A stretch of 64,000 nucleotides of DNA from Comamonadaceae bacterium (GTDB lineage: Bacteria > Pseudomonadota > Gammaproteobacteria > Burkholderiales > Burkholderiaceae_C), in NCBI GenBank assembly GCA_947373185.1, contig CANBWP010000013.1, forward strand, positions 6,797 through 70,796, given 5' to 3'. Made by a program: the position numbers and the translations under genes. The notes under the pieces were generated by a model that saw nothing but the letters and a program-made list of their open reading frames with translations, did not search any database and was not told the origin of the DNA. Shown piece by piece: positions 1-64,000 of the stretch (positions are counted from its first letter, which is position 1; every line of letters begins with the position of its first letter).

Positions 1-1412
1 TAGGGCTGCGTGGGCAACGCCAAAGGTGGCATGTCACCCTTCATGGTGGCGTCCATCAGCAATGTGGAGTCTTCCTCACCATCGTTTTCGCGTTTGGGGC
101 CGTGACCCTGACCGCGATGGTCCAAGGTGCGAACGTCGGCTGTGGGATTCATGCGGTAGGCCATGGCCCACAACAAAGCATCCGCGTTGTCTGGATCGAT
201 GTCCTCGTTGACCGCAATCACGATCTTGCCGCAATCGCCCTTGAAGAAGGCTGCGCCATAAAGTGCCCGCCAAATTTCTGTTTTGGGGGTGGACTTTTCA
301 AAGGTCACGATGGTCACGCGAAGCAAACCCGTGAGCGGTTCGTGCAATGAGACTTTCTTCACACCGCGAATGCCCAAGGATGTGCGCAAATGGGCCAAGA
401 ACAAAGGCTCGTAAGCGACGCGCTTGATCACACTGGACTCACTGGGCGCCACTTGGCTGATGTAGGAAGGAATGACGGGCTTGAAGCGGTGCGTGATGGC
501 TGTGATCTTCATGGGCAAGTTGTACTCTTCCAATGCCACATGGCCATGCGACTCACCAAACGGCGCTTCTGGCTCCAACATGTCTAAGTCAATTTGGCCT
601 TCGATCACAATTTCGGCTTGCGCAGGGACACGCAAATCAACGGTGCGCGCTTTGGTCACTTGAATTGGCACACCCGCCAAACCACCCGCCACATCGAATT
701 CATCCATGCCAATGGGCAGCTTTTGTGGGCCCATGAAGGCGACAAAAGGTGGGCAGCCTAAAACCACCGCGACCGGCATGGTTTTGTGACCGGCTTTTTT
801 CCAAGCTTGGTAATGCAAATAGCCACCTGCTCCGCCCACACGTGTGGCCATGCGAACCACCATGCGATCTGGCGCTTTGAGCGCGCATCGGTAGGTGCCC
901 ATGTTTTGCACGCCCGTTTCAGGATCAACGGTGATGACATTGGTGGCCGTCAAGGTGGGGGCGCTGTCAAAGCCAGGTGTAGAGATGGGGATAGGCAGCA
1001 TGTCCAGGCCGTGGCCTACGCCTTGCAGGTCTGCGCCCTCGTGAATGACTTCTTGGCACTCTGCGTTTTCAACCATTTGGGGGGGAATGGGATTGGCAAT
1101 GGCTTTGTCCCATCGAGCCTGAATATCCTCCACCGAGGAGCCCATGCCCACGCTGTAAATTTCTCGGTTGGCGGCCAAAGCCCCCACCACCACAGGGATC
1201 TCGTACTTGCGGCCTTGGGCATTCACGATGTTGGTGAACAAAAACGCTTTGCGTTCCGCTTCATCCATGCCGCCCACAAACTGCCAGCGAACCAGCGGGT
1301 GCAGTTCGGAGTCTTTGTCGATGGGACGATCGATGACTTGCAACAAGCCACGCTGTTTCAGGGTCTCAAGGTGATCGTGAAGATCGGGGTAGCCGGTATT
1401 TTTTTGACTCAT
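1..1412 (-). CDS. UbiD-family (prFMN-dependent) decarboxylase; 3' end cut by the window edge, about 470 codons visible
   Basis: Absent from the ORF track because it runs off the left edge. My reverse-strand reading from the ATG at 1412..1410 gives MSQKNTGYPDLHDHLETLKQRGLL...PFGESHGH...VIAVNEDIDPDNADALLWAM. It is colinear with, and clearly paralogous to, the 620-aa UbiD ORF at 9885..11747. Confidence 0.85.
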   Translation of the reverse strand, partial: MSQKNTGYPDLHDHLETLKQRGLLQVIDRPIDKDSELHPLVRWQFVGGMDEAERKAFLFTNIVNAQGRKYEIPVVVGALAANREIYSVGMGSSVEDIQARWDKAIANPIPPQMVENAECQEVIHEGADLQGVGHGLDMLPIPISTPGFDSAPTLTATNVITVDPETGVQNMGTYRCALKAPDRMVVRMATRVGGAGGYLHYQAWKKAGHKTMPVAVVLGCPPFVAFMGPQKLPIGMDEFDVAGGLAGVPIQVTKARTVDLRVPAQAEIVIEGQIDLDMLEPEAPFGESHGHVALEEYNLPMKITAITHRFKPVIPSYISQVAPSESSVIKRVAYEPLFLAHLRTSLGIRGVKKVSLHEPLTGLLRVTIVTFEKSTPKTEIWRALYGAAFFKGDCGKIVIAVNEDIDPDNADALLWAMAYRMNPTADVRTLDHRGQGHGPKRENDGEEDSTLLMDATMKGDMPPLALPTQP

Positions 1413-1432
1413 GACTGCAAATTCAAATGGAA

Positions 1433-1473
1433 TGCCTGATGATGCCTTTTTTAAAGCGACAACACATCAGGCA
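1433..1473 (-). terminator. 9-bp inverted repeat (TGCCTGATG...CATCAGGCA) between the LysR stop and the UbiD paralog start; possible terminator or insulator
   Basis: Arms at 1433..1441 and 1465..1473 are perfectly complementary. On the gene strand a T-rich stretch follows (ttccatttgaattt). The 23-nt loop is long, so the call is weak. Confidence 0.3.
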
Positions 1474-1505
1474 GAACCCGAGAAATACTCACACTCACGA
1501 AGGCA

Positions 1506-2447
1506 TCAAGATGGGGTCGAGGGAGCCCAGCCCATGGCCAAGGCCAACTGATCAATGGACTCTTCTGTGTCTTGGCCTTCTTTGAGCAACCATTCGCAAA
1601 AGCCCTCAATGACGGGACTTTCTTGCGAACTCATTGGTGCGTTGGCGTAGTAACGACGCTGGCGCGCAGCCAGCAAACCAAATGGCGCGCACATCCGACC
1701 CGCAATGATGTCATCGGCCACCAAGAACAAGGGCACCAAGACAACGCCCAAGCCTTCGGCGGCGGCTTGCAATGCAAAATACATTTGCTCAAATTGCAAG
1801 GTGTGAGAAACCCGCATATCAGCCTGACCTGCCATGGGCAGCCACTCCGACCAAGCCATGGGCTCGGTGTCGTAGCTGATCAAGGTGTGGTCGGTCAAGA
1901 ATTTGGGCTCGCTCAATTTGCCGTTTTCGAGCAAGTCGGGGTGACACACAGGCACGATGGTTTCAGTCATGAACGGGACAGACACCATGCCGGGAATCGG
2001 TTGGTGTGCGCCGCGAATGGCCACGTCGTACTGCCGATCTTCGAAATTCACGGGTGCTGTTGAAGTGGTCAACTTCACCTCAACACCACCACGACGTCGT
2101 TGAAAGGCAGAGATGCGAGGAATCAGCCAACGCATGGTGAAAGTTGGAGGCGCACTGATGCGAAGTGCCGTAGGTTCCGTTTGCTCAAGCAACTGCATCG
2201 AAGTGACAGCGATGCGGTCCAGGGCAGGCGTGACCGCTGCCAAAAAGGTGCGTCCAGCATCTGTCAGGCTCAATTGCGATTGCGCACGGTTGAACAAGGT
2301 GGTACCCAACCAAGTTTCGAGGGTGGCCACTTGCTTGCTGACGGCACCGTGTGTGACGAAAAGTTCTTTGGCGGCCTTGGTGAAGCTGACATGGCGGGCA
2401 GCAGCTTCAAAAGCGCGTACGGCATTCAAAGGTGGAAGTTTTCTCAT
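1506..2447 (-). CDS. LysR-family transcriptional regulator (GcvA-like)
   Basis: 313 aa. N-terminal wHTH reads LPPLNAVRAFEAAARHVSFTKAAKELFVTHGAVSKQV. Divergent from the operon starting at 2615. Confidence 0.9.
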   Translation of the reverse strand: MRKLPPLNAVRAFEAAARHVSFTKAAKELFVTHGAVSKQVATLETWLGTTLFNRAQSQLSLTDAGRTFLAAVTPALDRIAVTSMQLLEQTEPTALRISAPPTFTMRWLIPRISAFQRRRGGVEVKLTTSTAPVNFEDRQYDVAIRGAHQPIPGMVSVPFMTETIVPVCHPDLLENGKLSEPKFLTDHTLISYDTEPMAWSEWLPMAGQADMRVSHTLQFEQMYFALQAAAEGLGVVLVPLFLVADDIIAGRMCAPFGLLAARQRRYYANAPMSSQESPVIEGFCEWLLKEGQDTEESIDQLALAMGWAPSTPS

Positions 2448-2529
2448 ACCCCTATCTTACATAAGCTTTAGATTTCTTGCTTAGATGTGAGTTTTCCTCG
2501 AACTTGGTGAAATAAACTGCTTTGCATGG

Positions 2530-2542
2530 CCCATTGAATGGG
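2530..2542. promoter_or_regulatory. Perfect 13-bp palindrome CCCATTGAATGGG in the LysR/operon divergent region; candidate operator
   Basis: Read directly from the sequence. It lies roughly midway in the 167-bp gap between the LysR start (2447) and the operon start (2615). It is flanked by TTGCA (2522..2526) and TGCAA (2550..2554). Confidence 0.35.
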
Positions 2543-2614
2543 TAGAAACTGCAAGCACACCCCTGTGGTGACTTGCGTGAGAAAAAGCACTTAATTGATT
2601 AGGAATGCCATCGC

Positions 2615-3502
2615 ATGAAAGCAGCTCCCTTTGATTACATCAAAGCCGACAGCCTCACCCACGCCCTTGAAACGCTGGGTGAGTACGGCGGCGATGCCAA
2701 ATTGATTGCTGGCGGCCAGAGTTTGGTCCCCATGATGGCCATGCGGCTGGCACGCCCAACTTGGCTGGTCGACATCAACCGCTTGGACAGCCTGAAAAAC
2801 ATTCAGGTGGGCACGGACCACGTGCATTTGGGTGCCGGGGTTCGCCAGCGTGACCTGGAGTTTCACCCCCAACTGGCGTCTCACCTGCCTTTGGTGGGCC
2901 AAGGCTTGAAATGGGTGGGGCATGAACAAACCCGCAACCGCGGCACCGTCGGCGGCAGTTTGGTCCACGCAGATCCCTCGGCCGAGTTGGCACTTTCAGC
3001 CATGGTCTTGGATGTGACGCTGACCTTGCAGTCCAAAGCAGAAGGGGCTCGCACCCTTCAAGCCGCCGATTTCTTTTTAGGCCCGATGTTCACCGCAGTC
3101 GGCGATACCGAAGTGCTGACCGACATGTCTTGGCCCATATGGCAAGGCGAGCACATTGGCAGCGCCTTTGAAGAAACCGCTATTCGCAAAGGCGACTTTG
3201 CCATGGCCTCTGCAGCCTGCCAGATTCAAACAAACGCAGATGGCGTGATTTCACGCTTGAGTTTTGGCATGGGCGGTGTCGATGGCACGCCCCTAGCCTT
3301 TCCCCAATTGGCAAACACCTTGGTCGGCCAGAAACTGACGGCCGAGTTGGCACAAGCCACCGCACATCAAGCCGCACAAACAAGCCAACCGGGCAGCGAC
3401 ATGCACGCGACGGCCGCCTATCGAAAACACTTGGCAGAAATTCTCTTAAGCCGCGCACTCTTGAGTGCTTATGCGCAAGCGGTAGGTGCGTCTCGCGCCT
3501 AA
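2615..3502 (+). CDS. FAD-binding medium subunit of a xanthine-dehydrogenase-family molybdenum hydroxylase (CoxM-like)
   Basis: 295 aa with FDYIKADSLTHALETL...LIAGGQSLVPMMAMRLARP. The Fe-S subunit follows 12 nt downstream. Confidence 0.9.
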   Translation: MKAAPFDYIKADSLTHALETLGEYGGDAKLIAGGQSLVPMMAMRLARPTWLVDINRLDSLKNIQVGTDHVHLGAGVRQRDLEFHPQLASHLPLVGQGLKWVGHEQTRNRGTVGGSLVHADPSAELALSAMVLDVTLTLQSKAEGARTLQAADFFLGPMFTAVGDTEVLTDMSWPIWQGEHIGSAFEETAIRKGDFAMASAACQIQTNADGVISRLSFGMGGVDGTPLAFPQLANTLVGQKLTAELAQATAHQAAQTSQPGSDMHATAAYRKHLAEILLSRALLSAYAQAVGASRA

Positions 3503-3514
3503 GGAAAAAGCAAC

Positions 3515-4009
3515 ATGACCTCAACTCTTCACATTCCCAAAAAGTCAATTCAGATTCACGTCAATGGTGTTGCCCAGCAACGCTTGGTTGAACCGCGCTT
3601 GAGCTTGGTTGACTTTCTGCGCGACGAACTGGGCCTGACGGGCACCCATGTAGGCTGCGAACACGGCGTCTGTGGCGCCTGCACTGTCATGCTCAACGAT
3701 GAGCCTGTTCGTTCTTGCTGCATGTTTGCGGTTCAAGCCGACGACATGAACGTGACCACCGTAGAAGGTTTAGCGCCTGAGCGAGGTGTGATGACCAAAA
3801 TTCAAGATGCTTTTTGCGAAAAGCATGCTTTGCAATGCGGCTACTGCACACCCGGCATGCTGATGGCCTGCCACGCCTTGGTGGCAGAAAATCCGCACCC
3901 TAGCGAAGCGCAGGTGCGCGAAGCCATCAGCAGCAACATCTGCCGTTGCACAGGCTACCAACAGATTGTGGATGCCGTGATGTACGCCACTCAACCTGAG
4001 AGCAAATGA
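3515..4009 (+). CDS. [2Fe-2S]-binding small subunit of the molybdenum hydroxylase (CoxS-like)
   Basis: 164 aa. Both cluster motifs are present: CEHGVCGACTV and CGYCTPGM...CRCTGY. Confidence 0.93.
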   Translation: MTSTLHIPKKSIQIHVNGVAQQRLVEPRLSLVDFLRDELGLTGTHVGCEHGVCGACTVMLNDEPVRSCCMFAVQADDMNVTTVEGLAPERGVMTKIQDAFCEKHALQCGYCTPGMLMACHALVAENPHPSEAQVREAISSNICRCTGYQQIVDAVMYATQPESK

Positions 4010-6438
4010 CCATGAGCAAGACGCCTTTTCGTTTCATAGGCAAACATCGCCGCGCTGTTGAGCACAAACGATTTGTGATTGGCAAAGGCCGCTATGCCGC
4101 TGACATTCAACTGCCCGGCATGCTTCACATTGCCTTGGTCGCCTCACCTTATGCCAGCGCCAAAATCAAAGGCATTGATGCCAGTCAAGCGCTTGCAATG
4201 CCCGGTGTCCATTTGGTTCTGACCGGCGAAGAGCTGCGTCAACACCTTGACGCCATGTTGCCAGGGGTCGATGCCCCGCAAGTCACCCGTTTCCCCTTGG
4301 CCTTTGATGTCACGCGATATGCGGGCGAATGGGTCGCGGCCGTGGTGGCTGACACGCGCGCGTTGGCAGAAGACGCGGCTGAATTGGTGACCGTGGACTA
4401 CGAGCCATTGCCTTCAGTGGTCGACCCCGAAGAAGCCATCCAGCCCCACGCCACCTTGGTTCATCCAGCGCATGGCACCAATGTGATTTTTCACCGCAAG
4501 TTTGTCTGGGGCCCTGTCGAAGAAGACTTTTCGAAATGCGATCACCAATTGAGCTATCGCGTCAGCTGGGCTCGCAATGCCACCGTCCCCATTGAAACCT
4601 TTGCCGTTGCTGCGCAATGGAACGATGCCACGGGCATTTTGGATGTGTGGGCTTCCATTCAAATGCCCAAGTTTCCGGACCAAATGGCCAAAGCATTGCG
4701 CTTGTCTGGCAACGCCGTGCGTGTGCACTTTGATGTGGACGTGGGTGGCAGTTATGGTGTCAAGCGTGGCTTGAAACACTCGGTGCTGGTGGGCTACATC
4801 GCCAGAAAATTGGGCCGCCCTGTGCGCTTCATTGAGGACCGCCTAGAAAACATGCGGGGGGGTGACATGCAGGGACCTGACCGGGTGTTTGATGTCACTT
4901 TGGGTTTTCAAAACAATGGTGAACTCAAATCGATGCGCATGCGCGCGGTGGATGACATTGGTGCCTATTCGGGCCGTTCACCTTTGCAACTGGGCAAACC
5001 TGTGGGCGCCATCGTAGGACCTTACCGCATCCAAAGCGTTGAATACGACGCCATGGCGGTCATGACCAACAAAACGCCTCAAGAAGCTGTCCGGGGATTT
5101 GGCCAGGCGCCTACCAACTACGCCATTGAAACAGGCATTGACAAAGTGGCCCGTTTTTTAAACATGGACCGCATTGCTTTACGCCGACTCAACATGATTG
5201 GCAAGGACGAGTTTCCCTACCTCATTCCCAGTGGCACCAGCTACGACTCGGGCGACTACGACACGGTCATGACCAAAGCCCTCAACGCAGCGGCCTACGA
5301 TGACCTGCTCAAAGAACGTGACCACTTGCGGGCCTCTGGCCAATTGGCAGGCATTGGCATTTCCACATGCTTAGAGCCATCCGGCGGTAACTCTTCCTTT
5401 GAGCCTTTGTTCAATCCGAAAAACGAAACCACCACTTGGATGGACTCGTGTTTGGTGCGTGTTGATTTATCGGGTGCTGTGACCGCACTCATGGGCACAT
5501 CAACGTCTGGTCAAGCGCACGAAACCATGGTGTCCACGGTGGTCGGTGAAGTGCTTCACCGCGAACCCGACAGCATCCGCGTTTTGCACGCCGACTCGCT
5601 CAATGCCCTCCCCTCCAACAGCCCTGTGGGCAGCCGAATGGCCATCATGTTGGGTGGCGCTGCAGCAGGCGCAGCCAAAAAGATTCGTCACAAACTGCTG
5701 CAGATTGCTGCGCACAATTTGGGCGTCGCCTTGGATCAACTGGAACAACTCGACTACGAAGGTGGTCATGTTCATGTCAAAAACAATCCCAGTCAAAAGC
5801 TTTCATGGGATGCCTTGGTCGAAATTGCACACCGCAAGTTTCACAAGCTGCCGCTAGGCATGGAGCCTGGCTTGCAAGAAAAATTCGTCTGGGAAGTGCC
5901 AACCGGTGGCATGCTGCCGACTGAAGATGGTCGCGTGCAAATGTACCCATGTCACTCCTTCGAGTCGCATGTGGTCTTGGCCAGCATCGATCCTGGTACG
6001 TGCAAAGTGACCATCCGCAAATATGTCTGCGGCCATGATTGTGGCGTCATGATCAGCCCGGATGTGGTGCATGGCATGACCTATGGTGGTATTGCGCATG
6101 GCTTGGGTGCGGCTCTCATGGAAAAATTTGCGTTCTCGCCTGAGGGGCAATTGCTCTCTGGCACCTTCATGGACTATTTGTTGCCGTCATCGGCTGAAGT
6201 ACCCGCCATCACCATCGTGGACCATTGCACACCATCCCCCCTCACGGAGTTTGGTCAAAAGGGTTCAGGCGAAGCCGGCTATTTGGGAAGTCCTGCCGCC
6301 ATTGCCAGTGCTGTCAACGATGCGCTCTCAACGCAAGGCGCAAAAATTGATCACTTGCCCATGACCCCTCAGGCCATTTGGGCCGTGTTGAACGACGCCA
6401 AACAAACACATTCACAGCCCCATACTGGAGTGCAATGA
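4006..6438 (+). CDS. Molybdopterin-binding large subunit of the molybdenum hydroxylase (CoxL/XdhB-like, not a CO dehydrogenase)
   Basis: 810 aa. ATGA stop/start overlap with the small subunit. Contains AVRGFGQAP and GQKGSGEAGYLGSPAA motifs. No CSFR or AYRGAGR string is present. Confidence 0.9.
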   Translation: MTMSKTPFRFIGKHRRAVEHKRFVIGKGRYAADIQLPGMLHIALVASPYASAKIKGIDASQALAMPGVHLVLTGEELRQHLDAMLPGVDAPQVTRFPLAFDVTRYAGEWVAAVVADTRALAEDAAELVTVDYEPLPSVVDPEEAIQPHATLVHPAHGTNVIFHRKFVWGPVEEDFSKCDHQLSYRVSWARNATVPIETFAVAAQWNDATGILDVWASIQMPKFPDQMAKALRLSGNAVRVHFDVDVGGSYGVKRGLKHSVLVGYIARKLGRPVRFIEDRLENMRGGDMQGPDRVFDVTLGFQNNGELKSMRMRAVDDIGAYSGRSPLQLGKPVGAIVGPYRIQSVEYDAMAVMTNKTPQEAVRGFGQAPTNYAIETGIDKVARFLNMDRIALRRLNMIGKDEFPYLIPSGTSYDSGDYDTVMTKALNAAAYDDLLKERDHLRASGQLAGIGISTCLEPSGGNSSFEPLFNPKNETTTWMDSCLVRVDLSGAVTALMGTSTSGQAHETMVSTVVGEVLHREPDSIRVLHADSLNALPSNSPVGSRMAIMLGGAAAGAAKKIRHKLLQIAAHNLGVALDQLEQLDYEGGHVHVKNNPSQKLSWDALVEIAHRKFHKLPLGMEPGLQEKFVWEVPTGGMLPTEDGRVQMYPCHSFESHVVLASIDPGTCKVTIRKYVCGHDCGVMISPDVVHGMTYGGIAHGLGAALMEKFAFSPEGQLLSGTFMDYLLPSSAEVPAITIVDHCTPSPLTEFGQKGSGEAGYLGSPAAIASAVNDALSTQGAKIDHLPMTPQAIWAVLNDAKQTHSQPHTGVQ

Positions 6439-6439
6439 C

Positions 6440-7261
6440 ATGAGCCAACAAACTCAGATGATTCAAGGTCCCGCAGGCAAGATAGCGGTTCACATCGAAG
6501 GGCCAGAGAATGGACCAGCCATTTTGTTGGCACACTCCATTTTGTCTTCCAGCATGATGTGGCGCGAGCAATCCAAGATGCTGGCCGCATGCGGTTGGCG
6601 TGTGGTCAGTGCCGACACGCGCGGTCATGGCCAGTCTGAGTGCCGCACACAAACAGCCACCATGGACGATTTGGTCGCTGACAGCATTGCGGTGCTTGAT
6701 GGCTTGAACATTGCTAAAGCCCACTACATGGGTTTGTCTTTGGGTGGCATGAGTGGCGCTGGCTTGGGCATTCACCACAGCGACCGTTTGCTCAGCATGG
6801 TGCTGTGCGATTGCCGTGCCGACATGCCCACCGCCATGGGCGATGTGTGGAATGAGCGCATGGCCAGTGCTGAAAAAGAAGGATGCCAATCTTTGGCCGT
6901 GGCCACGACGGAACGTTGGTTTGGCTTGCCTTTCATAGATGCCAATCCAGAAACGGGCAAGGCATTTCGAGACACCATTGCCAGCACACAAGTCGCTGGT
7001 TTCGTCAGTTGCGCGCGCGCCATTCAAAGTCTGAACTATCTAGACCAAGTGCACCACATTCAAGTGCCAACAAGCTTGATCGTCGGCGCCAATGATGGCC
7101 CCTTGCCTGCCGCCATGCGAGACATGCAAGAAAAAATCAAGGGTGCGCGTTTGGAAGTGATTCCCAATGCGGGCCACTTGCCCAACATCGACCAATCGAT
7201 TTCATTCAACGCTGCTTTGATGCGGCACTTTTTTCAAAACCCCACATGGAGCCAAGCATGA
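6440..7261 (+). CDS. Alpha/beta-fold hydrolase (3-oxoadipate enol-lactonase-like)
   Basis: 273 aa with ILLAHSILSS...DTRGHGQS and nucleophile elbow GLSLGG. Starts 1 nt after the large subunit stop. Confidence 0.85.
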   Translation: MSQQTQMIQGPAGKIAVHIEGPENGPAILLAHSILSSSMMWREQSKMLAACGWRVVSADTRGHGQSECRTQTATMDDLVADSIAVLDGLNIAKAHYMGLSLGGMSGAGLGIHHSDRLLSMVLCDCRADMPTAMGDVWNERMASAEKEGCQSLAVATTERWFGLPFIDANPETGKAFRDTIASTQVAGFVSCARAIQSLNYLDQVHHIQVPTSLIVGANDGPLPAAMRDMQEKIKGARLEVIPNAGHLPNIDQSISFNAALMRHFFQNPTWSQA

Positions 7262-7989
7262 GCGATCAAATTCAAATTCAACAAGACGGCCGCATTCTGC
7301 GCATCAAGTTCAACCGCGCCGAAGGCAATGGTGTTTCTGACAGCATGGCCGCTGCTTTGTCTGAAGCCGTCATGCAGGCCCACGAGACCTCTGACTGTGT
7401 GGTTTTGAGCAGTGTCGGCCCCGACTTTTGCACAGGCCGTGTGCGCGATGCAGATTTCCCACCGTCGCCTGAAGCCTATTCACGCCGTTCAGAATACGAC
7501 TCTATTTTCAACAGCTACAAAGCACTGCGCAGCTGCTTGGTGCCTGTGATTGGCGTGATTGAAGGCAAGTGCATGGGATTTGGTACGGCCATTGCATCTT
7601 TGTGCGATGTGTCTTTTGCCAGCGACACCGCCACGTTCAACATTCCTGAAATTGCGCACAACGTGATGCCCACCATGGTGATGTCTGCCATCTACGACCG
7701 CATGAACCGCAACGCCATTTTGTACATGGCTTACTCGGCCGACTTCATCAGCGCCGCACAAGCCCAGTCCTACGGCATCGTGAGCAACGTGGTGCCACAA
7801 GCCCAACTCGAAGCTGAAGTTAAACGCTTTTGCGACACACTGCTGAGCCGCCCTCGCCCTGCCATTTTGGGCCTGAAAGAATACTTGCGCGTGGCGCCTC
7901 GCATGGACGAGCAAGGTGCCATTGACTATGCCCGCAGCTTGCACTCGATGGTGAACACCTCTGCCGCCATGAAGAAAAAAGCGCATTGA
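7258..7989 (+). CDS. Enoyl-CoA hydratase/isomerase (crotonase) family protein
   Basis: Crotonase-like pattern ILRIKFNRAEGNGVS...FCTGRV...VIGVIEGKCMGFGTAIA. The ATG at 7258 forms an ATGA overlap with the hydrolase stop. An alternative ATG lies at 7246. Confidence 0.85.
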   Translation: MSDQIQIQQDGRILRIKFNRAEGNGVSDSMAAALSEAVMQAHETSDCVVLSSVGPDFCTGRVRDADFPPSPEAYSRRSEYDSIFNSYKALRSCLVPVIGVIEGKCMGFGTAIASLCDVSFASDTATFNIPEIAHNVMPTMVMSAIYDRMNRNAILYMAYSADFISAAQAQSYGIVSNVVPQAQLEAEVKRFCDTLLSRPRPAILGLKEYLRVAPRMDEQGAIDYARSLHSMVNTSAAMKKKAH

Positions 7990-8043
7990 TTGAACGCGCG
8001 AATTTGATCGACATCCGACAGCCCCACAGAAAGTAGCAAGATC

Positions 8044-8706
8044 ATGGAAATATTAGGTCAACAATTGATTTCGGCCCCACGCCAGAGAGTTTGGGATGCA
8101 TTGAACGATCCCGCCGTGTTGAAAGAATGCTTACCAGGCTGCGAATCTGTGGAGCGCGTCACCCCTGATGAATTTCGGGTGATCATCAAAACGGCCATTG
8201 GACCTTTGAAGGCACGTTTCCAGGGCTCTCTCAAAATCACTGAAGCCAAAGAACCCGAATCTTGCGTGATGCAATTTGAAGGTCAAGGCGGCGCCGTGGG
8301 TTTTGGCAAAGGAACCTCGACTGTCACATTGAAGGAAACGGCTGAAGGCACTGAGCTGAGCTACGAGGCCAAAGCACAAATTGGCGGCAAACTGGCCCAA
8401 GTCGGTTCACGCCTGATTGACAGTGTGGCCAAGAAAATGGCGGACGATTTTTTCAAGGCCTTTCAAAATGCCTTGTCGCCCAAAGCCGAATCGGCTGCGG
8501 CTGCGGCTGCGGCTGCGGCTGCGCCGGTTGCCCAGGCAATGGCGAGCTCCCAAGAGGCCAGCGCCACGCCATCCCGTCAAGCTGATGTTGCAGCCCACGC
8601 GCACACAACGCCCTCAGACGCGCACATGGTGCCGGCCTGGTGGCTTTTCCCTGCGGCTCTGTTGGGCGCCGCCATCATGTTGGCCGGCAATTGCTGGATG
8701 CACTGA
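8044..8706 (+). CDS. CoxG-like SRPBCC protein with poly-Ala linker and C-terminal transmembrane helix
   Basis: N-terminus MEILGQQLISAPRQRVWDALNDPAVLKECLPGCESVE is CoxG-like. C-terminus carries A10 and then VPAWWLFPAALLGAAIMLAGNCWMH. Confidence 0.85.
   Translation: MEILGQQLISAPRQRVWDALNDPAVLKECLPGCESVERVTPDEFRVIIKTAIGPLKARFQGSLKITEAKEPESCVMQFEGQGGAVGFGKGTSTVTLKETAEGTELSYEAKAQIGGKLAQVGSRLIDSVAKKMADDFFKAFQNALSPKAESAAAAAAAAAAPVAQAMASSQEASATPSRQADVAAHAHTTPSDAHMVPAWWLFPAALLGAAIMLAGNCWMH
8494..8523 (+). repeat. Perfect hexanucleotide repeat (GCTGCG)x5 encoding Ala10 inside the CoxG-like gene
   Basis: Counted directly in the sequence (8494..8523). Confidence 0.95.
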
Positions 8707-8736
8707 TCGAATGTGTTTGAACAAAGGAGTCCGGCC

Positions 8737-9867
8737 ATGAAAACATGTTTCTCTCGCAACGGATTTCAAGGGGCTCAGTATGCAGCCCTTCGAAATGGCG
8801 CTCTGTGTTTCTTCAACGGCTTGGCCTTGTGTGGTGCCGTGATGGCTCAAACCATTTCAAGTCAAGCCCCTCTCAGCGGAACTGTCGCAGGCAGCCCGAA
8901 TTTGTTGCAATATGACAAATCGGATCGCACTGAAAAGTTATTGGAAGCCGCCACCAAAGATGGCACGCTCACCCTTTACACCGCCTTCAGGCCCCAAGAT
9001 TTGCCCCTCATCATTGCGCCCTTTGAAGCCAAATACGGCATCAAGGTCAAGGCCTGGCGCTCTGGCAGCAACAACGTGACCCAGCGTGTGGTTCGCGAAG
9101 CGGCCGGCAAACGTCCAGAAGTGGACGTCATCATGATGCCGGCCAGCGAAATGGAAGCGCTGTACCGTGAGAAGTTGCTACAAGCCGTGAGCTCGCCTGC
9201 TACCAAAGACTTGATTGCCAATACGGTGCCCGCACACAAGCAATGGGCCACCGTGTTCATGAATGTCACGGTTCATTCGTACAACACGCAATTGATCAAG
9301 AAAGAAGACCTGCCTAAAACCTACAACGATCTGTTGGATCCGAAGTGGAAGGGTAAATTGGGGGTGGAGTCCAAAGCCGAAGAGTGGTACAGCAAGGTCG
9401 TCACCGTCATGGGCGAAGAAAAAGGCACCAAGTTTTTCCGCGAGTTGGTCACTAAAAATGGCATGTCTGCCAGGTTGGGCGCCTCCCTTTTGCACAATCT
9501 GGTCATTGCGGGTGAAGTGCCCTTGGCCATGACGGTCTACATTGACTTGCCCGAGAAAGACAAACGCGCTGGCAAACCTGTGGACTGGTTTGCCCTTGAC
9601 CCCGTGGTCGCGCAAGGTTTCAACATGTCGATCGCCCAAAAATCGCAACATCCCAACGCTGCGCTTTTGTTTTACGACTACATGCTCTCACCGGAGACCC
9701 AAAAACTTCTCACCACTTTGCACTACTACCCAGCCAATGCCAAAGTACCCAATCCTTATCCCAACATGAAAATTGAAGTGATTGACCCCGTCATCACGAT
9801 GGACACCTTCAGCAAATGGACCAAATCCTTTGACGATGTGGTCATCAAAAATTCAAGCACCAAATAA
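8737..9867 (+). CDS. Periplasmic ABC-type solute-binding protein (family 1, Fe3+/AfuA-like fold); orphan copy 1
   Basis: AAGGAG lies 7 nt upstream of the ATG at 8737. Signal-like N-terminus ...LALCGAVMAQT. Shares LTLYTA...KYGIKVKAWRSGS...DLPKTYNDLLDPKWKGKLG with the ORF at 13803. Confidence 0.8.
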   Translation: MKTCFSRNGFQGAQYAALRNGALCFFNGLALCGAVMAQTISSQAPLSGTVAGSPNLLQYDKSDRTEKLLEAATKDGTLTLYTAFRPQDLPLIIAPFEAKYGIKVKAWRSGSNNVTQRVVREAAGKRPEVDVIMMPASEMEALYREKLLQAVSSPATKDLIANTVPAHKQWATVFMNVTVHSYNTQLIKKEDLPKTYNDLLDPKWKGKLGVESKAEEWYSKVVTVMGEEKGTKFFRELVTKNGMSARLGASLLHNLVIAGEVPLAMTVYIDLPEKDKRAGKPVDWFALDPVVAQGFNMSIAQKSQHPNAALLFYDYMLSPETQKLLTTLHYYPANAKVPNPYPNMKIEVIDPVITMDTFSKWTKSFDDVVIKNSSTK

Positions 9868-9884
9868 CGACTCTCACGATTGAC

Positions 9885-11747
9885 ATGAAAAAAACAACGA
9901 CCACCAAATCCGCTGCCGCTAAAAAATCAAGCGTGGCAACAAAGACCGTTCAAAAAACTGCGGCCCCTCAACGTGGCTACCGCGATTTGCACGAGCACTT
10001 GGCCGAACTCGACAAACAAGGCCTCTTGATCACGGTTGACCGGCCGATCAACAAAGACACCGAACTTCACCCCTTGGTGCGTTGGCAATTCAGGGGCGGT
10101 ATTGCCGAACCCGATCGCAAAGCATTTCTGTTCACCAATGTGGTGAATGGCAAAGGCAAAAAATATGACATCCCCGTGGTGGTGGGTGCTTTGGCGGCCA
10201 CACGCAAAATTTACAGCGTGGGCATGGGCTGTGAGATTGCAGACATTGGCAAAACATGGAGCCATGCGATTGCCAACCCCATCAAACCCAATGTCCTGAA
10301 AGACGCACCCTGCCAAGAAATCGTGATCCAAGGCAAAGACCTGTTGAAGCCTGGCAATGGCGTGGACAGTTTGCCCATTCCCATCTCGACACCTGGTTGG
10401 GACAATGCGCCCTACACCACCTTGTCTCAGTACATCTCCAAAGATCCTGACACGGGCATTCAAAACATGGGCATCTACCGAGGTCAAGTGAAGTCCCCGA
10501 CACGTCTGGGCATGAACCCTTCATTGGAAAATCAACCTGGCATCTATACCCACTGGGAAAAAGCCAAAGCACGCGGTGAACGTTTACCCGCCGCTGTCAT
10601 TCTGGGTTGCCCCCCCTGCGTGGCGTTCACATCGGCGCAGAAGTTGTCTGAAGACACAGACGAATTGCATGTGGCTGGTGGCTTGGCCGGCGCCCCAATC
10701 AATGTCGTGAAATGCAAAACCGTTGACTTGATGGTTCCAGCAGAAGCAGAGATCGTGATCGAAGGCTACATCAACACCGAATGGTTGGAGCCAGAGGCAC
10801 CCTTTGGCGAATCACATGGCCATGTCAACTTGCAAGAGTTCAACGCCTACATGGAAGTGACGGCCATCACACGCCGCAAGGACGCCATTCTCACGTCCAT
10901 CATTTCACAAGTCACCCCTTCTGAGTCGAGCTTGATCAAACGCGTGGCGCTTGAGCCTGTGTTCTTGAATCACCTGAGCAAAGCCATGGGCATCAAGGGT
11001 GTGAAGAAAGTGGTCATGCACGAGCCACTGACCAACCTGCGCAAAGTGATTTCCATTGTGGTGGACCGAAAGATGCCGCAAACTGAAGTTTGGCGTGCGC
11101 TGTATGGTGCAGCCTCTTTGCTGCGGTCGGGCGGCAAACTGGTGATTGCCGTGAACGAGGACATCGATCCGGACAATGCCGACGCGCTGCTTTGGGCCAT
11201 GAGTTACCGCGCCAACTTTGCGCTTGACTTGCAAGTCTTGCAAAACCGCGACCCCGGTCATGGACCGCGCAGCCCACGCAACAATGGCATGGACTCTTCC
11301 TTGCTAATTGACGCCACCCTGAAAGACGACTTCCCACCCATTGCGTTGCCCAAAAAAGAGTTCATGGAAAACGCCAAAGCCATTTGGGAAGAGTTGGGTC
11401 TGCCCAAACTCAAACCTGAAGCACCTTGGTTTGGTTACTCGCTGGGTGACTGGAGCGAACGCAATGAGCAAATGGCTCAGCGCGCCGTCAAGGGTGACTA
11501 CTTTGTCACAGGCGAAGAGATTGCAAAGATGCGCCGCAAAGACGTGCCCATGAACACGGAAATCAAACACGTCATGGAAAACGAAGGTCGCAAAGCTTTG
11601 CCCGAGAAAAAAATCAGCGCTAAAACCAGCGCAAAGAAGGCAGTCAAAGCAGTGGCAAAGTTGCCCGCAACAACCAAGGCCAAAGCCAAAGTTCAAGTGA
11701 CAACAAAGCCAAAGGCTTCTGCCAAAAAATCAGCAGCGAAGAAGTAA
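9885..11747 (+). CDS. UbiD-family decarboxylase with Lys/Ala-rich N- and C-terminal extensions
   Basis: 620 aa. Core has YRDLHEHLAELDKQGLL...PFGESHGH...VIAVNEDIDPDNADALLWAM. The final 46 residues contain 16 Lys, 12 Ala and no acidic residue. Confidence 0.9.
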   Translation: MKKTTTTKSAAAKKSSVATKTVQKTAAPQRGYRDLHEHLAELDKQGLLITVDRPINKDTELHPLVRWQFRGGIAEPDRKAFLFTNVVNGKGKKYDIPVVVGALAATRKIYSVGMGCEIADIGKTWSHAIANPIKPNVLKDAPCQEIVIQGKDLLKPGNGVDSLPIPISTPGWDNAPYTTLSQYISKDPDTGIQNMGIYRGQVKSPTRLGMNPSLENQPGIYTHWEKAKARGERLPAAVILGCPPCVAFTSAQKLSEDTDELHVAGGLAGAPINVVKCKTVDLMVPAEAEIVIEGYINTEWLEPEAPFGESHGHVNLQEFNAYMEVTAITRRKDAILTSIISQVTPSESSLIKRVALEPVFLNHLSKAMGIKGVKKVVMHEPLTNLRKVISIVVDRKMPQTEVWRALYGAASLLRSGGKLVIAVNEDIDPDNADALLWAMSYRANFALDLQVLQNRDPGHGPRSPRNNGMDSSLLIDATLKDDFPPIALPKKEFMENAKAIWEELGLPKLKPEAPWFGYSLGDWSERNEQMAQRAVKGDYFVTGEEIAKMRRKDVPMNTEIKHVMENEGRKALPEKKISAKTSAKKAVKAVAKLPATTKAKAKVQVTTKPKASAKKSAAKK

Positions 11748-11776
11748 CGACCCGACACGAAGAGGTGAGGTGACAC

Positions 11777-13036
11777 ATGGAAAGCGTCAAGCAAAATAAA
11801 TTACTGACCGAAGTGGGCAAAGGCACGCCCATGGGCAATTTGATGCGCCGTTACTGGCAACCCATTGGCGCCGCCGTGGAGCTAGAGAAGAAATGGACCA
11901 AGCGCATTCGCCTGTTGGGAGAAGACTTGGTCTTGTTCAAAGACCGCCAAGGCAGGTTGGGTTTGATCGCGGAACAGTGCCCGCATCGCAGAGCGTCCTT
12001 TGCCCATGGCATTCCCACTGAGAATGGCATTCGTTGCCCATACCACGGCTGGGAATACAACGCGCAGGGCAAATGCATCAACCAACCCAACGAGCAAGAC
12101 AAATGCGCATTCCGGGACAAAGTCAGCACGGACGCGTACCCTGTAGAAGAATTGGGCGGCATGTTGTTTGCCTACATGGGGCCAATGCCTGCGCCCTTGC
12201 TGCCTCGCTGGGATGGCTTTGTGGCCGAAGGCACCATTCGAATGATGGGACGCACCATCTTGCCCATCAATTGGCTGCAAATCATGGAAAACTCACTGGA
12301 TCCCATTCACACAGAATGGCTCCACGGTCATCACTATGAATTTTTGAAGGAACAAGAAGGCATCAAGGTTGCCATCAGTACGCACCACCTGAAAATTGAC
12401 TTCAAAGAATTCGAATACGGCATGACCAAGCACCGTTTGCTCGAAGGCCACTCTGAAGACGGAGACGATTGGAAAATCGGACACCCTATCGTGTTCCCGA
12501 ACATGTTGGCGGTTGGCAATGGCGACGAAAAATCGCGCTACTACTCCTTCCAAATGCGCGTGCCTGTCGATGACACGCACACCATGCACCTTTGGTTCAA
12601 TGCCTATGTGCCACCTCAAGGCGTCGCGGTGCCTGCGCATTTGTTGGACCGCGTTCACACTTATGAAGTCCCCTACCTTGATGAATCAGGCGAGTTCATT
12701 GTTGACAACGTCGACGGCCAAGACATGATGGCCTGGATTTCGCAAGGCGCCATTGCGGATCGCTCGCTGGAGAACTTAGGCGCGACAGACAAGGGGGTTG
12801 TCATGTATCGCCGCATCTTGAAACGTGAAATGCAAAAAGTCGAGGCTGGCATTGACCCCATGGGTTTGGTCCGCGACAGCGCCCGCAACCAACGCATCGA
12901 CTTGCCCAACGAGAAGAAGAAGCATCACAACAGCGATGGTTTTACCAGCTTCATGATGCGAACCCACGCCAAGTATTCCCCCATTGCCAACGACTTGTCC
13001 AAGTTGTTTGAACCTCATCTGCACACCGCCAAGTGA
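11777..13036 (+). CDS. Rieske [2Fe-2S] non-haem-iron oxygenase, alpha subunit (phthalate-family/LigXa-KshA-like)
   Basis: 419 aa. Rieske motif CPHRRASFAHG...CPYHGW. Iron site NSLDPIHTEWLH. N-terminal LTEVGKGTPMGNLMRRYWQPI. Confidence 0.88.
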   Translation: MESVKQNKLLTEVGKGTPMGNLMRRYWQPIGAAVELEKKWTKRIRLLGEDLVLFKDRQGRLGLIAEQCPHRRASFAHGIPTENGIRCPYHGWEYNAQGKCINQPNEQDKCAFRDKVSTDAYPVEELGGMLFAYMGPMPAPLLPRWDGFVAEGTIRMMGRTILPINWLQIMENSLDPIHTEWLHGHHYEFLKEQEGIKVAISTHHLKIDFKEFEYGMTKHRLLEGHSEDGDDWKIGHPIVFPNMLAVGNGDEKSRYYSFQMRVPVDDTHTMHLWFNAYVPPQGVAVPAHLLDRVHTYEVPYLDESGEFIVDNVDGQDMMAWISQGAIADRSLENLGATDKGVVMYRRILKREMQKVEAGIDPMGLVRDSARNQRIDLPNEKKKHHNSDGFTSFMMRTHAKYSPIANDLSKLFEPHLHTAK

Positions 13037-13746
13037 TTCACATGCAAATCAACGAATTGAAACAACGCCTGATCGATGCCGGTCACATCTTGGAAAATGC
13101 GGGCCAGGGCGACCTGACCCGCGGCCATGTGTCCATTCGCTTGCCTGACGACCCTGCCCACTTCATCATGAAGCCGCACAGCTATGGTTTTGATGAAATC
13201 ACCCTTGAAAACATTGTCTTGTGCAACCTTGACGGTGAAAAAGTGGGCGGTGGAGGCCGCAAACACAGTGAGGTCTACATTCACTCTGAAATTTTCAAAG
13301 CGCGCCCCGATGTCAACAGCGTGATTCACACGCACCCCACTTATGCCGTGGCGCTTTCTGCCACCGGCCAAAAATTAGAGCCCATCAGCCAACCTGCCGT
13401 GGCCTTTGCCGATGGCCTGCCCTATTTCAACGATGCCATTGACCTCATTCGCACCCATGAGCTTGGCATCGGTGTGGCCAACGCGCTTGGCAGCTGCAAA
13501 GCCGTTCTGATGCGCAACCATGGCGCAGCCATTGTGGGTGGCAATGTGGAAGAAGCCACCATCTTGGCCATCATGCTGGACAATGCCTGCCAGATTCAGT
13601 TGGCCACCATGGCGGCCGGTGGCATTGGCGAGAAGTTCACGGCAGAACAGGTGAGCAAGTTGCACCACGACATCACACGACCCGAGCAGTACGTGATCAA
13701 TTTTGAATATCTGCGACGCCGCGCGCTCCGACAATTGGCAGCTTGA
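13033..13746 (+). CDS. Class II aldolase/adducin-family protein
   Basis: 237 aa. Metal-binding His pattern SEVYIHSEIF...VIHTHP...MRNHGA. GTGA overlap with the Rieske stop. An alternative ATG lies at 13042. Confidence 0.85.
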   Translation: MIHMQINELKQRLIDAGHILENAGQGDLTRGHVSIRLPDDPAHFIMKPHSYGFDEITLENIVLCNLDGEKVGGGGRKHSEVYIHSEIFKARPDVNSVIHTHPTYAVALSATGQKLEPISQPAVAFADGLPYFNDAIDLIRTHELGIGVANALGSCKAVLMRNHGAAIVGGNVEEATILAIMLDNACQIQLATMAAGGIGEKFTAEQVSKLHHDITRPEQYVINFEYLRRRALRQLAA

Positions 13747-13802
13747 CGCGCCGTTTCAAATCGCTACGCTGACAGCACCCGCCAACACTTTGGAACCATC
13801 CG

Positions 13803-14852
13803 ATGCGCCCTTTGACACTCTTTGTGACCGCCGCTTGTTTCTTCATGGCAGGCGCACAGGCTCAAACCCCCGAACCTGCCAAACCCCTGTCGATTCAGGA
13901 GCTGGCCACCTACCAAGGTGCTGACCGTACCGCCCGCCTGATCGAGGGTGCGAAAAAGGAAGGCACTTTGTCGGTGTATCACGTCTATCCGGCCCTGAGC
14001 AACGTGATGAATGAGTTCAGTAAAAAGTACGGCATCAAAATCAAAGCTTGGCGCGCTGGTTCAGAAGCGGTCTTGCAACGCGTGACCAGCGAAAGCCGTG
14101 GCAACAAGTTTGACGTCGACATCGTGCAAAACAATGCCCCCGAAAACGAAGCGGCGTTCCGCGAAAAATTGTTGCAAGAGGTGAAGTCGCCTTTCCATGC
14201 CGATTTGTTGCCGCAAGCCGTCCCGGCCCACAAACAATGGGTCGGCATCACCGTTGACATCTGGACGGCAGCCTACAACACCGAGAAAATCAAAAAGGAA
14301 GACTTGCCCAAGACCTACAAAGATTTGCTCGACCCCAAATGGAAAGGTCAATTGGGCATTGAAGGCAACAACCACGCATGGTTTGGCGCCTTGATGAACA
14401 AGATGGGCGAAGAAGAAGGTCAAAAGCTTTTTGCCAACATTGCAAGCACCAACGGCATCTCCAATCGCAAGGGCCACTCGCTGCTGACCATGATGGTGTC
14501 TTCAGGTGAAGTCCCTCTGGCCCTGACGGTGTACAGCTGGAACCCTGAGCAATTGAAAATCAAAGGCGCACCCGTTGAAGGTCTGGCTTTACAGCCACTC
14601 ATGGCGCAACCGAGCACCATTGCGATGCTGAAAAAATCGCCCAACCCCCATGCGGCCCTGCTGTTTTATGACTACATGTTGAGTGAAGGCCAAAAGCAAC
14701 TGTATGACTTGAAATTTGTGCCCACCAGCAAGAAGTACGAACTGCCCTTCCCCAAGGTGCCGCTGAACTTCATTGACCCCGGTATGGCGCTGGACCAGCA
14801 AGCCAAATGGTTCAAGATGTTTGAAGACACCGTGGTCAAGCGGGCCAAGTAA
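13803..14852 (+). CDS. Periplasmic ABC-type solute-binding protein; orphan copy 2, paralog of 8737..9867
   Basis: 349 aa. Signal peptide MRPLTLFVTAACFFMAGAQA. Contains KYGIKIKAWRAGS...DLPKTYKDLLDPKWKGQLG. Confidence 0.85.
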   Translation: MRPLTLFVTAACFFMAGAQAQTPEPAKPLSIQELATYQGADRTARLIEGAKKEGTLSVYHVYPALSNVMNEFSKKYGIKIKAWRAGSEAVLQRVTSESRGNKFDVDIVQNNAPENEAAFREKLLQEVKSPFHADLLPQAVPAHKQWVGITVDIWTAAYNTEKIKKEDLPKTYKDLLDPKWKGQLGIEGNNHAWFGALMNKMGEEEGQKLFANIASTNGISNRKGHSLLTMMVSSGEVPLALTVYSWNPEQLKIKGAPVEGLALQPLMAQPSTIAMLKKSPNPHAALLFYDYMLSEGQKQLYDLKFVPTSKKYELPFPKVPLNFIDPGMALDQQAKWFKMFEDTVVKRAK

Positions 14853-16028
14853 TTGACAGGTCAGATCGCAAGCACCCACGCCACGCCGCTGCGCATTGCC
14901 GTGGTGGGCTTTGGTGCGGCGGCGCAAGCTTTTGTGCCGGCCATTTTGGGCAATCCCGAATTTGAATTGGCGGCCATTGTTGAGCCTCATGAGGATGTGC
15001 AACCCCAAGCACGCCGCTTGGGCGTTCCGGTCTTTTCACACCTAGATCAACTGCGTCAGCTGTCCCGTTTAGATGGGGTGTATTTGGCCACACCGACACC
15101 ACTGCATGCAGCACAAAGTGTGGCCTGCTTAGAGGCAGGCTGGCATGTCTTGGTCGAAAAACCCATGGCCTGCAATGCGGCACAAGCGCTGCGCATGGTG
15201 GACACGGCCAAACGTTGCAACAAGCACCTGACGGTGGGGCACTCACACAGTTTTGACGCCCCGATTCAAGCCATGCGTCAGATCATTCAAAGGGGCGAAC
15301 TGGGCAAGGTTCACATGGTGAACACCTGGTGCTTCACCGATTGGGTCTATCGCCCTCGGCGCGCAGAAGAGTTGGACAGCGACTTCGGGGGGGGCGCCAC
15401 CTTTCGACAAGGGGCCCATCAGATCGACATCTTGCGCGCACTGTGCGGCGCCAAGGTCAAAACCGTCAAGGCCAAGGTATTCGATGTCGACCCTCAACGT
15501 TCAACCCATGGCGCGCACGCCATTTTCTTGGATTTTGACAACGGCGCTGCAGCGACCGCCATCTACAACGGCTATGGCGGCATGTCCAGCATGGACTTGA
15601 CCCAGAACATTTCAGAATGGGGGTTTGACCAGCCTCCCCATCTCAGAACTTGGTACACCCGCCCAGACAAAGCACACAGTCCCGAGCAAGAGCTCAAGGC
15701 CAAACAACAGCGGGCTCAATCGGCCATTCCAGCCACGTCGCCCCATCAGCCACATTTTGGGTTGACGGTGGTCAGTGGTGCTTTGGGCGATGTGCGTCAA
15801 ACCCCAGATGGCTTGCAAATTTCTGGCCCCAATGGCCAGACAGACATTCAACTCAGCCTTCAGGCCAGTCCCAGGGATTTGGTGCTGGCCGAGCTGGCGC
15901 ACACATGGCGTGGTACAGCCCAGCCTTGGCACGATGGCATGTGGGGGTATGAAAATTTAAGGGTGTGTGAAGCTGCCATTGCGTCTGCGGCCACTGGACG
16001 CGAAGTGCTTCTGGACGACCCTTGCTAG
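14853..16028 (+). CDS. Gfo/Idh/MocA-family NAD(P)-dependent oxidoreductase
   Basis: 391 aa. Rossmann start LRIAVVGFGAAAQ and EKPMA motif. TTG start abuts the preceding stop, so the start is uncertain. Confidence 0.8.
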   Translation: MTGQIASTHATPLRIAVVGFGAAAQAFVPAILGNPEFELAAIVEPHEDVQPQARRLGVPVFSHLDQLRQLSRLDGVYLATPTPLHAAQSVACLEAGWHVLVEKPMACNAAQALRMVDTAKRCNKHLTVGHSHSFDAPIQAMRQIIQRGELGKVHMVNTWCFTDWVYRPRRAEELDSDFGGGATFRQGAHQIDILRALCGAKVKTVKAKVFDVDPQRSTHGAHAIFLDFDNGAAATAIYNGYGGMSSMDLTQNISEWGFDQPPHLRTWYTRPDKAHSPEQELKAKQQRAQSAIPATSPHQPHFGLTVVSGALGDVRQTPDGLQISGPNGQTDIQLSLQASPRDLVLAELAHTWRGTAQPWHDGMWGYENLRVCEAAIASAATGREVLLDDPC

Positions 16029-16348
16029 CGCGTCGTCCAAGCTTCTGACGGCATCGGCCACGACAACAATTCAGCCAGGCGGCAGACCACCCAAAATGAC
16101 TCTTGCGCCGATGTCAATGCCGACTCAACCCGCAGGCCCCGCCAGCAGCGCTCTAAAGCATCCTCTTCAGTGATGCCCATTTGAAATTGCTGGTTGCTGG
16201 CGGTTTCCGTCAGCAAATGGGCCAGGTCTTCGCAAAGTTCGTATCGCTGCGTCAACTCGGCACGCGGCAAGCTGGGCTTGAAGTGGCCAGGCTTGACGTA
16301 AAGCGCCATGAAAGACTCTGGCACAAAGCTTTGATTTTCTTCGTACAT
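16025..16348 (-). CDS. Hypothetical protein
   Basis: 107-aa ORF between icd and the operon end. I recognise no motif. Coding is supported only by length and position. Confidence 0.45.
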   Translation of the reverse strand: MYEENQSFVPESFMALYVKPGHFKPSLPRAELTQRYELCEDLAHLLTETASNQQFQMGITEEDALERCWRGLRVESALTSAQESFWVVCRLAELLSWPMPSEAWTTR

Positions 16349-16381
16349 GCTAAACCCACGGAAACGCGAAGGCCTCGCGCA

Positions 16382-17635
16382 TCACATGAAATCAATCATC
16401 ACGCGGCCAAAGCCTGAACAGCCCACTTGTGCAGCACCCTCCATGAGTCTGGCAAAGTCATGCGTGACACGCTTACTTTGAATGGCGTCTTCCATCGCGC
16501 GGATGAGGATGTCAGCCGCTTCCGTCCATCCCATATAGCGCAGCATCATTTCTGCAGACAGAATTTCAGAGCCTGGGTTGACGTAGTCTTTGCCTGCAAA
16601 CTTGCTGAAGGTACCTACGGTGGCTTCAAAACAAGCCACGCTGTCGGACATGTTGGCACCAGGCGCAATGCCAATGCCACCGATTTGAGCAGACACCGCA
16701 TCGGAGATGTAATCTCCGTTCAAATTCAAAGTCGCCACGACCGAAAATTCTTGGGGACGCAATAAAATTTGCTGCAAGAATGAATCCATGGCGATGTCTT
16801 TGATGGTGATATTTTTCCCCGTCTTCGGATTTTTGAGCGTGCACCAAGGACCATCGTCGATGAGTTGTGCGCCAAACTCTGTCTGGGCCAATTCATAAGC
16901 CCAATCTCGAAAGGCGCCTTCGGTGTACTTCATGATGCCGCCCTTGTGTACGATGGTGACACTGGGTTTGTCATGGTCGATGGCGTACTGGATGGCCTTG
17001 CGCACAAGCCGCTGGGTTCCCTCACTTGAAACAGGCTTGATGCCGATGCCAGAGCTCTCGGGAAAGCGGATACTTTTGGCGCCCAATTCCTGCATTAAAA
17101 AAGCAATCAGTTTTTTGCCAGCGTCACTGTGTGCGGCGTATTCAATACCGGCATAGATGTCCTCGGAGTTTTCTCGAAACAACGTGATGTCGGTTTTCTC
17201 GGGCTCACGCACTGGCGATGGCACCCCTTTGAAATAGCGCAAGGGCCGCAAACAGACATACAAGTCCAACTCTTGGCGCAACGCAACATTGAGCGATCGA
17301 ATCTCGCCATGTGCTGGCGCATTCAAAGGCCCTTTGATGGACACCACGAAGTCTTTCAACGCCAAAAGTGTTTCAGCCGGCAAATACACGTCCGAGCCAT
17401 ACAGGCGAGTGGCCTTTTCGCCGGCATACACTTCCATCCAATGAATTTCACGCTGGCCCCTGTAGGCCTTTCTGACTGCTTCATTGACAACGTCAATCAT
17501 GACCGGCGTAATGTCGACGCCCGTGCCATCACCTTCAATGAAAGGAATGATGGGATTGGGCGGCACATTCAATGTGTTGTCTGCATTGACCGTGATGGGC
17601 GCACCTTGCGGTGGCACTTGAATGTGTTGGTACAT
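16382..17635 (-). CDS. icd: NADP-dependent isocitrate dehydrogenase
   Basis: 417 aa, colinear with E. coli-type Icd: [16 protein letters not shown]...[13 protein letters not shown]...NLNGDYISD. Confidence 0.95.
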
Positions 17636-17669
17636 GGTCTGTCTCTCCGTTGATTCATTCTAGCCAGAA

Positions 17670-18200
17670 ATGAGTCACAATCTGGCCCAATCACACACCA
17701 TGCATCGCCCCATGACACACTCTCATTGCCACAAGCGCGCCCTGCTTTCAAACTTTGTTCGCACTGGGCTTGCCAGCCTTGCGTTTGGTTTTTTGACGAC
17801 CGCTGTTGTTGCGCAAAACGCACCGCAAACCCAATTGCCCCGGGTCACTTTGAATGCGGGTATGCATTTGATACAAGTTCAATTGGCGCAAGATTTTGAG
17901 CAACGTCAGATGGGGCTGATGTGGCGCAAAGAAATGCCCCAAAACGAAGGCATGTTGTTTGTATTTGAGCAGCCAGGCGTTCAATGCTTTTGGATGCGCA
18001 ACACCCTTTTGCCACTTTCAGCCGCCTTTGTCGCCGATGACGGCACCATCGTCAACCTGGTCGACATGAAGCCCCAGAGTGACGATTCTCACTGCTCCAA
18101 GAAACCTGTGCGCTATGTTTTGGAAATGAACCAAGGCTGGTTTGCCAAACGCAACATACCAGCCGGCTTCAAACTCTCAGGTCCCGGTTTTTTCAAATAA
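17670..18200 (+). CDS. DUF192-domain protein (secreted)
   Basis: RQMGLMWRKEMPQNEGMLFVF...FWMRNTLLPLSAAF is a typical DUF192 pattern. The start may be an internal Met at 17700 or 17712. Confidence 0.75.
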   Translation: MSHNLAQSHTMHRPMTHSHCHKRALLSNFVRTGLASLAFGFLTTAVVAQNAPQTQLPRVTLNAGMHLIQVQLAQDFEQRQMGLMWRKEMPQNEGMLFVFEQPGVQCFWMRNTLLPLSAAFVADDGTIVNLVDMKPQSDDSHCSKKPVRYVLEMNQGWFAKRNIPAGFKLSGPGFFK

Positions 18201-18225
18201 ATTGAAAAGCATTTGCAAACTTGGT

Positions 18226-18510
18226 TTAAACACCCCAAACCACATCCGCTGATTTGTCCATGCATTGCTTGAGCATTTTGAGCATGGGTTGACTGCGATG
18301 CTTCAGGGCAATGTGTTGGGGATCCGATGGGCCGTCGACTTCTTCTTTGGCCACTGCCGCCTCCAGGGCGGCAAGGGCGTCTGGTATTTGGGCCACCAAG
18401 AAAATGCCCTTGTCCTGACCTTCTCGGTTCATGATTTTGAGCAAGCGCTTGGCGTCGGGCTCTAGCATGATCAGATCGCCAGTGACTTTGGACTTGAATT
18501 TGTAGAGCAT
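18226..18510 (-). CDS. DUF1840-domain protein
   Basis: 94 aa. MLYKFKSKVTGDLIMLEPDAKRLLKIM matches the DUF1840 N-terminal pattern as I recall it. Confidence 0.7.
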   Translation of the reverse strand: MLYKFKSKVTGDLIMLEPDAKRLLKIMNREGQDKGIFLVAQIPDALAALEAAVAKEEVDGPSDPQHIALKHRSQPMLKMLKQCMDKSADVVWGV

Positions 18511-18525
18511 GAGTGGCCTTCGACC

Positions 18526-19536
18526 TTATCTGACACAGTAATAATGAAAGTGCTGACCTGGAAACTCTGAGACAGAACGGACTGGCGAAGGATTGGGTAA
18601 ATCTGGCGCCATCACCATGTTGCCGGCCATTGCCCAAAGTTTGCTGCGTGAGCAATTGACGCCACCATTCCAGTCGCCCAAATTGGACAAGTACTCATAC
18701 TCTGCTTCGGTCGGCAAACGTGCCTGGACGGCTTGACAAGCCATTTCGGCAGAACGCGGCGATGGCGAACGGCCAATGGCAGAGCCTGCGGCCCCCACCA
18801 ATTCCAACACTTTGTTGCCCATTTTGACTTTGGATGGAAATTGGGTTTGCTGGAAGGTTTCGAACACTTGCTGGCCAATGCTTTGCATGACTTGTTCAGG
18901 AAAACCTTGGGCTTGAAAATGGTAGGTGTTGCCACATGACAAATCAATGTGCAAGGTCACCAACAAATCGCCACGGCAAGTGGGCGCATAAGAATAAGTG
19001 CCATAGGCCACGCCCGACAATGCGCGCATGACCAAGGGGTCCCAAGCCACCTGCTTTTGAGGTTCACGCAGCAGCTTGACCAACTCTTTAAGCGGCGCTG
19101 GATTGAAAAAATTGAAGCGCCGCGTTAAGGGTCGTCGATCTCGATAGACTTTGTCCAAAGAGGCTTTGAAAGTGCCTGCCAACATGACATCCATGCCAGG
19201 GCTGCTGCCCGCCACGCGCCGTTGGTCATTGAGTTGATCATCCATGGCCGTCAGCAGCGCGACCACCTCGCGCGAATCCAGCCCATCCCGCAACAAGCCG
19301 CGAACGCTCTGCGTTAAATCGACCATTTGCTCGGTTTTGGTGCGACCATATGCGTCGTGGTACTGGCATAAGTCTTTGCCCCGAACAAATGGAATGTGCG
19401 GCCAGATGTTGACAATGGCCGGCGGTGTGGCCGTGCCGCTGATGCTCACGCCAGGTGGAGGATTGCCATTTTGAGCCGCGGCTGAGCTCAAAAGCTGTGC
19501 CAGCAGCCAGGCCAGCACCCCAAAAATACGAATCAT
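18526..19536 (-). CDS. Secreted hypothetical protein with a C-terminal FGE/C-type-lectin-like motif
   Basis: Signal peptide MIRIFGVLAWLLAQLLSSAAAQ (the ORF could start at 19557). C-terminal ARLPTEAEYEYL...WNGG resembles the ARLPTEAEWE signature of FGE-sulfatase-fold domains. Confidence 0.6.
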   Translation of the reverse strand: MIRIFGVLAWLLAQLLSSAAAQNGNPPPGVSISGTATPPAIVNIWPHIPFVRGKDLCQYHDAYGRTKTEQMVDLTQSVRGLLRDGLDSREVVALLTAMDDQLNDQRRVAGSSPGMDVMLAGTFKASLDKVYRDRRPLTRRFNFFNPAPLKELVKLLREPQKQVAWDPLVMRALSGVAYGTYSYAPTCRGDLLVTLHIDLSCGNTYHFQAQGFPEQVMQSIGQQVFETFQQTQFPSKVKMGNKVLELVGAAGSAIGRSPSPRSAEMACQAVQARLPTEAEYEYLSNLGDWNGGVNCSRSKLWAMAGNMVMAPDLPNPSPVRSVSEFPGQHFHYYCVR

Positions 19537-19592
19537 ATGAACCTCAACCCTCTGCACAATTTCTCACTTGAATAAATATATAGTACACCCCC

Positions 19593-20438
19593 ATGAACCT
19601 CCAAGATCGATTTTTGATGGCCGGTGTCATGGGTTGGCCCGTGATGCACTCCCGTTCACCCCTCATGCACAACCATTGGTTTGCACAAGAAAAACTCAAA
19701 GGTGTTTATGTGCCGCTGGCCATTCAACCGGAGAACTTGGAAGCTGCGCTGCGCGGCCTGCATGCCTTGGGGTTTTCAGGCTGCAACCTGACCATTCCCC
19801 ATAAACAAAACGCCCTGCGGATTGTGGACGAGGTGGATCTGATTGCTCAAAAAATGGGCGCCATCAGCTGCGTGGCGGTCCAAAAAGATGGCCGCTTGGT
19901 CGGCACCAACAACGATGCGCCAGGCTTCATTCGCAACGTCAAAGAGTTTCAACCCCATTGGCGTGCAGACCGAGGTCCCATCGTCGTGATTGGCGCAGGC
20001 GGTGGCTCTCGAGCGGTTTGTCAGGGCCTCATCATGGAAGGCGCCCAAGAGATTCGACTGGTCAATCGCAGCATGGAACGTGCTCAAACGGTCATGTCAC
20101 AGCTGGGGGGGCCCATTCAATGTCATTCGTGGTCAGACCGAAACGACCTGATGCAAGGCGCAGCCATGGTGGTCAACACCACCAGCCAAGGCATGATCGG
20201 ACAGACAGCTTTGGATGTTCAGTTGGACAAGTTGCCCACAGATGCTTTGGTCACGGACATTGTCTACACCCCCATGGAAACGCCCTTTTTGGCGCAAGCC
20301 CGAAGGCGCGGCAATCCGACGCTGAACGGCCTGGGCATGCTCTTGCATCAAGGTCCATTGGGCTGGAAAGCTTGGTTTGGCATTGAGCCTCAAGTGACGC
20401 CAGCACTGCGCCAACTTTTAGAGCAAAGTCTGACTTAA
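19593..20438 (+). CDS. aroE: Shikimate dehydrogenase
   Basis: 281 aa with GVMGWPVMHSRSPLMHNHWF...NLTIPHK...NNDAPGF...VIGAGGGSRAV. Confidence 0.92.
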   Translation: MNLQDRFLMAGVMGWPVMHSRSPLMHNHWFAQEKLKGVYVPLAIQPENLEAALRGLHALGFSGCNLTIPHKQNALRIVDEVDLIAQKMGAISCVAVQKDGRLVGTNNDAPGFIRNVKEFQPHWRADRGPIVVIGAGGGSRAVCQGLIMEGAQEIRLVNRSMERAQTVMSQLGGPIQCHSWSDRNDLMQGAAMVVNTTSQGMIGQTALDVQLDKLPTDALVTDIVYTPMETPFLAQARRRGNPTLNGLGMLLHQGPLGWKAWFGIEPQVTPALRQLLEQSLT

Positions 20439-20489
20439 ATCAAATTGGAAACCCTGCGGACACAAAACCCGCAAGGTCTGAACGTCGCT

Positions 20490-21167
20490 TCAGTTGCCCA
20501 ATTTGGCTTTGAAGTGATCCCAGCAGCGCTGGAACAACACGTCGCTCCACAACTTTTCGCGGCACATTTGAATTTCGTGCTCGCTGAAAATATAGGGTGA
20601 TCCCAATTGCATCGCCATGTACTGGCGGTGTGCGTTCTCTTCCATGTAGTTGGCCAGGACAAAGGCTTCCCGAATGTTTTGCCCCACCGTGACAGCGCCA
20701 TGGGCTTTCAACAAAGCGGCAGGACGATCGCCCAAAGTGGCGGCCAAGCGGTCTGCCATGTTTTTGTTGTTGATGGAGTTGGGTGAGTCAAGCAATGGCA
20801 CGGGGTAGACCAAAGAGCCCTGTCCATAAACTGGCAAATAATCTTTGCCCGCCATGGTGAGGTAGGTCGACCATTTGGGATGCGCATGCACCACCGCTTT
20901 CACGTCAGGACGGACTCTGTAAATACCGGCATGCAGGTGAAACTCAAGCGGTGGTTTGCCAGCCCCCTCAATGACTTGCCCTTCCATGTCAATGGTGCAA
21001 ATGTCATTGACGGTCAATTGGCTTCTTTGGCAAGCGCCAGTGTTGATCAACAGGGTGTTGTTGGGCAAGCGGATGCTGGCATGACCGTTGAAGTCAATGA
21101 TGTCTTGCGACTCCAACATGCGAATGCAGTCGACCAGTTGTTGTTTCAGTTCCAGTGTTTCAGACAT
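20490..21167 (-). CDS. Class II aldolase/adducin-family protein
   Basis: 225 aa. His pattern EFHLHAGIY...VVHAHP...LKAHGA. Lies immediately downstream of the PhtD-like gene. Confidence 0.85.
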   Translation of the reverse strand: MSETLELKQQLVDCIRMLESQDIIDFNGHASIRLPNNTLLINTGACQRSQLTVNDICTIDMEGQVIEGAGKPPLEFHLHAGIYRVRPDVKAVVHAHPKWSTYLTMAGKDYLPVYGQGSLVYPVPLLDSPNSINNKNMADRLAATLGDRPAALLKAHGAVTVGQNIREAFVLANYMEENAHRQYMAMQLGSPYIFSEHEIQMCREKLWSDVLFQRCWDHFKAKLGN

Positions 21168-21183
21168 GGCTCAAGCTTTCAGT

Positions 21184-22173
21184 TTAAATAACGACCTTGG
21201 TCATCATGCCTTGCGGGAAAATTTCTTCTGGTGTGAATTCGCGGTGGGCAATGCCCTGCTGGAAGGTGTACTTGGCCATCAACTCCCATGTCGGGCGATT
21301 CTCTTCAATGCCAAAGGGGAAGGTGTCGCCTTCAAATTTGTCGCGCATCTTGCGGGCATAGGTCGCCAACCAGGGCAATGGATAGCGAGACACTGCGGGG
21401 TCCATCAAGCGCTCAATGCTGCGACGTTTGGACTCTTGAAAGGCATTGAACAAATTGCGGGGCACCCATGGATTCGCCTCCACCACGCTCTTTTTCATGG
21501 CGATGATGTGCATGATGGGCCAGACCTTGGTGCGGGCGAAATACTCGTCTTCCATGTCCAAGAAATCTGGGAAGAGTCGCTCCACATCGGGGTGATTCTC
21601 TAAAAAGCAAGTGGGCGGACGCGCAATGATGGCGCAATCAATCTCACCAGAGGCCAGCATGTCGCTCAATGATTTGTCAGCCACTCGGGTCAACTTCACA
21701 CCTTCGGGCAAGGTGATTTCCACTTTCTCTTCACGGCCCGGCGCATTGGCGCCAGCTTGGTACCAATGCACGTCTTGCAGTTTCACGCCCATGTCGTTGT
21801 GCAGCCAGCCGCGCATGTACACAGCCGCGGAATGAGCCCACTCCGGTGAACCGACTTTTTTACCGATCAAGTCTTTGGCCGATTTGATGCCTGATTTTTT
21901 ATTGACATAAAACGAGCTGAAGCGAAACAAGCGGGAGCATACGATGGGCAAACCAATGATGTCGCTGTCAGGCCGTGTCACTTGGGTGCTGAACTTGGCA
22001 AACGACAGTTCGGAAATATCGAACTCACGGTTGGCGGTGAAGCGGGCAAAGCACTCGTGGTGACCCAAATTCAACCAGTTCAGGTCAATGCCTTCAGGTT
22101 TGACGAAACCCATGCGGATGTCGCGAAAATGATCGTAATCGGTGGTGGCAATGGACAGATTGAGAAGTGACAT
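21184..22173 (-). CDS. 4,5-dihydroxyphthalate decarboxylase-like protein (PBP-fold, cytoplasmic)
   Basis: 329 aa, no signal peptide. LSIATTDYDHFRD...EFDISELSFAKF...SRLFRFSSFYVN..SGIKSAKDLIGKKVG...SDMLASGEIDCAIIARPP...WPIMH...LPW matches the PhtD/Pht5 family pattern from memory. Confidence 0.7.
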   Translation of the reverse strand: MSLLNLSIATTDYDHFRDIRMGFVKPEGIDLNWLNLGHHECFARFTANREFDISELSFAKFSTQVTRPDSDIIGLPIVCSRLFRFSSFYVNKKSGIKSAKDLIGKKVGSPEWAHSAAVYMRGWLHNDMGVKLQDVHWYQAGANAPGREEKVEITLPEGVKLTRVADKSLSDMLASGEIDCAIIARPPTCFLENHPDVERLFPDFLDMEDEYFARTKVWPIMHIIAMKKSVVEANPWVPRNLFNAFQESKRRSIERLMDPAVSRYPLPWLATYARKMRDKFEGDTFPFGIEENRPTWELMAKYTFQQGIAHREFTPEEIFPQGMMTKVVI

Positions 22174-22252
22174 TGAAGCGCTTTACAGAGGGTCTAAATG
22201 GAAACATCAGTTTATCTGAAGGGCTTGTACGCTGTGTGAGGGCTCGGCACAA

Positions 22253-22300
22253 GTCAAACCATATGTCAAACCATACGTCAAGCCACAAGCCAAGCCAGAA
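22253..22300. repeat. Decaying 12-bp tandem repeat x4 (GTCAAACCATAT / GTCAAACCATAC / GTCAAGCCACAA / GCCAAGCCAGAA)
   Basis: Read directly from the sequence. Intergenic: 80-127 nt upstream of the start at 22173 and 33 nt downstream of the stop at 22333. Confidence 0.9.
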
Positions 22301-22332
22301 CCTGCGTCCTATCATGCCCCACAAGCAAGGGC

Positions 22333-23955
22333 TTAACCCGCAGGCAAACGAAAACTGTCGCCCTTGGCCAATGTCCAATACTTGTCAAACAAGCCCTGCA
22401 AAGGCGTGTCATTCAGCAATTCGCCGTTGCCGATGCTGGGCATCAAGTCGGACAGTGGCTGAACCTCATGCTCGCTGACGCGGCGCATGATGTGCTGCAG
22501 GCGCAGGTCTGCCGGGCTCGACAAGCCAGTGGCTTGCAACATCTCTTTCAAAGACTCTAAAGTTTGACGGTGAAAATTTCTCACACGTTCCGCCTTGGTC
22601 GGAACCACCAGCGCAATCTGCCGTTTGGGATCTTGCGTGGTCACCCCCGTTGGGCAATTGCCCGTATGGCAGGTTTGCGCCTGAATACAACCCAGCGCGA
22701 ACATGAAGCCACGTGCACTGTTGCACCAATCGGCACCCAAAGCCAAGGTGCGCATCACATCAAAGGCGCTGATGATTTTGCCGCTCGCGCCAATGCGAAT
22801 GTGTTGTCGCAGGTTCAAGCCCACCAAGGTGTTGTGCACCAAGCGCAGGCCTTCCAACATGGGCATGCCCATGTGGTCTGTGAACTCAACAGGCGCCGCG
22901 CCCGTGCCGCCTTCTGCACCATCGACCACGATGAAGTCGGGCAGGATGCCGGTGCTTTGCATGGCTTTGGCAATGCCAAACCACTCCCAAGGATGGCCAA
23001 TGCACAACTTGAAGCCAACAGGTTTACCTTCACTCAACGCCCGCAACGATTGCACAAATTGAAGCAATTCTGTGGGCGTAGAAAAACTGCTGTGCGCAGC
23101 CGGCGACACACAGTCAACGCCCACAGACACTCCCCGTGCCTCCGCTATTTCGGGGGTCACTTTGGGCCCAGGCAACACACCGCCATGGCCTGGCTTGGCA
23201 CCTTGACTCAACTTGATCTCAATCATTTTGACTTGCGGCGCCAGCGCATTCTTTTGGAAGCGCTCGGCATTGAACGTGCCATCGTCGTTGCGGCAACCAA
23301 AGTAGCCCGAACCAATTTCCCAAATCAAATCACCGCCATGTTCCCGGTGGTACCGTGAAATTGAGCCCTCTCCCGTGTCGTGCGCAAAGCCACCTTGTTT
23401 GGCGCCCAAATTCAAGGCCATGATGGCATTGGCACTGAGTGCGCCAAAGCTCATGGCCGATACATTGAACAAGCTGATGTCGTAGGGCTGCGTGCACAGG
23501 GCGCCGCCTACCTTGACCCGAAAATCATGTGATGCAATGACCGAGGGACTGATGGAATGCGTCAACCATTCGTAGCCTGTGGCATGCACATCCATTTGGG
23601 TGCCGAAGGGGCGTTTGTCAGACTCTCCTTTGGCACGGGCATAGACCAAGGAGCGCTGCGAGCGAGAGAACGGCACTGCATCGCCATCGCCTTCAATGAA
23701 ATACTGACGCAACTCAGGCCGAATGAACTCCAAGACAAAGCGCAAATGACCCAAGATGGGGTAATTGCGCAAAATGGCATGCTTGCTTTGCTGCAGGTCA
23801 TACACCCCCAGTGCCACCAAGCCTGTGAGGCAAAAGACCCACAAGAAACTGGCTTGCCCCACGACCAACTGCAAAGCAGAAATGACCCAAAGTGCCACGA
23901 TGCTGAAAAACGCGATGTATCGCACGGGCACACGCTGATCGATCCAATTCAACAT
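22333..23955 (-). CDS. FMN-binding glutamate-synthase-family protein (GltB FMN-domain homolog) with N-terminal membrane helices
   Basis: 540 aa. Hydrophobic N-terminus, then GAKPGHGGVLPG...VVDGAEGGTGAAP, typical of glutamate synthase domain 2. Confidence 0.88.
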   Translation of the reverse strand: MLNWIDQRVPVRYIAFFSIVALWVISALQLVVGQASFLWVFCLTGLVALGVYDLQQSKHAILRNYPILGHLRFVLEFIRPELRQYFIEGDGDAVPFSRSQRSLVYARAKGESDKRPFGTQMDVHATGYEWLTHSISPSVIASHDFRVKVGGALCTQPYDISLFNVSAMSFGALSANAIMALNLGAKQGGFAHDTGEGSISRYHREHGGDLIWEIGSGYFGCRNDDGTFNAERFQKNALAPQVKMIEIKLSQGAKPGHGGVLPGPKVTPEIAEARGVSVGVDCVSPAAHSSFSTPTELLQFVQSLRALSEGKPVGFKLCIGHPWEWFGIAKAMQSTGILPDFIVVDGAEGGTGAAPVEFTDHMGMPMLEGLRLVHNTLVGLNLRQHIRIGASGKIISAFDVMRTLALGADWCNSARGFMFALGCIQAQTCHTGNCPTGVTTQDPKRQIALVVPTKAERVRNFHRQTLESLKEMLQATGLSSPADLRLQHIMRRVSEHEVQPLSDLMPSIGNGELLNDTPLQGLFDKYWTLAKGDSFRLPAG

Positions 23956-23985
23956 CTTCAGGTCCTCTGTGTTTTCAGTGATTTT

Positions 23986-24492
23986 TTAAATCTTGCCTAA
24001 GTAATCGGCTTTGCCAATTTCAACACCGCTGGCGCGCAACATGCTGTACGTGGTGGTGGTGTGGAAGTACAAGTTGGGCAAACCGTGACCCAATAAAAAC
24101 TGCATGCCCTTGTAGTGCGTTTCTTTGTCTCCGCGCTTGACCACAATGTCTTTGTCTTCGGTGCCGTCAATTTGTTCTGGCTTGAATGTTTCCAAAAACG
24201 CAATGGTTTTGGCGATGCGCGCTTGCAAATCCTTCAAATCTTTTTCGGTGTCGTCATGGGCTGGGATCTCGACGCCGGCCAATCTGGCAACCAAACCTTT
24301 GGACACATCGCATGCAATTTGCACTTGGCGGCTCAGAGGAAACATGTCGGGATAAAGGCGCATGCTGGCAAAGACCACGGGGTCAATTTTCTTGACTTCT
24401 GCATGCGCTTGGGCTTTGCCCAAGAGGTTCGACAAATTGGTCAAACCATTGATCAAACGGGGCACGCTGGCCTGGTACATGGAAATGTGCAT
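23986..24492 (-). CDS. DUF1993-domain protein
   Basis: 168 aa. The N-terminus MYQASVPRLINGLTNLSNLL...MRLYPDMFPL is DUF1993-like. Confidence 0.7.
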   Translation of the reverse strand: MHISMYQASVPRLINGLTNLSNLLGKAQAHAEVKKIDPVVFASMRLYPDMFPLSRQVQIACDVSKGLVARLAGVEIPAHDDTEKDLKDLQARIAKTIAFLETFKPEQIDGTEDKDIVVKRGDKETHYKGMQFLLGHGLPNLYFHTTTTYSMLRASGVEIGKADYLGKI

Positions 24493-24504
24493 GGAATACT
24501 CCTG

Positions 24505-25920
24505 TTAAAAAAATGAGACAGCTGGGGCCAAGCAGCCGTGCGGCGTCTCGCCGGCCCCCAGGTCCCAATACAAGCCAGTCATGACCTGCAATGCTTCCCG
24601 CAGCAAAGCTGGCGGCAAGTGTTCGTTGGGGGCGTGCTGGGAGCAGCCCGGATAAGAATGTGGCACCCACACGGTTTTCAAACCCAGCACATCGGTAAAG
24701 ATGTCATTGGGCAAGGAGCCCCCCAGGTTGGGCAATATAGCGGGCGTTTTGTGGGTCGTGGCTTGTAAGGACTTGGCGGCCCAGCTGACCCATGCGTCGT
24801 CCGGGTCAATGCGGGTGGCCTTAAAGACCTCATCTCGCCCCGCAGTGATCTTCACAAAGCCAAATCCGTGGCGATCTAAATGGCGTCTCAGGGCGTTCAA
24901 AATATCTTCACTGTCAATGCCCACCACAAAGCGCAATTGGCAGGTGGCTTTGGCTCTCGGTGGAATGGCGTTCACGGGATGGTCTGGGTTGCCTGTTTGA
25001 AAGGCCAGCACCTCAAACGAGCTCCAACCAAACACCCGTTCAGCTGGACTCAAACCAGGCTGTCCCCAGTCAGGTTCAATGTCGGGGCCGTTGACGCCAC
25101 CATCCACTTCACAATCGGCCAAGACTCGGCGGACGGCTGCTGGCAACGCATCGGGTTTCCATTCTGGTACTTTGATTTCACCGCGCTCAGACACCACACA
25201 TGCAATGGCATGGGCCAACTGAATCCCAGGGTTGGAAATGAGGCCGCCCCAATTGCCCGAATGGTGAGCGCCAGCTCGGGACTCGATGCTGAGGTCGAAA
25301 TTGATGCAGCCCCTTGAGCCCAAGAAAATGGTGGGTCGCTCGGCACTCAAACGTGGGCCATCAGAGGCGATGAGCAAATCTGACTTGAACAAGTCTGTGT
25401 GCGCATGGCACAGGTCTTTCAGTCCGGGCGAACCCGTCTCTTCTCCCATTTCGATGATGTATTTGGCATTGAAGCCCAAATGCCCACGTTGTGCCAGCAC
25501 GCAAGCCAAGGCCTGCAGGTTGACCGAGTGCTGTCCTTTGTTGTCGGCAATGCCACGGCCGTACCATCGACCGTCCAATTCGGTCAGCGTCCAGGGGGAC
25601 ACGCCTTCCCGCCATTCTGACGCCAAGCCTCGAATGACATCACCATGGCCGTAGCCCAAGACGGTCGGAAAATCGGACGATTCGATGCGCTGGGCGAACA
25701 AAAACGGCGCCTTGGCTTTGGGATGCGTCAACAGTTGGCATTCAAAGCCCATGGCTTCAAAAACAGGCTGCAATGCCTCCGTCAAGTAGGCCAATAGTTC
25801 GTCGCTGCGTTCTGGATTTTGACTTTCGGTGGGTCTTTCAATCCTGGATTGGAGGGTCTGCTTGAAGCTGCCATCATCGAAAGCAGTCTGCGCCAGTTGA
25901 AGTGCGGCCTGTCGGGTCAT
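24505..25920 (-). CDS. M20-family metallopeptidase/dipeptidase
   Basis: 471 aa with LGYGHGDV...GRGIADNKG...EMGEETGS (the M20 metal-ligand pattern). Confidence 0.85.
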   Translation of the reverse strand: MTRQAALQLAQTAFDDGSFKQTLQSRIERPTESQNPERSDELLAYLTEALQPVFEAMGFECQLLTHPKAKAPFLFAQRIESSDFPTVLGYGHGDVIRGLASEWREGVSPWTLTELDGRWYGRGIADNKGQHSVNLQALACVLAQRGHLGFNAKYIIEMGEETGSPGLKDLCHAHTDLFKSDLLIASDGPRLSAERPTIFLGSRGCINFDLSIESRAGAHHSGNWGGLISNPGIQLAHAIACVVSERGEIKVPEWKPDALPAAVRRVLADCEVDGGVNGPDIEPDWGQPGLSPAERVFGWSSFEVLAFQTGNPDHPVNAIPPRAKATCQLRFVVGIDSEDILNALRRHLDRHGFGFVKITAGRDEVFKATRIDPDDAWVSWAAKSLQATTHKTPAILPNLGGSLPNDIFTDVLGLKTVWVPHSYPGCSQHAPNEHLPPALLREALQVMTGLYWDLGAGETPHGCLAPAVSFF

Positions 25921-26052
25921 GTCTCGTTTTCAAAACTGCAAAGTCAGCAGACTAACTCAATTTGAGAAATGGCGTCTTTACGCTGTACAAACTGGTATTT
26001 TCCAGCTCAAAATGGCGATTTAATTCTTATTACATTTTTAAACATATTGTTC

Positions 26053-26069
26053 ATCAACCTATAGTTGAT
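26053..26069. promoter_or_regulatory. Inverted repeat ATCAAC-N5-GTTGAT upstream of the cupin-selD-selU genes
   Basis: 6-bp arms read directly from the sequence, in an AT-rich 186-bp intergenic region 38 nt upstream of the ATG at 26107. Confidence 0.3.
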
Positions 26070-26106
26070 TAACAACCTGTCAATAAACTACCCGTTAAAG
26101 GAAATC

Positions 26107-26604
26107 ATGACTGAACATCGCCTCAGCCACCCTCACCCTGATGCACCCAAATGGAAACATGAAGGCGTTCGCGTTGTTCCTGGCAATCAGTTGGATGGCA
26201 ATGTGCCTTCCACGCCGGGCATGGACCGCAAAGCAGCCATTAACTTTGCTCGCGTTGGTGCCGAGAAGCTCTGGGCTGGCACAGTCACCATTCACGCCAA
26301 TGCCAAAACAGGTGCTCACCACCACGGCCCCTTAGAGAGCGTGATTTATGTCATCAAGGGACATGCCCGCATGCGTTGGGGCGATCATTTGGAATTCACG
26401 GCTGAAGCTGGCCCTGGGGATTTCATTTATGTCCCCCCCTACGTGCCCCACCAAGAGATCAATGCCAGCCCCACGGAGGTTTTGGAATGTGTGCTGTGCC
26501 GCAGCGACGGTCAGGCCGTGGCGGTGAACTTGGACATTGAACCCGTGGAAAAACCCGAGCAGGTGCTGTGGGTCGATCCAACACACCCCCACGGTGCGGT
26601 CTAG
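26107..26604 (+). CDS. Cupin-domain protein
   Basis: GAHHHGPLESVIYVIKG...GDFIYVPPYVPHQE is the two-motif cupin signature. AAAGGAAA lies upstream of the ATG at 26107. Confidence 0.8.
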   Translation: MTEHRLSHPHPDAPKWKHEGVRVVPGNQLDGNVPSTPGMDRKAAINFARVGAEKLWAGTVTIHANAKTGAHHHGPLESVIYVIKGHARMRWGDHLEFTAEAGPGDFIYVPPYVPHQEINASPTEVLECVLCRSDGQAVAVNLDIEPVEKPEQVLWVDPTHPHGAV

Positions 26605-26629
26605 GCCGGTTTGCCATAATCAAACCACC

Positions 26630-27715
26630 ATGATCGAACAACCCTCCCAAAGCCAAGCCATTGGCCCTCGCCTCACCAGCCTCTCCCACGGCGGCGGCTG
26701 CGGCTGCAAAATTGCCCCTGGCGTCTTGAGCGAAATCTTGCGCTCGACCACCGCCATGCCTTTGCCCCCCGAACTTTTGGTGGGCATCGAAACATCAGAT
26801 GACGCTGCGGTGTACAAGCTGAACGACTCACAAGCCTTGGTGGCCACGACCGACTTCTTCATGCCCATTGTGGACGACCCCTTTGAATTTGGCCGAATTG
26901 CCGCCACCAACGCCATCTCCGATGTGTACGCCATGGGTGCACAACCCATCATGGCATTGGCCTTGGTTGGCATGCCCGTCAACGTGTTGCCCTTGAGCGT
27001 GATTGGCCAAATTTTGGATGGCGGTCAAAGCGTTTGCCGTGCGGCAGGCATTCCCATTGCCGGCGGCCATACCATTGACTCGGTCGAACCCATTTACGGC
27101 TTGGTGGCGCTGGGCTTGGTTCATCCAGATCACATCAAACGCAATGCCGATGCCCAAGTTGGCGATGTGCTGATTTTGGGCAAACCCATTGGCGTGGGCA
27201 TTTTGTCGGCCGCTCTGAAAAAAGAAGTACTGCCCGAACTTGGCTACCAAGCCATGATCAGCAACACCACCCAACTCAACACAGCAGGTCCAGACTTGGC
27301 CAAACTCAAAGGGGTTCATGCGCTGACCGACATCACTGGCTTTGGATTGGCCGGCCATTTGCTGGAAATGGCACGCGGCGCCAAATGCACAGTGTCCTTG
27401 AACTGGGCACAAGTACCGTTGCTGCCTGGCGTGAGAGCCTTGGCGGAACAAGGTTGCATCACCGGTGCGTCTGGGCGCAACTGGCAAGGCTACGGTGCCG
27501 AAGTTGCATTGCCGCCCCATTTTCCGGCAGTGGATCAAAGCCTGCTGACCGACCCTCAAACCAGTGGCGGCCTATTGGTGTCTTGCGCCGTTGACAGCGT
27601 TGAAGACGTCTTGGCCATCTTCCGGCAGCATGGGTTTGCACATGCCGCGGTGGTGGGCAACATGGTGTCCGCACAAAGCCACGGCCTGCGCGTGAACTCA
27701 AAGGGCACAGCGTGA
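26630..27715 (+). CDS. selD: Selenide, water dikinase (Cys-type)
   Basis: LSHGGGCGCKIAPGVL N-terminal active-site loop, and an AIR-synthase-like body (DDAAVY...TTDFF). The upstream in-frame extension from 26537 overlaps the cupin gene and was discarded. Confidence 0.93.
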   Translation: MIEQPSQSQAIGPRLTSLSHGGGCGCKIAPGVLSEILRSTTAMPLPPELLVGIETSDDAAVYKLNDSQALVATTDFFMPIVDDPFEFGRIAATNAISDVYAMGAQPIMALALVGMPVNVLPLSVIGQILDGGQSVCRAAGIPIAGGHTIDSVEPIYGLVALGLVHPDHIKRNADAQVGDVLILGKPIGVGILSAALKKEVLPELGYQAMISNTTQLNTAGPDLAKLKGVHALTDITGFGLAGHLLEMARGAKCTVSLNWAQVPLLPGVRALAEQGCITGASGRNWQGYGAEVALPPHFPAVDQSLLTDPQTSGGLLVSCAVDSVEDVLAIFRQHGFAHAAVVGNMVSAQSHGLRVNSKGTA

Positions 27716-28788
27716 GCGTTCATCCCATCCCTGCACAAGAGGCCATGGCCCGCATGACCTTGCCATTGGGCAGTGCCGGCGGCTACAGCACCATCATCGA
27801 TGCGCGCACCGAAGACGAATATGCGTTAGACCACCTGCCGGGCGCCCTCAATTGGCCCTCCCTGAACAATGAAGAGCGCATTGTGGTGGGCACGATGTAC
27901 AAACAAGTGGGCTCCTTTGAAGCCAAGAAAAAAGGCGCGGCCTTGGTGGCCGCCAATATTTCCAGGCACATCGAACAACACGTCATGGACCTGCCCAAAG
28001 ATTGGCAGCCCTTGGTGTACTGCTGGCGTGGTGGCAAACGCAGCGGCTCCTTGGCCTTGATTTTGGGACAAATCGGTTTCAAAGTGGCCCTCATCGAAGG
28101 CGGCTACAAAGCCTTTCGATCTGCTCTGGTGGCCGCCATACCGGCACTGGCACAGCGCTTATCTTGGCGGGTCATATGCGGCCCCACAGGGTCCGGCAAA
28201 ACGCGGCTTTTGCATCGTTTGCGTGAACAAGGGGCACAAGTGCTGGACCTTGAAGGCTTGGCCAATCACCGAAGCTCTGTTTTGGGCATCATTCCTGGGA
28301 CCGCACAACCCACCCAAAAAAACTTTGACACCTTGCTCTGGGATGCCCTGCGAAACATGGACCCTGCACGACCCGTTTATGTCGAGTCCGAGAGCCGCAA
28401 GGTGGGCAACTTGGCAGTGCCCGAGTCCTTGATCTTGGCGATGCGCGCCAGCCCTTGTTATCAGCTTGAATTGCCCGATGACGAGCGCGTGCAATTGCTG
28501 CTGGAAGACTACGACTTTTTTGTCAAAGACCCCGCTCTGTTTTGCGCTCGGCTAGACGCCTTGGTGGCCTTGAGGGGCAAGCAAGTGGTTGAGACGTGGC
28601 AATCACAAATTCAAAATGGGCAGATCGAAGTTGTGGTGAGGGAGTTGCTGACAACCCATTACGACCCCACCTATTTCGCCTCCATGAAGCGCAATTTTTT
28701 GCAAATTGAGAGTGCCCCCGTTTTACAGGCGACAGACCGGTCCCTGGCGTGCTTCACCCACATCGCGCAAGCCTTGGCCGCAGAATGA
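27712..28788 (+). CDS. selU: tRNA 2-selenouridine synthase
   Basis: Rhodanese part NWPSLNNEERIVVGTMYKQ...YCWRGGKRS and P-loop GPTGSGKT. GTGA overlap with the selD stop. Confidence 0.92.
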   Translation: MSVHPIPAQEAMARMTLPLGSAGGYSTIIDARTEDEYALDHLPGALNWPSLNNEERIVVGTMYKQVGSFEAKKKGAALVAANISRHIEQHVMDLPKDWQPLVYCWRGGKRSGSLALILGQIGFKVALIEGGYKAFRSALVAAIPALAQRLSWRVICGPTGSGKTRLLHRLREQGAQVLDLEGLANHRSSVLGIIPGTAQPTQKNFDTLLWDALRNMDPARPVYVESESRKVGNLAVPESLILAMRASPCYQLELPDDERVQLLLEDYDFFVKDPALFCARLDALVALRGKQVVETWQSQIQNGQIEVVVRELLTTHYDPTYFASMKRNFLQIESAPVLQATDRSLACFTHIAQALAAE

Positions 28789-29297
28789 TGCGTCTTGTCC
28801 GCCGCTTTTTAGGTGCCTGTCTGGTTGGCTTGTTCAGCCTCACTGCTGCGTGGGCACAATTTGAAAAATTGCCCTGGCCGGCTCAGCAAAAGCCCCCCCT
28901 CCTGACCTTCAAAGACACGTCAGGCCGAGTTCTCTCTCCAGAAACACTTCGCGGCAAAAAGCTCATCATTAATTTTTGGGCCACTTGGTGCGCCCCTTGT
29001 AAAGAAGAGTTGCCCACCCTGCAAGTTTTTTCTGACTTGCAAGACCCCCTTCAAACCATGGTGCTCACCATCAATGTGAAAGAGCCCCCCAGCCGCGCAC
29101 AGAAGTTCATGCAGAACAACCAAATCAGCCTCCCCCTGATTTCAGACCCGCAGGGGGAATGGGCCAAGAAATTGAACATCAAAGTTTTCCCGACGACCCT
29201 GCTGGTCGACGCCAAAGGGGTCATCAAGTGGCGTGTGGTGGGCGAAGTGGACTGGACCAGCACCGAAGCGCAAGCTTGGGTCAACTCCCTGCCATAA
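28785..29297 (+). CDS. TlpA-family periplasmic thiol:disulfide oxidoreductase
   Basis: Signal peptide MMRLVRRFLGACLVGLFSLTAAWA. Thioredoxin motif WATWCAPCKEELP. ATGA overlap with the selU stop. Confidence 0.88.
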   Translation: MMRLVRRFLGACLVGLFSLTAAWAQFEKLPWPAQQKPPLLTFKDTSGRVLSPETLRGKKLIINFWATWCAPCKEELPTLQVFSDLQDPLQTMVLTINVKEPPSRAQKFMQNNQISLPLISDPQGEWAKKLNIKVFPTTLLVDAKGVIKWRVVGEVDWTSTEAQAWVNSLP

Positions 29298-29430
29298 TCC
29301 ACACGTTGCGCGGCGCTCTTGCCGTTCAATCACCTGCCTTCGGGGCATTGGTTCTGCACTTCATTCACTTTGTTTGCGTGCAGAGCCTCTTATGTGCCGA
29401 CAGGTGTCATTTAATTTCGGAGATCTCTTT

Positions 29431-30561
29431 ATGACCCCCGCTCGTCGCACCCTTCTTCAGGGCGCTGCGTCCCTTGGCGCCCTTTGTATGGCACCCTGGC
29501 AAGCAGCTTCCGCCCAAACAGCCTCTCAGCCTTCTGCTGACCGCACCTTCGCCCCTGTGCCAGGCAACTGGCGCACCTTTGAGGTGACCACCCGCGTGGA
29601 CATTCCCAAAGCCAATGGCATGACCCGCGTCTGGCTGCCTGTGCCGAGTGTGAACACCTCTTGGCAAAAGTCAGAGTCCAGCGTTTTCAATAGCAATGGC
29701 GTCACCCGCATGCGCAGCGATGGCTTGCAAGGTGTGCAATTCTTGTACGCTGAGTTTGCCGAAAACATAGAAAAACCCTACGTGGAAATCACCAGCCGCG
29801 TCCAAACTCAAAATCGTGCGCCCATTGCCAGCGGCCAAGCGCCTGCCGCTGCAGAAGATGCGGCAACCCTGAAATATTTCACCCGCGCCACCCACCTCCT
29901 GCCCACCGATGGCATTGTGAAAACAACGGCCCTCAAAGCCACTCAAGGGACCCACACTGATCTGGAAAAAGTCCGTGCCATCTACGATTGGGTGGTGGCC
30001 AATGCTTGGCGTGAGCCCAAAGTTCGCGGTTGCGGCGAGGGCGACATCAAAACCATGCTCGAAACCGGCAATCTGGGTGGTAAGTGTGCCGACATCAACG
30101 CCTTGTTCGTCGGTTTGTGCCGCTCCGTCGGCATTCCTGCGCGCGATGTGTACGGTTTGCGCTTGGCGCCCTCGGCTTTTGGCTACAAAGAGCTCTCCGG
30201 TAATCCTGTCAGCCTCAAAGGTGCACAGCACTGTCGCGCTGAAGCCTATGTCAAAGGCCAAGGCTGGATGGCCATGGACCCCGCCGACGTGGCCAAGGTC
30301 ATGCGCTTGGAAACAACGGAGTGGCTCAAGTCCACAGACCACCCTGTGGTCAAGCCGGTTTACAACACCTTGTTTGGTGGCTGGGAAGGCAACTGGATGG
30401 CGTTCAATACCGCCCACGATTTGACCTTGCCGCAAAGCAAAGGTGACCGCATTGGTTTCTTCATGTATCCCGTTGCTGAAAACAAAGAAGGTCGTTTCGA
30501 CTCCTACGCGCCAGACGATTTCAAATACCAAATCAGCGCTCAAGAAATCAAGGCCAGTTGA
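29431..30561 (+). CDS. Transglutaminase-like domain protein with Tat signal
   Basis: MTPARRTLLQGAASLGAL twin-arginine leader. GGKCADINALFVGLCRSVGIPAR...HCRAE...DP is a transglutaminase-core Cys/His/Asp pattern. Confidence 0.8.
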   Translation: MTPARRTLLQGAASLGALCMAPWQAASAQTASQPSADRTFAPVPGNWRTFEVTTRVDIPKANGMTRVWLPVPSVNTSWQKSESSVFNSNGVTRMRSDGLQGVQFLYAEFAENIEKPYVEITSRVQTQNRAPIASGQAPAAAEDAATLKYFTRATHLLPTDGIVKTTALKATQGTHTDLEKVRAIYDWVVANAWREPKVRGCGEGDIKTMLETGNLGGKCADINALFVGLCRSVGIPARDVYGLRLAPSAFGYKELSGNPVSLKGAQHCRAEAYVKGQGWMAMDPADVAKVMRLETTEWLKSTDHPVVKPVYNTLFGGWEGNWMAFNTAHDLTLPQSKGDRIGFFMYPVAENKEGRFDSYAPDDFKYQISAQEIKAS

Positions 30562-30591
30562 TCTGACCTTCGTTTTTTTAAAATCAAACCA

Positions 30592-30628
30592 GGCACATCG
30601 GTGGCAACACCGCTGTGCCTTTTTTTTT
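30592..30628 (+). terminator. Rho-independent terminator
   Basis: Stem GGCACATCGGTG / CACCGCTGTGCC (one mismatch), loop GCAA, then T9 (30620..30628). Confidence 0.8.
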
Positions 30629-31683
30629 CAATCGGGCCGAATGTTCGCGCGGCTCACAACATCCTTCCACAGCACTTGCTGCTGGGCAATGAAGCTTGCA
30701 AACTCTGAAGAAGGTCCTCCGCCCACCACGGCATCTTCACTGGCAAAACGCTCAGCGATGGCTGTGCTCTTCAGCGCACGGGCACATTCTTCTTGAATCC
30801 GTTTCACCAACTCTGGGGGCATGTTGCCAGGCCCCATCAGGCCATACCACTGCACCGACTCAAAGCCTTTGTAGCCAGACTCAGCCACTGTGGGAACATC
30901 AGGCAAGGAAGGCAAGCGCTTGGGCGTGCCCGTGGCAATGGCGCGCAAACGCCCGCTTCGAATGTGCGCCAACAAGGCGGGGGTCCCCGCAGAAAAGGCC
31001 TGTGTTCGGCCCGCCAATAAGTCCGTCAATGCAGGGCCAGTACCCCGATAAGGAATGTGCGTCATGAACATTCCCGTTGCCAACTTCAAATACTCCATGG
31101 CCAAATGGCCTGCACTGGCATTGCCTGCTGATGCGTAGTTGAGCTTGCCTGGATTGCGCTTCACATAGGCGACAAACTCTGCAAAATTTTTAGCGGGCAC
31201 ATCGGGGTGAATCACAAACAAACTGGGCACCTTGGCCAGCATGGTGATTGGCGTGAAGTCTTTGTTCACGTCATAGCCCGAATGAGGAAAGATCAAGGGA
31301 TTGACCGCCATGGAGCCCACATGCCCCAAGATCAAGGTGTGACCATCGGCTGGCGATCTCGCCACTTCTTGCATGGCGGGCACACCCCCACCGCCACTCT
31401 TGTTGTCAATCACCACAGGAAATGGCAACAAGCGCGTCAACTCGTTGGCCGTGGTTCTGGCCACGATGTCGGAGGTGCCACCGGGTACAAACGGCACGAT
31501 GAAACGCACCGCTTTATGGGGCCAGCTGCTGCTTGACGCCGGCGTATTTTGTGCGAAGGCAAGGTCAGCCGAAAGTACGCCGCTGAAAGCAAGCGCATGG
31601 GTGCCCATGGATTTCAAAACTTCTCTGCGCCTTGCTTGTAGATGGTTTGAACGTGTTGGCTGAATCATCTCTAGATCCTTCAA
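30628..31683 (-). CDS. Bug-family (TctC-like) tripartite tricarboxylate transporter substrate-binding protein
   Basis: 351 aa. RRREVLK leader and VRFIVPFVPGGTSDIVAR core motif. Confidence 0.9.
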   Translation of the reverse strand: MKDLEMIQPTRSNHLQARRREVLKSMGTHALAFSGVLSADLAFAQNTPASSSSWPHKAVRFIVPFVPGGTSDIVARTTANELTRLLPFPVVIDNKSGGGGVPAMQEVARSPADGHTLILGHVGSMAVNPLIFPHSGYDVNKDFTPITMLAKVPSLFVIHPDVPAKNFAEFVAYVKRNPGKLNYASAGNASAGHLAMEYLKLATGMFMTHIPYRGTGPALTDLLAGRTQAFSAGTPALLAHIRSGRLRAIATGTPKRLPSLPDVPTVAESGYKGFESVQWYGLMGPGNMPPELVKRIQEECARALKSTAIAERFASEDAVVGGGPSSEFASFIAQQQVLWKDVVSRANIRPD

Positions 31684-31845
31684 AAAATAGAACGGCGCAT
31701 CGCCCGTTGAAAGCCAGCATCAACGCCAAGCTGTGTTGAAAGTTGACACAAATAATTAAATATTTCAGTCAACAAGTGTGTCTTCCTTGCCGTTGAATGA
31801 TCACTCCCGATCGGTGGAGTTTTCAAACAACATGAAGGAAACATC

Positions 31846-32088
31846 ATGACTAAACTTCTCGCTACATTGATCATTGGCGCATTCTCAGCCGCCGCTTTTG
31901 CCACCACACCTGCAACCCCTGCAGCACCCGCAAGTGCCGCAGCACCTGTCAAAGTCGAAGCCAAGGCAGACGCCAAAACAGACGTGAAAGCAGCTGCCAA
32001 AACAGAAGTCAAAGCCGAGGCCAAGCCCGAAGCCAAAAAAGCTGAAAAAGCAGCCAAAGAAGTTGCCAAAGACACAGCCAAGAAATAA
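31846..32088 (+). CDS. Small secreted Lys/Ala/Glu-rich repeat protein
   Basis: 80 aa. AAGGAA RBS, signal peptide MTKLLATLIIGAFSAAAFA, then a Pro/Ala linker and (E/D)(A/V)K-type repeats. It has its own terminator. Confidence 0.7.
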   Translation: MTKLLATLIIGAFSAAAFATTPATPAAPASAAAPVKVEAKADAKTDVKAAAKTEVKAEAKPEAKKAEKAAKEVAKDTAKK

Positions 32089-32103
32089 TCGCTGAGTCTA
32101 CCC

Positions 32104-32141
32104 AGACAGGGCCTCACTTTGTTGTGAGGTTCTGTCTTTTT
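32104..32141 (+). terminator. Rho-independent terminator
   Basis: Stem AGACAGGGCCTCAC / GTGAGGTTCTGTCT (one mismatch), loop TTTGTT, then a T-run (32138..32141). Confidence 0.75.
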
Positions 32142-32210
32142 CATTGGAAGCGGCACTTTCGGTGTTCGACTAAGATCTTGCTTTTACCAGAATCAAGAAG
32201 CAAGTCCAGC

Positions 32211-33431
32211 ATGTCCCTGTTTCCCAGCATGAACCACCGCGGTGTATGGATCACCACTTTGATGGCGGCGGCCATTCTCATGATCACCATGGGCGCTCGC
32301 CAATCCATGGGCCTGTACATGAGCCCCTTGAACACCGACACTGGCCTGGGCATTGTGTCCATCAGTTTGGCGATGGCCATCGGCCAGTTTGTGTGGGGCG
32401 CCATTCAACCCTTTTCTGGCGCATTGGCCGACAAATATGGCCCTCGACCTGTCTTGTTCTATGGCTTGCTGATTTTGGTTTTAGGGTCCGCCCTAACCCC
32501 CTTCGTGTCTAGCAGCATCGGCCTCATTCTCACCTTGGGCATCCTGACTTCCATTGGCTCTGGCACCTGCAGCTTTTCGGTCTTGCTGGGCGCTGCGGCA
32601 CAGCGCATGCCCACAGAATCTCGCGGCGTTGCGTCCGGCATCATCAACGCTGGTGGGTCATTTGGTCAGTTTGTGTTTGCCCCCCTCATTCAACGTCTGA
32701 TTCAATGGTTAGGATGGATGGGCTCCATGTGGAGCATGGCCGCCATCACCCTCTTGGCCATCCCCTTGCTGAACAAACTCACCAGTGAGACCCACGCGCC
32801 AGTCCAGGCCATTGAACCCGAAGGGGGCCTGAAAAAAGCGGTTCGCGATGCGCTGCACAACCCGAGCTATTTGCTGTTGCATTTGGGCTTTTTTACCTGC
32901 GGATTTCACATTGCTTTTTTGGTCACGCATTTACCCACTGAAGTTGGCTTGTGCGGTTTGTCGCCTGCTGTGGCCAGTTGGTCACTGGCCATCATTGGCT
33001 TGGCCAACATCTTGGGCAGTTTGTATGCAGGCTCTTGCGTCAATGTCTATAGAAGCAAATATGTCTTAGCGGCCATGTATGGCTCGCGCGCTGTGCTGGT
33101 TGCCCTTTACTTGGCAGCACCTAAAACGGAATGGACCTTTTACGCCTTTGCCGTCGGCTTGGGCTTTACCTGGTTGGCCACCGTGCCTCCCACAGCAGCC
33201 ATCGTGGGCAAACTCTTTGGCATTCGCTACTTGGCCACCTTGTTTGGCCTGACCCTGTTGTCGCATCAAATTGGCGGCTTCTTGGGGGCCTACTTGGGCG
33301 GCTTGGCATTGACCGTCAATGGCGACTATCAATGGATGTGGTGGGCTGACATCGCCTTGTCAGGCATGGCCGCCATCGTCAACTTGCCGATCAAGGAAGC
33401 CCCTATTGCGAAACCACAATTGGCTTCCTAA
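32211..33431 (+). CDS. MFS transporter
   Basis: About 406 aa from MSLFPSM. Twelve-helix-like hydrophobic pattern. The upstream in-frame part of the ORF (from 32124) overlaps the terminator. Confidence 0.85.
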   Translation: MSLFPSMNHRGVWITTLMAAAILMITMGARQSMGLYMSPLNTDTGLGIVSISLAMAIGQFVWGAIQPFSGALADKYGPRPVLFYGLLILVLGSALTPFVSSSIGLILTLGILTSIGSGTCSFSVLLGAAAQRMPTESRGVASGIINAGGSFGQFVFAPLIQRLIQWLGWMGSMWSMAAITLLAIPLLNKLTSETHAPVQAIEPEGGLKKAVRDALHNPSYLLLHLGFFTCGFHIAFLVTHLPTEVGLCGLSPAVASWSLAIIGLANILGSLYAGSCVNVYRSKYVLAAMYGSRAVLVALYLAAPKTEWTFYAFAVGLGFTWLATVPPTAAIVGKLFGIRYLATLFGLTLLSHQIGGFLGAYLGGLALTVNGDYQWMWWADIALSGMAAIVNLPIKEAPIAKPQLAS

Positions 33432-33485
33432 ACTGCACGGACCAGGCGTTTGAACTCAGCGACGCATCACACATTGGAGACATTC

Positions 33486-34451
33486 ATGACAAAAAGAAAC
33501 ATGCTGGCAACGGCAGCCCTGCTGGCTTTGAGCTGCGTTGCTGCATTCGCACAAAATTTCCCAAACAAGCCCATTCAAGTGGTGGTCCCCGTGGCTGCAG
33601 GCGGCGGCACGGATTTGTTGGCCCGCAATTTGAGTCAGCGTGTGGGCGAAATTTTGGGGCAGTCAATGATTGTCGACAACAAGCTGGGGGCTGGCGGCAA
33701 CATTGGGGTTGAGTACGTCATGAAATCCAAAGCAGACGGCTACACCCTTCTGGTCAGCCCTGCCACCATTGCCACCAACGTGGCGGTGTACAAAAAAATT
33801 CCCTATGACTTGGTCAAAGACTTGCAAGCCATCACACTCATTGGCCAAACCGGCGTCGTCTTGGTGGTGCACCCAACTGTCAAAGCCAATAACTTGAAAG
33901 AGTTCATTGAACTCATGAAGTCCAAAAATGGCGAGATGAATTACGGCTCTGCAGGCATGGGCAGCCCGCAACATTTGCAAGCGGAGTTCTTCAACCAACT
34001 GGTGGGATTGAAATCAAACCACATCCCATACAAAGGCCAAGCGCAGGCCATGAACGACTTGATTGGCGGGCAACTCCATTACATGTTCAGCCCCATTCAA
34101 AATGCCTTGCCCCAAATTCAACAAGGCCGCTTGAAGGCTTTGGCTGTCGCCTCTGCCGAAAGACACAAAGCCATGCCGCAAGTGCCCACCCTCAGTGAGC
34201 AAGGCTACAAAGGGGTTGAGCTGACCAACTGGTTTGCCGTCTATGCGCCAGTCAACACACCAGCGGCCGTTGTCAAGAAACTCAATGCAGCCTTCATTCA
34301 GGCTGGCAAGGAGCCGAAGATGAAAGACAAGCTGGACACCCTCGGCTTTGAAAGTTTCTTCACAACGTCTGAAGATGCCACCGACTTCATGCGCTCAGAA
34401 ATTGTGCGCTGGGCCCGTGTCGCGGCCTACGCAGGCATCAAAGCCGAGTGA
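33486..34451 (+). CDS. Bug-family (TctC-like) substrate-binding protein
   Basis: Signal peptide MTKRNMLATAALLALSCVAAFA and PIQVVVPVAAGGGTDLLAR. Confidence 0.9.
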   Translation: MTKRNMLATAALLALSCVAAFAQNFPNKPIQVVVPVAAGGGTDLLARNLSQRVGEILGQSMIVDNKLGAGGNIGVEYVMKSKADGYTLLVSPATIATNVAVYKKIPYDLVKDLQAITLIGQTGVVLVVHPTVKANNLKEFIELMKSKNGEMNYGSAGMGSPQHLQAEFFNQLVGLKSNHIPYKGQAQAMNDLIGGQLHYMFSPIQNALPQIQQGRLKALAVASAERHKAMPQVPTLSEQGYKGVELTNWFAVYAPVNTPAAVVKKLNAAFIQAGKEPKMKDKLDTLGFESFFTTSEDATDFMRSEIVRWARVAAYAGIKAE

Positions 34452-34464
34452 GTCCCATGGCCAT

Positions 34465-35454
34465 TCAATGTTGATGTTGATGCCCGCCTGCTGCAGGTGC
34501 GCCCCCCGCTGGCATTGAAGGCATGGCGGCGTCCAGCGTCAGATCCAGCTGAAACTTGGCGCCCTTGCCGTCCTGAAACTTCAGCGTGACAGGCACTTTG
34601 GCGCCCTTCTCTAAAGGTGACTTCAAGTCCATCAACATCACATGAAAGCCACCCGGCTTTAACTCAACCACCTGACCGGCTGGCAAATCCAAAAAGGGAA
34701 TGGGCGCCATTTTCATGACGTTGCCTTCCATTTTCATTTCATGAATTTCAGCCACCCCAGCGATTGGCGTGCTGACGCTCAAGAGCTTGCTGTTTTCTTT
34801 GGCCACCAACTTCAAGAAAGCACCCGTGGCTTTTTGACCCGTGACAGTAGGCCTCACCCAAGCGTCCGAGACGGCCACATTGGCGTTGCCCGCAGGGGCT
34901 CCTGCCGTGCCTTCGGCTTTCAAAGTCAACAAGGCCGCAGGGTATTTCATGCCCTTGGTCGATGTGCCTGCTGCAGGAATCTCAGCCCAATCGTTCTGAC
35001 CTTTCTCGCAAGTTTGCAAAACACGCAACCAAACAGGACCGGCCTTTTCAGGCAATTTGGTCATGAAAGCGAATTCATCAAAGGCACCATCGGGCAATGC
35101 GGCATCCTTGCTGCTTGCAACCCATTCCATGGCCACCACATCCTCAGACACTGTTTTGCCGTGACTTTGATAGGGTTCAGCCAATTTGGCTTTCGTGATT
35201 TTGAGAGTCCAACCCGTTTTGGGTTGTGGCTTGGCGCCTTCAAAACCTGCAGGAATGAAAACTTTGATACCTGTGGTGGCAGCGCCCTCGCAGCCATGAC
35301 CGATGCGCACAGCACCTTTGTAGTAACTGCCCGACAGCGCGGTTTGCTCGGTCAGCACAGCGTGGGCATGGACTGCTGCAGGAAAGGCCCATGTTGCCAT
35401 GGTGGCTGCACCAAGGATGGCCAATTTCTGAGAGATGTTCAAGAAGTAAGTCAT
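34465..35454 (-). CDS. Fusion protein: YcnI (DUF1775) domain plus PCu(A)C copper chaperone domain, with a Met/His-rich tail
   Basis: After the signal peptide, the predicted mature N-terminus is HAVLTEQ...GSYYKGAVRIGHGCEG (YcnI-like). The C-terminal half carries an exact H-x10-M-x21-H-x-M motif (HEMKMEGNVMKM...GGFHVM). It ends MPSMPAGGAPAAGGHQHQH. Confidence 0.8.
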   Translation of the reverse strand: MTYFLNISQKLAILGAATMATWAFPAAVHAHAVLTEQTALSGSYYKGAVRIGHGCEGAATTGIKVFIPAGFEGAKPQPKTGWTLKITKAKLAEPYQSHGKTVSEDVVAMEWVASSKDAALPDGAFDEFAFMTKLPEKAGPVWLRVLQTCEKGQNDWAEIPAAGTSTKGMKYPAALLTLKAEGTAGAPAGNANVAVSDAWVRPTVTGQKATGAFLKLVAKENSKLLSVSTPIAGVAEIHEMKMEGNVMKMAPIPFLDLPAGQVVELKPGGFHVMLMDLKSPLEKGAKVPVTLKFQDGKGAKFQLDLTLDAAMPSMPAGGAPAAGGHQHQH

Positions 35455-35466
35455 GTTGTTCTAGCC

Positions 35467-37845
35467 TTATTGGATGTCGTATTTGATTTCAGCATGCACG
35501 GTACGCTGTGTGTAGGGATGGAAATTCCAATACTTGTCGTTGTTCAGATTATCGATGCCCACGGCCAGGCTTGTTTGCGCATCGTATTTGTAACGAAGGC
35601 GTGCATCCACCGTGAAGAATTTGCTCACACCCATGTAGGTGAAGCCATTCACATCGGCATTGTTCAGCGTACGGTACTGCGGGCCACTGTAACGTGCTGC
35701 CAAGGTACCGGTCCAAGCAGGCGACATGCGATAAGTGGCCACAGCCGTGGCACGCCAACGCGGAATGTTCGGTTGCTGTTTGCCCAGGGTGTCACCCGCA
35801 ACAGCCACAAAGCCGGCATTCTCTTTGATGATGGAGTCGGTGTAGGTGACACTGCCCGACAAGTCCAAGCCTTGGAGGCCCAGATCTTTCGCGTTCAACG
35901 ATGTTTCTAAACCTTGCGTTGCAATGCGGCCTACATTTTGAACGCGTGAGATGCTGGCATTGGCCACAGGATCAAAGATGCTCTGTGAGAACAAACCGTC
36001 ATGCGTAGACTCTTGGAAATAAGTCAAGCGCCAAGTGGCTTTTTGCCATTCTTTTTCGTAGCTGAGTTCGGTCGTCACTGAGCGCTCTGGCTTCAATGCA
36101 GGGTCATTGATGTAGCGCGAGTTGGTGGTGGAAGTTGCACCATACAACTCGAACACGGTGGGCATGCGAACAGCACGGCCCGCAGAAGCTTTGATGACGC
36201 TGTCGGGCGTTAGCTGATAGGCCAAGGCCGCTTTAGGCGACACAAAATTTTCTTCGCGATCGGCCCACACTTGGTTGTAGCCATTGGCTGCAACCTGCGT
36301 TGTGCCTTTGCTGGCGCGCCAGGTTTCTGAACGCAAGCCCAATACACTCGTCAAACCCGGGGCCATGCGCCATGTGTCTTGCGCGTAGATGCTTTGAGTT
36401 TGCGTTTGTCCGCCGACAAAACTCGACTTGGCACCGGCTGCATCGGTGGTCCAATTGCCAGCGATGTTGGAGGTCAAATAGTTCAATGTGTAGTTGTCAG
36501 CTTGGTAACCGAAGTCAAATACATGCGCCCCCTTCAAGCCCATGGGTCGCCATGTGCCTCGCAAGGCCAAGTTGTTCCAACCTGTTCCCGCGCCATCGGC
36601 CAATGTACCAGCGCCACCCGTTAACGCAGATGGCAAGGTGGCCGTGGCTGCGTTCTGACGCTTTTGGTCTTTGTCGTAATCGTACAAGCTGCCCGCAATT
36701 TCCCAATCAAATTCGCCCTTGGTGTTGGACTTCAAAGACACGCCATGCATGAAGTGAGTGATGCTTTCATTGGTGAGCGCAAAGTCAGCGCCCGTCAGTG
36801 CGGCATATTGCTTGCCATTGATCACAATGGGCCCACTGGTGACAGGTGCACCCGTCGCTGCATTGGTAAGGTAAGTCGAAGAACGGCCTTCAGAAGAGTT
36901 TTGCCAAGTGCCCAAGGTGTAGGTGGCGCGCAAAGTACTTGAAACGTCGTAGGCCACTTTGATCTTGGCGTGGTCTTGTTGGGTGCTGTATTGCGTACCG
37001 GAACCAATGTAGTAGATGTCTGCATTGGCCGTATTTTTATCGGCCAACCAGCCGTTCACCACCACACCCTGGGTGGGCGTTGTACCCGTACTCACGGTGC
37101 GTGTTGCAAAGGTCAATGGCTGACCGGAACTGTTGGTGTGATTCAGGTTGATGAACCAAGACCAGTCGCCATTTTTGTTCCCCATCGATGCACTCGATTG
37201 CCATGCACGGTAACGGGTATCGGTGTTGTACAACTGAAAACCTTGGTTTGAATAACCCACTTTGACATGCGCTTCAAAACTGCTTGGCATGCGCGTTACA
37301 AAGTCCACCACCGCGCCCACCGAATTTCCTGGATACGCGGCAGAAAACGGGCCGTACATCACATCCACACGCTCAATTTCTTCAGGCGTCACCATGCCCC
37401 AACGCGGTGGAAAACTCAGGCCACTGATGCTGTTGCCCAGGTAATTGGAAAGTAAGATGCCGTCCGCATAGACCGCTGATCGTGCAGGATTGCCCGTACC
37501 CGAAGCGCGGCTGGACAAAATTGCGTGGTTGTAATCGCCTTCATAGCGCTTGCGCACCAGCAAGCTTGGAAAATACTTCAATGCATCTTCACTGTCCGTG
37601 GCATTGATTTTCTCTTGCACCTCAGAGCCCTTGATGCTCTCCATCGTGGTGGGAATGTGCGTTGGCAACGAAGAAGGACGACCTGATTGAATGGTCACCA
37701 CGCCCACTTCTTTCACGGGCTGCTGTTCTTGGGCCATCACGGCGCTTGAAAAGGCCACAGACAAAGCCATGACCAGAGGTTTCACCTCAAATCTCGATAC
37801 TGAATTCACTTTGAATTTCCAAAAAATAAACAAGGCGATGCACAA
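35467..37845 (-). CDS. TonB-dependent outer-membrane receptor (likely copper-related, OprC/NosA-type by context)
   Basis: 792-aa ORF with plug and beta-barrel pattern (DALKYFPSLLVRKRY...). The start is uncertain: TTG at 37845, GTG at 37809 or ATG at 37770. Confidence 0.88.
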   Translation of the reverse strand: MCIALFIFWKFKVNSVSRFEVKPLVMALSVAFSSAVMAQEQQPVKEVGVVTIQSGRPSSLPTHIPTTMESIKGSEVQEKINATDSEDALKYFPSLLVRKRYEGDYNHAILSSRASGTGNPARSAVYADGILLSNYLGNSISGLSFPPRWGMVTPEEIERVDVMYGPFSAAYPGNSVGAVVDFVTRMPSSFEAHVKVGYSNQGFQLYNTDTRYRAWQSSASMGNKNGDWSWFINLNHTNSSGQPLTFATRTVSTGTTPTQGVVVNGWLADKNTANADIYYIGSGTQYSTQQDHAKIKVAYDVSSTLRATYTLGTWQNSSEGRSSTYLTNAATGAPVTSGPIVINGKQYAALTGADFALTNESITHFMHGVSLKSNTKGEFDWEIAGSLYDYDKDQKRQNAATATLPSALTGGAGTLADGAGTGWNNLALRGTWRPMGLKGAHVFDFGYQADNYTLNYLTSNIAGNWTTDAAGAKSSFVGGQTQTQSIYAQDTWRMAPGLTSVLGLRSETWRASKGTTQVAANGYNQVWADREENFVSPKAALAYQLTPDSVIKASAGRAVRMPTVFELYGATSTTNSRYINDPALKPERSVTTELSYEKEWQKATWRLTYFQESTHDGLFSQSIFDPVANASISRVQNVGRIATQGLETSLNAKDLGLQGLDLSGSVTYTDSIIKENAGFVAVAGDTLGKQQPNIPRWRATAVATYRMSPAWTGTLAARYSGPQYRTLNNADVNGFTYMGVSKFFTVDARLRYKYDAQTSLAVGIDNLNNDKYWNFHPYTQRTVHAEIKYDIQ

Positions 37846-37872
37846 CCCTTGGGGGGTGCACAGCCAACAAAG

Positions 37873-37892
37873 TCAACGCATGCGCGCGTTGA
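37873..37892 (-). promoter_or_regulatory. Intercistronic stem-loop (TCAACGC-N6-GCGTTGA) between the DUF2946 ORF and the TonB-dependent receptor
   Basis: Perfect 7-bp arms. Lies 14 nt after the DUF2946 stop and 27 nt before the most upstream receptor start. Confidence 0.4.
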
Positions 37893-37906
37893 TCCGTGGG
37901 TTGATT

Positions 37907-38287
37907 TCAGGAAATAGAAGGCGGGCCGCGTGACGGCAGAGGGGGCGCCGTGACCGACGCAATGTGCGCTGCGGCAAGCGGCCGGAGGGCATGCGCTAAA
38001 GCGCTGGGTTTTTCAAATGCCAGGGAATCAGTGTGCAGTGGGATGACAACGGCCGCACACAAGGGGCAGTCCATGCTGGTACTGGCCTGTGTGTCTGTAC
38101 CCTCTTCACCCACGGCCACCATTTTCATGCCGCCCATGCTGCTACACACCATTTGCGTCTCTGTGGGGTGCACGATGGGCGCGGCAATGGCCGCACCAAT
38201 GAACAAAGCAAACCACACCAACACCAGGCGGGCGATGAATTTGTGGGTTTGCGCGTTGAACATGTGGCGTATTATCGCTGAAGCCAT
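37907..38287 (-). CDS. DUF2946-like small membrane protein (CxxC), upstream ORF of the receptor
   Basis: 126 aa. N-terminal [29 protein letters not shown] motif, and Pro-rich C-terminus PPLPSRGPP. Position 5' of a TonB-dependent receptor is typical for DUF2946. Confidence 0.6.
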
Positions 38288-38310
38288 TCCATCCTTCAGC
38301 TTCTCGCATT

Positions 38311-39450
38311 ATGAAAAAAATACTCCTTTTGGGCTCAGGCGAACTGGGCAAAGAATTCGTCATCAGTGCCAAGCGTTTGGGCTGCCATGTCATTGCCTGT
38401 GACAGTTATGCCGGCGCACCCGCCATGCAAGTGGCCGATGAATGCGAAGTGTTCAGCATGCTGGACGAAGCGCCCTTGCGCGCCGCCATCGCCAAACACC
38501 AACCCGATTTGATCGTGCCCGAGATTGAAGCCATCCGCACCGAGGTGTTGTTGGACGTTGAAAAAGAAGGCTTCGAGGTAATCCCCAGTGCACGCGCAGC
38601 CAACCTCACCATGAACCGCGATCGCATTCGCGATGTGGCGGTGGGTTTGGGCGTTCGCACGGCCAAATTCAACTACGCCGAATCCAGTGAAGAACTGCTT
38701 GCTCAAGCCAAAGCCATTGGTTTTCCGGTGGTCATCAAACCTGTCATGAGTTCATCGGGCAAGGGTCAAAGCGTTGCCAAAACCGAAGCCGACATTCAAG
38801 CCAGCTGGGACTATGCGTGTGCCGGCATGCGCGGTGATCGCAAAAAAGTCATCGTTGAAGAGTTCATCAACTTTGAGTTTGAAATCACCCTCCTCACCAT
38901 TCGGCAACGCAATGGCCAAACCTTGTTCTGCCCGCCCATTGGGCATGTGCAAGAACGCGGTGATTACCAATACAGCTGGCAACCACAGGCCATGGCGCCT
39001 GATTATTTAAAAGCAGCCCAAGAGATGGCCGAAAAAGTCACCGCAGATTTAGGCGGTGCCGGCTTGTTTGGTGTGGAGTTTTTTGTCACCGCCAAAGAAG
39101 TCATCTTCAGCGAACTGAGCCCCCGTCCGCATGACACTGGCATGGTGACCTTGATCAGCCAAAATCTCAGTGAATTTGATTTGCACGCACGCGCAGTGTT
39201 GGGTTTGCCCATTCCTGTGATTGAGTGCGTGGAAGGTGCCAGTGCCGTGGTGCTGGCCGACCGTGAAGGCAAGAACCCCAGTTACGCGGGTGTGTCGGCT
39301 GCTTTGCAAGAACCCGGCGTCGATGTCCGCATTTTCGGTAAACCGACCACGCGTCCTTTTAGGCGGATGGCGGTGGCGTTGGCCAAGGGCGATAAAGCCT
39401 TAGAGCGCGCTCGCGCAGCAGCCTCGAAAATCAGCGTGCATGTTTCTTAA
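38311..39450 (+). CDS. purT: Formate-dependent phosphoribosylglycinamide formyltransferase (GAR transformylase 2)
   Basis: 379 aa, colinear with E. coli PurT: [11 protein letters not shown]...PAMQVA...[13 protein letters not shown]...[24 protein letters not shown]. Confidence 0.95.
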
Positions 39451-39467
39451 GCGCCTTGCTTGATCGC

Positions 39468-39509
39468 AAAAAAAAGGGACCTGGGTTGCACAACCCAAGT
39501 CCCTTTTTT
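39468..39509. terminator. Bidirectional rho-independent terminator
   Basis: A8, then stem GGGACCTGGGTTG / CAACCCAAGTCCC (12 of 13 complementary), then T6. Lies between convergent purT and the nitroreductase gene. Confidence 0.85.
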
Positions 39510-39531
39510 GATTAGAAGGATTGACTTCAGA

Positions 39532-40167
39532 TCACTTCACTTCAGTGATGAACTTGTCGTTGGTGCGACGCACCTTCTTCATGTTGACCAACCAGTCTTT
39601 GTCGGCTTCGCGGTAGCCCAAAGGCAAGATAACTGTGCTGCGCAAACCACGTGCGGCCAAGCCCAAGATTTCATCCACAGCAGCGGGATTGAAACCTTCC
39701 ATGGGCGTCGCGTCAACTTCTTGCTCGGCTGCAGCGATCAAGGCTGTGCCCAACGCAATGTAAGACTGCTTGGCGGCGTGTTGGAAGTTCACCTCGGGGC
39801 CTTTGGCTGGATAGTTGGCCAGCAACATCTTGCGATAGTTCTCAGCACCTTCGTTCACAAAGCCGCGCACTTCATTGTTGTAGTCAAACATCATGTTGAT
39901 GCGCTCGGCGGTGTAATCGTTCCAAGCGGCAAACACCAAGAGGTGTGAACCTTCTGTGATTTGCGCTTGGTTGTTGGCAGCCGCTTGAATCTTGGCGCGA
40001 ACTTCAGGATTGGTCACCACGAACACTTCGTAAGGTTGCAGACCACTGGAAGTGGCTGTCAGGCGAATGGCTTCCAAAATGCGTTGCACTTTGGCTTCGG
40101 GCACGGACTTGGTGGGGTCCATTTTTTTGGTGGCATAACGCCAGTTCAGGGCTTGCAGCAAATCCAT
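39532..40167 (-). CDS. NAD(P)H nitroreductase-family protein
   Basis: 211 aa with LNWRYATKKMDPTKSVPEAKVQRILEAIRLTATSSGLQPY (NfsB/nitroreductase fold pattern). Confidence 0.85.
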   Translation of the reverse strand: MDLLQALNWRYATKKMDPTKSVPEAKVQRILEAIRLTATSSGLQPYEVFVVTNPEVRAKIQAAANNQAQITEGSHLLVFAAWNDYTAERINMMFDYNNEVRGFVNEGAENYRKMLLANYPAKGPEVNFQHAAKQSYIALGTALIAAAEQEVDATPMEGFNPAAVDEILGLAARGLRSTVILPLGYREADKDWLVNMKKVRRTNDKFITEVK

Positions 40168-40290
40168 GTTCAGACTTCCAGTTTGAAAAATTAAAGACAG
40201 AGTTTAGCCGTCTTCGCAAATTGTCGGCGTTCACCCTTCCCAAGACCCCTGTTCACAACGCACGATGCCGAAGCGGTTAGGATTCAAGCC

Positions 40291-41487
40291 ATGAACAATT
40301 GGCTCCCCCTGCTCGCGACCCTTTTCATTCAGGCCATGGTCGCCATGGCCCTGCTGACTTTGCCGGTCATGGCACCTGTGGCTGCGAAAAGCCTCAGCGT
40401 GTCACCCGCTTTGGTCGGTTTGTATGTGGCCATCACTTACGCCGGAGCGATGTTTGCAAGCCTGACATCGGGCACCACCGTCAGTCGCCTTGGGCCCATC
40501 CGAGTCAGCCAAATGGGCTTGCTGTTTTGCGCCACAGGGCTTTGCCTGTGTGCCATCCCGTTCTTGCCTGCCATTGCCTTGGGGGCCTTGTTCATTGGTC
40601 TGGGCTATGGCCCCATCACCCCGGCCAGTTCCCAAATCTTGGCGCGCACCACACCGCCAGCCCAAATGGCCTTGGTCTTTTCCATCAAACAGACGGGCGT
40701 GCCAGTGGGCTCCATGATGGCCGGCGCCATCGTGCCCTCCCTCATGCTGGGCATTGACTGGCAGTGGACCTTGGTGATCGTGGCTGGGGCCTGTGTGCTG
40801 AGTGCCGTCTTGGCGCAGCCGCTTCGCGCCTCAATGGACGATTTGCGCCAAACCAAACTGCCCTTTCAAATGGGCACCCTCAGCCACCCCATTCGCATGG
40901 TGCTAGGGCATCGGGCCTTGGCCACCATGGCCGCATGCTCCTTCATGTTTTCGATGGTCCAGATGTCGCTCACCACTTACCTCGTCACGTACTTGCACGA
41001 CGATTTAGCCTACGGCATGGTCAGTGCCGGCCTCTTGCTGTCTGTGACGCAGATGGGCGGCATTGCAGGCCGCATTGTGTGGGGCGTTGTGGCAGACAAA
41101 TGGCTGGGAGCCCAAAAAGCGTTGGCACTGTTGGCCAGTTTGATGGCCATCAGCGCCCTGTCAACGGCATTGCTGTTGCCCATTTTACCGCTCTGGGGCA
41201 TTTGGCTGATACTGATTGTGTTTGGTGCCTCGGCCATTGGTTGGAACGGCGTGTATTTGGCAGAAGTGGCGCGGCAAGCCCCTGAAGGCCAAGCCAGCGT
41301 GGCCACAGGTGGCACGCTCACGTTCACTTTCTTGGGCGTGGTCATTGGCCCCCCCTTGTTTGGCGCTCTCTCTAGCCTGTTTGGCACCTACCGCGCTGGG
41401 TTCATGGCCCTGGTGGTCACGTCCAGCTTGTGCGCCTGGGTTTTGTTCACCCTCAAGCCGCGTGCGTCGGCGCCAAGCCCCGAATAA
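40291..41487 (+). CDS. MFS transporter
   Basis: 398 aa, hydrophobic throughout with a 12-TM-like pattern. Confidence 0.85.
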
Positions 41488-43075
41488 AGTCAACGCCTTT
41501 TTCGGCAATCATGAGGGTGGGGGCATTGGTGTTGCCTGTCACCAAATGGGGCATGACCGACGCATCAATCACGCGCAAAGCTTGCAGGCCATGCACTCGC
41601 AGCTGGGAATCCACCACCGCCATGGGGTCCGTTGAGGGCCCCATTTTGCAAGTACCTACAGGGTGGTACTCAGTGTCAGAGTGATCACGCAAAAAGTCCT
41701 CAATTTGAGCCGTGTCTTGTGCCTCAAGGGGGTACAGCATGTCGCCGCGGTATGCCTTCAAGGCAGCAGACTGCATGATGCGCAGGCCCATTTGGGTGCC
41801 TTTGATGAGGGTGGCCATGTCTTGTGGGTGTTGGAAGAACGCTGGATCAATGCGCGGTTTGTCCATCGGATTGCGGCTGATCAAACTCACACTGCCGCGG
41901 CTCTTGGGCCGCATGAGGGTCACGTGCAAGGTATAGCCGTGGCCCGCATGAAATTTGCGGGCATGATCATCGATCACGCCAGTGCACAAGGCCAATTGAA
42001 TGTCCGGGTGCGCTTCATTGCTCTGCGTGGACACAAAGCCCTGTGTTTCAGACACATTGGAGGTGATCCAACCCTTGCGTTGGGTGCGCCACTGCCACAT
42101 GGCTTTGAGCATGTTCCATGTGCCCTTCAAGGAGTAGCCCATGGCGTCATTGACTTTTTGGGTTTTGTAAATCAGGACAGTGGTGACATGGTCTTGCAGG
42201 TTGCGTCCCACACCCGGTAACTCGTGCACCACAGGAATGCCCAGGTCTTGCAAATGCAATGCGGGCCCCACACCCGACAGCATGAGCAGCTGAGGCGAGC
42301 CAAATGCACCACCTGACAGAATCACTTCTTTGTTGGCTCGCACTTCATGGTGAACACCATGGACCATGTACTTGACGGCCACCGCACGTTTGCCTTCCCA
42401 CACTATTTGCGTGGCGTGTGCATGGGTGACCACCGTCAAATTGGTTTGATGACGATGCGGGTCGACGTAGGCCCTTGCCGCATTCCAGCGTTCGCCATTT
42501 TTCTGAGTCACTTGCCCAGGCGACACACCAAATTGCGTTGCACCGTTGTAGTCTGGGTTGGTGGGTATGCCCTGCTCGTTGCAGGCCTGAATGAAGGCTT
42601 CATTCAAGGGGCTGGGGCTTCGTAAAAAACTCACATTCAAGGGCCCGCCAACGCCGCGGTAGTCATTGGCACCAAAACACTCGTTGTGCTCCGACTTTTT
42701 AAAGTAAGGCAACACATCCTGATACGACCAACCCGCATTGCCCAGTGCGTCCCAACTGTTGTAATCATTGGCATTGCCGCGGGTGTACACCATGGCGTTG
42801 ACTGACGAGCTGCCGCCCATCACCTTACCGCGTGGCTGAAAGCCGCGCCGTCCCTTGAAGCCTGCCTGCGGGATGGTGTTGTAACCCCAACTGTGAATGT
42901 TCAAGGGTGCGGTGGCCGCAAAACCCAAAGGGGCTTTGATGAACACCGAATGATCGGGGCCACCCGCTTCCAGCAAACACACGCTCAGACCTGCGTCTTC
43001 GCTGAGTCGTCCAGCCACACAACAGCCGGCAGAGCCAGCCCCTACCACCACATAGTCAAACGCTTGATGCGACAT
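41453..43075 (-). CDS. GMC-family FAD oxidoreductase (choline/alcohol dehydrogenase-like)
   Basis: 540 aa. [24 protein letters not shown]-binding motif and C-terminal HPVGTCKMG. Confidence 0.92.
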
Positions 43076-43080
43076 GTTTC

Positions 43081-45042
43081 TTACCTCGTGACAATCGGAA
43101 AACGACCGGGCGCTTTGTCCATCATGCTGAAAAACAAAGCCAAATCAATGGGGCTGCCCTCAATTTGGGTTTGATTGGAGAGAAGCATTTCTTTGCCACC
43201 GGCTTGACCCAAGACCATCTGTAAAAAGAAGGGCTTGGTCAGGGTCAGGGTGGCGTTGGCATCTTTGTCGGGCGCTTTTTGCGCATGGTGCAACACGGAG
43301 TTCTCCATCGAGAGGACGAAGCTTTCGTGCGTGTCTGAAAACACCACATTGATTTTGAGCTTCTTGCCTTCGGCCTTGCCTGCATTGAGCGACGCCGCCA
43401 TGGCTTCCAAAAACCGGTCAATGGGCGTTTGCTTCAACATCTCTATCAAACCTTCACGCGGCATGCCTTTTTCAGGCGGTCCCACTCGCAACTCCATGGC
43501 ACCGGTCAGATAAAAATTACGCCAAGCAGAAGACTCTGCGCTGTAACCCATCGCCTCAAACGTCTGCGCCATCAGGGCTTTGGCTTGCTTGTGTTGCGGT
43601 GAGACATCCAACACATGCTTGAGCAATTCGGCCGCCCAACGATGCTCACCTGTACGCACAGCCTCTTGTGCAGCAGCCACCACCTTGGCTTCGCCCCCCA
43701 TCAAGCTGACGTATTTTTCAGAAGACTGCACTGCAGGCAAGGGGTCCAAATTGGCAGGGTGCGCATCAAACCAGCCCAGATAATGTTGATAGACCGCTTT
43801 CACGTTGTGACGCACCGTACCGTAATAGCCCCGCACACTCAAGTAGGCATCCAAGCTGGCTGGCAATTGAAGTGTTTCTGCAATCTCCGCCGCATTCAAA
43901 CCCGCATTCATTTGTCGAACCGTTTGATCGTGAATGAATTGGTAGGTGTCGCGTTGCTTGCCAATGAACTCTTGAATGTTGGCAGCGCCCCAGACTGGCC
44001 AGTGGTGTTGATTGAACACCACCTCTGCCTTTTCAACATGTTGCAATGCTTGGTCCAGATACGCAGCCCACTTGCTGGCATCGCGCACTTTCGCGCCACG
44101 CAATGTGTACAAGTTGTGCAGAGTGTGGCCCATGATTTCAGACCCGCAGAAGGCTTTGAAATCAGGCAAATAAAAGGTGAACTCGGACGGCGCTTCGCTG
44201 CCAGGGGCATTGTGAAAAACAAACTGCACGCCATCGATCTGCATGCTTTCGGTTTCTTTGGCCACGCTGATGTTGGGCGGCAAAATGCCCATCTTGCCAA
44301 AGGCCACGGCCTTGCCCAAGCCGTTGTCAATCAGGCCTTTCTCGTTTTTGGGCAGGCGACTGCCGTACATGTACATGGCGCGTCGGCCCATGGCGGGGCC
44401 CATCAAAATGTTTTCGCTGGTGGCCTCTTCCATGAATCCGGAAGGCGCCACAACAGGCACTTTGCGTGCCTTCACGTCTTCGGCACTGAGCACGCCCAAA
44501 GCGCCACCAAAATGATCAGCGTGGCTGTGCGTGAAAATCAAGGCTGAAACGGCTTGCGGCCCTAAATGCTGCCTGGCAAAGGCAAGGGCCGCTGCGGAGG
44601 TTTCTTGCGCGGTGAGGGCATCCACCACAATCCAGCCGGTCTTGCCTTGAATCAGCGTCATGTTGGCCAAATCAAACCCACGCAATTGCCAGATGCCCTC
44701 GGTCACTTTGAACAATCCCGTTTGATTGTTCAAGGTGGCTTGACGCCAAAGACTGGGGTTGACCGTCGCGGGTGCATCGCCTTGGATGAAAGCGAATGCG
44801 TCAAAGTCCCAAATGACTTGACCCGCAGCGTCCTTGATTTGACCGGTGGGCGCAGCGATGAAACCTTTCCTGGCGTCACTTTGCTTGAGCCACTCAGCGC
44901 TGATCGCCGTGCTGGGTGTTGACTTGGCGCCTTGGCTGGGCAGCTCAGTCTTTTGGCAGGCCCACAAACAGCATGTTGCCATCAGGCAGCTCAGCCACAC
45001 TGACCCTGGTTTCTTTTGACGGGCATCTCGATCCAACATCAC
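43081..45042 (-). CDS. Alkyl/aryl-sulfatase, metallo-beta-lactamase fold (SdsA1/Bds1-type)
   Basis: 653 aa. THSHADHFGG motif, N-terminal possible lipobox LWAC, and a C-terminal SCP2-like region. Confidence 0.88.
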   Translation of the reverse strand: MMLDRDARQKKPGSVWLSCLMATCCLWACQKTELPSQGAKSTPSTAISAEWLKQSDARKGFIAAPTGQIKDAAGQVIWDFDAFAFIQGDAPATVNPSLWRQATLNNQTGLFKVTEGIWQLRGFDLANMTLIQGKTGWIVVDALTAQETSAAALAFARQHLGPQAVSALIFTHSHADHFGGALGVLSAEDVKARKVPVVAPSGFMEEATSENILMGPAMGRRAMYMYGSRLPKNEKGLIDNGLGKAVAFGKMGILPPNISVAKETESMQIDGVQFVFHNAPGSEAPSEFTFYLPDFKAFCGSEIMGHTLHNLYTLRGAKVRDASKWAAYLDQALQHVEKAEVVFNQHHWPVWGAANIQEFIGKQRDTYQFIHDQTVRQMNAGLNAAEIAETLQLPASLDAYLSVRGYYGTVRHNVKAVYQHYLGWFDAHPANLDPLPAVQSSEKYVSLMGGEAKVVAAAQEAVRTGEHRWAAELLKHVLDVSPQHKQAKALMAQTFEAMGYSAESSAWRNFYLTGAMELRVGPPEKGMPREGLIEMLKQTPIDRFLEAMAASLNAGKAEGKKLKINVVFSDTHESFVLSMENSVLHHAQKAPDKDANATLTLTKPFFLQMVLGQAGGKEMLLSNQTQIEGSPIDLALFFSMMDKAPGRFPIVTR

Positions 45043-45143
45043 ACACTCCTTGTGCGGCTGTTATAAATCAAGCAAGACCATCGACCTAGGGGTCATACCC
45101 TTAGCAACATGACTCAACATGAACCAGCATGACGCAACAGGCC

Positions 45144-45800
45144 TCAGTGATTGGCGCCCATGGCATGCTGAATGTCGCTGCCGCCCTGCTTCACATGGGC
45201 AAGCAAAACATCCACCGCACACAGCAAAGCATCTTTCAAGGTCTCGGTGCTCATGCTGGCAATGGGGGCGCCAGAACGCATGGCCGCCTGCGCTGGCAAC
45301 AGGGGAACATGGACAAAGCCACTGATCACCTCGGAGCCGATCAGCGCGTGTTGCAAACCATAAAACACTTGATTGCACACAAAAGTGCCCGCTGTTTGCG
45401 AAATAGACGCCGGGTAGCCTTTGGCTTTCAAGGCCAGGGCCATCTTTTTGAGCGGCAGTGTCGAAAAATAAGCCGCAGGTCCATCGGTGACCACCGGCAA
45501 GTCAATGGGTTGATCACCTGCGTTGTCAGGGATTCGGGCATCGCACACATTGATGGCCACACGTTCAATGGAAAAATCACTGCGACCATCGGCTTGACCC
45601 AAGGCCAGGACGATGCGCGGCTGATGGATGGCCAAGGCGTGTTGCAACGGCCCCAAGGATTGAGAAAAAACACAGGGCAATTGAACCGCCACCAACTGGG
45701 CATCTTGAAGCTTCAAACCGTCTAGGGCTTTGGCCACCTCCCACGATGGATTGATGGACTCGCCGCCAAAAGGCTCAAAGCCTGTGATCAAAATTTTCAA
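45144..45800 (-). CDS. pcp: Pyroglutamyl-peptidase I
   Basis: 218 aa with MKILITGFEPFGGESINPSWEV...AGTFVCNQVFY (catalytic Cys context). Confidence 0.92.
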   Translation of the reverse strand: MKILITGFEPFGGESINPSWEVAKALDGLKLQDAQLVAVQLPCVFSQSLGPLQHALAIHQPRIVLALGQADGRSDFSIERVAINVCDARIPDNAGDQPIDLPVVTDGPAAYFSTLPLKKMALALKAKGYPASISQTAGTFVCNQVFYGLQHALIGSEVISGFVHVPLLPAQAAMRSGAPIASMSTETLKDALLCAVDVLLAHVKQGGSDIQHAMGANH

Positions 45801-46831
45801 TGCTTGACTCCAGCACCTTGTAAATCAATTCGGGGCGGCATCGACAGGAAGGCATCCATGGCATGCCAAAAGCGATGGCGATTGACGCCCAACAAAGCGG
45901 TGTGCGACAAGCCCGCAATCTTGCTCATCTGTTTGTCTGCATTGGGCAGTCGGGCATAAAAGCCCATCAGGTCTGCGTCGGTGGCAATGCCATCGTGTTC
46001 TGCGCGAACAATCAGCACAGGGCATGCAATTTTGAACGGGTCAACCAAGGGCAGTTTCGTGACCATGTCGATGTAGGTACCGTTGGGCACGGTATCACCG
46101 TAACGCAATTCTTCTTGCGCCACCACATCGCCCATGTTGGGATCTGCGGCGCTAGGGTGATCGCGGGTAAAGACAGAGCGATAAAACTCAGCATCAACTT
46201 TTCGGACATTGCTTTGAAGCAGTTCGGGCAAACGCTTGGCACGCTGTGCCAGGGTGGGCGCATCTTGACCGGTCCACACAAAAGCATCCAGTACCAATTT
46301 TTCGACCACATCCGGATAGGCGTTGGCAAATTTGGCGGCTCGCAGGGCGCCAGACGACTGGCCAAAAAAGGCCATCTTGGTTCGACCCGTTTCTCGGCGA
46401 ACCACGCTCATGGCAGCGTTCAAATCTTCAACGCCGCTTTGAATGTCGGACAAACCAGAGGTTCTGTCGGAGTGACCGTAGCCCTCGTGGTCCATGGTCC
46501 AAACGTCGTAGCCCAATCTGGCAAAGTGGTCCATGAGCGAGTAATCCTGGTTGCCAGGAAACTGCAAATCAAACATGGTTTTGCCAGAATAAGAGGAGCC
46601 ATGTACCAAGAAAAGCAAAGGCTTGTTGGGCTTCCCATCGTCTATGTGCTTGCGATAGACCCACAGCTTCACCGTGCCCTTTTGCGTCCAAAACGCTTGA
46701 GCTTTAACCGAAGCACCTGTTTCTGCTTGGGCAGAACCCAAAGCGGTCAAGAAGCCCCATGCGCAAAGCACAAGAAAAGGTTTGAGTCTTCTGCTCAAAG
46801 AGGTCCATGTGCTGAATGAGAAATGAAACAT
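45797..46831 (-). CDS. Secreted alpha/beta-fold hydrolase
   Basis: Signal peptide ...LTALGSAQA. LFLVHGSSYSG and nucleophile elbow GQSSG. 4-nt overlap with the pcp start. Confidence 0.85.
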   Translation of the reverse strand: MFHFSFSTWTSLSRRLKPFLVLCAWGFLTALGSAQAETGASVKAQAFWTQKGTVKLWVYRKHIDDGKPNKPLLFLVHGSSYSGKTMFDLQFPGNQDYSLMDHFARLGYDVWTMDHEGYGHSDRTSGLSDIQSGVEDLNAAMSVVRRETGRTKMAFFGQSSGALRAAKFANAYPDVVEKLVLDAFVWTGQDAPTLAQRAKRLPELLQSNVRKVDAEFYRSVFTRDHPSAADPNMGDVVAQEELRYGDTVPNGTYIDMVTKLPLVDPFKIACPVLIVRAEHDGIATDADLMGFYARLPNADKQMSKIAGLSHTALLGVNRHRFWHAMDAFLSMPPRIDLQGAGVKH

Positions 46832-46860
46832 GTCGTCAGGCCTTCAGTGAATCAAATGAA

Positions 46861-48024
46861 TTAAGCCAATGCAAGCTCTGCCGAATGAACTGGCGCAAAG
46901 CCCATTTCATCCAAGGCTTGGGCCAAATGTTGCAAGCTGCGCGAAGGGTTGTGCAGTTTTTCCAAACCAAACAATCCGATGCGAAAGGTCATGAAGTCTT
47001 TGGGTTCGTCGCATTGCAGAGGAACACCGGCAGCCGTTTGAAGGCCAAGCGCCAAAAACTTTTTGCTGTTGTGAATGTCGGCGTCTTGGGTGTAACTGAC
47101 CACAACACCGGGGGCTTGAAAACCCGCCGCTGCCACACTTTGGAATCCGCGGGACTCAAGCAAGGTGCGAACCTGCTGACCCAATACTTCTTGTTCTTTT
47201 TTCACTTTGGCAAAACCGTAAGCTCGCGTTTCTTTCATCACATCGCGCAGGCGGGCCAAGGCATCAGTGGGCATGGTGGTGTGGTACATGTGCGTTCCGG
47301 CTTCGTAGGCCTCCATGATTTGCAACCACTTTTTCAAGTCGCAGGCAAAGCTGGAACTTTGAGTGGCGTCGATGGCTTTGCGAGCTCGTTCGCTCAACAT
47401 GACCATGGCGCAACAAGGCGAACCACTCCATCCTTTTTGAGGCGCACTGATCAAGACATCCACCCCCGTGGCTTTCATGTCCACCCACATGGCACCAGAG
47501 GCAATGCAATCCAAGACCAACAAACCACCGACTTGATGCACTGCATTGGCAACGCGCAACAGGTAGTCATCGGGCAGCATCATGCCCGCCGCAGTTTCGA
47601 CGTGGGGTGCAAACACGACCGCCGGTTTTTCTTGGGCAATCTGAGCTTCCACTTCTTCGACAGGGCAAGGCGCCCAGGCTGACTGGGAGTTGGCACTTTG
47701 CTGCTTGGCCTTGAGCACCACAGAGGCACTTGGAATTGCACCCATGTCAAAAATTTGAGTCCAACGGAAACTGAACCAGCCGTTGCGAATGACCATGACT
47801 TTTTGGCCTTGCGCAAATTGTCTGGCCACGGCCTCCATGCCAAAAGTCCCACTGCCAGGCACCAAAGCCACCGAGTGCGCCGCATAGACTTCTTTCAAAA
47901 TAGCAGAGATGTCTTGCATCACCCCTTGAAAGCGCTTGGACATGTGGTTCAAGGCGCGGTCTGTGTAGACCACCGAAAATTCCAGCAAGCCATCGGGATC
48001 GATGTTGGGCAACAAAGCGGGCAT
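46861..48024 (-). CDS. Class V aminotransferase (PLP-dependent)
   Basis: SVVYTDRALNHMS...VPGSGTFGMEA...ISAPQKGW pattern. The ATG at 48024 sits 7 nt after AGGAGA. An alternative ATG lies at 48030. Confidence 0.85.
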   Translation of the reverse strand: MPALLPNIDPDGLLEFSVVYTDRALNHMSKRFQGVMQDISAILKEVYAAHSVALVPGSGTFGMEAVARQFAQGQKVMVIRNGWFSFRWTQIFDMGAIPSASVVLKAKQQSANSQSAWAPCPVEEVEAQIAQEKPAVVFAPHVETAAGMMLPDDYLLRVANAVHQVGGLLVLDCIASGAMWVDMKATGVDVLISAPQKGWSGSPCCAMVMLSERARKAIDATQSSSFACDLKKWLQIMEAYEAGTHMYHTTMPTDALARLRDVMKETRAYGFAKVKKEQEVLGQQVRTLLESRGFQSVAAAGFQAPGVVVSYTQDADIHNSKKFLALGLQTAAGVPLQCDEPKDFMTFRIGLFGLEKLHNPSRSLQHLAQALDEMGFAPVHSAELALA

Positions 48025-48036
48025 GGTCATTCTCCT

Positions 48037-48060
48037 GAATGAAAGAGGAACTTTTCATTC
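48037..48060 (-). promoter_or_regulatory. 8-bp-arm inverted repeat (GAATGAAA-N8-TTTCATTC) abutting the aminotransferase Shine-Dalgarno sequence
   Basis: Read directly. On the mRNA strand the hairpin is immediately followed by AGGAGA. Confidence 0.35.
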
Positions 48061-48198
48061 TAGCCACTCAAGTGCGAAAAGTCTTCCACGACCGCATGAC
48101 ACACAAGTGGTCATTGCAGAACAGCACATCGAACTAGGGTTTCCACCTGCCTTTCAATGCGCCGGTGCCACTAGGATGCATGCAAAGGATTTTTGAAC

Positions 48199-49194
48199 AT
48201 GAACACTTTGCCAGTCACCCTGTCCAAACGCTTCAAACGATGGGCTTGCCTAACCGCCCTCCTGACCACGGTCGTGCCGAGCTTGGCAATCGCGCAAGCT
48301 TGGCCGAGCAAACAGCCCATTAAATTGGTGGCCGTGTTTCCGCCAGGCGGCTCTGTCGATCAAGTGGCGCGCATCATTGCACCGGTGCTGTCACAGCAAT
48401 TGGGTCAAAGCGTGATTGTTGAAAACAAGGGGGGCGCATCGGGGGTGATCGGCACGTCGAATGTGCTTTCAGCACCTGCCGATGGCTACACATTTGCGGT
48501 CGTGTTTGACACCCATGGGGTCAATCAAAGCTTGATGCCCAACATGCCCTATGACAGCAAAAAGGACCTCGTACCACTCATTTTGGTGGGCACCTCGGCC
48601 ATGGTGCTGACGTCCAACGTGAACAATGAATACAAATCTTTTGCCGATGTCGTGACGGCGGCCAAAGCCAAAAAGAACGTTTCGTTTGGCACCATCGGCA
48701 ACGGCAGTCTGGGACATCTGGCCATGGCCTTGCTTGGCAAAAACGGCAACATGGAATTCAATCACATCCCTTACAAAGGGGGCGGCCCCCTCATGACAGA
48801 CGCAGTGGCTGGCCACGTGCCTTTGGCCATGGGCACAGTGTTTTTGAGCAAACCCCACATTGACAACAAACGCATTCGCCCCTTGGCAGTCACCTCCTTG
48901 AAACGCGTCCCAGAATTTCCAGATGTGCCGACCATTGCAGAAGCAGGATTTCCTGGCTTTGAAGCACCCGCGTGGTGGGCCTTGTTAGCGTCCTCCAAAA
49001 CGCCACCCGACATTGTCAAGCGCATGAACGAAGAGTTGAACAAGGTTTTGCAAAACCCTGACATCGCTCACAAACTGAGCGCGCAGGGGATTGAAATTTC
49101 GGGCGGCAGTGTGGACAAGGCCAAAACCTTCATCGACAAACAAATTGACACCTGGGCCAAAGTGGTTCGTGACAATGGCATCAAGCCGGACTGA
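48199..49194 (+). CDS. Bug-family (TctC-like) substrate-binding protein
   Basis: Signal peptide ...VVPSLAIAQA and PIKLVAVFPPGGSVDQVAR. Confidence 0.9.
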   Translation: MNTLPVTLSKRFKRWACLTALLTTVVPSLAIAQAWPSKQPIKLVAVFPPGGSVDQVARIIAPVLSQQLGQSVIVENKGGASGVIGTSNVLSAPADGYTFAVVFDTHGVNQSLMPNMPYDSKKDLVPLILVGTSAMVLTSNVNNEYKSFADVVTAAKAKKNVSFGTIGNGSLGHLAMALLGKNGNMEFNHIPYKGGGPLMTDAVAGHVPLAMGTVFLSKPHIDNKRIRPLAVTSLKRVPEFPDVPTIAEAGFPGFEAPAWWALLASSKTPPDIVKRMNEELNKVLQNPDIAHKLSAQGIEISGGSVDKAKTFIDKQIDTWAKVVRDNGIKPD

Positions 49195-49221
49195 GCCTCA
49201 GGCAGCAGATCGCTTGGATCC

Positions 49222-49776
49222 TCACGCCTCAGGTGTGATTTGCAAAGCCACCAAAAATCGCGCCACCATGTTGTAGGTGGCAATGGCGGTGGTGAGCTCC
49301 ACAATTTCAGTGGTGCTCAAGCGTGATTGCAATTGTTTGAACAACGCGTCATCGACCTTCACACGCTGCGTCATTTGCGCAGCGTACTGAACCACCCACC
49401 GAGACATTTCATCCAATGCGGCATCGCTCACGCCTTCGGCGGGGTTTGCTTCAACGGCACGTTTCAAAGCGTCAAGTTCGGCCTGAGTACCACCCGCTTT
49501 GAGAAAGTCAGGCGCATGGTGGTGATATTCGTAATGCGCGCCCGTGAGCAAGGCCACGGTGCAAATACCCAGCTCGCAGAGTTGGCGTGAAGTCGACAGG
49601 CCCGTGCGCACGTTGCGCAAGTAGACATTCCAGCCTGAAGCCACAGGCTCGCTCCAGAGCAGCGCCTTGTCCAAATTGAGCAAGGCGCCGCCGCGCCTGG
49701 CCAAAATGGCATCGACCAACTCTTTGGGTTGGGGGTGTTTTTCAGGGGTCCAATCAGGAATGCGCATGGTGCTCAC
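49222..49776 (-). CDS. Carboxymuconolactone decarboxylase (AhpD-like) family protein
   Basis: 184 aa. ELGICTVALLTGAHYEYHHH resembles the CMD-family helix pattern. Confidence 0.75.
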   Translation of the reverse strand: MSTMRIPDWTPEKHPQPKELVDAILARRGGALLNLDKALLWSEPVASGWNVYLRNVRTGLSTSRQLCELGICTVALLTGAHYEYHHHAPDFLKAGGTQAELDALKRAVEANPAEGVSDAALDEMSRWVVQYAAQMTQRVKVDDALFKQLQSRLSTTEIVELTTAIATYNMVARFLVALQITPEA

Positions 49777-49800
49777 CTTGGGTCAATCACAAGAAAAAAA

Positions 49801-50049
49801 TCAAGCATAAAAGGCTTCAACGGTGCCTTTGAGTTTGATCATCAAAGGGTTGCCTTTGCGATCCAAGGCCTTGCCAGCCGGCACTTTGACCCAGCCCTCA
49901 CTGATGCAATATTCTTCAACATCATGACGCGCTTTGCCATTCAGACGAATGCCAATGCTGTGTTCAAACACAGCCGCGTTGAAGTGAGGGCTTTTGTGGT
50001 CAATCGACAAGTGATCCGGCAATTCGGGGCGAGTAAGGGAGTCGCTCAT
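49801..50049 (-). CDS. DUF3297-family protein
   Basis: 82 aa with PDHLSIDHKSPHFNAAVFEHSIGIRLNGK...EEYCISEGWV, as recalled for DUF3297. Confidence 0.7.
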   Translation of the reverse strand: MSDSLTRPELPDHLSIDHKSPHFNAAVFEHSIGIRLNGKARHDVEEYCISEGWVKVPAGKALDRKGNPLMIKLKGTVEAFYA

Positions 50050-50191
50050 GGGTTTCTCAAAAAAAGGAGGTTGTTTGAATCGATCGTAACACCGGAGCGC
50101 ATCTTCACAGACTGTCGTGCGATGAACAGCATTTCAGCGGGGCACTTGAATCTCAACTTGGTGCATCAAGTGACGGCACCCAGCGCAGGCC

Positions 50192-51211
50192 TCAATCGGC
50201 CGTGATGTTGGCTTGCCGTATCAGGTTGCCATACTTGGCAAATTGAACGCGCAAATCGCCGGCCAATTCGTCGGGTGTTGTCCCCCGAGGCGTCAGGCCC
50301 AAACCCATCAATTGTTCCTTGATGCCGGCATCGGCCAAAGCCTTGGCAATTTCTGCATGCAGCTTTTGCACAATGGGTTTGGGCGTACCTGCAGGGGCCA
50401 TCATGGCAAACCACGAGTTGAATTCAAAACCGCTCAAACCTGACTCGTTGACGGTGGGCACATCCGGAAACTGCGCCAAGCGTTTGGGGGTGGTCACGGC
50501 AATGAGTTTGAGTTTGCCGGCCTTGACCAAAGAACTGACAGTGGCAATGCCCTGAAACGCCACCTGCACTTCGTGACCCGCCACACCCACGGCGGCTTGG
50601 GTTGCGCCTTTGTAAGGGACATGTGTGAGTTGAACGCCAGACTGCGCTGCAAACAAGGCCATGGCAATGTGCTGAGGGCTGCCATTGCCACCCGAGCCAT
50701 AGTTGAGCTGACCCGGCGATTTTTTGGCGGTGGCAATCAAATCGGCGACAGTTCGGATGTTGGAATCGATGGGCACCACAATGCCCCACTCCACAGTGGC
50801 CACCAAAGAAACGGGTTCAAAATCTTTCAAAATGTCCCAGGGCATTTTGGCTTGCATGTTGGGAAGCATGGTCATGATGCTGTCATTGAACCCGCCCAGC
50901 GTGTAACCATCGGGCGTCGCCTTGGCCACGCGATCTGCGCCAATCAAACCAGCAGCGCCGGCCTGATTTTCAATGGCAATGCCGACCCCCAGATTGGCTG
51001 CCACTTTTTGCATCACGATGCGCGCCGCATTGTCGACGGCACTGCCAGCGGCCAAAGGCACAATCAATTTGATGGGCTTTTGTGGATACGCATTGGACTG
51101 TGCAAAGACCGTTGTGGCCAGGCATCCGGCAAGGCACACACTGCCGACTTTGAAAAACCATTTTTTCAAGCGCCACACTGTGGTGAGGGGCTGCTCATTG
51201 AATTGGCGCAT
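50192..51211 (-). CDS. Bug-family (TctC-like) substrate-binding protein
   Basis: PIKLIVPLAAGSAVDNAAR. Start taken at MRQFNEQ... so that a signal peptide is present. The ORF extends to 51280. Confidence 0.88.
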   Translation of the reverse strand: MRQFNEQPLTTVWRLKKWFFKVGSVCLAGCLATTVFAQSNAYPQKPIKLIVPLAAGSAVDNAARIVMQKVAANLGVGIAIENQAGAAGLIGADRVAKATPDGYTLGGFNDSIMTMLPNMQAKMPWDILKDFEPVSLVATVEWGIVVPIDSNIRTVADLIATAKKSPGQLNYGSGGNGSPQHIAMALFAAQSGVQLTHVPYKGATQAAVGVAGHEVQVAFQGIATVSSLVKAGKLKLIAVTTPKRLAQFPDVPTVNESGLSGFEFNSWFAMMAPAGTPKPIVQKLHAEIAKALADAGIKEQLMGLGLTPRGTTPDELAGDLRVQFAKYGNLIRQANITAD

Positions 51212-51272
51212 GTTGATGACTCCTGTTGATTCGAAGGCTTGAGGGTTTCTTTCACTGTACGAAGCAATCTGA

Positions 51273-52337
51273 TCAAACACCCAGCGAAGCCAAAGGCGCT
51301 ATCTCCAAGCGCTCGGCCAAATCGTTCAGTTGCTTGACCAAGCTGGGCGCCAATGCGACGCCATGCAATTCATGTTGTTTGCGCTTTTCAAAACTCTGCT
51401 CGCCTGGCAACCAAATGCGCGCCACACCTGGCATGCGGTCGGCACCCCGGAGCTCTTGCACCAGCTTGTCAACGTTGCGTTTGAATTCGTCGATGTCACC
51501 AAAGGCTGACGGATCAATGACCGCAATGGCTTGGCCTGTATTTGTGATGGTGGTGTCGTCTTTGTTGAAGTCGATCACCTGACTGCCCATGGCCGCACCA
51601 TTGAGGGTCCCCGCCAAGATGCCCACAACCAAGGACAAGCCATAGCCTTTGTAGCCACCAATGGGCAACAAGAAGCCTTCATCGCTCTTGGTGGGGTCCA
51701 GCAAAGGTTTGCCTTGGCGGTCAATCATCCAACCTTCGGGCATCATCTCGCCGCGCTGCGCTTTGGCTTTGACTTTGCCGTAGGCGGCCACCGTCGTGGC
51801 CATGTCCAACACCACCGGTGCTTCCTTCCAGGTTGGAATGGCCGCAGCGATGGGGTTGGTTGACAGCAGCATGTCCAGGCCTCCCCACGGCGGCAAATGG
51901 TTGGCATTGCCAACCGCAAAATACAATCCAATCATGTCGTGCTCTAAAGCCATTCGGGCGTACAGCGAAGCAGGCCCCGCATGGTTGCTCAAGCGACTGC
52001 CCACCCAGGCAATGCCGGCACTGCGGGCTTTTTGAATGGCCAACTCTGTGGCTTTCTTCATGACCAAATGCCCCATGCCATTGTCACCATTGATCAAGGC
52101 CATGGCCGTTCGCTCTTGCTCAATCTGAATGTTCGGATTCAAGTTCAAGCCACCCGCCAATATTCGGCGGGCATAGGGCACCAAGCGAATGATGCCGTGG
52201 CCATCCGAGCCTTGCATGTCGGCATCGGCCATCAAACTGCCCACGGTGTTGGCATCGTCTTGTGGCAAACCCATGGCGCACAGGGCCTGGGCAATGAAAC
52301 TTTGCAGCTGTGCTTTGCTGGCTTTGAATTCAGACAT
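51273..52337 (-). CDS. Ldh_2-family (malate/L-lactate dehydrogenase type 2) oxidoreductase
   Basis: 354 aa with GSDGHGIIRLVPYARRI...NPIAAAIP...AAYGKV pattern. Confidence 0.85.
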   Translation of the reverse strand: MSEFKASKAQLQSFIAQALCAMGLPQDDANTVGSLMADADMQGSDGHGIIRLVPYARRILAGGLNLNPNIQIEQERTAMALINGDNGMGHLVMKKATELAIQKARSAGIAWVGSRLSNHAGPASLYARMALEHDMIGLYFAVGNANHLPPWGGLDMLLSTNPIAAAIPTWKEAPVVLDMATTVAAYGKVKAKAQRGEMMPEGWMIDRQGKPLLDPTKSDEGFLLPIGGYKGYGLSLVVGILAGTLNGAAMGSQVIDFNKDDTTITNTGQAIAVIDPSAFGDIDEFKRNVDKLVQELRGADRMPGVARIWLPGEQSFEKRKQHELHGVALAPSLVKQLNDLAERLEIAPLASLGV

Positions 52338-53037
52338 TTTTCATCCGTTGTTGAAGTGCCAAGACCGCGCATTCTGGGCTGGTCAGGATGGGCACGGGGG
52401 TTGTCGCTTGCGCAGCCGCTTGGGCGGCCGCCATGGAAAACTGCGCCAACATGATCACCTCACAGGGCGGCAATGCTTGAACGCCCTGCGCGACCAACTG
52501 ATGGTGCATTTCGGCACGGCCTTGCGCCAATGCATCCATGGCACCTGGCACGAACACGGTGTGCAAATGCACAGGCCGCTCTAGTCCAGCAGACATGGCT
52601 CTGAACTCTTCGCCCATCGACACCAAAGAGGCTGCAAAGGTGGCCACCAATCCAATGTTCAAGGCTTTGCCCGGTGCCGCATTTTGTTTCAAGGCCCCAT
52701 CCAAGGCCATGCGCAAAGCTTGCTCGAACATGGCCTCGTTGGGTTTGAGGGTGGGGATGCCCACCGAACTGGCTGCAGCTTCAATCGCTTCACCAAAGGC
52801 AGAGCAAGTGAACAAAATACCTTGACAGCCTGCACGCTTCGCGTAATTGGCCAAATCAATGAAACGCTCCACCATGTCGGCCGTTAACTCACCGGCCGCC
52901 GCATGGTCTCGCGACAGACTGTCATCGAGGATATTTTGCAAAGTGGCATCTGGCCACCAGGATTTGAAAGCTTGGTTGACAGGGTCTATGGCCAAAGCCG
53001 TTGCATGAATCAGTGCAATTCGAGTTGCACGCATCAT
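52330..53037 (-). CDS. Asp/Glu/hydantoin racemase-family protein
   Basis: 235 aa with RIALIHATALAIDP...GILFTCSAFG...IMLAQFSMA. 8-nt and 4-nt overlaps with its neighbours. Confidence 0.75.
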   Translation of the reverse strand: MMRATRIALIHATALAIDPVNQAFKSWWPDATLQNILDDSLSRDHAAAGELTADMVERFIDLANYAKRAGCQGILFTCSAFGEAIEAAASSVGIPTLKPNEAMFEQALRMALDGALKQNAAPGKALNIGLVATFAASLVSMGEEFRAMSAGLERPVHLHTVFVPGAMDALAQGRAEMHHQLVAQGVQALPPCEVIMLAQFSMAAAQAAAQATTPVPILTSPECAVLALQQRMKNV

Positions 53038-54044
53038 TCAATCCGCAATCCCGTTTTTTCAATCACAGGTTTCCAGCGGGCCATCTCGTCCTTGATGTAC
53101 TCGGTGGCGGATTCGGGCGTTGAATCGGTGGGCTCCATGGCCAACTGCTTCAGCTGCTCGACCAACACGGGGTCTTTCAGGACCTTGGCGGTGGCCGCGG
53201 CCAAGATGTCGATCACGGCTTTGGGCGTGCCTGCAGGCGCAGCCACGCCGTTCCACAACACCGCTTCAAAACCTTTGATGCCCAAAGCTTCGTTCACGGT
53301 CGGCACATCGGGTGCCAAGCTGGAACGCTTATTGGAGGCGATGGCCAAAATTTTGGCTTGACCGCCTTGATGCAAAGGCAAGGCAGAGCCCAAGGCATCG
53401 ACCATGGTTTCTGTTTGGCCGCCCAACAGCGCGGGTTTGGCTTGGCCACTGCCCTTGTAGGGAATGTGTTCAATCTTGGCGCCAGACTCCAACAAAAACC
53501 GCTCCATCGACAAATGCAAGTAAGTGCCCTGACCCGGCGAGCCGTAACGGAACTTGGTTGGGTTGGCTTTGGCCTGGTCGATCAAAGCTTTCAACGTTTG
53601 AGGCGACTCTTTGTTGGCCATGATGACCACGGCCGAGCCACCGACAACCGCCACGGTGGTGAAGTCTTTCAAATAATCGTATTGGGGCTTGAGGGCCATC
53701 AAGTTGTACAAGGCCAAATTAGAAGCCGTTCCAAACAACAGCGTGTGGCCGTCGGGCTGGCTGCGCTTGACCTCGAGCGAGCCAATGGCACCACTGGCGC
53801 CGGCTTTGTTGTCAACAATGACACTTTGGTTCAGCACCCGGGACAATCCGATGGCGTATTGGCGCGCAAAAATATCGGTAGGGCCGCCAGCAGGAAACGG
53901 TACGATCAAACGAATGGTCTTCGTTGGAAAATGCGTTGCGTTTTGAGTTTGCGCCTGCGCTGTGCCAGACAGCAGACAGGCACTGGCACCGATGGCCCAA
54001 GCCGCCAAGCAAGCGCGGCGTTTGAATGAAGTGAGTTGAAACAC
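53034..54044 (-). CDS. Bug-family (TctC-like) substrate-binding protein
   Basis: Signal peptide ...LLSGTAQA and TIRLIVPFPAGGPTDIFAR. Confidence 0.9.
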   Translation of the reverse strand: MFQLTSFKRRACLAAWAIGASACLLSGTAQAQTQNATHFPTKTIRLIVPFPAGGPTDIFARQYAIGLSRVLNQSVIVDNKAGASGAIGSLEVKRSQPDGHTLLFGTASNLALYNLMALKPQYDYLKDFTTVAVVGGSAVVIMANKESPQTLKALIDQAKANPTKFRYGSPGQGTYLHLSMERFLLESGAKIEHIPYKGSGQAKPALLGGQTETMVDALGSALPLHQGGQAKILAIASNKRSSLAPDVPTVNEALGIKGFEAVLWNGVAAPAGTPKAVIDILAAATAKVLKDPVLVEQLKQLAMEPTDSTPESATEYIKDEMARWKPVIEKTGLRIE

Positions 54045-54079
54045 TTTGTCTCCCTATTTTTGACTGCCAACAGGTCTCC

Positions 54080-54095
54080 GCTCATTTCAATGAGC
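54080..54095. promoter_or_regulatory. Inverted repeat GCTCATT-tc-AATGAGC upstream of the Bug/racemase/Ldh_2 operon
   Basis: Perfect 7-bp arms, 36-51 nt upstream of the start at 54044. Confidence 0.3.
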
Positions 54096-54132
54096 AGTTG
54101 TTCAAAACATCATAAGCGCATCGCGCAGGTGT

Positions 54133-54621
54133 CTACAGACTGGCGTTCCGCCATTCGGACTGGTGTGAAGCGGGCTCACAGCCTAAGCCCGCAGACTGGA
54201 TCGCATGGATCGCACAAAACTCATCGCGATCAGACGCATCACCGCTCACGCCCACAGCGCCGACGACCAAGGCTTGCGCATTCAGAATCAACACACCCCC
54301 TGGCACTGGAATAAAGCGGCCATCCGATGCGCAGGCCAAAGCACTTTGAAAGGCAGGCCGGTTGGCCAGCCTGTCTCGAATCAAGCGTGTGGACATGCCC
54401 ATGCCTAAGGCGGCCCAGGCTTTGCCAAAGGCAATGTCGTAGCGCATCACGCCGCAACCATCTTCGCGCTTGAAGGCCACCAACTGGCCACCGGCATCGA
54501 GCACCGCCACGGCCAATGGCAGGAGACCTTCCTGTTGGCGGACCGCCAAACACGCGTCCAAAATGTGGGAGGCCTGCTTCAAAGTGAGGCTGGTAGAGAG
54601 GGCATGAAGTTGTTCGCTCAT
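54133..54621 (-). CDS. GlcG/HbpS-like (DUF336) haem-binding protein
   Basis: 162 aa with AVAVLDAGGQLVAFKREDG...FGKAWAALGMG...PGGVLI. Confidence 0.8.
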   Translation of the reverse strand: MSEQLHALSTSLTLKQASHILDACLAVRQQEGLLPLAVAVLDAGGQLVAFKREDGCGVMRYDIAFGKAWAALGMGMSTRLIRDRLANRPAFQSALACASDGRFIPVPGGVLILNAQALVVGAVGVSGDASDRDEFCAIHAIQSAGLGCEPASHQSEWRNASL

Positions 54622-54652
54622 AAGGGTTTCATTCTAGACAAAACGGTTGATT

Positions 54653-54665
54653 TTGGTCAGACCAA
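54653..54665. promoter_or_regulatory. Perfect palindrome TTGGTCAGACCAA (TGGT-N3-ACCA core, GntR/FadR-type operator-like)
   Basis: Read directly. Lies in the 180-bp divergent region between the glcG-like gene and the sugar ABC operon. Confidence 0.4.
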
Positions 54666-54801
54666 TTAGGGTTACTTGGGATAAGAACTTTCAGGCAAGG
54701 GTGTAATACTGCCATTCAGTTTAAGCAGTTTGACCTTGCGGTTTTACTTGGCAACGCACTTGTTGAGTGTTGTGCAAGGTCTCTTTACTAGGAATTCAAG
54801 A

Positions 54802-55875
54802 ATGGCCAGCGTATCGATCCGAACCGTCAAAAAGAATTTTGGCGAAGTCCCCATCCTTCACGGTGTCGATATTGAAATCAAAGACGGATCCTTCACCGTC
54901 TTGGTGGGCCCATCGGGATGCGGCAAGTCCACGCTGTTGCGCATGATTGCCGGCCTCGAAGAAGTCAGCGATGGTGAAATTCACATTGGCGATCACAAAG
55001 TCAACGACCTGCCTCCAAAGGCTCGCGACATTGCCATGGTCTTTCAGAACTATGCGCTGTACCCCCACATGACCGTGGGCGAGAACATGGCTTTCTCCCT
55101 CACCTTGGCCAAACGCCCCCAAGCAGAAATTGACCAAAAGGTCTCCCGCGCCGCTGACATTCTGGCTTTGGGCTCTTTGCTGGACCGCTACCCCCGCCAA
55201 CTCTCCGGCGGTCAGCGCCAAAGGGTGGCCATGGGCCGCGCCATTGTGCGCGACCCACAGGTTTTCTTGTTTGACGAACCCCTGTCCAACCTCGACGCCA
55301 AATTGCGCGTGGCCATGCGCAGTGAAATCAAGGAATTGCATCAGCGTTTGCAAACCACGTCCATCTACGTCACGCACGATCAAATTGAAGCCATGACCAT
55401 GGGCGATCAAATTGTGGTCATGCGCGATGGCCGCATTGAACAAACAGGCTCGCCGCTTGAGTTGTATGACATGCCCGCCAATCAATTTGTGGCCGGTTTC
55501 ATTGGTTCACCCGCCATGAATTTCTTGCCTGGCAAATTGCTGGTCAACGGCAACGAACACCAGGTCGAACTCCAAGACGGCCTGAAACTCGACTTGCCAG
55601 CCCCCGTCAACGGACAGCATGGCCAGCCCGTGGTGTTTGGCACGCGCCCTGAACACCTGAGCTTGGTCGACAGTGGCGGCATCACCGCCCAAGTGGCCGT
55701 CATGGAACCCACCGGCATGGACACCTTTGTGGCTTGCCGCCATGAAGGCGTGGAGTTCTCTGCCGTGTTCCGCGAGCGTCACGAATTCCAGTTGGGCCGC
55801 ACCATCAATTTGAAGCCCGACATGACACGTGCCCACGTCTTTGACGCTGCTTCTGGCAAGCGCTTGGCGGCTTGA
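54802..55875 (+). CDS. Sugar ABC transporter ATP-binding protein (MalK/UgpC-type)
   Basis: Walker A GPSGCGKST, signature LSGGQRQRVA, Walker B VFLFDEP, and a C-terminal TOBE-like domain. Confidence 0.93.
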   Translation: MASVSIRTVKKNFGEVPILHGVDIEIKDGSFTVLVGPSGCGKSTLLRMIAGLEEVSDGEIHIGDHKVNDLPPKARDIAMVFQNYALYPHMTVGENMAFSLTLAKRPQAEIDQKVSRAADILALGSLLDRYPRQLSGGQRQRVAMGRAIVRDPQVFLFDEPLSNLDAKLRVAMRSEIKELHQRLQTTSIYVTHDQIEAMTMGDQIVVMRDGRIEQTGSPLELYDMPANQFVAGFIGSPAMNFLPGKLLVNGNEHQVELQDGLKLDLPAPVNGQHGQPVVFGTRPEHLSLVDSGGITAQVAVMEPTGMDTFVACRHEGVEFSAVFRERHEFQLGRTINLKPDMTRAHVFDAASGKRLAA

Positions 55876-55927
55876 TTTTTTTGCATTCGTTTTCTCGTCG
55901 TTAACCCAATCAAACAGGAGACATTTC

Positions 55928-57259
55928 ATGACAAAACTGAATCGACGCGACTTTCTGGAAAGCTCAGCCGGCGTAGCGGCAGCCTCCACCACACTGGGCA
56001 TGGGCGCTTTGGCGGCCAGCCCTGCCGCACACGCGCAAAGCATGAGCTTCAAGCCTGAAAAAGGTGCCAAATTGCGCGTCTTGCGCTGGAGCCGGTTTGT
56101 GCAAGGCGACATTGACGCCTACATGGCCAACGTCAAGAAGTTCACAGAACTCACCGGCGTGGAAGTTCGTGTGGACAACGAAGGCTGGGAAGACGTTCGA
56201 CCCAAAGCCGCTGTGGCCGCCAACACGGGTGCTGGCCCCGACATCATTTTGTCGACCAACGACGATGCCAATCTGTACCCCGAGAAACTCTTGGACGTGA
56301 CAGACCTTTGTGAATATTTGGGCAAGAAGTACGGCGGCTGGTATTCAGCTGGTCAAGCCTATTTGCGCCCCGATGGCAAAAAATGGATTGGCGTGCCACT
56401 GGGTGCCTCTGGCTCCATGATTGTTTACCGTCAAAGCATGATCAAAGCCGCTGGCTTTGACACCTTCCCCAAAGACACCGATGGCTTCATGAAGTTGATG
56501 AAGAAGCTCAAAGAAAACGGCACGCCTGCCGGCTTCGCTTTGGGCAATGCCACGGGTGATGGCCTGTGGTGTAACTGGCTCTTGTGGGCCTTCGGCGGCA
56601 AGTTGGTCGATGCCAACAACAAAGTGGTGATTGACAGCCCCGAAACCATCAAGGCGCTGGAATACGCCAAAGAAATGTATGCCTACATGATTCCAGGCAC
56701 CCTCTCTTGGCTCGACCCCAACAACAACAAAGCCTTCTTGGACGGTCAGATCAGTGTGACCAACAACGGCATCTCGATTTACTACGCCACCAAAAATTCA
56801 CCCGATGAAAAAGTGCGCGCATTGAACTCAGACGTCTACCACGCGTCCTTCCCCATTGGCCCAGTTGGCGTGCCCACAGAGTCACACCTGTTCTTCAACC
56901 AAATGGTCATGAAGTACACCAAGTACCCCAATGCCGCCAAAGAGTTCTTGCGCTTCATGATGGAGAAAGAACAGTTCGAGCCCTGGCTCATGGCTGGTGG
57001 CGGCTACGTGGCTCACCCCCTTGACGCTTATTCCAAAGCGCCGGTCTGGACGGTTGATCCCAAGCATGCCGCTTACCGCGACAGCGTGAAAAACCTGCGC
57101 CCTGCTGGTTACGCTGGCAAATTGGGCTACGCCTCTGCGGGTGCCGGTGCCGACTTCATTGTGGTCAACATGGTGGCAGAAGCTGCCAGCGGTTCCAAGA
57201 CCCCCAAAGAAGCCGCCGAACGCGCACAAAAACGTGCCGAGCGTTACTACAAAGTTTGA
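55928..57259 (+). CDS. Sugar ABC transporter substrate-binding protein (Tat signal)
   Basis: MTKLNRRDFLESSAGVAAAS twin-arginine leader. About 443-aa family-1 SBP. Confidence 0.88.
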   Translation: MTKLNRRDFLESSAGVAAASTTLGMGALAASPAAHAQSMSFKPEKGAKLRVLRWSRFVQGDIDAYMANVKKFTELTGVEVRVDNEGWEDVRPKAAVAANTGAGPDIILSTNDDANLYPEKLLDVTDLCEYLGKKYGGWYSAGQAYLRPDGKKWIGVPLGASGSMIVYRQSMIKAAGFDTFPKDTDGFMKLMKKLKENGTPAGFALGNATGDGLWCNWLLWAFGGKLVDANNKVVIDSPETIKALEYAKEMYAYMIPGTLSWLDPNNNKAFLDGQISVTNNGISIYYATKNSPDEKVRALNSDVYHASFPIGPVGVPTESHLFFNQMVMKYTKYPNAAKEFLRFMMEKEQFEPWLMAGGGYVAHPLDAYSKAPVWTVDPKHAAYRDSVKNLRPAGYAGKLGYASAGAGADFIVVNMVAEAASGSKTPKEAAERAQKRAERYYKV

Positions 57260-57285
57260 TCTTTTTTCAACCCTGAAAAGACCCC

Positions 57286-58197
57286 ATGACACCCTTGCTC
57301 GAGAGAATTCAGAACAGCCGCAATGTGCTCGGCCTGATCTTCATGATGCCAGCAGCGCTGTTGCTGTTGCTGTTTCTGACCTACCCTCTTGGCTTGGGTG
57401 TTTGGCTTGGTTTTACCGACACCAAAATTGGCCGTGGTGGCGAGTGGATTGGTTTAGAAAACTACATCTTCTTGCTGTCTGACAGCGTGACCCAATTGGC
57501 CTTGTTCAACACCATGTTCTACACCACGGTGGCCAGCGTGCTCAAGTTTTTCTTGGGCCTGTGGTTGGCTTTGCTGCTGAACAAAAATATCCGCTTCAAA
57601 TCTTTTTTCCGGGCCATCATCTTGTTGCCCTACATCGTGCCCACCGCCTTGTCGGCCATTGCCTTTTGGTGGATTTACGATTCGCAGTTTTCCATCATCA
57701 GCTGGGTTCTGGTCAAGATGGGACTGATTGACACCTACATCGATTTTCTGGGCTCGCCTTGGAACGCCCGATTTGCCACCCTCACCGCCAACGTATGGCG
57801 CGGCGTGCCTTTTGTGGCCATTACCTTGCTGGCCGGCCTGCAAACCATTTCGCCCTCCTACTACGAAGCTTCGGCCATTGATGGTGCGACGCCCTGGCAA
57901 CAGTTTTGGCACGTCACATTGCCCTTGCTCACGCCCATCATTGCGGTCACCATGACTTTCTCTGTGCTCTTCACGTTCACAGACTTCCAACTCATCTACG
58001 TGATCACCCGAGGTGGTCCGCTCAATGCCACCCACCTCATGGCCACCTTGTCCTTCCAGCGTGCCATTCCGGGCGGCGCTTTGGGTGAAGGTGCTGCCAT
58101 TGCCATTGCCATGGTGCCCTTTTTGTTGGCCGCCATCCTCTTCAGTTACTTCGGACTTCAACGCCGTGCATGGCAACAAGGCGGCAGCGACAAATGA
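57286..58197 (+). CDS. Sugar ABC transporter permease
   Basis: 303 aa, six-helix MalF/UgpA-like, with EAA-type loop YEASAIDGATPWQQFWHVTLP. Confidence 0.9.
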   Translation: MTPLLERIQNSRNVLGLIFMMPAALLLLLFLTYPLGLGVWLGFTDTKIGRGGEWIGLENYIFLLSDSVTQLALFNTMFYTTVASVLKFFLGLWLALLLNKNIRFKSFFRAIILLPYIVPTALSAIAFWWIYDSQFSIISWVLVKMGLIDTYIDFLGSPWNARFATLTANVWRGVPFVAITLLAGLQTISPSYYEASAIDGATPWQQFWHVTLPLLTPIIAVTMTFSVLFTFTDFQLIYVITRGGPLNATHLMATLSFQRAIPGGALGEGAAIAIAMVPFLLAAILFSYFGLQRRAWQQGGSDK

Positions 58198-59066
58198 GCA
58201 AAGACAACCAAGACACCGGCGGCATGTCCTACCTGGACAGCAACGCCACCAAAATCATCAAGACTTACTTGCCTTTGGCTTTGTTCTTGTTCGTGTTGCT
58301 GTTTCCGTTTTACTGGATGGGCATCACGGCCTTCAAACCTGACAATGAGTTGCTCTCGCGCGATGGCAATCCTTTTTGGATCATTTCGCCCACCTTGGCC
58401 CACATTGAAAAACTGCTGTTCCGCACGGCTTATCCGCAATGGATGTGGAACACCGTGGTGGTGTCTGTCACCTCGACCTTTTTCTCGTTGTTCGCATCCG
58501 TTTTGGCAGCCTACGCCATTGAACGCTTGCGCTTCAAGGGCTCCAAACAAACAGGTTTGGCCATTTTCTTGGCCTACTTGGTGCCGCCCTCCATCTTGTT
58601 CATTCCCTTGGCATCTGTCATTTTCCAATTGGGCTTGTTTGACTCACGCCTGGCGCTGATCCTGACCTACCCCACCTTCCTCATTCCGTTTTGCACCTGG
58701 CTCTTGATGGGCTACTTCCGCACCATTCCCTTTGAGTTGGAAGAGTGCGCCATGATTGACGGCGCCAATCGGTGGGAAATTTTGGTCAAAATCATTTTGC
58801 CTTTGTCCGTGCCTGGCCTCATTTCAGCGGGCATCTTTGCCTTCACCTTGTCTTGGAACGAGTTCATTTATGCCCTGACCTTCATCTCGTCCAGCGAGTA
58901 CAAAACCGTGCCCGTCGGCGTGGTGACCGAGCTGGTAGAGGGCGATGTCTACCACTGGGGGGCGCTGATGGCCGGCGCCCTGTTTGGCTCCTTGCCGGTG
59001 GCCTTCATCTACTCGTTCTTTGTTGAATACTACGTGTCAGGCATGACCGGTTCAGTCAAAGAATAA
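58194..59066 (+). CDS. Sugar ABC transporter permease
   Basis: MalG/UgpE-like with EECAMIDGANRWEILVKIILP. ATGA overlap with the preceding permease. Confidence 0.9.
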   Translation: MSKDNQDTGGMSYLDSNATKIIKTYLPLALFLFVLLFPFYWMGITAFKPDNELLSRDGNPFWIISPTLAHIEKLLFRTAYPQWMWNTVVVSVTSTFFSLFASVLAAYAIERLRFKGSKQTGLAIFLAYLVPPSILFIPLASVIFQLGLFDSRLALILTYPTFLIPFCTWLLMGYFRTIPFELEECAMIDGANRWEILVKIILPLSVPGLISAGIFAFTLSWNEFIYALTFISSSEYKTVPVGVVTELVEGDVYHWGALMAGALFGSLPVAFIYSFFVEYYVSGMTGSVKE

Positions 59067-59122
59067 CCGCCACCGCGCCAATACCGCCTGCAGGTTTTGG
59101 CGTATTGAGCCTCTCTTTGAAA

Positions 59123-60070
59123 TTAGCTTTTCTGAGGGGCCTTGGCTTTTCGTGCTTGCTTCTTTGCTTTCGTGGCGGCTTCTTTTTTCTGCGCCCTCTC
59201 GGCATCGGCTTTCAAACCTGAGGCCAACCATTCGGCAAATTCCGCAGGCGTTTCAAGTGTCAAGCGACCCAATGCAGCCGATCTGAAATCGTGAATGACA
59301 ATTTCTGCGGCCTTGGTGGTATTGACGCGACCGCCACTTTGAATGGCGCCTCGATAGCGGGCAATGGCCTCCAACATGCTTTCGTCGGTGTGCGCCGCCA
59401 CATCGGGCACTTTGTAACGCGTCGTCAAAGCCGCTGGGTAAAAGGCAATGAGGTAATGCAGCAACTCCAGGGCCACTTCTTCGTCGTCAAAGGCATTGAC
59501 GCCGATGGCGCCACTGGCAGCCAAGTTGTAGCCACTTTTTTCGACAATGATGCGGGGCCACAAAACCCCTGGGGTGTCGTACAAATAAAAATCATCGGCC
59601 AGCGTGATGCGCTGCTCAAGCTTGGTCACGCCCGCTTCGTCGCCCGTTTTGGCCGCTTTTTTGCCTTTGAGGGTGTTGATCAAGGTGGACTTGCCCACGT
59701 TGGGAATGCCGCAGATCAGCACCCGCATGGGCTTGGCCATGCCACCGCGGTTGGGTGCCAATGAATGGCAGGCGTCGATCAGGGCCTTGGCGGGTGACAC
59801 CATGCTGGTGTCCAAGCCAATGGCCTTGACGTTAGGCATGGCGTTGTAATGGGCCAGCCACAAAGCCGTGCGCGCTGGATCGGCCAAGTCTTGTTTGCTC
59901 AAGACCTTGAGGCCCGGCTTGCCTTGAATCAGTTGGGCCAACATTGGATTGGCGCTGGAACCAGGAAGGCGAGCGTCCAGCATTTCAATGACCACATCGA
60001 TGTCTTTGATGCGCTCCTCGATCGCTTTGCGCGTGAGGTGCATGTGACCGGGGAACCATTGAATTGCCAT
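59123..60070 (-). CDS. rbgA: Ribosome biogenesis GTPase A (YlqF/RbgA) with a Lys-rich C-terminal tail
   Basis: MAIQWFPGHM start. Circularly permuted G motifs SKQD ... GIPNVGKST ... DTPG. Tail is KKEAATKAKKQARKAKAPQKS. Confidence 0.88.
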   Translation of the reverse strand: MAIQWFPGHMHLTRKAIEERIKDIDVVIEMLDARLPGSSANPMLAQLIQGKPGLKVLSKQDLADPARTALWLAHYNAMPNVKAIGLDTSMVSPAKALIDACHSLAPNRGGMAKPMRVLICGIPNVGKSTLINTLKGKKAAKTGDEAGVTKLEQRITLADDFYLYDTPGVLWPRIIVEKSGYNLAASGAIGVNAFDDEEVALELLHYLIAFYPAALTTRYKVPDVAAHTDESMLEAIARYRGAIQSGGRVNTTKAAEIVIHDFRSAALGRLTLETPAEFAEWLASGLKADAERAQKKEAATKAKKQARKAKAPQKS

Positions 60071-60219
60071 AAGAAGTAAATGCGGACCAAAATTTGGAAG
60101 CCCCCATTGTCCAATACTTCTGGCCTGGATCTTCAGCAAGGGGGGGTAGACAGCGGCTGAAACCCTGCTGAGGACTGGGTGAATCCGGTCAAAAGTCGCT
60201 GCAGGTCAAGAATTCGCAG

Positions 60220-61062
60220 TCATGGCGATGCAGCCTCAAGCATTTGAAGCTGTGCACTTCCCATCATGATGGGCTTGACCAAGATTTTGTAGGTGTCCAA
60301 ATCGAAGGCCTGTGGCACGTTCACCGAGAACGCATTGCCCCTTGAACAACGGGTGCCTAAGTAGCGCCAATTGTGAATTCGGTGGTATTGGACCCAATCG
60401 CCCTGTTGCTCTATCACCTCAATGGCACCTGCAAAAGGCCAAGCGTGAACTTTCAAATCAGCCAGCGCGCTCAGCAAGCGTTGATCGTGCGCATGTCGAT
60501 CTTCCTGGCCCACACAAGCCCCCAAACAAGTTTTAACTTGAAGGCCAAAGCAGCCTCGCGCTCCCATCTTTTCGAGACCCAACAAACCCAAACACAAACG
60601 ATGCTGATCGGCCAATTGACGCAGCACCTCGCGCGCGCCGTGCGCAGATGAAAAGAGACCGTACAAACCGTTGACAATCCCCAAGCCCAAATCTTTGCCT
60701 GTCACCACTTGTGGAACCACAAAGCCTTGGGTGTCATCGATTTGCAGACTGCACATTTGCCTGGACCTTCTCAGGCGCACATTGAACAAAGGGTTTTGCA
60801 CTTTGATCAAATGCGCCTCCAACAACAACGCGCCCATCTCACCAGCGGTTTCAATAAAGTCCACGCGACGCGTTTGCGACATCATTTGAACTTCATCCTC
60901 CGCCCTCAAGTGCGCCAACACGCGGCTTCGAATGTCGACACTTTTGCCAATGTAAAGCGGCAGCGTGCCGTCCCCTTTGAAAATGTAGACCCCCGAACCT
61001 CGGGGCAAATCAGCAAGGGACTGGGGGTCAATGGCATGGGCCGTTTTCAAAGAAAATTTCAC
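60220..61062 (-). CDS. GIY-YIG nuclease, Cho/UvrC N-terminal homolog
   Basis: 280 aa with GVYIFKGDGTLPLYIGKSVDIRSRVLAH...EAHLIKVQNPLFN (GIY-YIG), then a Cys-rich CFGLQVKTCLGAC. Confidence 0.75.
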   Translation of the reverse strand: MKFSLKTAHAIDPQSLADLPRGSGVYIFKGDGTLPLYIGKSVDIRSRVLAHLRAEDEVQMMSQTRRVDFIETAGEMGALLLEAHLIKVQNPLFNVRLRRSRQMCSLQIDDTQGFVVPQVVTGKDLGLGIVNGLYGLFSSAHGAREVLRQLADQHRLCLGLLGLEKMGARGCFGLQVKTCLGACVGQEDRHAHDQRLLSALADLKVHAWPFAGAIEVIEQQGDWVQYHRIHNWRYLGTRCSRGNAFSVNVPQAFDLDTYKILVKPIMMGSAQLQMLEAASP

Positions 61063-61604
61063 GCACTTTTCTTGAGGTCAAACACCAAACAAGTCGATGT
61101 GGCATGCGCATACAAAGTGCCATCGGGTCCCACCAATTTAGCCTCGGTGGTGGCCAGTTGCCTGCCGCAATGCAGCACTTGACCAATGGCCCGAACACGT
61201 GAAACTTCAGGCGTGAGGGCACGAACCAAATTGAGACTCAACTCGGCGGTGGTGTAGCCACGGCCTAAGGGCATTTTGCTGTGCACGGCACAGCCCATGG
61301 CGGAATCGAGGATGGCGGCAAACCATCCACCGTGAATTGTGCCCATGGGATTCATGTAATCGCCATTGGGTGCGCCTTGAAAGACTGCGCGTCCTTCTGA
61401 CAATTCAAGCAGATAAAAATTCAAGGTGTGCCCCAAGGTGGGCGTTTTAATTTTTCCAAGCATCATCTTCTGCATCATTTCCAAGCCTGTCATGCTTGAG
61501 ACCTCCTGCAAGGGTGTAATGCCCGGTCCTGCACCCGATTGGAGGGTGTTGATCAAGTCAGATTCTTCGGCCAACCATTGCGCAAGGATGTCGTCTTTTG
61601 TCAT
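61059..61604 (-). CDS. PaaI-family hotdog-fold thioesterase
   Basis: 181 aa with NPMGTIHGGWFAAILDSAMGCAV. Confidence 0.85.
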   Translation of the reverse strand: MTKDDILAQWLAEESDLINTLQSGAGPGITPLQEVSSMTGLEMMQKMMLGKIKTPTLGHTLNFYLLELSEGRAVFQGAPNGDYMNPMGTIHGGWFAAILDSAMGCAVHSKMPLGRGYTTAELSLNLVRALTPEVSRVRAIGQVLHCGRQLATTEAKLVGPDGTLYAHATSTCLVFDLKKSA

Positions 61605-61676
61605 AAAAAAAATTTTGAGCGTGTCAAAATAGAAAGGTTCACTCAGAAGTTAACACACAACGTATTGGAAACACCG

Positions 61677-62498
61677 ATGACTGCCCAACGCGCCCGCTTC
61701 ACCAGTCTGGCTTTGCTCACCCTGTTGAGTGCTTGCCAAACATCCACCACCGTCGCAACACCGCCAACATCGCCAGAAGTTGTGGGTGAGTTTCGCAAAG
61801 GGTCAGGTTATTTGAATGGTTACATCGCGCCGCCACAATTGCCCGACAGCCTGAAGCTGTTGCCCCCGCCACCCGCAGCAGGCTCTGCTCGCGAAGCCGC
61901 AGACCTTGAGACTTATCGCCAAACCCGTGCACTGCGTGACACGCCCCAATGGACCCAGGCTGCCAAAGACGTCAACCTCAAATTTCCACAGGCAGCCAAT
62001 GTCTTTGCCTGCGCCTTGGATTTGCCAATTTCGGCCGAAACCACGCCCCATCTCAACATGCTGCTGCGCCGCACTTTGCTAGACGCCGGCTTGTCCACTT
62101 ACAAAGCCAAAGACCACTACCAGCGCAAACGCCCCTTCGTGGCGCAGGGCGATAGCACCTGTGCCCCACAGGAAGAAGCAGCCCTGTCCAGAGATGGCGC
62201 TTACCCCTCAGGCCATGCGGCACTGGGTTGGGCATGGGGCCTGATTCTGACCAGCCTGGATCCCGACAAGACCAATGCCCTGCTGCAACGCGGCCATGAA
62301 TTTGGTCAAAGCCGTGTGGTTTGTGGGGTGCACTGGCAAAGTGACGTCGACGCAGGCCGCCTCCTAGGCGCAGCGACCGTGGCCCGCTTGCAAGCCAATC
62401 CTGTGTTTGTGGCACAAGCCCAATTGGCCAAAGAAGAAATCGCAGCGGCACGCGCCAAAGGCTTGCACGCAGACCCTGGCCAATGTGCCCGACCCTAA
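61677..62498 (+). CDS. Class A (PAP2) acid phosphatase, lipoprotein
   Basis: Lipobox LLSAC. Tripartite motif KDHYQRKRPF ... PSGHA ... SRVVCGVHWQSD. Confidence 0.9.
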   Translation: MTAQRARFTSLALLTLLSACQTSTTVATPPTSPEVVGEFRKGSGYLNGYIAPPQLPDSLKLLPPPPAAGSAREAADLETYRQTRALRDTPQWTQAAKDVNLKFPQAANVFACALDLPISAETTPHLNMLLRRTLLDAGLSTYKAKDHYQRKRPFVAQGDSTCAPQEEAALSRDGAYPSGHAALGWAWGLILTSLDPDKTNALLQRGHEFGQSRVVCGVHWQSDVDAGRLLGAATVARLQANPVFVAQAQLAKEEIAAARAKGLHADPGQCARP

Positions 62499-62605
62499 GG
62501 CGTAGAGGCAACTCATTCGGTACAGCCTTGACCCCTCCAGCTTGCCGGCGCACGCCCGGTCACAGTACATTAGAAACAATTCAAAACTGAGGCCACCGCT
62601 TGACC

Positions 62606-62980
62606 ATGAACGCCACTCCCCAAAAAATCTTGACCACTCTCTCCACAGTGGCCATTGCTGCTGTGCTCTTGTTTGCACTCTACATTTGGAGTGCATTGAC
62701 ATGGAGCTATTCAACCGGCGAGCGCGCAGGCTTTCTGCAAAAAGTGTCGAACAAAGGCTGGATTTGCAAGACCTGGGAAGGTGAGCTTTCTTTGGTGGCC
62801 ATGCCTGGCGCAGCACCCGAAAAGTTTTTGTTCACCGTGCGCGATGAAGCCACGGCCCAAAAACTCAGCGCCGCGGCCGGTAAGCGCGTCACCCTCAATT
62901 ACGAGCAGCACAAAGGCTTGCCAACTTCATGCTTTGGCGACACCGACTACTTTGTGGTGGGCCTCACCGAAATCGAATGA
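62606..62980 (+). CDS. Hypothetical membrane-anchored protein
   Basis: One N-terminal TM (LTTLSTVAIAAVLLFALYIW). I recognise no other motif. Confidence 0.5.
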   Translation: MNATPQKILTTLSTVAIAAVLLFALYIWSALTWSYSTGERAGFLQKVSNKGWICKTWEGELSLVAMPGAAPEKFLFTVRDEATAQKLSAAAGKRVTLNYEQHKGLPTSCFGDTDYFVVGLTEIE

Positions 62981-63048
62981 TGAATGGGTGACTGATCACA
63001 ATTGTTTTGAGCACAATTGTTCAAGCCATGTGATCTCGTCACATCCAG

Positions 63049-63363
63049 TTATTGGGCGCAAGTACGGGTGCGTGTGATGGTGCCGTCAGGGTTTTGCGTT
63101 TCTGTCCAAGGACTGCAAACCTGATTCGTCTGATTGGCCTGCGGTTGCACCACCACGGGCTGGGCTTGCTGCTGAACAATGACAGGTTGCTGAACATACA
63201 CAGGTTGCTGACGCGCCACCTCATACACAATGGCACCACCGATGATGGTGGGAACCATCCATTGCCAGCCACCCCCATAACCGCGAGCCCAATAGCCACC
63301 GTGCCCGTGGGCCATGGCGGTCAAACTCACAGTCATCAACACAGCGGTCAGTATTTTTTTCAT
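63049..63363 (-). CDS. Small secreted Gly/Trp- and Gln/Pro/Val-rich protein
   Basis: Signal peptide MKKILTAVLMTVSLTAMA, GGYWARGYGGGWQW, a hydrophobic segment, then the QQPVYVQQPVIVQQQAQPVVVQPQ repeat. Confidence 0.55.
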   Translation of the reverse strand: MKKILTAVLMTVSLTAMAHGHGGYWARGYGGGWQWMVPTIIGGAIVYEVARQQPVYVQQPVIVQQQAQPVVVQPQANQTNQVCSPWTETQNPDGTITRTRTCAQ

Positions 63364-63466
63364 CACAATCTCCAAAAGGTCATCTTGGCCAGATTAAAAC
63401 GCAAAGATGTAAATTTTTTGTTAACGCTCAGAATACCAGCGAAAACAAGGTGCAAACTGAAGGACC

Positions 63467-63943
63467 ATGAAACAGCCCAAGCTCAACCACAAAGCGCAAA
63501 ACCTGCTGCACTCTATCGCCATTTTTGAGGCGATCAAGGGCGTCTCTGCCCTGGCAGCCTGTGTCGGCCTGCTCAGCCTGGCCCATCATGACCTGAAGGC
63601 CATGGCCTATGCACTCATTGGCCACTTTCACCTTGAACCTGAGGCCCACTACCCGCAAATGCTGATTGACCAAGCCATGTGGCTAGAAAATGCCAACCTC
63701 CGACAAATCGTGCTGCTGGCCTGTCTGTATGCCAGCATTCGCATGATTGAAGGCTATGGCCTCTGGAAAGACAAAGCCTGGGCTGAATGGCTGGCCGCCT
63801 GCTCTGGTGGCATTTATCTGCCGCTTGAAATGATGCATCTTTTAGAGCACACCACTTGGATCAACGCATTCGTCATGCTGTTTAATTTGGGCGTGGTGAT
63901 GTACATGGTGTGGCGATTATGGGAAAGGAGAAAAGCAGCATGA
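63467..63943 (+). CDS. DUF2127-domain membrane protein
   Basis: 158 aa with HSIAIFEAIKGVSALAA...IRMIEGYGLWKDKAWAEWLA pattern. Confidence 0.7.
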   Translation: MKQPKLNHKAQNLLHSIAIFEAIKGVSALAACVGLLSLAHHDLKAMAYALIGHFHLEPEAHYPQMLIDQAMWLENANLRQIVLLACLYASIRMIEGYGLWKDKAWAEWLAACSGGIYLPLEMMHLLEHTTWINAFVMLFNLGVVMYMVWRLWERRKAA

Positions 63944-64000
63944 GCACCATCGATTCAACGCGCTGCCCTCTTTGTCAGCAAGACAATCTGTGTGCCATGG
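63940..64000 (+). CDS. Cysteine-rich CWC-family protein (5' fragment, continues beyond the window)
   Basis: ATGA overlap with the DUF2127 stop. Begins MSTIDSTRCPLCQQDNLCAM, which resembles the CPxC..N.CA start of CWC proteins. Confidence 0.5.
   Translation, partial: MSTIDSTRCPLCQQDNLCAM

Follow-up and report, generated by a model that had tools for sequence, protein, structure and literature searches.

A gene island conserved among freshwater Limnohabitans-type bacteria, with a likely role in the breakdown of carboxyl-rich (hetero)aromatic acids

Do twelve adjoining genes of a Comamonadaceae bacterium, in which a molybdenum (Mo) hydroxylase, a UbiD-family decarboxylase, a Rieske oxygenase and two periplasmic solute-binding proteins (SBP1 and SBP2) lie side by side, constitute one catabolic route, and for what class of substrate? 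The locus was analyzed in a window of 64,000 nucleotides, for which a sequence-only reading had proposed a (hetero)aromatic-acid pathway on no characterised route. The gene island proved real and is conserved among freshwater Limnohabitans-type bacteria. It brings together several decarboxylases, a Mo hydroxylase and a phthalate-type dioxygenase set, and its most likely role is the breakdown of carboxyl-rich (hetero)aromatic acids. With a probability of about 0.55, the twelve genes make up a genuine operon, which is one of the two arms of a divergent locus under LysR control, and the island is a peripheral catabolic route for carboxylated (hetero)aromatic acids.

Layout of the divergent locus

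The twelve co-directional ORFs (Table 1) are tightly packed between 2615 and 16028 on the plus strand, as had been described, and every family previously named was assigned by Pfam. The intergenic spacing ranges from -4 to 56 nt. All four junctions reported to overlap or abut were recovered, namely the ATGA overlaps at 4006-4009 (iron-sulfur small subunit and Mo large subunit) and 7258-7261 (hydrolase and crotonase), the GTGA overlap at 13033-13036 (Rieske and class-II-aldolase-fold genes), and the TAA directly followed by TTG at 14852/14853 (SBP2 and Gfo). The order of the last two genes had to be corrected, SBP2 (13803-14852) preceding Gfo (14853/14901-16028). Judged by these junctions and by terminator-like sites, which are not in excess across the operon, the twelve genes are predicted to be a genuine operon. 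Within it, the hydrolase is predicted to be translationally coupled to the crotonase, and their start-stop overlap recurs in two related loci. The start of SBP1 is most likely ATG 8737, preceded by an AAGGAG ribosome-binding site, rather than GTG 8713. For Gfo, a public gene call places the start at GTG 14901; TTG 14853 is plausible because the former would lose the first Rossmann strand.

Table 1. Features of the locus, with positions in the window and the basis of each assignment
Feature	Positions	Strand	Basis
UbiD2, second UbiD-family (prFMN) decarboxylase	1..1412	-	translation; runs off window start
LysR-type regulator, GcvA subfamily	1506..2447	-	Pfam HTH_1, LysR_substrate
Divergent control region	2448..2614	.	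alignment of 12 orthologous intergenic regions
FAD-binding medium subunit, xanthine dehydrogenase-family Mo hydroxylase	2615..3502	+	Pfam FAD_binding_5, CO_deh_flav_C
Small subunit, two [2Fe-2S] clusters	3515..4009	+	Pfam Fer2, Fer2_2
Molybdopterin-binding large subunit	4006..6438	+	Pfam Ald_Xan_dh_C, MoCoBD_1, MoCoBD_2
Alpha/beta-fold serine hydrolase, PcaD enol-lactonase-like	6440..7261	+	Pfam Abhydrolase_1
Crotonase-fold protein, 243 aa	7258..7989	+	Pfam ECH_1
CoxG-like SRPBCC protein	8044..8706	+	Pfam COXG, 130 bits
SBP1, periplasmic ABC-type solute-binding protein with signal peptide	8737..9867	+	Pfam SBP_bac_8/1/6/11
UbiD1, UbiD-family (prFMN) decarboxylase, 620 aa	9885..11747	+	Pfam UbiD_N, UbiD, UbiD_C
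Rieske non-haem-iron oxygenase alpha subunit, phthalate/LigXa family	11777..13036	+	Pfam Rieske, LigXa_C
Class-II-aldolase-fold protein	13033..13746	+	Pfam Aldolase_II
SBP2, with signal peptide	13803..14852	+	Pfam SBP_bac_6/1/11
Gfo/Idh/MocA dehydrogenase	14853..16028	+	Pfam GFO_IDH_MocA

The operon is divergent from lysR, the first gene of a minus-strand unit, whose product scored 304.5 bits against NCBIfam PRK11139 (cut-off, 288) and whose orthologs (54-94% identity) adjoin relatives of the cluster. Both its divergent orientation and its rank as the sole transcription factor of the window held, no other DNA-binding protein being present in the public gene calls of ~15-36 kb or the ORFs of at least 150 aa scanned in 36-64 kb. 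The control region, conserved across the 12 aligned intergenic regions, contains a dyad TAAGC-N12-GCTTA (2462-2483), the motif TGTGAGTTTTCCTC (2486-2499), the block TGAAATAAACTG (2508-2519) and a short stem (2529-2543), and its TGTGAG..CTC core is retained even in the more distant loci L020 and L035. No Rfam family matched 2448-2614, and no sigma-70 consensus site was found in it.

Downstream of lysR, the window contains 470 of the 543 codons of UbiD2, which the sequence-only reading had missed, its C-terminus being cut off; the full gene lies on the same contig and is followed there by genes for UbiX, a DUF4936 protein, a thiamine-diphosphate (TPP) enzyme and cytochrome c. UbiX, encoded ~260 nt past the window edge, scored 271.6 bits against its profile (cut-off, 188), and the statement that UbiX is missing is correct inside the window but wrong for the locus. 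The locus is larger than twelve genes, including also lysR-UbiD2-UbiX-DUF4936-TPP enzyme-cytochrome c. Elsewhere, the TPP enzyme (76-80% identical) and cytochrome c (64-70%) adjoin UbiD1 in five loci, and TPP relatives of ~30% identity adjoin UbiD in alphaproteobacteria.

Three modules with different phylogenetic spread

The full gene order is retained in seven related loci, up to the contig ends in two more, and with one extra TctC gene in L020. The twelve-gene order is common to at least ten species-level Limnohabitans/Comamonadaceae genomes; by the neighbourhood search that the sequence-only reading had suggested, the cluster is conserved and not fortuitous. It had also been treated as one unit, which did not hold, the operon being made up of three differently distributed modules. 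Module A consists of the FAD, iron-sulfur and Mo subunits of the hydroxylase, the PcaD-like hydrolase, the crotonase and CoxG; module B of SBP1 and UbiD1, with lysR-UbiD2-UbiX-TPP-cytochrome c; and module C of the Rieske oxygenase, the class-II-aldolase-fold decarboxylase, SBP2 and the Gfo-type dehydrogenase.

Module C is restricted to the Limnohabitans clade, where it has its own binding protein. Module A occurs alone, with no UbiD at all, on a plasmid of Burkholderia sp. PAMC 26561 (Mo subunit 80% and crotonase 73% identical). SBP1 is almost always paired with UbiD1; dozens of loci show this adjacency, and L003 has the pair alone, together with an ABC permease and ATPase. Because the modules occur separately, they may serve different substrates, and the separate occurrences favor a functional patchwork, in which three modules for unrelated substrates would share a promoter in Limnohabitans and no single twelve-gene pathway would exist. 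We regard this as possible but unlikely, since module A adjoins module B in many genera of two proteobacterial classes in varied gene orders, which argues for functional coupling, and at least ten species keep all twelve genes in one cluster with overlapping junctions. Mo hydroxylase and UbiD are also found together in Burkholderia sp. L27, Shinella lacus, Pelagibacterium lacus, Neorhizobium petrolearium and Oxalobacteraceae, at loci that mostly include CoxG, UbiX and/or the hydrolase and crotonase, and that carry receptors of a carboxylate type (TctC, ABC or MFS).

Enzyme families and a proposed route

For the Mo large subunit, CoxL tied with quinoline 2-oxidoreductase in the PDB (~1e-111). 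The FAD subunit reached no NCBIfam cut-off; it and the iron-sulfur subunit scored best against archaeal glyceraldehyde dehydrogenase subunits, the large subunit gave 417 bits against the alpha subunit of that enzyme, and the Mo enzyme scored equally well against it and against heterocycle hydroxylases. On these scores it could be an aldehyde oxidoreductase instead of a ring hydroxylase, and the heteroaromatic substrate proposed earlier does not stand as a finding. In almost all relatives, the CoxG gene adjoins the Mo genes, and its product presumably tethers the Mo enzyme to the membrane or serves it as an accessory protein. The hydrolase has GLSLGG and GH motifs, stayed under the TIGR02427 pcaD cut-off (202 against 256 bits), and has 3-oxoadipate enol-lactonase as its best PDB relative (2xua; E 2.1e-36). 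The crotonase keeps one of the two canonical catalytic glutamates (NIPEIAH) and belongs to a narrow, highly conserved clade: a search of 5.8 billion proteins gave only 692 relatives at E<=1e-10, the top 120 all at least 75% identical. The best Foldseek matches of its AF2 model (pLDDT 80) were all generic acyl-CoA hydratases (~22% identity). Its close structural and sequence relatives are all acyl-CoA enzymes, yet neither the window nor most related loci have a CoA ligase or transferase, a point against the pathway reading.

In module B, the likeness of SBP1 to ferric-ion binding proteins is distant (E ~3e-14). UbiD1, with Lys/Ala-rich tails at both ends, scored 148 bits against the ubiquinone UbiD equivalog (cut-off, 788) and is a paralog of UbiD2 (58% identity).

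In module C, the Rieske alpha subunit resembles phthalate dioxygenase (PDB 7fjl; E 1.6e-47), its Rieske domain being close and its catalytic domain diverged except for the kept Fe-ligand motif. The closest solved relative of Gfo, over its full length, is phthalate cis-4,5-dihydrodiol dehydrogenase (PDB 7wzd, deposited as '4,5-dihydroxyphthalate dehydrogenase'; E 1.3e-67). The aldolase-fold protein scored 95.9 bits against NCBIfam PhtC, a 3,4-dihydroxyphthalate decarboxylase (cut-off, 200), has the decarboxylases NovR and Mlr6791 among its PDB relatives, and probably decarboxylates a hydroxy-aromatic acid non-oxidatively. SBP2 is a paralog of SBP1 (~46% identity). By these likenesses, module C is a predicted phthalate-style dioxygenase, cis-diol dehydrogenase and decarboxylase set, which accounts for the Rieske, aldolase and Gfo genes formerly called extra.

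The Rieske subunit had been said to have no reductase or ferredoxin partner, and the locus to have no CoA ligase or ring-cleavage dioxygenase; indeed, none of these was found among the public gene calls of 15-36 kb and the ORFs scanned in 36-64 kb, nor did tblastn with a reductase of the phthalate dioxygenase reductase (PDR) type match anything in the window. In Limnohabitans sp. 15K, a reductase of this type is encoded 3.4 kb downstream of the cluster. The window likewise has no membrane components of an ABC transporter that are linked to either SBP. A window with no Rieske reductase, such membrane parts or ring-cleavage enzyme is a point against the pathway reading.

In the preferred reading of a peripheral route for carboxylated (hetero)aromatic acids, the paralogous SBPs would capture related anionic substrates in the periplasm, the membrane parts of the transporter being encoded elsewhere. 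UbiD1 and UbiD2, with prenylated FMN (prFMN) made by UbiX, would strip ring carboxyl groups, and the TPP enzyme may share in decarboxylation. The three-subunit Mo hydroxylase, assisted by CoxG, would introduce a water-derived oxo or hydroxyl group, and the PcaD-like hydrolase and crotonase-fold pair would open or process a product of the lactone, lactam or enol-ester type. Module C, present only in the Limnohabitans clade, would turn a phthalate-like dicarboxylate into a dihydroxy-monocarboxylate, which would pass to ring-cleavage enzymes encoded elsewhere. In this reading the genes, their junctions, conservation, modular make-up and families are observed, and the reaction order, the connection between modules and the substrate class are inferred.

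Alternatively, the TPP enzyme would turn an aryl-2-oxo acid (aryl-glyoxylate) into an aldehyde, the Mo enzyme would convert this to an aryl carboxylate and UbiD would decarboxylate it, with no heteroaromatic ring hydroxylation. Such a side-chain route accords with the glyceraldehyde dehydrogenase scores above and with the named matches of the TPP enzyme, among which benzoylformate decarboxylase ranks second. Moreover, TPP enzyme and UbiD are co-localized across taxa, and Burkholderia sp. L27 has an aldehyde dehydrogenase after UbiD-UbiX. We nevertheless consider it distinctly improbable, as all these scores are far under the cut-offs and the hydrolase-crotonase pair, which of all partners is tied most closely to the Mo genes and remains with them at loci lacking UbiD and the TPP enzyme, would be left with no role.

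Comparison with described systems

Apart from UbiX, no enzyme of the locus reached an NCBIfam equivalog cut-off, for which reason every activity given above is a family-level guess. This profile search bears out the claim that no characterised route matches, and no described counterpart of the island was found in the literature searched.

The hmf system had been named as the nearest architecture, which is right only at the family level: it likewise combines a Mo dehydrogenase, the crotonase-type HmfE, UbiD and UbiX, and HmfF is the best solved relative of both UbiD1 (PDB 6h6v; E 2.1e-39) and UbiD2 (PDB 6h6x; E 1.3e-39). The likeness fails in detail, where HmfA has 1015 aa against 810 aa in the Mo large subunit here (808-810 aa), hmfD is present in every hmf cluster surveyed, and the furan-specificity histidine of HmfF (His296/297) is serine in both UbiD proteins; identity with the hmf furoate cluster was rejected on these points. 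They also make very improbable an hmf-like CoA-dependent route for furoate, 2,5-furandicarboxylate (FDCA), or a thiophene or pyrrole analogue, which would run from UbiD decarboxylation through a CoA ester (ligase elsewhere), Mo hydroxylation and lactone opening by hydrolase and crotonase to 2-oxoglutarate. The enol-lactonase-like hydrolase and the acyl-CoA substrates of all crotonase relatives are in its favor, as are CoA-activating genes beside relatives in L061 and L097, the only related loci with a CoA ligase or transferase nearby. Nonetheless, the ligase is absent here, the similarity to HmfF is remote (E ~1e-39), and two UbiDs, the TPP enzyme, the cytochrome c and module C would be left unexplained.

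A cox operon for aerobic CO dehydrogenase (CODH) plus accessory genes, suggested by the CoxG gene and by the large subunit, whose best name in both NCBIfam and the PDB is CODH, can be practically dismissed, as had been concluded before, since the 421-443 bits against NCBIfam CODH models are under half of the cut-offs (950-991), the active-site loop reads AVRGFGQAP (GSGEAG is also present) with neither the cysteine-containing CSFR signature nor AYRGAGR, and the gene context is catabolic. The gene families of the dip, pic, hmf and lum clusters are not those of this locus.

Layout of the island and its control region

The locus at the start of the window is best read as a conserved but so far uncharacterised island for the catabolism of carboxylated aromatic or heteroaromatic acids. 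Its twelve plus-strand ORFs span 2615–16028 and, by ORF listing and Pfam, encode the families named in the sequence-only reading (see the table), except that the order of the last two genes had been given in reverse, the second solute-binding protein (SBP2) in fact preceding the Gfo/Idh/MocA oxidoreductase (Gfo). All gaps in the operon are from −4 to 56 nt, and the overlapping or abutting junctions claimed earlier were found as described (ATGA at 4006 and 7258, GTGA at 13033, and TAA followed by TTG at 14852/14853). The LysR gene, of the GcvA subfamily (304.5 bits, cut-off 288), is transcribed divergently from the operon, in agreement with the same reading. The 167-nt region between lysR and the FAD-subunit gene is conserved among orthologs, and sequence comparison revealed a dyad, TAAGC-N12-GCTTA, and a motif, TGTGAGTTTTCCTC, both conserved in 12 orthologous control regions, the core of the motif persisting also in the more distant loci L020 (Limnohabitans sp. 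15K) and L035. To judge from gene geometry and sequence, the locus is a LysR-type divergent operon with a shared, putative regulatory dyad. A short stem (GCCC-loop-GGGT) in the same intergenic region retains its pairing among orthologs while the loop sequence varies. A riboswitch in the leader, such as a Moco riboswitch, was dropped, as no Rfam family matched even at E ≤ 1. Scanning for promoters and terminators gave nothing above chance (30 terminator-like sites versus 23.9 ± 5.7 expected) and was thus uninformative, with no terminator-like site in the plus-strand intergenic gaps.

The locus extends past these twelve genes. Translation of the minus strand (1–1520) revealed a second UbiD gene (UbiD2, a paralog of the operon copy, UbiD1), which runs past position 1 and is thus missing from the ORF listing, where ORFs running off the window are left out. 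On the contig, lysR is followed by five genes with gaps of 14–93 nt, encoding UbiD2, UbiX, a DUF4936 protein, a thiamine-diphosphate (TPP) enzyme and a cytochrome c. Because UbiX lies beside UbiD2 on the contig, the earlier statement that UbiX is lacking is true of the window only and fails for the locus. A plus-strand ORF of 217 aa, which matches every UbiD locus on the opposite strand because it is the antisense frame of UbiD2, has no Pfam hit and was rejected as a gene.

UbiD1 contains the UbiD_N, UbiD and UbiD_C domains and UbiX scores above its cut-off, as in prFMN-dependent UbiD/UbiX decarboxylases. UbiD1 and UbiD2 are 58% identical and score 148 and 122 bits, respectively, against a cut-off of 788 for the ubiquinone-type UbiD (4-hydroxy-3-polyprenylbenzoate decarboxylase, NF008175). 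Both ends of UbiD1 are low-complexity tails rich in Lys, Ala and Thr, which vary in length among orthologs (548–627 aa in total) and are lacking in UbiD2. A TPP enzyme of about 600–666 aa, often accompanied by a small cytochrome c, recurs beside this UbiD clade in beta- and alphaproteobacteria, and the pairing of the two suggests oxidative decarboxylation.

Features of the island, its surroundings and related loci (window coordinates unless preceded by a locus number, L, which denotes a locus from a related genome)
Feature	Position	Strand	Basis or remark
UbiD2, 543 aa	1–1412, then beyond edge	−	Translation, contig
UbiX, 199 aa	beyond window edge	same unit as lysR	271.6 bits vs cut-off 188
DUF4936 protein	beyond window edge, lysR arm		Contig gene calls
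TPP enzyme, 666 aa	lysR arm		NCBIfam PRK08327 best, benzoylformate decarboxylase next, both below cut-off
Cytochrome c	beyond window edge, last of five lysR-arm genes		Contig gene calls
Antisense frame of UbiD2	786–1439	+	Rejected as gene
LysR	1506–2447	−	GcvA subfamily
Dyad	2462–2483		Sequence comparison
Conserved motif	2486–2499		Sequence comparison
Short stem	2529–2543		lysR/FAD intergenic
FAD subunit	2615–3502	+	Pfam
2×[2Fe-2S] subunit	3515–4009	+	Pfam
Mo-pterin large subunit	4006–6438	+	Pfam
Alpha/beta hydrolase	6440–7261	+	Pfam
Crotonase	7258–7989	+	Pfam
CoxG	8044–8706	+	Pfam
Solute-binding protein SBP1	8737–9867	+	Pfam
UbiD1	9885–11747	+	Pfam
UbiD1 N-terminal tail	9885–9968	+	Residues 1–28
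UbiD1 C-terminal tail	about 11607–11747	+	Residues about 575–620
Rieske oxygenase, LigXa-like C-terminal domain	11777–13036	+	Pfam
Class II aldolase fold	13033–13746	+	Pfam
Solute-binding protein SBP2	13803–14852	+	Pfam
Gfo/Idh/MocA oxidoreductase	14853–16028	+	Pfam
Second class-II-aldolase-fold gene	20490–21167	−	
selD and selU	26630–28788	+	As annotated on public contig
GMC oxidoreductase and alkyl-sulfatase	41453–45042	−	
Orphan TctC genes	48193–49194; 50192–51280; 53034–54044		
Further TctC genes	L090:1470–2435; L090:4253–5293		Public gene calls, roughly window 31–34 kb
ABC transporter	54730–59066		Own 476-aa binding protein
TPP enzymes near UbiD clade	L087:13680–16044; L064:8178–9977; L093:19340–21109; also L034, L037, L038, L040, L054		
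Family III CoA-transferase	L061:9529–10770		
ADP-forming acyl-CoA synthetase	L097:12592–14676		
PDR-type reductase, 320 aa	L020:19577–20539		

Conservation and modular composition

One genome per species was searched with UbiD1, and all window proteins were compared by tblastn with 86 loci. The full twelve-gene order, together with the upstream lysR and UbiD2, is kept in seven loci (L008, L010, L011, L012, L016, L018 and L019); it is intact as far as the contigs extend in L015 and L017, and is kept with one extra TctC (tripartite tricarboxylate receptor) gene in the isolate Limnohabitans sp. 15K. Identity among these loci ranges from about 66–70% for Gfo to 95–96% for UbiD1 and the crotonase. 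The same gene order thus recurs in Limnohabitans/Comamonadaceae loci far beyond chance. The twelve genes nevertheless did not evolve together as one unit, but split into three modules with separate distributions: the Mo hydroxylase with the hydrolase, crotonase and CoxG (module A); SBP1 and UbiD1 with the lysR–UbiD2–UbiX–TPP–cytochrome c arm (module B); and the Rieske protein, aldolase-fold protein, SBP2 and Gfo (module C).

Module A and SBP1–UbiD1 occur without the last four genes in L034, L035, L038, L040, L042, L054 and L095. A plasmid of Burkholderia sp. PAMC 26561 carries module A and a lysR ortholog without UbiD (identities of 80% for the Mo subunit, 73% for the crotonase and 61% for the hydrolase), followed by XdhC and a NifS-like gene. 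SBP1–UbiD1 stands alone in L003, accompanied by an ABC permease and ATPase, and both L095 and L097 have a UbiD2–UbiX–(TctC)–DUF4936 arm transcribed divergently from module A. The TPP enzyme/cytochrome c pair (76–80% and 64–70% identical, respectively) directly adjoins UbiD1 in L034, L037, L038, L040 and L054, and TPP relatives of about 30% identity adjoin UbiD in several alphaproteobacteria and on a Neorhizobium petrolearium plasmid. Module C was found by tblastn only in the Limnohabitans clade among the 86 loci. In a variant from Herbaspirillum, Herminiimonas, Sterolibacterium and Oxalobacteraceae, an Amidohydro_2 protein takes the place of the crotonase. More distant versions occur in Shinella lacus and in Burkholderia sp. 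L27, the latter comprising GntR, hydrolase, CoxG, FAD, FeS and Mo subunits, crotonase, UbiD, UbiX, aldehyde dehydrogenase and XdhC. The receptors in the distant and variant loci are of the TctC, ABC or MFS types, consistent with anionic carboxylate substrates. Collectively, the island is modular rather than one twelve-gene invention, with a recognisable module of the phthalate type making up a third of it.

Enzymes, transport and candidate substrates

The Mo enzyme is a three-subunit member of the xanthine dehydrogenase family, with separate FAD, 2×[2Fe-2S] and Mo-pterin subunits that carry full-length Pfam domains; its large subunit has a GSGEAG motif, in line with a catalytic glutamate near the C-terminus. 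An aerobic CO dehydrogenase (cox) was ruled out, as the sequence-only reading had maintained, by the active-site loop AVRGFGQAP, which lacks the cysteine of CSFR, and by scores far under the cut-offs of the CO dehydrogenase models (TIGR02416, 421 versus 991 bits; NF040766, 443 versus 950). The "coxL-like" genes in these genomes are not to be taken as evidence of CO oxidation. The best PDB matches of the large subunit, CoxL and quinoline 2-oxidoreductase, are level at about 1e-111, with 4-hydroxybenzoyl-CoA reductase far lower. The Mo enzyme may alternatively be an aldehyde oxidoreductase. The heteroaromatic-acid pathway proposed earlier is supported in part: an uncharacterised catabolic island for carboxylated (hetero)aromatic acids is probable, and its substrate may be heteroaromatic.

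The nearest characterised relative of the hydrolase is 3-oxoadipate enol-lactonase (PDB 2xua, 2.1e-36). The hydrolase shares Ser-His catalytic motifs with PcaD of the beta-ketoadipate pathway, but falls below the pcaD equivalog cut-off (202.4 versus 255.85 bits) and is coupled to a crotonase-fold protein. No pca genes were found in the window, and pcaB, pcaC, pcaG, pcaH, pcaI, pcaJ and pcaF are not near the hydrolase. Translational coupling of the crotonase to the hydrolase is seen here and also in L095 and L096. The crotonase comes from a narrow clade (at E ≤ 1e-10, 692 of 5.8 billion proteins, each of about 243 aa), with only one of the two canonical glutamates kept. The fold of its predicted structure (pLDDT 80) matches generic acyl-CoA hydratases only, at about 22% identity, and is indecisive on CoA. 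As had been noted, there is no CoA ligase, and neither a ligase nor a CoA-transferase was found among the operon genes, the public gene calls at 15–36 kb and the ORFs scanned at 36–64 kb, or in most related loci. Among the loci examined, CoA-activating genes occur near only two relatives. In L061 a family III CoA-transferase gene separates the Mo gene from the crotonase, and L097 has an ADP-forming acyl-CoA synthetase next to its cluster, along with another crotonase and a TctC gene. The hydrolase–crotonase step may act on a free acid or lactone, or on a CoA ester whose synthesis is encoded elsewhere.

SBP1 has only distant matches, to ferric-ion binding proteins. The ABC transporter of the window was rejected as a partner of SBP1 or SBP2, since it has a binding protein of its own and the transporter downstream of UbiD1 in L095 is not its ortholog. 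The window contains many orphan TctC genes, and TctA/TctB membrane genes were absent from its public gene calls and the scanned ORFs. Elsewhere in the window, selD (selenophosphate synthetase-like, with AIRS domains) accompanies selU (rhodanese plus AAA_SelU), and a GMC oxidoreductase gene adjoins an alkyl-sulfatase gene of the metallo-beta-lactamase fold, both apparently unrelated to the operon.

A bolder reading, to which we give a probability of roughly one in seven, is that the island is an undescribed carboxyl-stripping machine, in which two prFMN-dependent UbiD enzymes with UbiX, the TPP enzyme with cytochrome c and the class-II-aldolase-fold decarboxylase are joined to the non-CODH Mo hydroxylase and a CoA-independent hydrolase/crotonase pair, and by which freshwater Limnohabitans mineralise carboxyl-rich (hetero)aromatic dissolved organic matter. 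The candidate substrates would then be benzene-, pyridine-, furan- and pyrrole-polycarboxylates from photo-oxidised humic matter, black carbon and melanin. Limnohabitans is a dominant freshwater bacterioplankter, and the genes are very common in lake metagenomes (at least 120 near-identical Rieske clusters and at least 8000 UbiD candidates); the Rieske and UbiD1 homologs were near-identical Limnohabitans sequences, with no distant named relatives among the matches listed. If the substrate is carboxyl-rich aromatic dissolved organic matter, the island would provide both a gene marker and a mechanism for the turnover of a poorly understood pool. Enzymologically, it contributes two new UbiD clades, a Mo hydroxylase, a cytochrome c-linked TPP enzyme and a tightly conserved crotonase for which no CoA-activating partner is apparent. 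The question is directly testable in cultured carriers, namely Limnohabitans sp. 15K, Burkholderia sp. PAMC 26561 and L27, Neorhizobium petrolearium OS53 and Shinella lacus.

Comparison with known systems

No operon protein reached an NCBIfam equivalog cut-off, and the literature searched held no description of this gene set and nothing relevant on Limnohabitans UbiD, DUF4936, benzene tri-/tetracarboxylate degradation or UbiD plus Mo hydroxylase clusters. With the hmf, lum and dip systems also mismatched, the view that the locus does not map onto a characterised route holds for the systems compared.

The nearest named architecture is, as proposed earlier, the hmf pathway for furfural, HMF and furoate of Cupriavidus basilensis HMF14 (HmfABC, HmfD, HmfE and HmfFG). 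Both systems contain a xanthine dehydrogenase-family Mo dehydrogenase, a crotonase-fold enzyme and UbiD with UbiX; the UbiX and crotonase here resemble HmfG (UbiX) and HmfE (crotonase-type) at the level of family similarity, and HmfF, the furandicarboxylate decarboxylase, is the nearest solved relative of both UbiD1 and UbiD2 (E about 1e-39). Membership of the hmf cluster nevertheless fails on three counts. The large subunit has 808–810 aa versus 1015 aa in HmfA (PMC8091172). The CoA ligase gene hmfD (furoyl-CoA synthetase), present in all 99 genomes surveyed (PMC8091172), has no counterpart, no AMP-binding ligase being found in the operon, the 15–36 kb gene calls or the 36–64 kb ORFs. The histidine to which the furan specificity of HmfF is ascribed (His296/297; PMC7976604) is serine in UbiD2, by alignment to PDB 6h6x, and in UbiD1, by pairwise alignment via UbiD2. 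In addition, Arg304 of HmfF is replaced by Tyr in UbiD2 and Leu in UbiD1, and Arg331 is kept. The island further differs from hmf in having two UbiD, a PcaD-like hydrolase, CoxG, the TPP enzyme and cytochrome c, ABC binding proteins and the Rieske module.

The Rieske, aldolase and Gfo genes had been regarded as unexplained extras, but their closest relatives tell otherwise. Gfo is a predicted cis-4,5-dihydrodiol dehydrogenase at the family level (PDB 7wzd, E 1.3e-67, 232 bits, residues 2–371). The Rieske protein matches phthalate dioxygenase (PDB 7fjl, 1.6e-47) closely in its Rieske domain, whereas in the catalytic domain only a short stretch aligns, with the Fe-ligand motif kept and the rest diverged, which is evidence of family membership, not of orthology. 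The relatives of the aldolase-fold protein are the aromatic decarboxylases PhtC, NovR and Mlr6791 (95.9 bits for PhtC, below the cut-off of 200). The "extra" genes are therefore a phthalate-style oxygenase/diol dehydrogenase/decarboxylase trio with its own binding protein. A second class-II-aldolase-fold gene in the window, about 30% identical to the operon copy, adjoins a shikimate dehydrogenase gene. The phthalate 4,5-dioxygenase pathway of Comamonas and Burkholderia consists of the oxygenase, a PDR-type reductase, cis-4,5-dihydrodiol dehydrogenase and 4,5-dihydroxyphthalate decarboxylase, and shares with the island an alpha-only Rieske oxygenase of the same family, a Gfo/Idh/MocA cis-diol dehydrogenase, a decarboxylase and a dedicated periplasmic receptor. 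In contrast, the island has a strongly diverged oxygenase catalytic domain, an operon without reductase, a receptor of the ABC rather than TctC type, and the module fused to a Mo-hydroxylase/UbiD operon; its candidate decarboxylase has the class-II-aldolase fold of actinobacterial PhtC and not the proteobacterial type. A PDR-type reductase with flavin, NAD and [2Fe-2S] domains was absent from the window by tblastn and by Pfam scans of the 15–36 kb gene calls and 36–64 kb ORFs, which bears out the earlier observation of a Rieske alpha subunit without reductase partner. In Limnohabitans sp. 15K one such reductase (FAD_binding_6, NAD_binding_1 and C-terminal Fer2), with no homolog in the window, is encoded 3.4 kb downstream of the cluster.

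Quinoline 2-oxidoreductase (Qor) and the picolinate dehydrogenase (pic) of Alcaligenes faecalis JQ135 resemble the island in that a three-subunit FAD/FeS/Mo hydroxylase attacks the (carboxylated) N-heterocycle before a decarboxylase acts. Among solved structures, QorL shares the top place for the large subunit, with a similarity no higher than that to CoxL. The pic cluster has an amidohydrolase-fold decarboxylase and a 2,5-dihydroxypyridine dioxygenase, and none of these clusters is known to have UbiD/UbiX, a TPP enzyme or a hydrolase–crotonase pair.

In the lum operon of Nocardioides simplex for lumichrome (riboflavin) catabolism, a TPP enzyme decarboxylates a carboxylated N-heterocycle, a xanthine oxidase family enzyme hydroxylates it and a Rieske dioxygenase attacks it (PMC12746152), a logic similar to that suggested by the gene content here. 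The lum proteins are unlike those of the island: the xanthine oxidase is one chain of 140 kDa, the Rieske enzyme is of the alpha/beta type and has a dedicated ferredoxin and reductase, the TPP enzyme is split (LumK/LumL), and UbiD is lacking (PMC12746152). The match was rejected as the protein architectures differ, and the apparent resemblance is one of analogy, not of cluster homology. The dipicolinate dip cluster, which is independent of the Mo cofactor and has a GntR regulator, was rejected as a match. The enzyme families of the island are all known, and it is their combination that is undescribed.

What the first reader, a model, noticed from the sequence alone, without database searches (positions are those of the whole stretch)
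9885..11747. UbiD decarboxylase carrying histone-H1/AlgP-like Lys/Ala tails at both termini
Seen in the sequence:
- The paralog at 1..1412 starts MSQKNTG-YPDLHDHL. Relative to it, this ORF has about 24 extra N-terminal residues (MKKTTTTKSAAAKKSSVATKTVQK, 7 Lys).
- It ends in a 46-residue tail, KKISAKTSAKKAVKAVAKLPATTKAKAKVQVTTKPKASAKKSAAKK (nt 11607..11744). By my count the tail has 16 Lys, 12 Ala and no Asp/Glu.
- The C-tail is in frame with the catalytic domain with no intervening stop.
- The N-tail depends on use of the ATG at 9885. A GTG at codon 17 is the only alternative before the conserved core.

Established knowledge: KA-rich tails of this type are typical of bacterial H1-like polyanion-binding proteins. 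I do not know them as a feature of UbiD enzymes.

Inference: the tails could tether the enzyme to DNA, polyphosphate, RNA or an anionic membrane surface, or mediate assembly with the tail-anchored CoxG/Mo-hydroxylase complex encoded just upstream.
Basis: partly seen in the sequence, partly recalled or inferred. Interest (0 to 1): 0.62.

Follow-up and report, generated by a model that had tools for sequence, protein, structure and literature searches.

The report
Decarboxylase with lysine-rich floppy tails
A freshwater bacterium's aromatic-acid decarboxylase (UbiD family) carries real, evolutionarily maintained, strongly positive, floppy lysine-rich tails at both ends; they probably stick the enzyme to a negatively charged cell component such as DNA, RNA or polyphosphate, but no binding has been tested.

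Summary
ORF 9885..11747 (+) encodes a 620-aa UbiD-fold enzyme with an N-tail (aa 1-31, net +8) and a C-tail (aa 575-620: 16 K, 12 A, no D/E).

- **Translated:** in 11 of 20 orthologous loci the ATG at the head of the tail is the only possible start. All length changes between orthologs are in frame. Independent metagenome assemblies show no indel.
- **Disordered:** AlphaFold2 gives pLDDT below 50 for both tails.
- **Selected:** dN/dS is about 0.23 in the tails and 0.02 in the core (p about 1e-6 against neutrality).
- **Protein-specific:** in 13 congeneric Limnohabitans-type species the ortholog always has both tails. The co-located 58%-identical paralog never does. None of 47 other UbiD cluster representatives has them.
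- **Not a genome-wide quirk:** the C-tail ranks in the top 3 of 2277 genes for lysine content. Locus GC does not predict tails.
- **Dispensable:** some orthologs lack tails, one of them in a locus with the same cluster genes.

The tails have the composition of an H1/AlgP tail but no repeats. The best reading is a bulk-charge tether to a cellular polyanion (nucleoid, RNA, polyP or anionic membrane), about 50% likely and inferred only by analogy with PhaM, PhaF and AlgP. Docking to the CoxG/Mo-hydroxylase complex has no support. The substrate is unknown. This is a new variant of a known kind, of moderate interest.

The parts
9885..9977 (+). N-terminal Lys/Thr/Ala/Ser-rich disordered tail (aa 1-31, net +8), starting at the ATG followed by A7
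   Evidence: Translation. AlphaFold2 pLDDT is below 50 for aa 1-23. In 11 of 20 orthologous loci this ATG is the only in-frame start before the core. Orthologs carry N-tails of net +4 to +8.
9978..11561 (+). UbiD-fold catalytic core (aa 32-559). It includes a conserved ~75-aa helical C-terminal extension (aa ~485-559) specific to this subfamily.
   Evidence: Pfam PF20695, PF01977 and PF20696. Foldseek matches HmfF 6h6v, E. coli UbiD and AroY. The alignment with HmfF and E. coli UbiD conserves QNxGIYR and AEIV(I/L)EG...PFGE. Invariant columns are listed. dN/dS is 0.02.
11562..11606 (+). Conserved linker IKHVMENEGRKALPE (aa 560-574) between the core and the C-tail
   Evidence: Conserved among congeneric orthologs as IKHVMxxEGRxALPx. 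pLDDT is below 50.
11607..11747 (+). C-terminal Lys/Ala-rich disordered tail (aa 575-620: 16 K, 12 A, 0 D/E) plus the stop codon
   Evidence: for sequence and counts. pLDDT is below 50. It is top 3 of 2277 genes for K in the last 30 aa. Ortholog C-tails are 32-65 aa, net +8 to +17. Strict-tail dN/dS is 0.23. Independent assemblies show no indels.
1..1412 (-). Tail-less UbiD paralog (543 aa in full, 58% identical, net -13). Its 3' end and the UbiX gene lie just outside the window (C13:6592-8208 and C13:5995-6504).
   Evidence: In 13 congeneric genomes the paralog always has a 7-aa N end and a 6-7-aa C end.
2615..16028 (+). Twelve-gene catabolic operon containing the tailed UbiD. Gene order: Mo-hydroxylase FAD, 2Fe-2S and Mo subunits; alpha/beta hydrolase; enoyl-CoA hydratase-family; CoxG (membrane-anchored); solute-binding protein; UbiD; Rieske (LigXa-like) oxygenase; class II aldolase-family (PhtC-like); solute-binding protein; GFO/IDH/MocA oxidoreductase.
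   Evidence: Pfam and NCBIfam. The upstream half is conserved next to tail-bearing Burkholderiales orthologs. The operon ends at 16028.
1506..2447 (-). Divergent LysR-type regulator between the two UbiD genes
   Evidence: Pfam HTH_1 + LysR_substrate.

Best explanation
The gene encodes a prFMN-dependent UbiD-family (hetero)aromatic acid decarboxylase of unknown substrate. It sits in an accessory catabolic operon of a Limnohabitans-type freshwater Burkholderiales bacterium.

Its two termini carry intrinsically disordered polycationic tails. They raise the monomer from net -3 (pI 6.5) to net +20 (pI 9.4).

Selection maintains the tails for bulk properties: many Lys, small neutral residues, almost no Asp/Glu. 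It does not maintain their sequence.

The most likely mechanism is non-specific, multivalent electrostatic tethering of the enzyme to a cellular polyanion. The closest structural relatives are hexamers, so the enzyme would carry about 12 tails. The most probable targets are the nucleoid or RNA, or polyphosphate; less likely is the anionic inner-membrane leaflet. Tethering would control where the enzyme sits, not how it catalyses.

**Shown here:** the tails are real, translated, disordered, selected and specific to this protein (I put this above 0.9).
**Inferred only:** the binding partner and the physiological benefit. The confidence of 0.5 given here is for this tethering mechanism.
For: **Enzyme identity**
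- UbiD domains and UbiD fold, with conserved motifs against HmfF and E. coli UbiD.
- UbiX is encoded next to the paralog.

**Tails are translated**
- The tail ATG is the sole start codon in 11 of 20 orthologous loci.
- All length differences are in frame.
- Independent assemblies show no indels.

**Tails are disordered**
- pLDDT is below 50 and no secondary structure is predicted for aa 1-23 and 560-620.

**Tails are selected**
- Pooled dN/dS is 0.23 in the strict tails against 0.02 in the core.
- The binomial p against neutrality is 8.6e-7.
- D+E is 2.5% in 43 ortholog tails against 9.9% in the proteome, despite rapid sequence and length turnover.

**Tails are specific to this protein**
- All 13 congeneric species that carry the gene keep both tails on the ortholog and none on the co-located paralog.
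- None of 47 full-length representatives of other UbiD clusters has them.

**Charge rather than codon bias**
- Basic termini also occur as short K/R clusters, or Arg-rich in a 72% GC locus, in more distant Burkholderiales and alphaproteobacterial orthologs.
- Locus GC does not predict tails.

**Analogy for the mechanism**
- In this genome the same kind of tail sits mainly on DNA-, RNA- and granule-associated proteins. These are H1-like proteins, topoisomerase-SWIB, RpoD, a DksA-like protein, TetR regulators, an RbgA-like GTPase, SET proteins, a phasin and a PHB depolymerase.
- Lys/Ala-rich tails of PhaM, PhaF and AlgP tether cargo to the nucleoid or to polyP granules (PMC9049629; PMC9239181).
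Against: - No binding, localisation or expression data exist, and no RNA run holds the gene.
- The tails are dispensable for the enzyme. Orthologs L004 and L057 (81-88% identical) lack them; L004's locus holds the same cluster genes, L057's only the binding protein.
- The tails lack the KPAA/PAKKA tandem repeats of proven DNA or polyP binders and are richer in Thr, Ser and Val.
- Tail state changed at least 8-9 times on the ortholog tree, so the constraint is weak.
- The N-C charge correlation (rho 0.57) is not phylogenetically independent, and the independent-pair test was underpowered.
- A catabolic decarboxylase has no obvious reason to sit on DNA.
Confidence: 0.5

Rival explanations
1. Solubility or charge-tuning 'entropic bristles'. 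The tails keep a near-neutral (pI 6.5), probably hexameric enzyme soluble, or aid its folding and assembly. No specific partner is involved.
For: - The core has net charge of only -3 and pI 6.5.
- The tails are disordered.
- Only composition is conserved, not sequence.
- The tails are dispensable in some orthologs.
Against: - Bristles need not be cationic, yet the sign of the charge is conserved and acidic residues are excluded.
- The 58%-identical paralog and tail-less orthologs manage without tails.
- Across orthologs, more basic tails go with less acidic cores, not with more acidic ones (rho +0.56). That is the opposite of charge compensation.
Confidence: 0.18
2. Electrostatic targeting to the anionic inner-membrane leaflet. 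This would place the decarboxylase beside the CoxG-anchored Mo-hydroxylase and the uptake system. It is the nearest thing to the first reader's complex-assembly idea.
For: - CoxG in the operon has a C-terminal transmembrane anchor.
- Two solute-binding proteins are in the operon.
- The window's own C-tail contains a segment with above-random helical amphipathicity (z = 2.0).
- From general knowledge: E. coli UbiD is membrane-associated, and polybasic tails bind acidic lipids.
Against: - Amphipathicity is not conserved: mean z is 0.31 over 43 ortholog tails.
- The tails hold almost no large hydrophobic residues (L+I+M+F+W below 2%).
- L004 has no tails although its locus holds the cluster genes, CoxG among them.
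Confidence: 0.12
3. Nearly neutral low-complexity expansions. They are tolerated at the free termini of this protein in a lineage prone to Lys/Ala-rich sequence, and have no function.
For: - Sequence and length turn over very fast (C-tail 32-65 aa at 96% core identity).
- At least 8-9 state changes occur on the tree.
- Tail-less orthologs exist.
- The genome carries about a dozen other K-rich tails.
Against: - dN/dS is about 0.23, significantly below 1.
- Both tails are retained in every one of 13 congeneric species and in dozens of metagenomic orthologs, with no frameshift or early stop.
- D/E exclusion persists.
- The paralog in the same genomes never gains tails.
- Tails do not depend on GC.
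Confidence: 0.12
4. Protein-protein docking. The cationic tails hold the enzyme to the acidic paralog (net -13) or to other acidic pathway enzymes, forming a hetero-complex or metabolon.
For: - Ortholog and paralog co-occur about 10 kb apart in all 13 congeneric genomes that carry the gene, and in L004 and L005.
- The paralog has net -13 and the other cluster enzymes are acidic.
- Multi-paralog loci are common in this subfamily.
- From general knowledge: phenylphosphate carboxylase is built from UbiD paralogs.
Against: - No partner has a defined acidic patch or tail.
- L004 and L005 both keep the paralog. L004's ortholog has no tails, while L005's has basic ones (N +7, C +7).
- Rapidly evolving, sequence-free tails are atypical of specific interfaces.
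Confidence: 0.06

Closest known systems
UbiD-family prFMN-dependent decarboxylases. The nearest solved structures are HmfF (2,5-furandicarboxylate decarboxylase, PDB 6h6v) and E. coli UbiD (5m1d/2idb).
   Same: - Three UbiD Pfam domains are present.
- The fold matches (Foldseek E 2.6e-36).
- QNxGIYR and AEIV(I/L)EG...PFGE motifs are conserved.
- UbiX is encoded nearby.
- The closest relatives belong to the hexameric branch (PMC7976604).
   Different: - Identity to HmfF and UbiD is only 26-28%.
- It scores below every NCBIfam cut-off, including the general TIGR00148 model (219 against 244.85).
- It has a ~75-aa conserved helical C-terminal extension.
- It carries two polycationic disordered tails. 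No other UbiD cluster sampled has them, and the literature search for UbiD with 'lysine-rich' found nothing.
AlgP and PhaF of Pseudomonas (histone-H1-like KPAA-repeat C-terminal domains)
   Same: The segments are Lys/Ala-rich, free of acidic residues and intrinsically disordered. In AlgP and PhaF such domains bind DNA and localise to polyP or PHA granules (PMC9239181; PMC9049629).
   Different: - No tandem repeats.
- Much shorter: 31 and 46 aa against 154 aa.
- Pro 5% and Thr+Ser 18% rather than KPAA.
- Attached to a catalytic enzyme at both ends, not to a structural or regulatory protein.
- The likeness is compositional. Homology was not shown.
PhaM of Cupriavidus necator (a Burkholderiales protein whose C-terminal PAKKA motifs tether PHB granules to the nucleoid)
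   Same: Same bacterial order. A lysine-rich C-terminal tail whose lysines mediate nucleoid attachment of a cargo (PMC9049629). This genome also puts K-rich tails on a phasin and a PHB depolymerase.
   Different: The window's tail has no PAKKA motif (SAKKA and SAKKS only). The cargo is a soluble decarboxylase, not a granule. No link to PHB metabolism is known.
Lysine-rich tails on metabolic enzymes noted elsewhere in this scan (aconitase and SucD in Zixibacteria, GlgA and GlgB in Clostridia, a cupin). These are unchecked AI notes.
   Same: Conserved, disordered polycationic tails on otherwise ordinary enzymes, read as polyanion tethers.
   Different: Different enzymes and phyla, and a single tail each as described. 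Here there are tails at both termini, plus a paralog as an internal control. None has experimental support.

Membership tests
UbiD decarboxylase family (Pfam PF01977 with PF20695/PF20696) | The three UbiD domains score above the Pfam gathering thresholds | tested here: met
   UbiD 179.5 bits (cut-off 23.3), UbiD_C 42.2 (24.2), UbiD_N 28.0 (24.3).
UbiD decarboxylase family | UbiD three-dimensional fold | tested here: met
   The AF2 model (pTM 0.75) matches HmfF, E. coli UbiD, AroY, VdcC, HudA and Fdc1 at Foldseek E 1e-30 to 1e-36, probability 1.00.
UbiD decarboxylase family | Conserved metal/prFMN-phosphate ligands and the catalytic Arg/Glu residues | tested here: inconclusive
   QNMGIYR (N194, R199), H223, E260 and AEIVIEG (E289, E293) are invariant in 75 sequences. 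They align with the identical motifs of HmfF and E. coli UbiD. Mapping them to the named catalytic residues of Fdc1 and UbiD rests on memory; it was not checked against a structure here.
UbiD decarboxylase family | A UbiX flavin prenyltransferase partner is available | tested here: met
   A PF02441 match (139.7 bits) in a 212-aa open frame lies at C13:5995-6504, directly downstream of the paralog.
NCBIfam TIGR00148 (UbiD subfamily) and the named equivalogs (UbiD PRK10922, VdcC, MqnL-type, phenylphosphate carboxylase) | Score above the curated cut-off | tested here: not met
   TIGR00148 scores 219.1 against 244.85, and all equivalogs fall far below their cut-offs. It is therefore an uncharacterised clade. 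More than 588 loci of it occur in Burkholderiales and Alphaproteobacteria.
HmfF (2,5-furandicarboxylate decarboxylase) | Close sequence relationship and hmf gene context (furoyl-CoA ligase HmfD) | tested here: not met
   Identity is 28%. The operon has a Mo-hydroxylase and an ECH-family gene but no AMP-binding CoA ligase.
AlgP/PhaF-type histone-H1-like repeat domain | Tandem KPAA / AAKP-type tetrapeptide or pentapeptide repeats | tested here: not met
   TRF finds only a 12-nt unit in 1.9 copies. Pro is 5%. Pfam gives no hit on the tails.
AlgP/PhaF-type histone-H1-like repeat domain | Lys/Ala-rich, acid-free, intrinsically disordered | tested here: met
   K 33%, A 22% and D+E 2.5% over 43 ortholog tails. 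pLDDT is below 50.
AlgP/PhaF-type histone-H1-like repeat domain | Binds DNA and/or polyphosphate | not testable with these tools
   This needs EMSA or polyP binding with purified protein.

The most novel reading that the evidence does not exclude
The tails recruit a whole (probably hexameric) catabolic decarboxylase to a polyanion-scaffolded, membraneless compartment: the nucleoid surface, or a polyP or PHB granule. That would make the compartment a site of aromatic-acid catabolism in this freshwater Burkholderiales lineage. The tether might also be switchable by lysine modification. The genome encodes two SET-domain lysine methyltransferases, and these are the only other proteins in it with basic stretches at both termini.
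Probability: 0.1. Interest if true: 0.75.

Novelty: new variant of a known kind. Interest (0 to 1): 0.45.

Why it matters
UbiD enzymes are studied intensively as reversible (de)carboxylation catalysts, and none sampled or found in the literature here has polycationic disordered tails. This is a clean natural experiment. The same genomes hold a tailed ortholog and a tail-less paralog, and some orthologs lack tails, one of them (L004) in a locus with the same cluster genes. That makes it a tractable case for asking why bacteria attach histone-H1-like tails to ordinary metabolic enzymes. If the tails localise the enzyme to the nucleoid, polyP or the membrane, this would extend the PhaM/PhaF/AlgP tethering principle from storage granules to soluble catabolic enzymes. 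There is also a practical point: anyone expressing this clade for biocatalysis should expect sticky, protease- and trypsin-sensitive ends and nucleic-acid contamination.

Tried and rejected
1. **Genome-wide compositional quirk: rejected.** Only about a dozen of roughly 2300 crude genes carry K-rich stretches. The UbiD C-tail is top 3, and only 3 genes have basic stretches at both ends.
2. **AT-bias explanation: rejected.** Locus GC does not predict tail length (rho -0.04) or charge (rho -0.21). Low-GC loci lack tails, and high-GC loci have K- or R-rich ones.
3. **Frameshift or assembly artefact: rejected.** Independent metagenome contigs are identical with no indels, and the frame is kept in all orthologs.
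4. **Downstream start that would skip the N-tail: rejected.** In 11 of 20 orthologous loci no other start codon exists.
5. **Conserved amphipathic membrane helix: not supported.** Mean z is 0.31 over 43 tails, although the window's own tail scores z = 2.0.
6. **Co-evolution of N- and C-tail charge: unresolved.** The raw Spearman correlation is 0.57, but the phylogenetically independent-pair test had only 3-5 pairs. I do not count it as evidence.
7. **Tandem-repeat origin: none found.** TRF gave nothing of substance.
8. **Substrate assignment from context: failed.**
   - No NCBIfam equivalog is reached by any operon protein.
   - Distant orthologs sit in unrelated contexts.
   - HmfF-like context was considered and dropped, because the CoA ligase is missing.
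9. **Literature:** nothing on UbiD with 'lysine-rich', on UbiD with Limnohabitans, or on lysine-rich tails in Burkholderiales.
10. **Transcription evidence:** no RNA run holds the gene.
Full report
**1. Observation**

ORF 9885..11747 (+) is open and encodes 620 aa. Pfam places UbiD_N, UbiD and UbiD_C on aa 39-455.

- The first 24 residues hold 7 Lys.
- The last 46 residues (nt 11607..11744) hold 16 Lys, 12 Ala and no Asp/Glu.
- The only alternative start before the conserved core is the GTG at codon 17.
- The paralog at the window's left edge begins MSQKNTGYPDLHDHL, which is 24 residues shorter.

Using conserved anchors, the N-tail is aa 1-31 (net +8). The core is aa 32-559. A conserved linker IKHVMENEGRKALPE follows, and the C-tail is aa 575-620. 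With the tails the protein has net +20 and pI 9.4. Without them it has net -3 and pI 6.5.

**2. Is it real, and more than chance?**

*Sequence accuracy.* At least nine lake or freshwater metagenome runs from three or more studies hold the stretch. One contig (run X9) covers 9761-11800 with 0 differences and 0 gaps. The other runs tile it with no indel.

*Translation of the N-tail.* In 11 of 20 orthologous loci the ATG at the head of the K-rich stretch is the only ATG, GTG or TTG between the upstream in-frame stop and the invariant core. There is no Shine-Dalgarno sequence. The start lies 12-20 nt after the stop of the preceding binding-protein gene and is followed by an A-run.

*Disorder.* AlphaFold2 on a 75-sequence alignment gave pTM 0.75. 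Residues 1-23 and 560-620 have pLDDT below 50 and no secondary structure.

*Rarity in the genome.* The genome is 2.79 Mb, 54% GC and 99.9% complete.
- Proteome Lys is 4.4% and Asp+Glu is 9.9%.
- The C-tail is top 3 of 2277 crude genes for Lys in the last 30 residues.
- Only three genes have basic stretches at both ends: this UbiD and two SET-domain proteins.

**3. Comparative evidence**

More than 120 orthologs at 72-95% identity exist, with lengths of 548-627 aa. Almost all of the close ones carry K/A/T/S-rich tails at both ends. The tails differ in sequence and length.

The gene is accessory. One of 151 genera in the family has it (the window's own), and 13 of 101 species in the genus have it. 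One of these genomes (G232) is the record titled 'Limnohabitans sp.' (L002 has the same coordinates as L091), so the genus is Limnohabitans-type.

In all 13 species the picture is the same:

| Protein | Identity | N end | C end |
|---|---|---|---|
| Ortholog | core 90-97% identical | tail, net +4 to +8 | tail of 32-65 aa, net +8 to +17 |
| Paralog about 10 kb away | 57-58% identical | 7 aa | 6-7 aa |

Further out:
- Orthologs at 70-77% identity (soil Burkholderiales, Stellaceae, other Alphaproteobacteria) have short basic ends, for example MDALTKPKRK... and ...KERASKPRAKRGR. A 72% GC locus has an Arg-rich version.
- Orthologs at or below 70% identity are mostly neutral or acidic.
- Two orthologs at 81-88% identity, L004 (labelled Sulfurifustaceae) and L057 (Burkholderiaceae), lack tails. 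L004's locus holds the Mo-hydroxylase large subunit, CoxG, the binding protein and the paralog; L057's holds only the binding protein.

Locus GC does not predict tails. Among the 47 full-length sequences in the best 150 representatives of other UbiD clusters (at or below 60% identity), none has K-rich ends.

**4. Selection**

For three close, independent species pairs the strict tail regions give dS 0.40 and dN 0.089, so omega is 0.23. The binomial p against the neutral expectation is 8.6e-7. The core gives omega of 0.02.

Indels of 8-16 codons are all in frame. Acidic residues stay excluded: 2.5% over 43 tails.

The constraint is on composition and charge, not sequence, and it is loose. The basic state changed at least 8-9 times on a 120-sequence tree.

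The raw N-C charge correlation (rho 0.57) could not be confirmed with independent pairs because there were too few.

**5. What the enzyme is**

The fold and motifs are those of UbiD. The nearest structures are HmfF 6h6v and E. coli UbiD, at 26-28% identity. Both belong to the hexameric branch of the family (PMC7976604).

No NCBIfam model is reached, not even TIGR00148. The clade is large, with more than 588 loci. It has its own ~75-aa helical C-terminal extension.

UbiX lies beside the paralog, just outside the window.

The operon (2615-16028) encodes, in order:
- a three-subunit Mo-hydroxylase
- a PcaD-like hydrolase
- an ECH-family protein
- a membrane-anchored CoxG
- a solute-binding protein
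- the tailed UbiD
- a LigXa-like Rieske oxygenase
- a PhtC-like class II aldolase-family protein
- a second solute-binding protein
- a GFO-family dehydrogenase

. This points to catabolism of a (hetero)aromatic carboxylate. I could not assign the substrate.

**6. Mechanism**

In this genome the same kind of tail sits on:
- two H1-like proteins
- topoisomerase-SWIB
- RpoD
- a DksA-like protein
- two TetR regulators
- an RbgA-like GTPase
- two SET-domain proteins
- a phasin
- a PHB depolymerase
- an MltD-like protein

. Most of these are proteins that work on DNA, RNA or storage granules.

[quoted passage not shown] AlgP's KPAA domain binds DNA and localises to polyP granules (PMC9239181).

By analogy, I read the UbiD tails as multivalent, non-specific polyanion tethers, at about 50%. 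This step is inference.

The rivals are:
- solubility bristles (0.18)
- anionic-membrane targeting next to the CoxG-anchored hydroxylase (0.12)
- near-neutral low-complexity drift (0.12)
- docking to the acidic paralog or to pathway enzymes (0.06)

The amphipathic-helix version of membrane binding is not conserved. The CoxG/Mo-hydroxylase docking idea finds no complementary acidic segment.

**7. Comparison and novelty**

As an enzyme this is an uncharacterised UbiD clade. As tails, they resemble AlgP, PhaF, PhaM and H1 in composition and disorder. They fail the repeat criterion, and homology was not shown.

I found no paper linking UbiD with lysine-rich tails. Earlier unchecked notes of this scan describe comparable tails on other metabolic enzymes in other phyla. 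The phenomenon may therefore be general and under-described.

**Verdict:** observation confirmed; interpretation partly supported; a new variant of a known kind; moderate interest (0.45).

Noticed in passing
window 59123-60139 (-): An RbgA/YlqF-like ribosome-biogenesis GTPase (Pfam MMR_HSR1) ends in a basic tail, ...ERAQKKEAATKAKKQARKAKAPQKS (9 K in the last 30 aa). It ranks 4th in the genome.
   Followed up: partly
window 8044-8706 (+): CoxG homologue with a poly-Ala linker and a hydrophobic C-terminal anchor (...VPAWWLFPAALLGAAIMLAGNCWMH). It probably anchors the Mo-hydroxylase to the membrane.
   Followed up: partly
genome C12:30720-31346 (+) and C1:110193-110768 (-), outside the window: Two SET-domain proteins (PF00856 confirmed for the C12 copy; the C1 copy by sequence likeness) have basic stretches at both termini. 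One sits 30 nt from, and divergent to, a topoisomerase with a K-rich linker and a SWIB domain (C12:27651-30689). They are the only other proteins in the genome that are basic at both ends.
   Followed up: partly
genome C9:67905-69305 (-), outside the window: A DksA-like zinc-finger protein carries a ~330-aa Lys/Ala/Pro/Thr-rich N-terminal extension. At net +62 it is the most basic protein in the genome.
   Followed up: no
genome C44:4633-6033 (+) and C8:58978-59487 (+), outside the window: An intracellular PHB depolymerase (PF06850) and a phasin (PF05597) both end in K/A-rich tails. Granule enzymes in this lineage therefore also carry them.
   Followed up: partly
L036, L037, L054, L074, L048, L055, L038, L068, L070, L029 (alphaproteobacterial loci): Two or three paralogs of this UbiD subfamily sit within 13 kb. 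One paralog class has a conserved acidic C-terminal extension (VRTLDEGNPGA...EEGELTWDGLTDASR, net about -5). It is a sequence-conserved module, unlike the basic tails.
   Followed up: no
window 9868-9900 and orthologous loci L085-L094: The tailed UbiD gene has no recognisable Shine-Dalgarno sequence. It starts 12-20 nt after the stop of the upstream binding-protein gene, and the ATG is followed by an A-run (ATGAAAAAAA). This suggests coupled or A-rich-enhanced initiation.
   Followed up: partly
L033:8466-9956 (-) and L033:4384-5961 (+): In one alphaproteobacterial locus the ortholog is flanked by an AMP-binding CoA ligase, an amidohydrolase and a canonical-length UbiD. This context is quite different from the Burkholderiales operon.
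   Followed up: no

Follow-up and report, generated by a model that had tools for sequence, protein, structure and literature searches.

A probable three-gene copper-scavenging operon with a CruR-type leader peptide and a YcnI-PCuAC fusion protein in a Limnohabitans-type lake bacterium

Known copper-supply operons and layout of the locus

In Bordetella pertussis, the operon cruR-crtA(bfrG)-crpH(bp2921) begins with a gene for a DUF2946 leader peptide (Roy 2022, PMC9426467; Hachmi 2026, PMC12914433). A copper-sensing role of the CXXC motif has been demonstrated only for this CruR (PMC9426467), and translation arrest has been demonstrated for both RGPP and RAPP (PMC12992588). The TonB receptors CrtA and TccA supply copper to haem-copper oxidases, and PCuAC is needed for CuA assembly, chiefly under copper limitation (PMC12914433, PMC12617631, PMC13006917). 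In Bradyrhizobium japonicum, pcuABCDE is a copper-starvation unit serving oxidase biogenesis (PMC12617631; preprint of PMC8424229). Descriptions of TonB-dependent transporter (TBDT)/YcnI/PCuAC operons headed by CruR leader peptides appeared in 2022 and 2025. Proteins in which YcnI is fused to PCuAC are proteobacterial and account for about 10% of roughly 10,600 DUF1775 sequences (Damle 2021, PMC8424229).

We analysed a locus within a 64-kb stretch of DNA, referred to here as the window. Re-reading of ORF positions from the sequence gave three minus-strand ORFs with intergenic gaps of 61 nt and 12 nt, exactly as in the first-pass annotation (Table 1). The locus is a three-gene copper-scavenging operon of a Limnohabitans-type bacterium of lakes. 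Its products are a leader peptide, an importer of the outer membrane and a periplasmic chaperone with two domains; no inner-membrane component is encoded in the operon. All of its parts, including the YcnI-PCuAC fusion, are of kinds already described. The locus is thus a neat but ordinary example. It raises no new question.

The Bordetella DUF2946-receptor precedent, which the first-pass annotation had cited, is real: it is CruR (Roy 2022, PMC9426467). Both operons start with a DUF2946 leader gene whose C-rich 3′ half extends into the spacer, both have a TBDT as the second gene, and both are tied to haem-copper oxidase supply, a tie that is putative for the window. The two CruR peptides share a CXXC motif and R-x-P-P three residues ahead of the stop, and the export signal of the B. 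pertussis peptide has a putative counterpart in the window. They differ in the arrest motif, which is RGPP in the window and RAPP in B. pertussis; the spacer is 61-97 nt with a terminator-like hairpin in the window versus 162 nt in B. pertussis; and the third gene encodes YcnI-PCuAC rather than a PepSY_TM protein. Like the window, pcuABCDE of Bradyrhizobium encodes a TonB-dependent receptor (PcuB), a His/Met-tailed PCuAC protein (PcuC) and a YcnI protein (PcuD). However, its YcnI and PCuAC are separate proteins rather than one polypeptide, it adds PcuA and PcuE (described only as periplasmic proteins and cytoplasmic-membrane protein), and no DUF2946 leader is described for it in PMC12617631 or the preprint of PMC8424229, whereas the window has one.

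Table 1. Positions of the operon features in the window
Feature	Position	Strand	Basis or remark
cruR, DUF2946 copper-sensing leader peptide	37907..38287	-	PF11162; 126 aa
CPLC codons of CruR, putative copper-sensing CXXC	38057..38068	-	residues 74-77
RGPP codons of CruR, ribosome-arrest motif	37919..37930	-	residues 120-123, then SIS + stop
C-over-G bubble, candidate Rho-loading (rut) region	37870..38065	-	sliding 78-nt C and G content
GC-rich hairpin, 8 pairs, then CUUUGUUGG	37873..37892	-	terminator-like match; candidate pause/termination site
TonB-dependent outer-membrane transporter	35467..37845	-	Pfam Plug + TonB barrel; 792 aa from TTG 37845
YcnI-PCuAC fusion gene, 329 aa	34465-35454	-	ORF + Pfam
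Signal peptide of fusion, residues 1-30, cleavage AVHA/H	35365..35454	-	sequence; predicted
YcnI/DUF1775 domain, residues 31-178	34921..35364	-	Pfam E 8e-41; H31, H53-G-C55, C149, W156
Ala/Gly-rich flexible linker, about residues 179-194	34873..34920	-	pLDDT < 50 for 182-189
PCuAC domain, residues 195-309	34528..34872	-	Pfam E 6e-36 at 195-298
Disordered Met/His tail, residues 310-329, ends HQHQH	34468..34527	-	pLDDT < 50 for 314-329

The order cruR-TBDT-ycnI-pcuAC or cruR-ycnI-pcuAC was found at 35 of the 40 loci fetched from other genera, and the same cruR-(TBDT)-ycnI-pcuAC synteny at most of 71 complete named loci; the module is near-universal in relatives, where ycnI and pcuAC are usually separate, adjoining genes. 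Lake RNA libraries yielded contigs that cover all three genes; both gene junctions were spanned by contigs of runs X21 and X24, which are labelled 'METAGENOMIC RNA-Seq' and may contain DNA. Because these are assembled contigs of related strains only, they show presence and no more.

Leader peptide, spacer and receptor

The product of the first gene scored 27.9 bits against PF11162 (DUF2946; gathering cut-off 23.7), and a six-frame DUF2946 search of the whole genome returned the same single match. The CPLC motif and PPLPSRGPP-type end, noted at first pass as DUF2946 features, are both in place. Alignment with homologues puts the conserved start nearer ATG 38263 (118 aa); ATG 38287 has a better Shine-Dalgarno sequence (AAGGA) than ATG 38263. 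The N-terminus, as read from the sequence, has a basic stretch followed by a 17-residue segment, a hydrophobic putative export segment, and the peptide also contains Cys48. The CxxC motif is near-invariant among 35 CruR homologues from relatives (one row has CPLS), and all 35 end in R[GA]PP 2-4 residues ahead of the stop. In this bacterial family almost every homologue has RGPP, not RAPP; the RGPP of the window is predicted to be arrest-competent, like RAPP.

As the first gene, cruR precedes the copper-handling genes together with a C-over-G region. On the mRNA strand, the C-over-G bubble reaches +19% and runs from the second half of cruR into the spacer, a layout that matches the Rho-dependent terminator in B. 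pertussis (PMC9426467); a C minus G skew of +5 to +22% was found at all 35 related loci. The spacer hairpin begins 14 nt past the cruR stop and is present in the minimum-free-energy fold (z = -2.0). Most relatives have a comparable hairpin after cruR, in many cases followed by U-runs. Because the spacer is shorter than that of B. pertussis and carries a terminator-like hairpin, the mode of termination may differ. For the receptor, GTG 37809 (MNSVSRFEVKPLVMALSVAFSSAVMA/QEQQ) is a more likely start than TTG 37845, and this start would give a cruR-receptor spacer of 97 nt.

Pfam searches of the receptor detected the Plug (E 1e-10) and TonB beta-barrel (E 2e-43) domains, and orthologues with 45-68% identity lie between cruR and ycnI in relatives. 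The proposal that it is of the OprC/NosA type was ruled out: TIGR01778 was absent from its NCBIfam matches at E ≤ 0.01, and it has no conserved Cys/Met site. The whole protein contains a single Cys, no Cys is conserved, and the only conserved Met is M186; three His residues (H107, H364 and H776) are invariant in the orthologue alignment. No close solved structure was found in the PDB search, in which the best match was PhuR (E 7e-10) and no CrtA entry came up. Identity to receptors of same-family cruR-TBDT-PepSY_TM loci was ≤29%, over partial alignments. Judged from these same-family loci, rather than from authentic CrtA, the receptor appears unlike the PepSY_TM-linked (CrtA-organised) receptors. 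No PepSY_TM gene was found after the receptor gene or anywhere in the genome, and YcnI-linked operons number 0 among the 87 homologues listed in the supplement of PMC12914433. The receptor appears to lie outside all characterised copper-TBDT families.

The YcnI-PCuAC fusion protein

The PF11162, DUF1775 and PCuAC assignments made at first pass were borne out, as Pfam detected all of these domains, with agreement from profile searches of the PDB, from an AlphaFold model and from Foldseek. The exact H-x10-M-x21-H-x-M motif, the mature N-terminal His and the Met/His tail were likewise found in the sequence. The order signal peptide, DUF1775, PCuAC is identical to that of the fusions of Damle 2021 (PMC8424229), and the window protein belongs to that group. 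In the AlphaFold model (pTM 0.52), residues 5-20 form a helix with low pLDDT and there is no fixed interface between the YcnI and PCuAC domains, which are modelled as independent beads with a flexible linker between them.

The YcnI domain has the fold of B. subtilis YcnI (PDB 7ME6/7MEK), with Foldseek TM 0.82-0.85 to 7me6/8um6. Profile alignment to BsYcnI equates H31 with H27 and W156 with W137; the mature N-terminal His31 was invariant in 92 homologues, and W156 was also invariant. B. subtilis YcnI has Glu50, whereas the clade of the window has an invariant H53-G-C55 plus C149, and Glu50 aligns to Cys55. The N-terminal His on which the first-pass reading of a YcnI-type Cu(II) site relied is present; the Glu ligand is missing, so that Cu(II) binding 'as in YcnI' would be an extrapolation. 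Its sequence places the domain in the class that has His and Trp and lacks Glu, which occurs mainly in Proteobacteria (Damle 2021, PMC8424229). Cys55 and Cys149 probably form a disulfide. Unlike B. subtilis YcnI, the fusion protein has no C-terminal membrane anchor and is periplasmic in a Gram-negative cell.

The PCuAC motif has a single, exact match in the fusion protein (H238-x10-M249-x21-H271-x-M273). These four residues, invariant in 92 sequences, are the predicted primary Cu(I) site, and Met240, Met242 and Met247 are extra Met residues near it. The closest solved relative of this half is AccA of N. gonorrhoeae (PDB 9YAH; profile E 8e-25, Foldseek TM 0.84); Foldseek comparison with 2k6w gave TM 0.76, and the half is assigned a cupredoxin-like fold. 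AccA shares the H-M-H-M Cu(I) site, an extra-Met 'track' and a His/Met tail (PMC13006917), but it is a stand-alone protein that metalates the nitrite reductase AniA, whereas the window protein adds an N-terminal YcnI domain. The tail of the fusion protein reads MPSMPAGGAPAAGGHQHQH, and its terminal HxH is conserved in homologues. In AccA and in PcuC of Bradyrhizobium, the corresponding tails bind Cu(II) (PMC13006917).

The fusion is not unusual: it had already been recorded in Damle 2021 (PMC8424229), and 18 of 71 named relatives have ycnI and pcuAC fused. It arose at least twice from adjoining ycnI and pcuAC genes; a single origin was rejected (AU test p = 0.001). In the tree, the window fusion was sister to a split locus (support 100/96), its nearest sampled relative. 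Where the fusion has its linker, split relatives have the HxH tail of YcnI and a stop codon, followed by a spacer and then the signal peptide of PCuAC. As to a derivation of the linker from the part of pcuAC that encodes the end of the signal peptide, aligning the DNA to the split sister locus gave an ambiguous result, with only some 27 of 38 bases matching directly ahead of the domain. The fusion is a covalent version of two proteins encoded by adjoining genes in relatives, and its recurrence suggests that YcnI and PCuAC work as a pair.

Proposed copper supply and alternative readings

The reading of the operon as a copper-acquisition unit is supported. We put at roughly 80% the probability of the whole explanation, in which a copper-starvation operon gated by CruR would feed periplasmic and membrane cuproenzymes; its regulation, transport substrate, metal binding and target enzyme we infer each by homology. 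By analogy with B. pertussis CruR, a ribosome translating cruR at low copper would stall at RGPP, 4 codons ahead of the stop, and cover the C-rich 3′ stretch of the gene. Rho could then not load, and RNA polymerase would continue past the hairpin in the spacer to transcribe the genes for the receptor and the chaperone. At sufficient copper, the nascent CPLC would sense copper and the stall would be released, whereupon Rho would end transcription in the spacer, perhaps with the help of the hairpin. By analogy with its family, the transporter would carry copper, ionic or chelated, into the periplasm. There the fusion protein may capture copper at a His-brace-type site (His31), at its His/Met tail, or at both; the H-M-H-M site would hold Cu(I) and then hand copper to Sco and CoxB. 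The likeliest target would be the CuA centre of the single aa3-type cytochrome oxidase of the genome. A Cu(II)-to-Cu(I) relay within the fusion protein is plausible. Copper reduction as part of it, also proposed at first pass, is unsupported, since no redox cofactor motif is present in the protein, and a PCuAC chaperone with a His/Met tail can by itself carry copper as Cu(I) and as Cu(II) (PMC13006917).

Resistance loci as well as uptake loci contain YcnI, CopC and PCuAC-like proteins (PMC8424229), and DUF2946-like leaders are reported to stand at the head of the copper-detoxifying cutFOG operon of Rhodobacter (PMC8456105, PMC9973294, 10.1101/2025.02.05.636593). A copper-defence unit for sequestration or detoxification, in which the fusion protein buffers periplasmic copper and the receptor substrate is unrelated, is nevertheless very improbable. 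The gene for a TonB-dependent importer follows that for the leader peptide and precedes that for the chaperone, and no efflux pump, multicopper oxidase or CopA gene adjoins the operon in the window. The fusion is the only PCuAC of the genome, with one COX2 and one Sco elsewhere, and copper turns off the characterised CruR-TBDT operon (PMC9426467).

Improbable too is import of a copper chelate (chalkophore or xenometallophore) from which YcnI strips or oxidatively frees copper and passes Cu(I) to PCuAC in an obligate two-step His-brace relay. Redox activity is possible at His-brace sites (PMC10952591), the other invariant His of this domain (H53), at the Glu position of BsYcnI, could complete a bis-His brace, and the recurrence of the fusion argues for tight functional coupling. 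However, most relatives keep the two proteins separate, which indicates that covalent coupling is not required, and a disordered linker without a fixed domain interface also argues against an obligate relay. His-brace proteins that are not enzymes, CopC and PmoF among them, are common (PMC8424229), and chalkophore biosynthesis genes are absent from the window. Within the preferred reading of CruR-gated copper supply, a more specific version is possible but doubtful when its three parts are taken jointly: that the receptor represents a third copper-TBDT cluster (not OprC, not CrtA) tied to YcnI and PCuAC, that His31 and His53 of YcnI form a bis-histidine brace stapled by Cys55-Cys149, and that the CruR-RGPP stall gates a hairpin/U-run terminator beside or instead of Rho.

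A copper role for the neighbours of the operon (MFS, TctC, PurT, nitroreductase and a second MFS) was rejected. The genome, which is 99.9% complete, has one CruR, one PCuAC (the fusion) and, by tblastn, one YcnI; COX2 and Sco both lie away from the operon. The locus is a compact natural case of CruR-controlled copper supply, and its host is an abundant bacterium of fresh water whose genome is small (2.8 Mb). With a single leader peptide, a single receptor and a single chaperone, and neither a PepSY_TM protein nor a second PCuAC, this simple gene set makes the locus fit for genetic tests of the role of YcnI in Gram-negatives and of YcnI/PCuAC pairing.

Layout of the putative copper-uptake operon

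The three minus-strand ORFs of the operon are separated by gaps of 61 and 12 nt, exactly as the first-pass annotation had claimed. Pfam searches confirmed its domain assignments for all three products (DUF2946, TonB receptor, and YcnI/DUF1775 with PCuAC), and the exact PCuAC motif, the CPLC of CruR and the N-terminal mature His that it had pointed out were all present.

Features of the operon and its leader (window coordinates)
Feature	Coordinates	Strand	Description
cruR ORF	38287-37907	-	126 aa
Spacer hairpin	37892-37873	-	8-pair GC stem, then CUUUGUUGG
Receptor ORF	37845-35467	-	792 aa from TTG start
Fusion protein ORF	35454-34465	-	329 aa

purT (ATG 38311, plus strand) is divergent from cruR (ATG 38287, minus strand), and because the two starts are 23 nt apart, the cruR promoter must sit within purT. 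A nitroreductase gene and an MFS gene lie beyond purT; downstream, a TctC/Bug gene is convergent with the operon and is followed by a second MFS gene. These flanking genes are unrelated to the operon, indicating that the three genes are a self-contained unit. An alignment of homologues favours the internal ATG 38263 as the conserved CruR start, but the Shine-Dalgarno sequence (AAGGA) in front of ATG 38287 is the better one. In some lake strains, represented by RNA/DNA contigs of sequencing runs X21 and X24, the cruR-receptor spacer carries one extra T just 5′ of the receptor TTG (window 37848).

With the three window proteins as queries, a CruR homologue was found directly upstream in 35 of 40 loci. 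Next comes ycnI-pcuAC, in some loci immediately and in others after an orthologous receptor (45-68% identity). The arrangement cruR-(TBDT)-ycnI-pcuAC is already described in published surveys. Roy et al. listed TBDT, PCuAC, YcnI, CopC and Sco among the genes behind cruR homologues (PMC9426467), and Fujiwara, Chiba and colleagues reported enrichment of genes for TonB receptors, YcnI, PCu(A)C and PepSY downstream of small RAPP/RGPP proteins (PMC12992588). The Bradyrhizobium copper-starvation operon pcuABCDE similarly combines a TonB receptor (PcuB), a PCuAC (PcuC) and a YcnI homologue (PcuD) (PMC12617631; preprint of PMC8424229).

CruR and putative control of transcription

The DUF2946 match of CruR scored 27.9 bits (Pfam cut-off, 23.7). 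CPLC occupies residues 74-77, and RGPP residues 120-123, three residues ahead of the stop. A C-terminal R[GA]PP, 2-4 residues from the stop, was found in all 35 CruR homologues, nearly all of which keep the CxxC; within the window's bacterial family this motif reads RGPP in almost every case. Ribosome arrest has been demonstrated for RGPP and RAPP alike, and the two Pro codons of B. pertussis CruR occupy the P and A sites when the ribosome stalls (PMC12992588). The first-pass annotation had correctly named a Bordetella DUF2946-receptor operon as precedent, namely that of B. pertussis cruR (PMC9426467). By homology, a stall at RGPP would keep the window operon on, and copper sensed by CPLC would release the stall, upon which transcription would stop.

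The cruR mRNA strand has an excess of C over G, reaching 19%, between ~38065 and 37870, which covers the second half of cruR and extends into the spacer. The same skew was found in 35 of 35 related loci. B. pertussis cruR has this C-over-G pattern as well, as the mark of a Rho-dependent terminator (PMC9426467). Besides the GC hairpin of the window spacer, a strong hairpin follows cruR in most relatives, and many have a clear U-run; termination may therefore have an intrinsic or hairpin-assisted part.

In many relatives the spacer begins with a conserved ...CUAUUGAAUUCAUAGCGCC-like motif ('AUAGC'), followed by a strong GC hairpin and U-run; the motif was seen in the first 60-90 nt past the cruR stop in loci L044, L046, L050, L055, L056, L058, L061, L062 and L065. 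Judged from sequence, these spacers look like classical intrinsic terminators. In the window spacer (37873-37892) the hairpin is present and the U-run weak, and the AUAGC motif is absent. These spacers suggest that CruR stalling may gate intrinsic terminators in the window's bacterial family, unlike the Rho-only model for B. pertussis. In a related genome, tandem DUF2946/cruR genes (G010:C1:229458-229814 and 230415-230768) both lie upstream of one receptor-ycnI locus.

A receptor outside the OprC/NosA type

The receptor consists of a Plug and a TonB beta-barrel (Pfam). Its proposed assignment to the OprC/NosA type was rejected: there was no match to TIGR01778, the protein has one Cys, and no Cys/Met cluster is conserved in 27 orthologues. 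The invariant residues of Cys/Met/His type in these orthologues are H107, M186, H364 and H776. PDB searches found no close solved structure.

Other cruR-led operons in the window's bacterial family have a CrtA-like layout, cruR-TBDT-PepSY_TM, and their receptors share only 22-29% identity with the window receptor, in partial alignments. Indirect comparison, through these same-family receptors, suggests a cluster separate from that of CrtA (PMC12914433). Behind the cruR genes of this family (loci L071-L085) stand no fewer than four receptor clusters, each 30% identical or less to the others. The receptors of these loci are variously followed by genes for PepSY_TM, DUF3422, a BNR-like protein or PCuAC.

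The YcnI-PCuAC fusion protein and its likely role

The fusion noted in the first-pass annotation is real; its unusualness was overstated, since the architecture is known and recurrent (PMC8424229; 18 of 71 complete loci from named genomes). DUF1775-PCuAC fusions from Proteobacteria make up ~10% of roughly 10,600 DUF1775 sequences and were named 'intriguing', without characterisation, in that study (PMC8424229). A collection of 5.8 billion proteins contained 577 clusters matching the window protein at E <= 1e-5, and both Pfam domains are present in nearly all of the 120 best. We also searched 201 genomes, one per genus from 200 genera of the same GTDB family, and obtained a match in 193. Among 40 loci fetched from these, ycnI and pcuAC are truly fused in 10 and adjacent but separate in 30, eight of the latter being in frame with an intervening stop codon. 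The 18 fused loci belong to Limnohabitans MAGs, Polaromonas aquatica, several Variovorax, Pseudorhodoferax, Caldimonas, Pseudacidovorax, Ensifer and Phaeobacter; cultured bacteria with the fused gene include Polaromonas aquatica CCUG 39402 and Variovorax saccharolyticus.

In a maximum-likelihood tree built on both domains, at least two changes between fused and split states were required, and the sister of the window protein is a split locus (support 100/96); a single fused clade was rejected (AU p = 0.001). In split relatives YcnI carries a C-terminal HxH tail and PCuAC a signal peptide of its own; the two fused forms examined, those of the window and locus L031, lack both. Sequence comparison indicates that the fusion is a recurrent joining of two adjacent genes, which argues that YcnI and PCuAC work together; it is no argument that the covalent link gives a new function. 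Stand-alone YcnI of split loci (L051, L053, L054, L055 and others) ends in a short His-rich tail (GHQH, HEHHH, GHSH), which may be an additional copper site and is not discussed as such in the cited YcnI/PCuAC literature.

The chaperone part seems to have had its own history, through exchange or accelerated change, distinct from that of the other operon genes. Between the window (34465-38330) and L086, a locus from an uncultured Limnohabitans MAG, cruR-spacer DNA is 99% identical; protein identity is 98% for CruR, 96% for the receptor and only 89% for the fusion protein. At the locus (L041) of G130, a genome of the same genus as the window, YcnI and PCuAC are split and share 45% identity with their window counterparts; for the receptor and CruR the figures are 64% and 60%.

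DUF1775 spans residues 31-178 of the fusion protein (E 8e-41) and PCuAC residues 195-298 (E 6e-36) (Pfam). With signal-peptide cleavage predicted at AVHA|H, the mature protein would begin with His31; the PCuAC motif reads H238-x10-M249-x21-H271-x-M273, and the tail ends HQHQH. Alignments of 24 and 92 homologues revealed that His31, His53-Gly54-Cys55, Cys149, Trp156 and the four PCuAC ligands are invariant, and the terminal HxH almost so. The profile of the N-terminal domain matched Nocardia 3ESM (E 5e-12) and B. subtilis YcnI 7ME6 (E 2e-4). In the profile alignment, His27 (a copper ligand) and Trp137 of BsYcnI correspond to His31 and Trp156, and the position of its third ligand, Glu50, is taken by Cys55 of the H-G-C triplet. 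This places the YcnI half in the 'His and Trp but no Glu' class of DUF1775, found mainly in Proteobacteria by Damle et al. (PMC8424229). We infer that His53 takes the place of Glu as ligand and that Cys55 and Cys149 form a disulfide.

The nearest solved structure to the PCuAC half was AccA of Neisseria gonorrhoeae (9YAH, E 8e-25), which holds Cu(I) at the primary site and Cu(II) at a His/Met tail (PMC13006917). AlphaFold2 modelled two confident beta domains (pLDDT above 90), with linker 182-189 and tail 314-329 disordered; pTM for the whole model was only 0.52. The protein thus resembles two beads on a string, and no fixed interface between them is predicted. Foldseek matched it to AccA (TM 0.84), Thermus PCuAC (0.76), BsYcnI (0.82-0.85) and 3ESM (0.79). 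Copper could plausibly pass between the domains in a Cu(II)-to-Cu(I) relay; reduction of incoming copper by the protein, as had been suggested, found no support.

The genome (2.79 Mb, 99.9% complete) contains no other PCuAC or YcnI than the fusion gene, which with cruR is the sole such locus. A genome-wide search found no PepSY_TM protein. One COX2 and one Sco gene lie ~8 kb apart, on a different contig from the operon. The most economical reading is that the operon supplies copper to the aa3-type oxidase under copper scarcity, in keeping with other reports that PCuAC proteins are needed conditionally (PMC13006917, PMC12617631). The nearest named relative for the locus is an uncultured Limnohabitans, and operon DNA recurs in many lake metagenomes. 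All three genes are covered by contigs of related strains from lake RNA libraries, a weak indication of in-situ expression; contigs spanning both gene junctions came from two runs labelled 'METAGENOMIC RNA-Seq', which possibly contain DNA.
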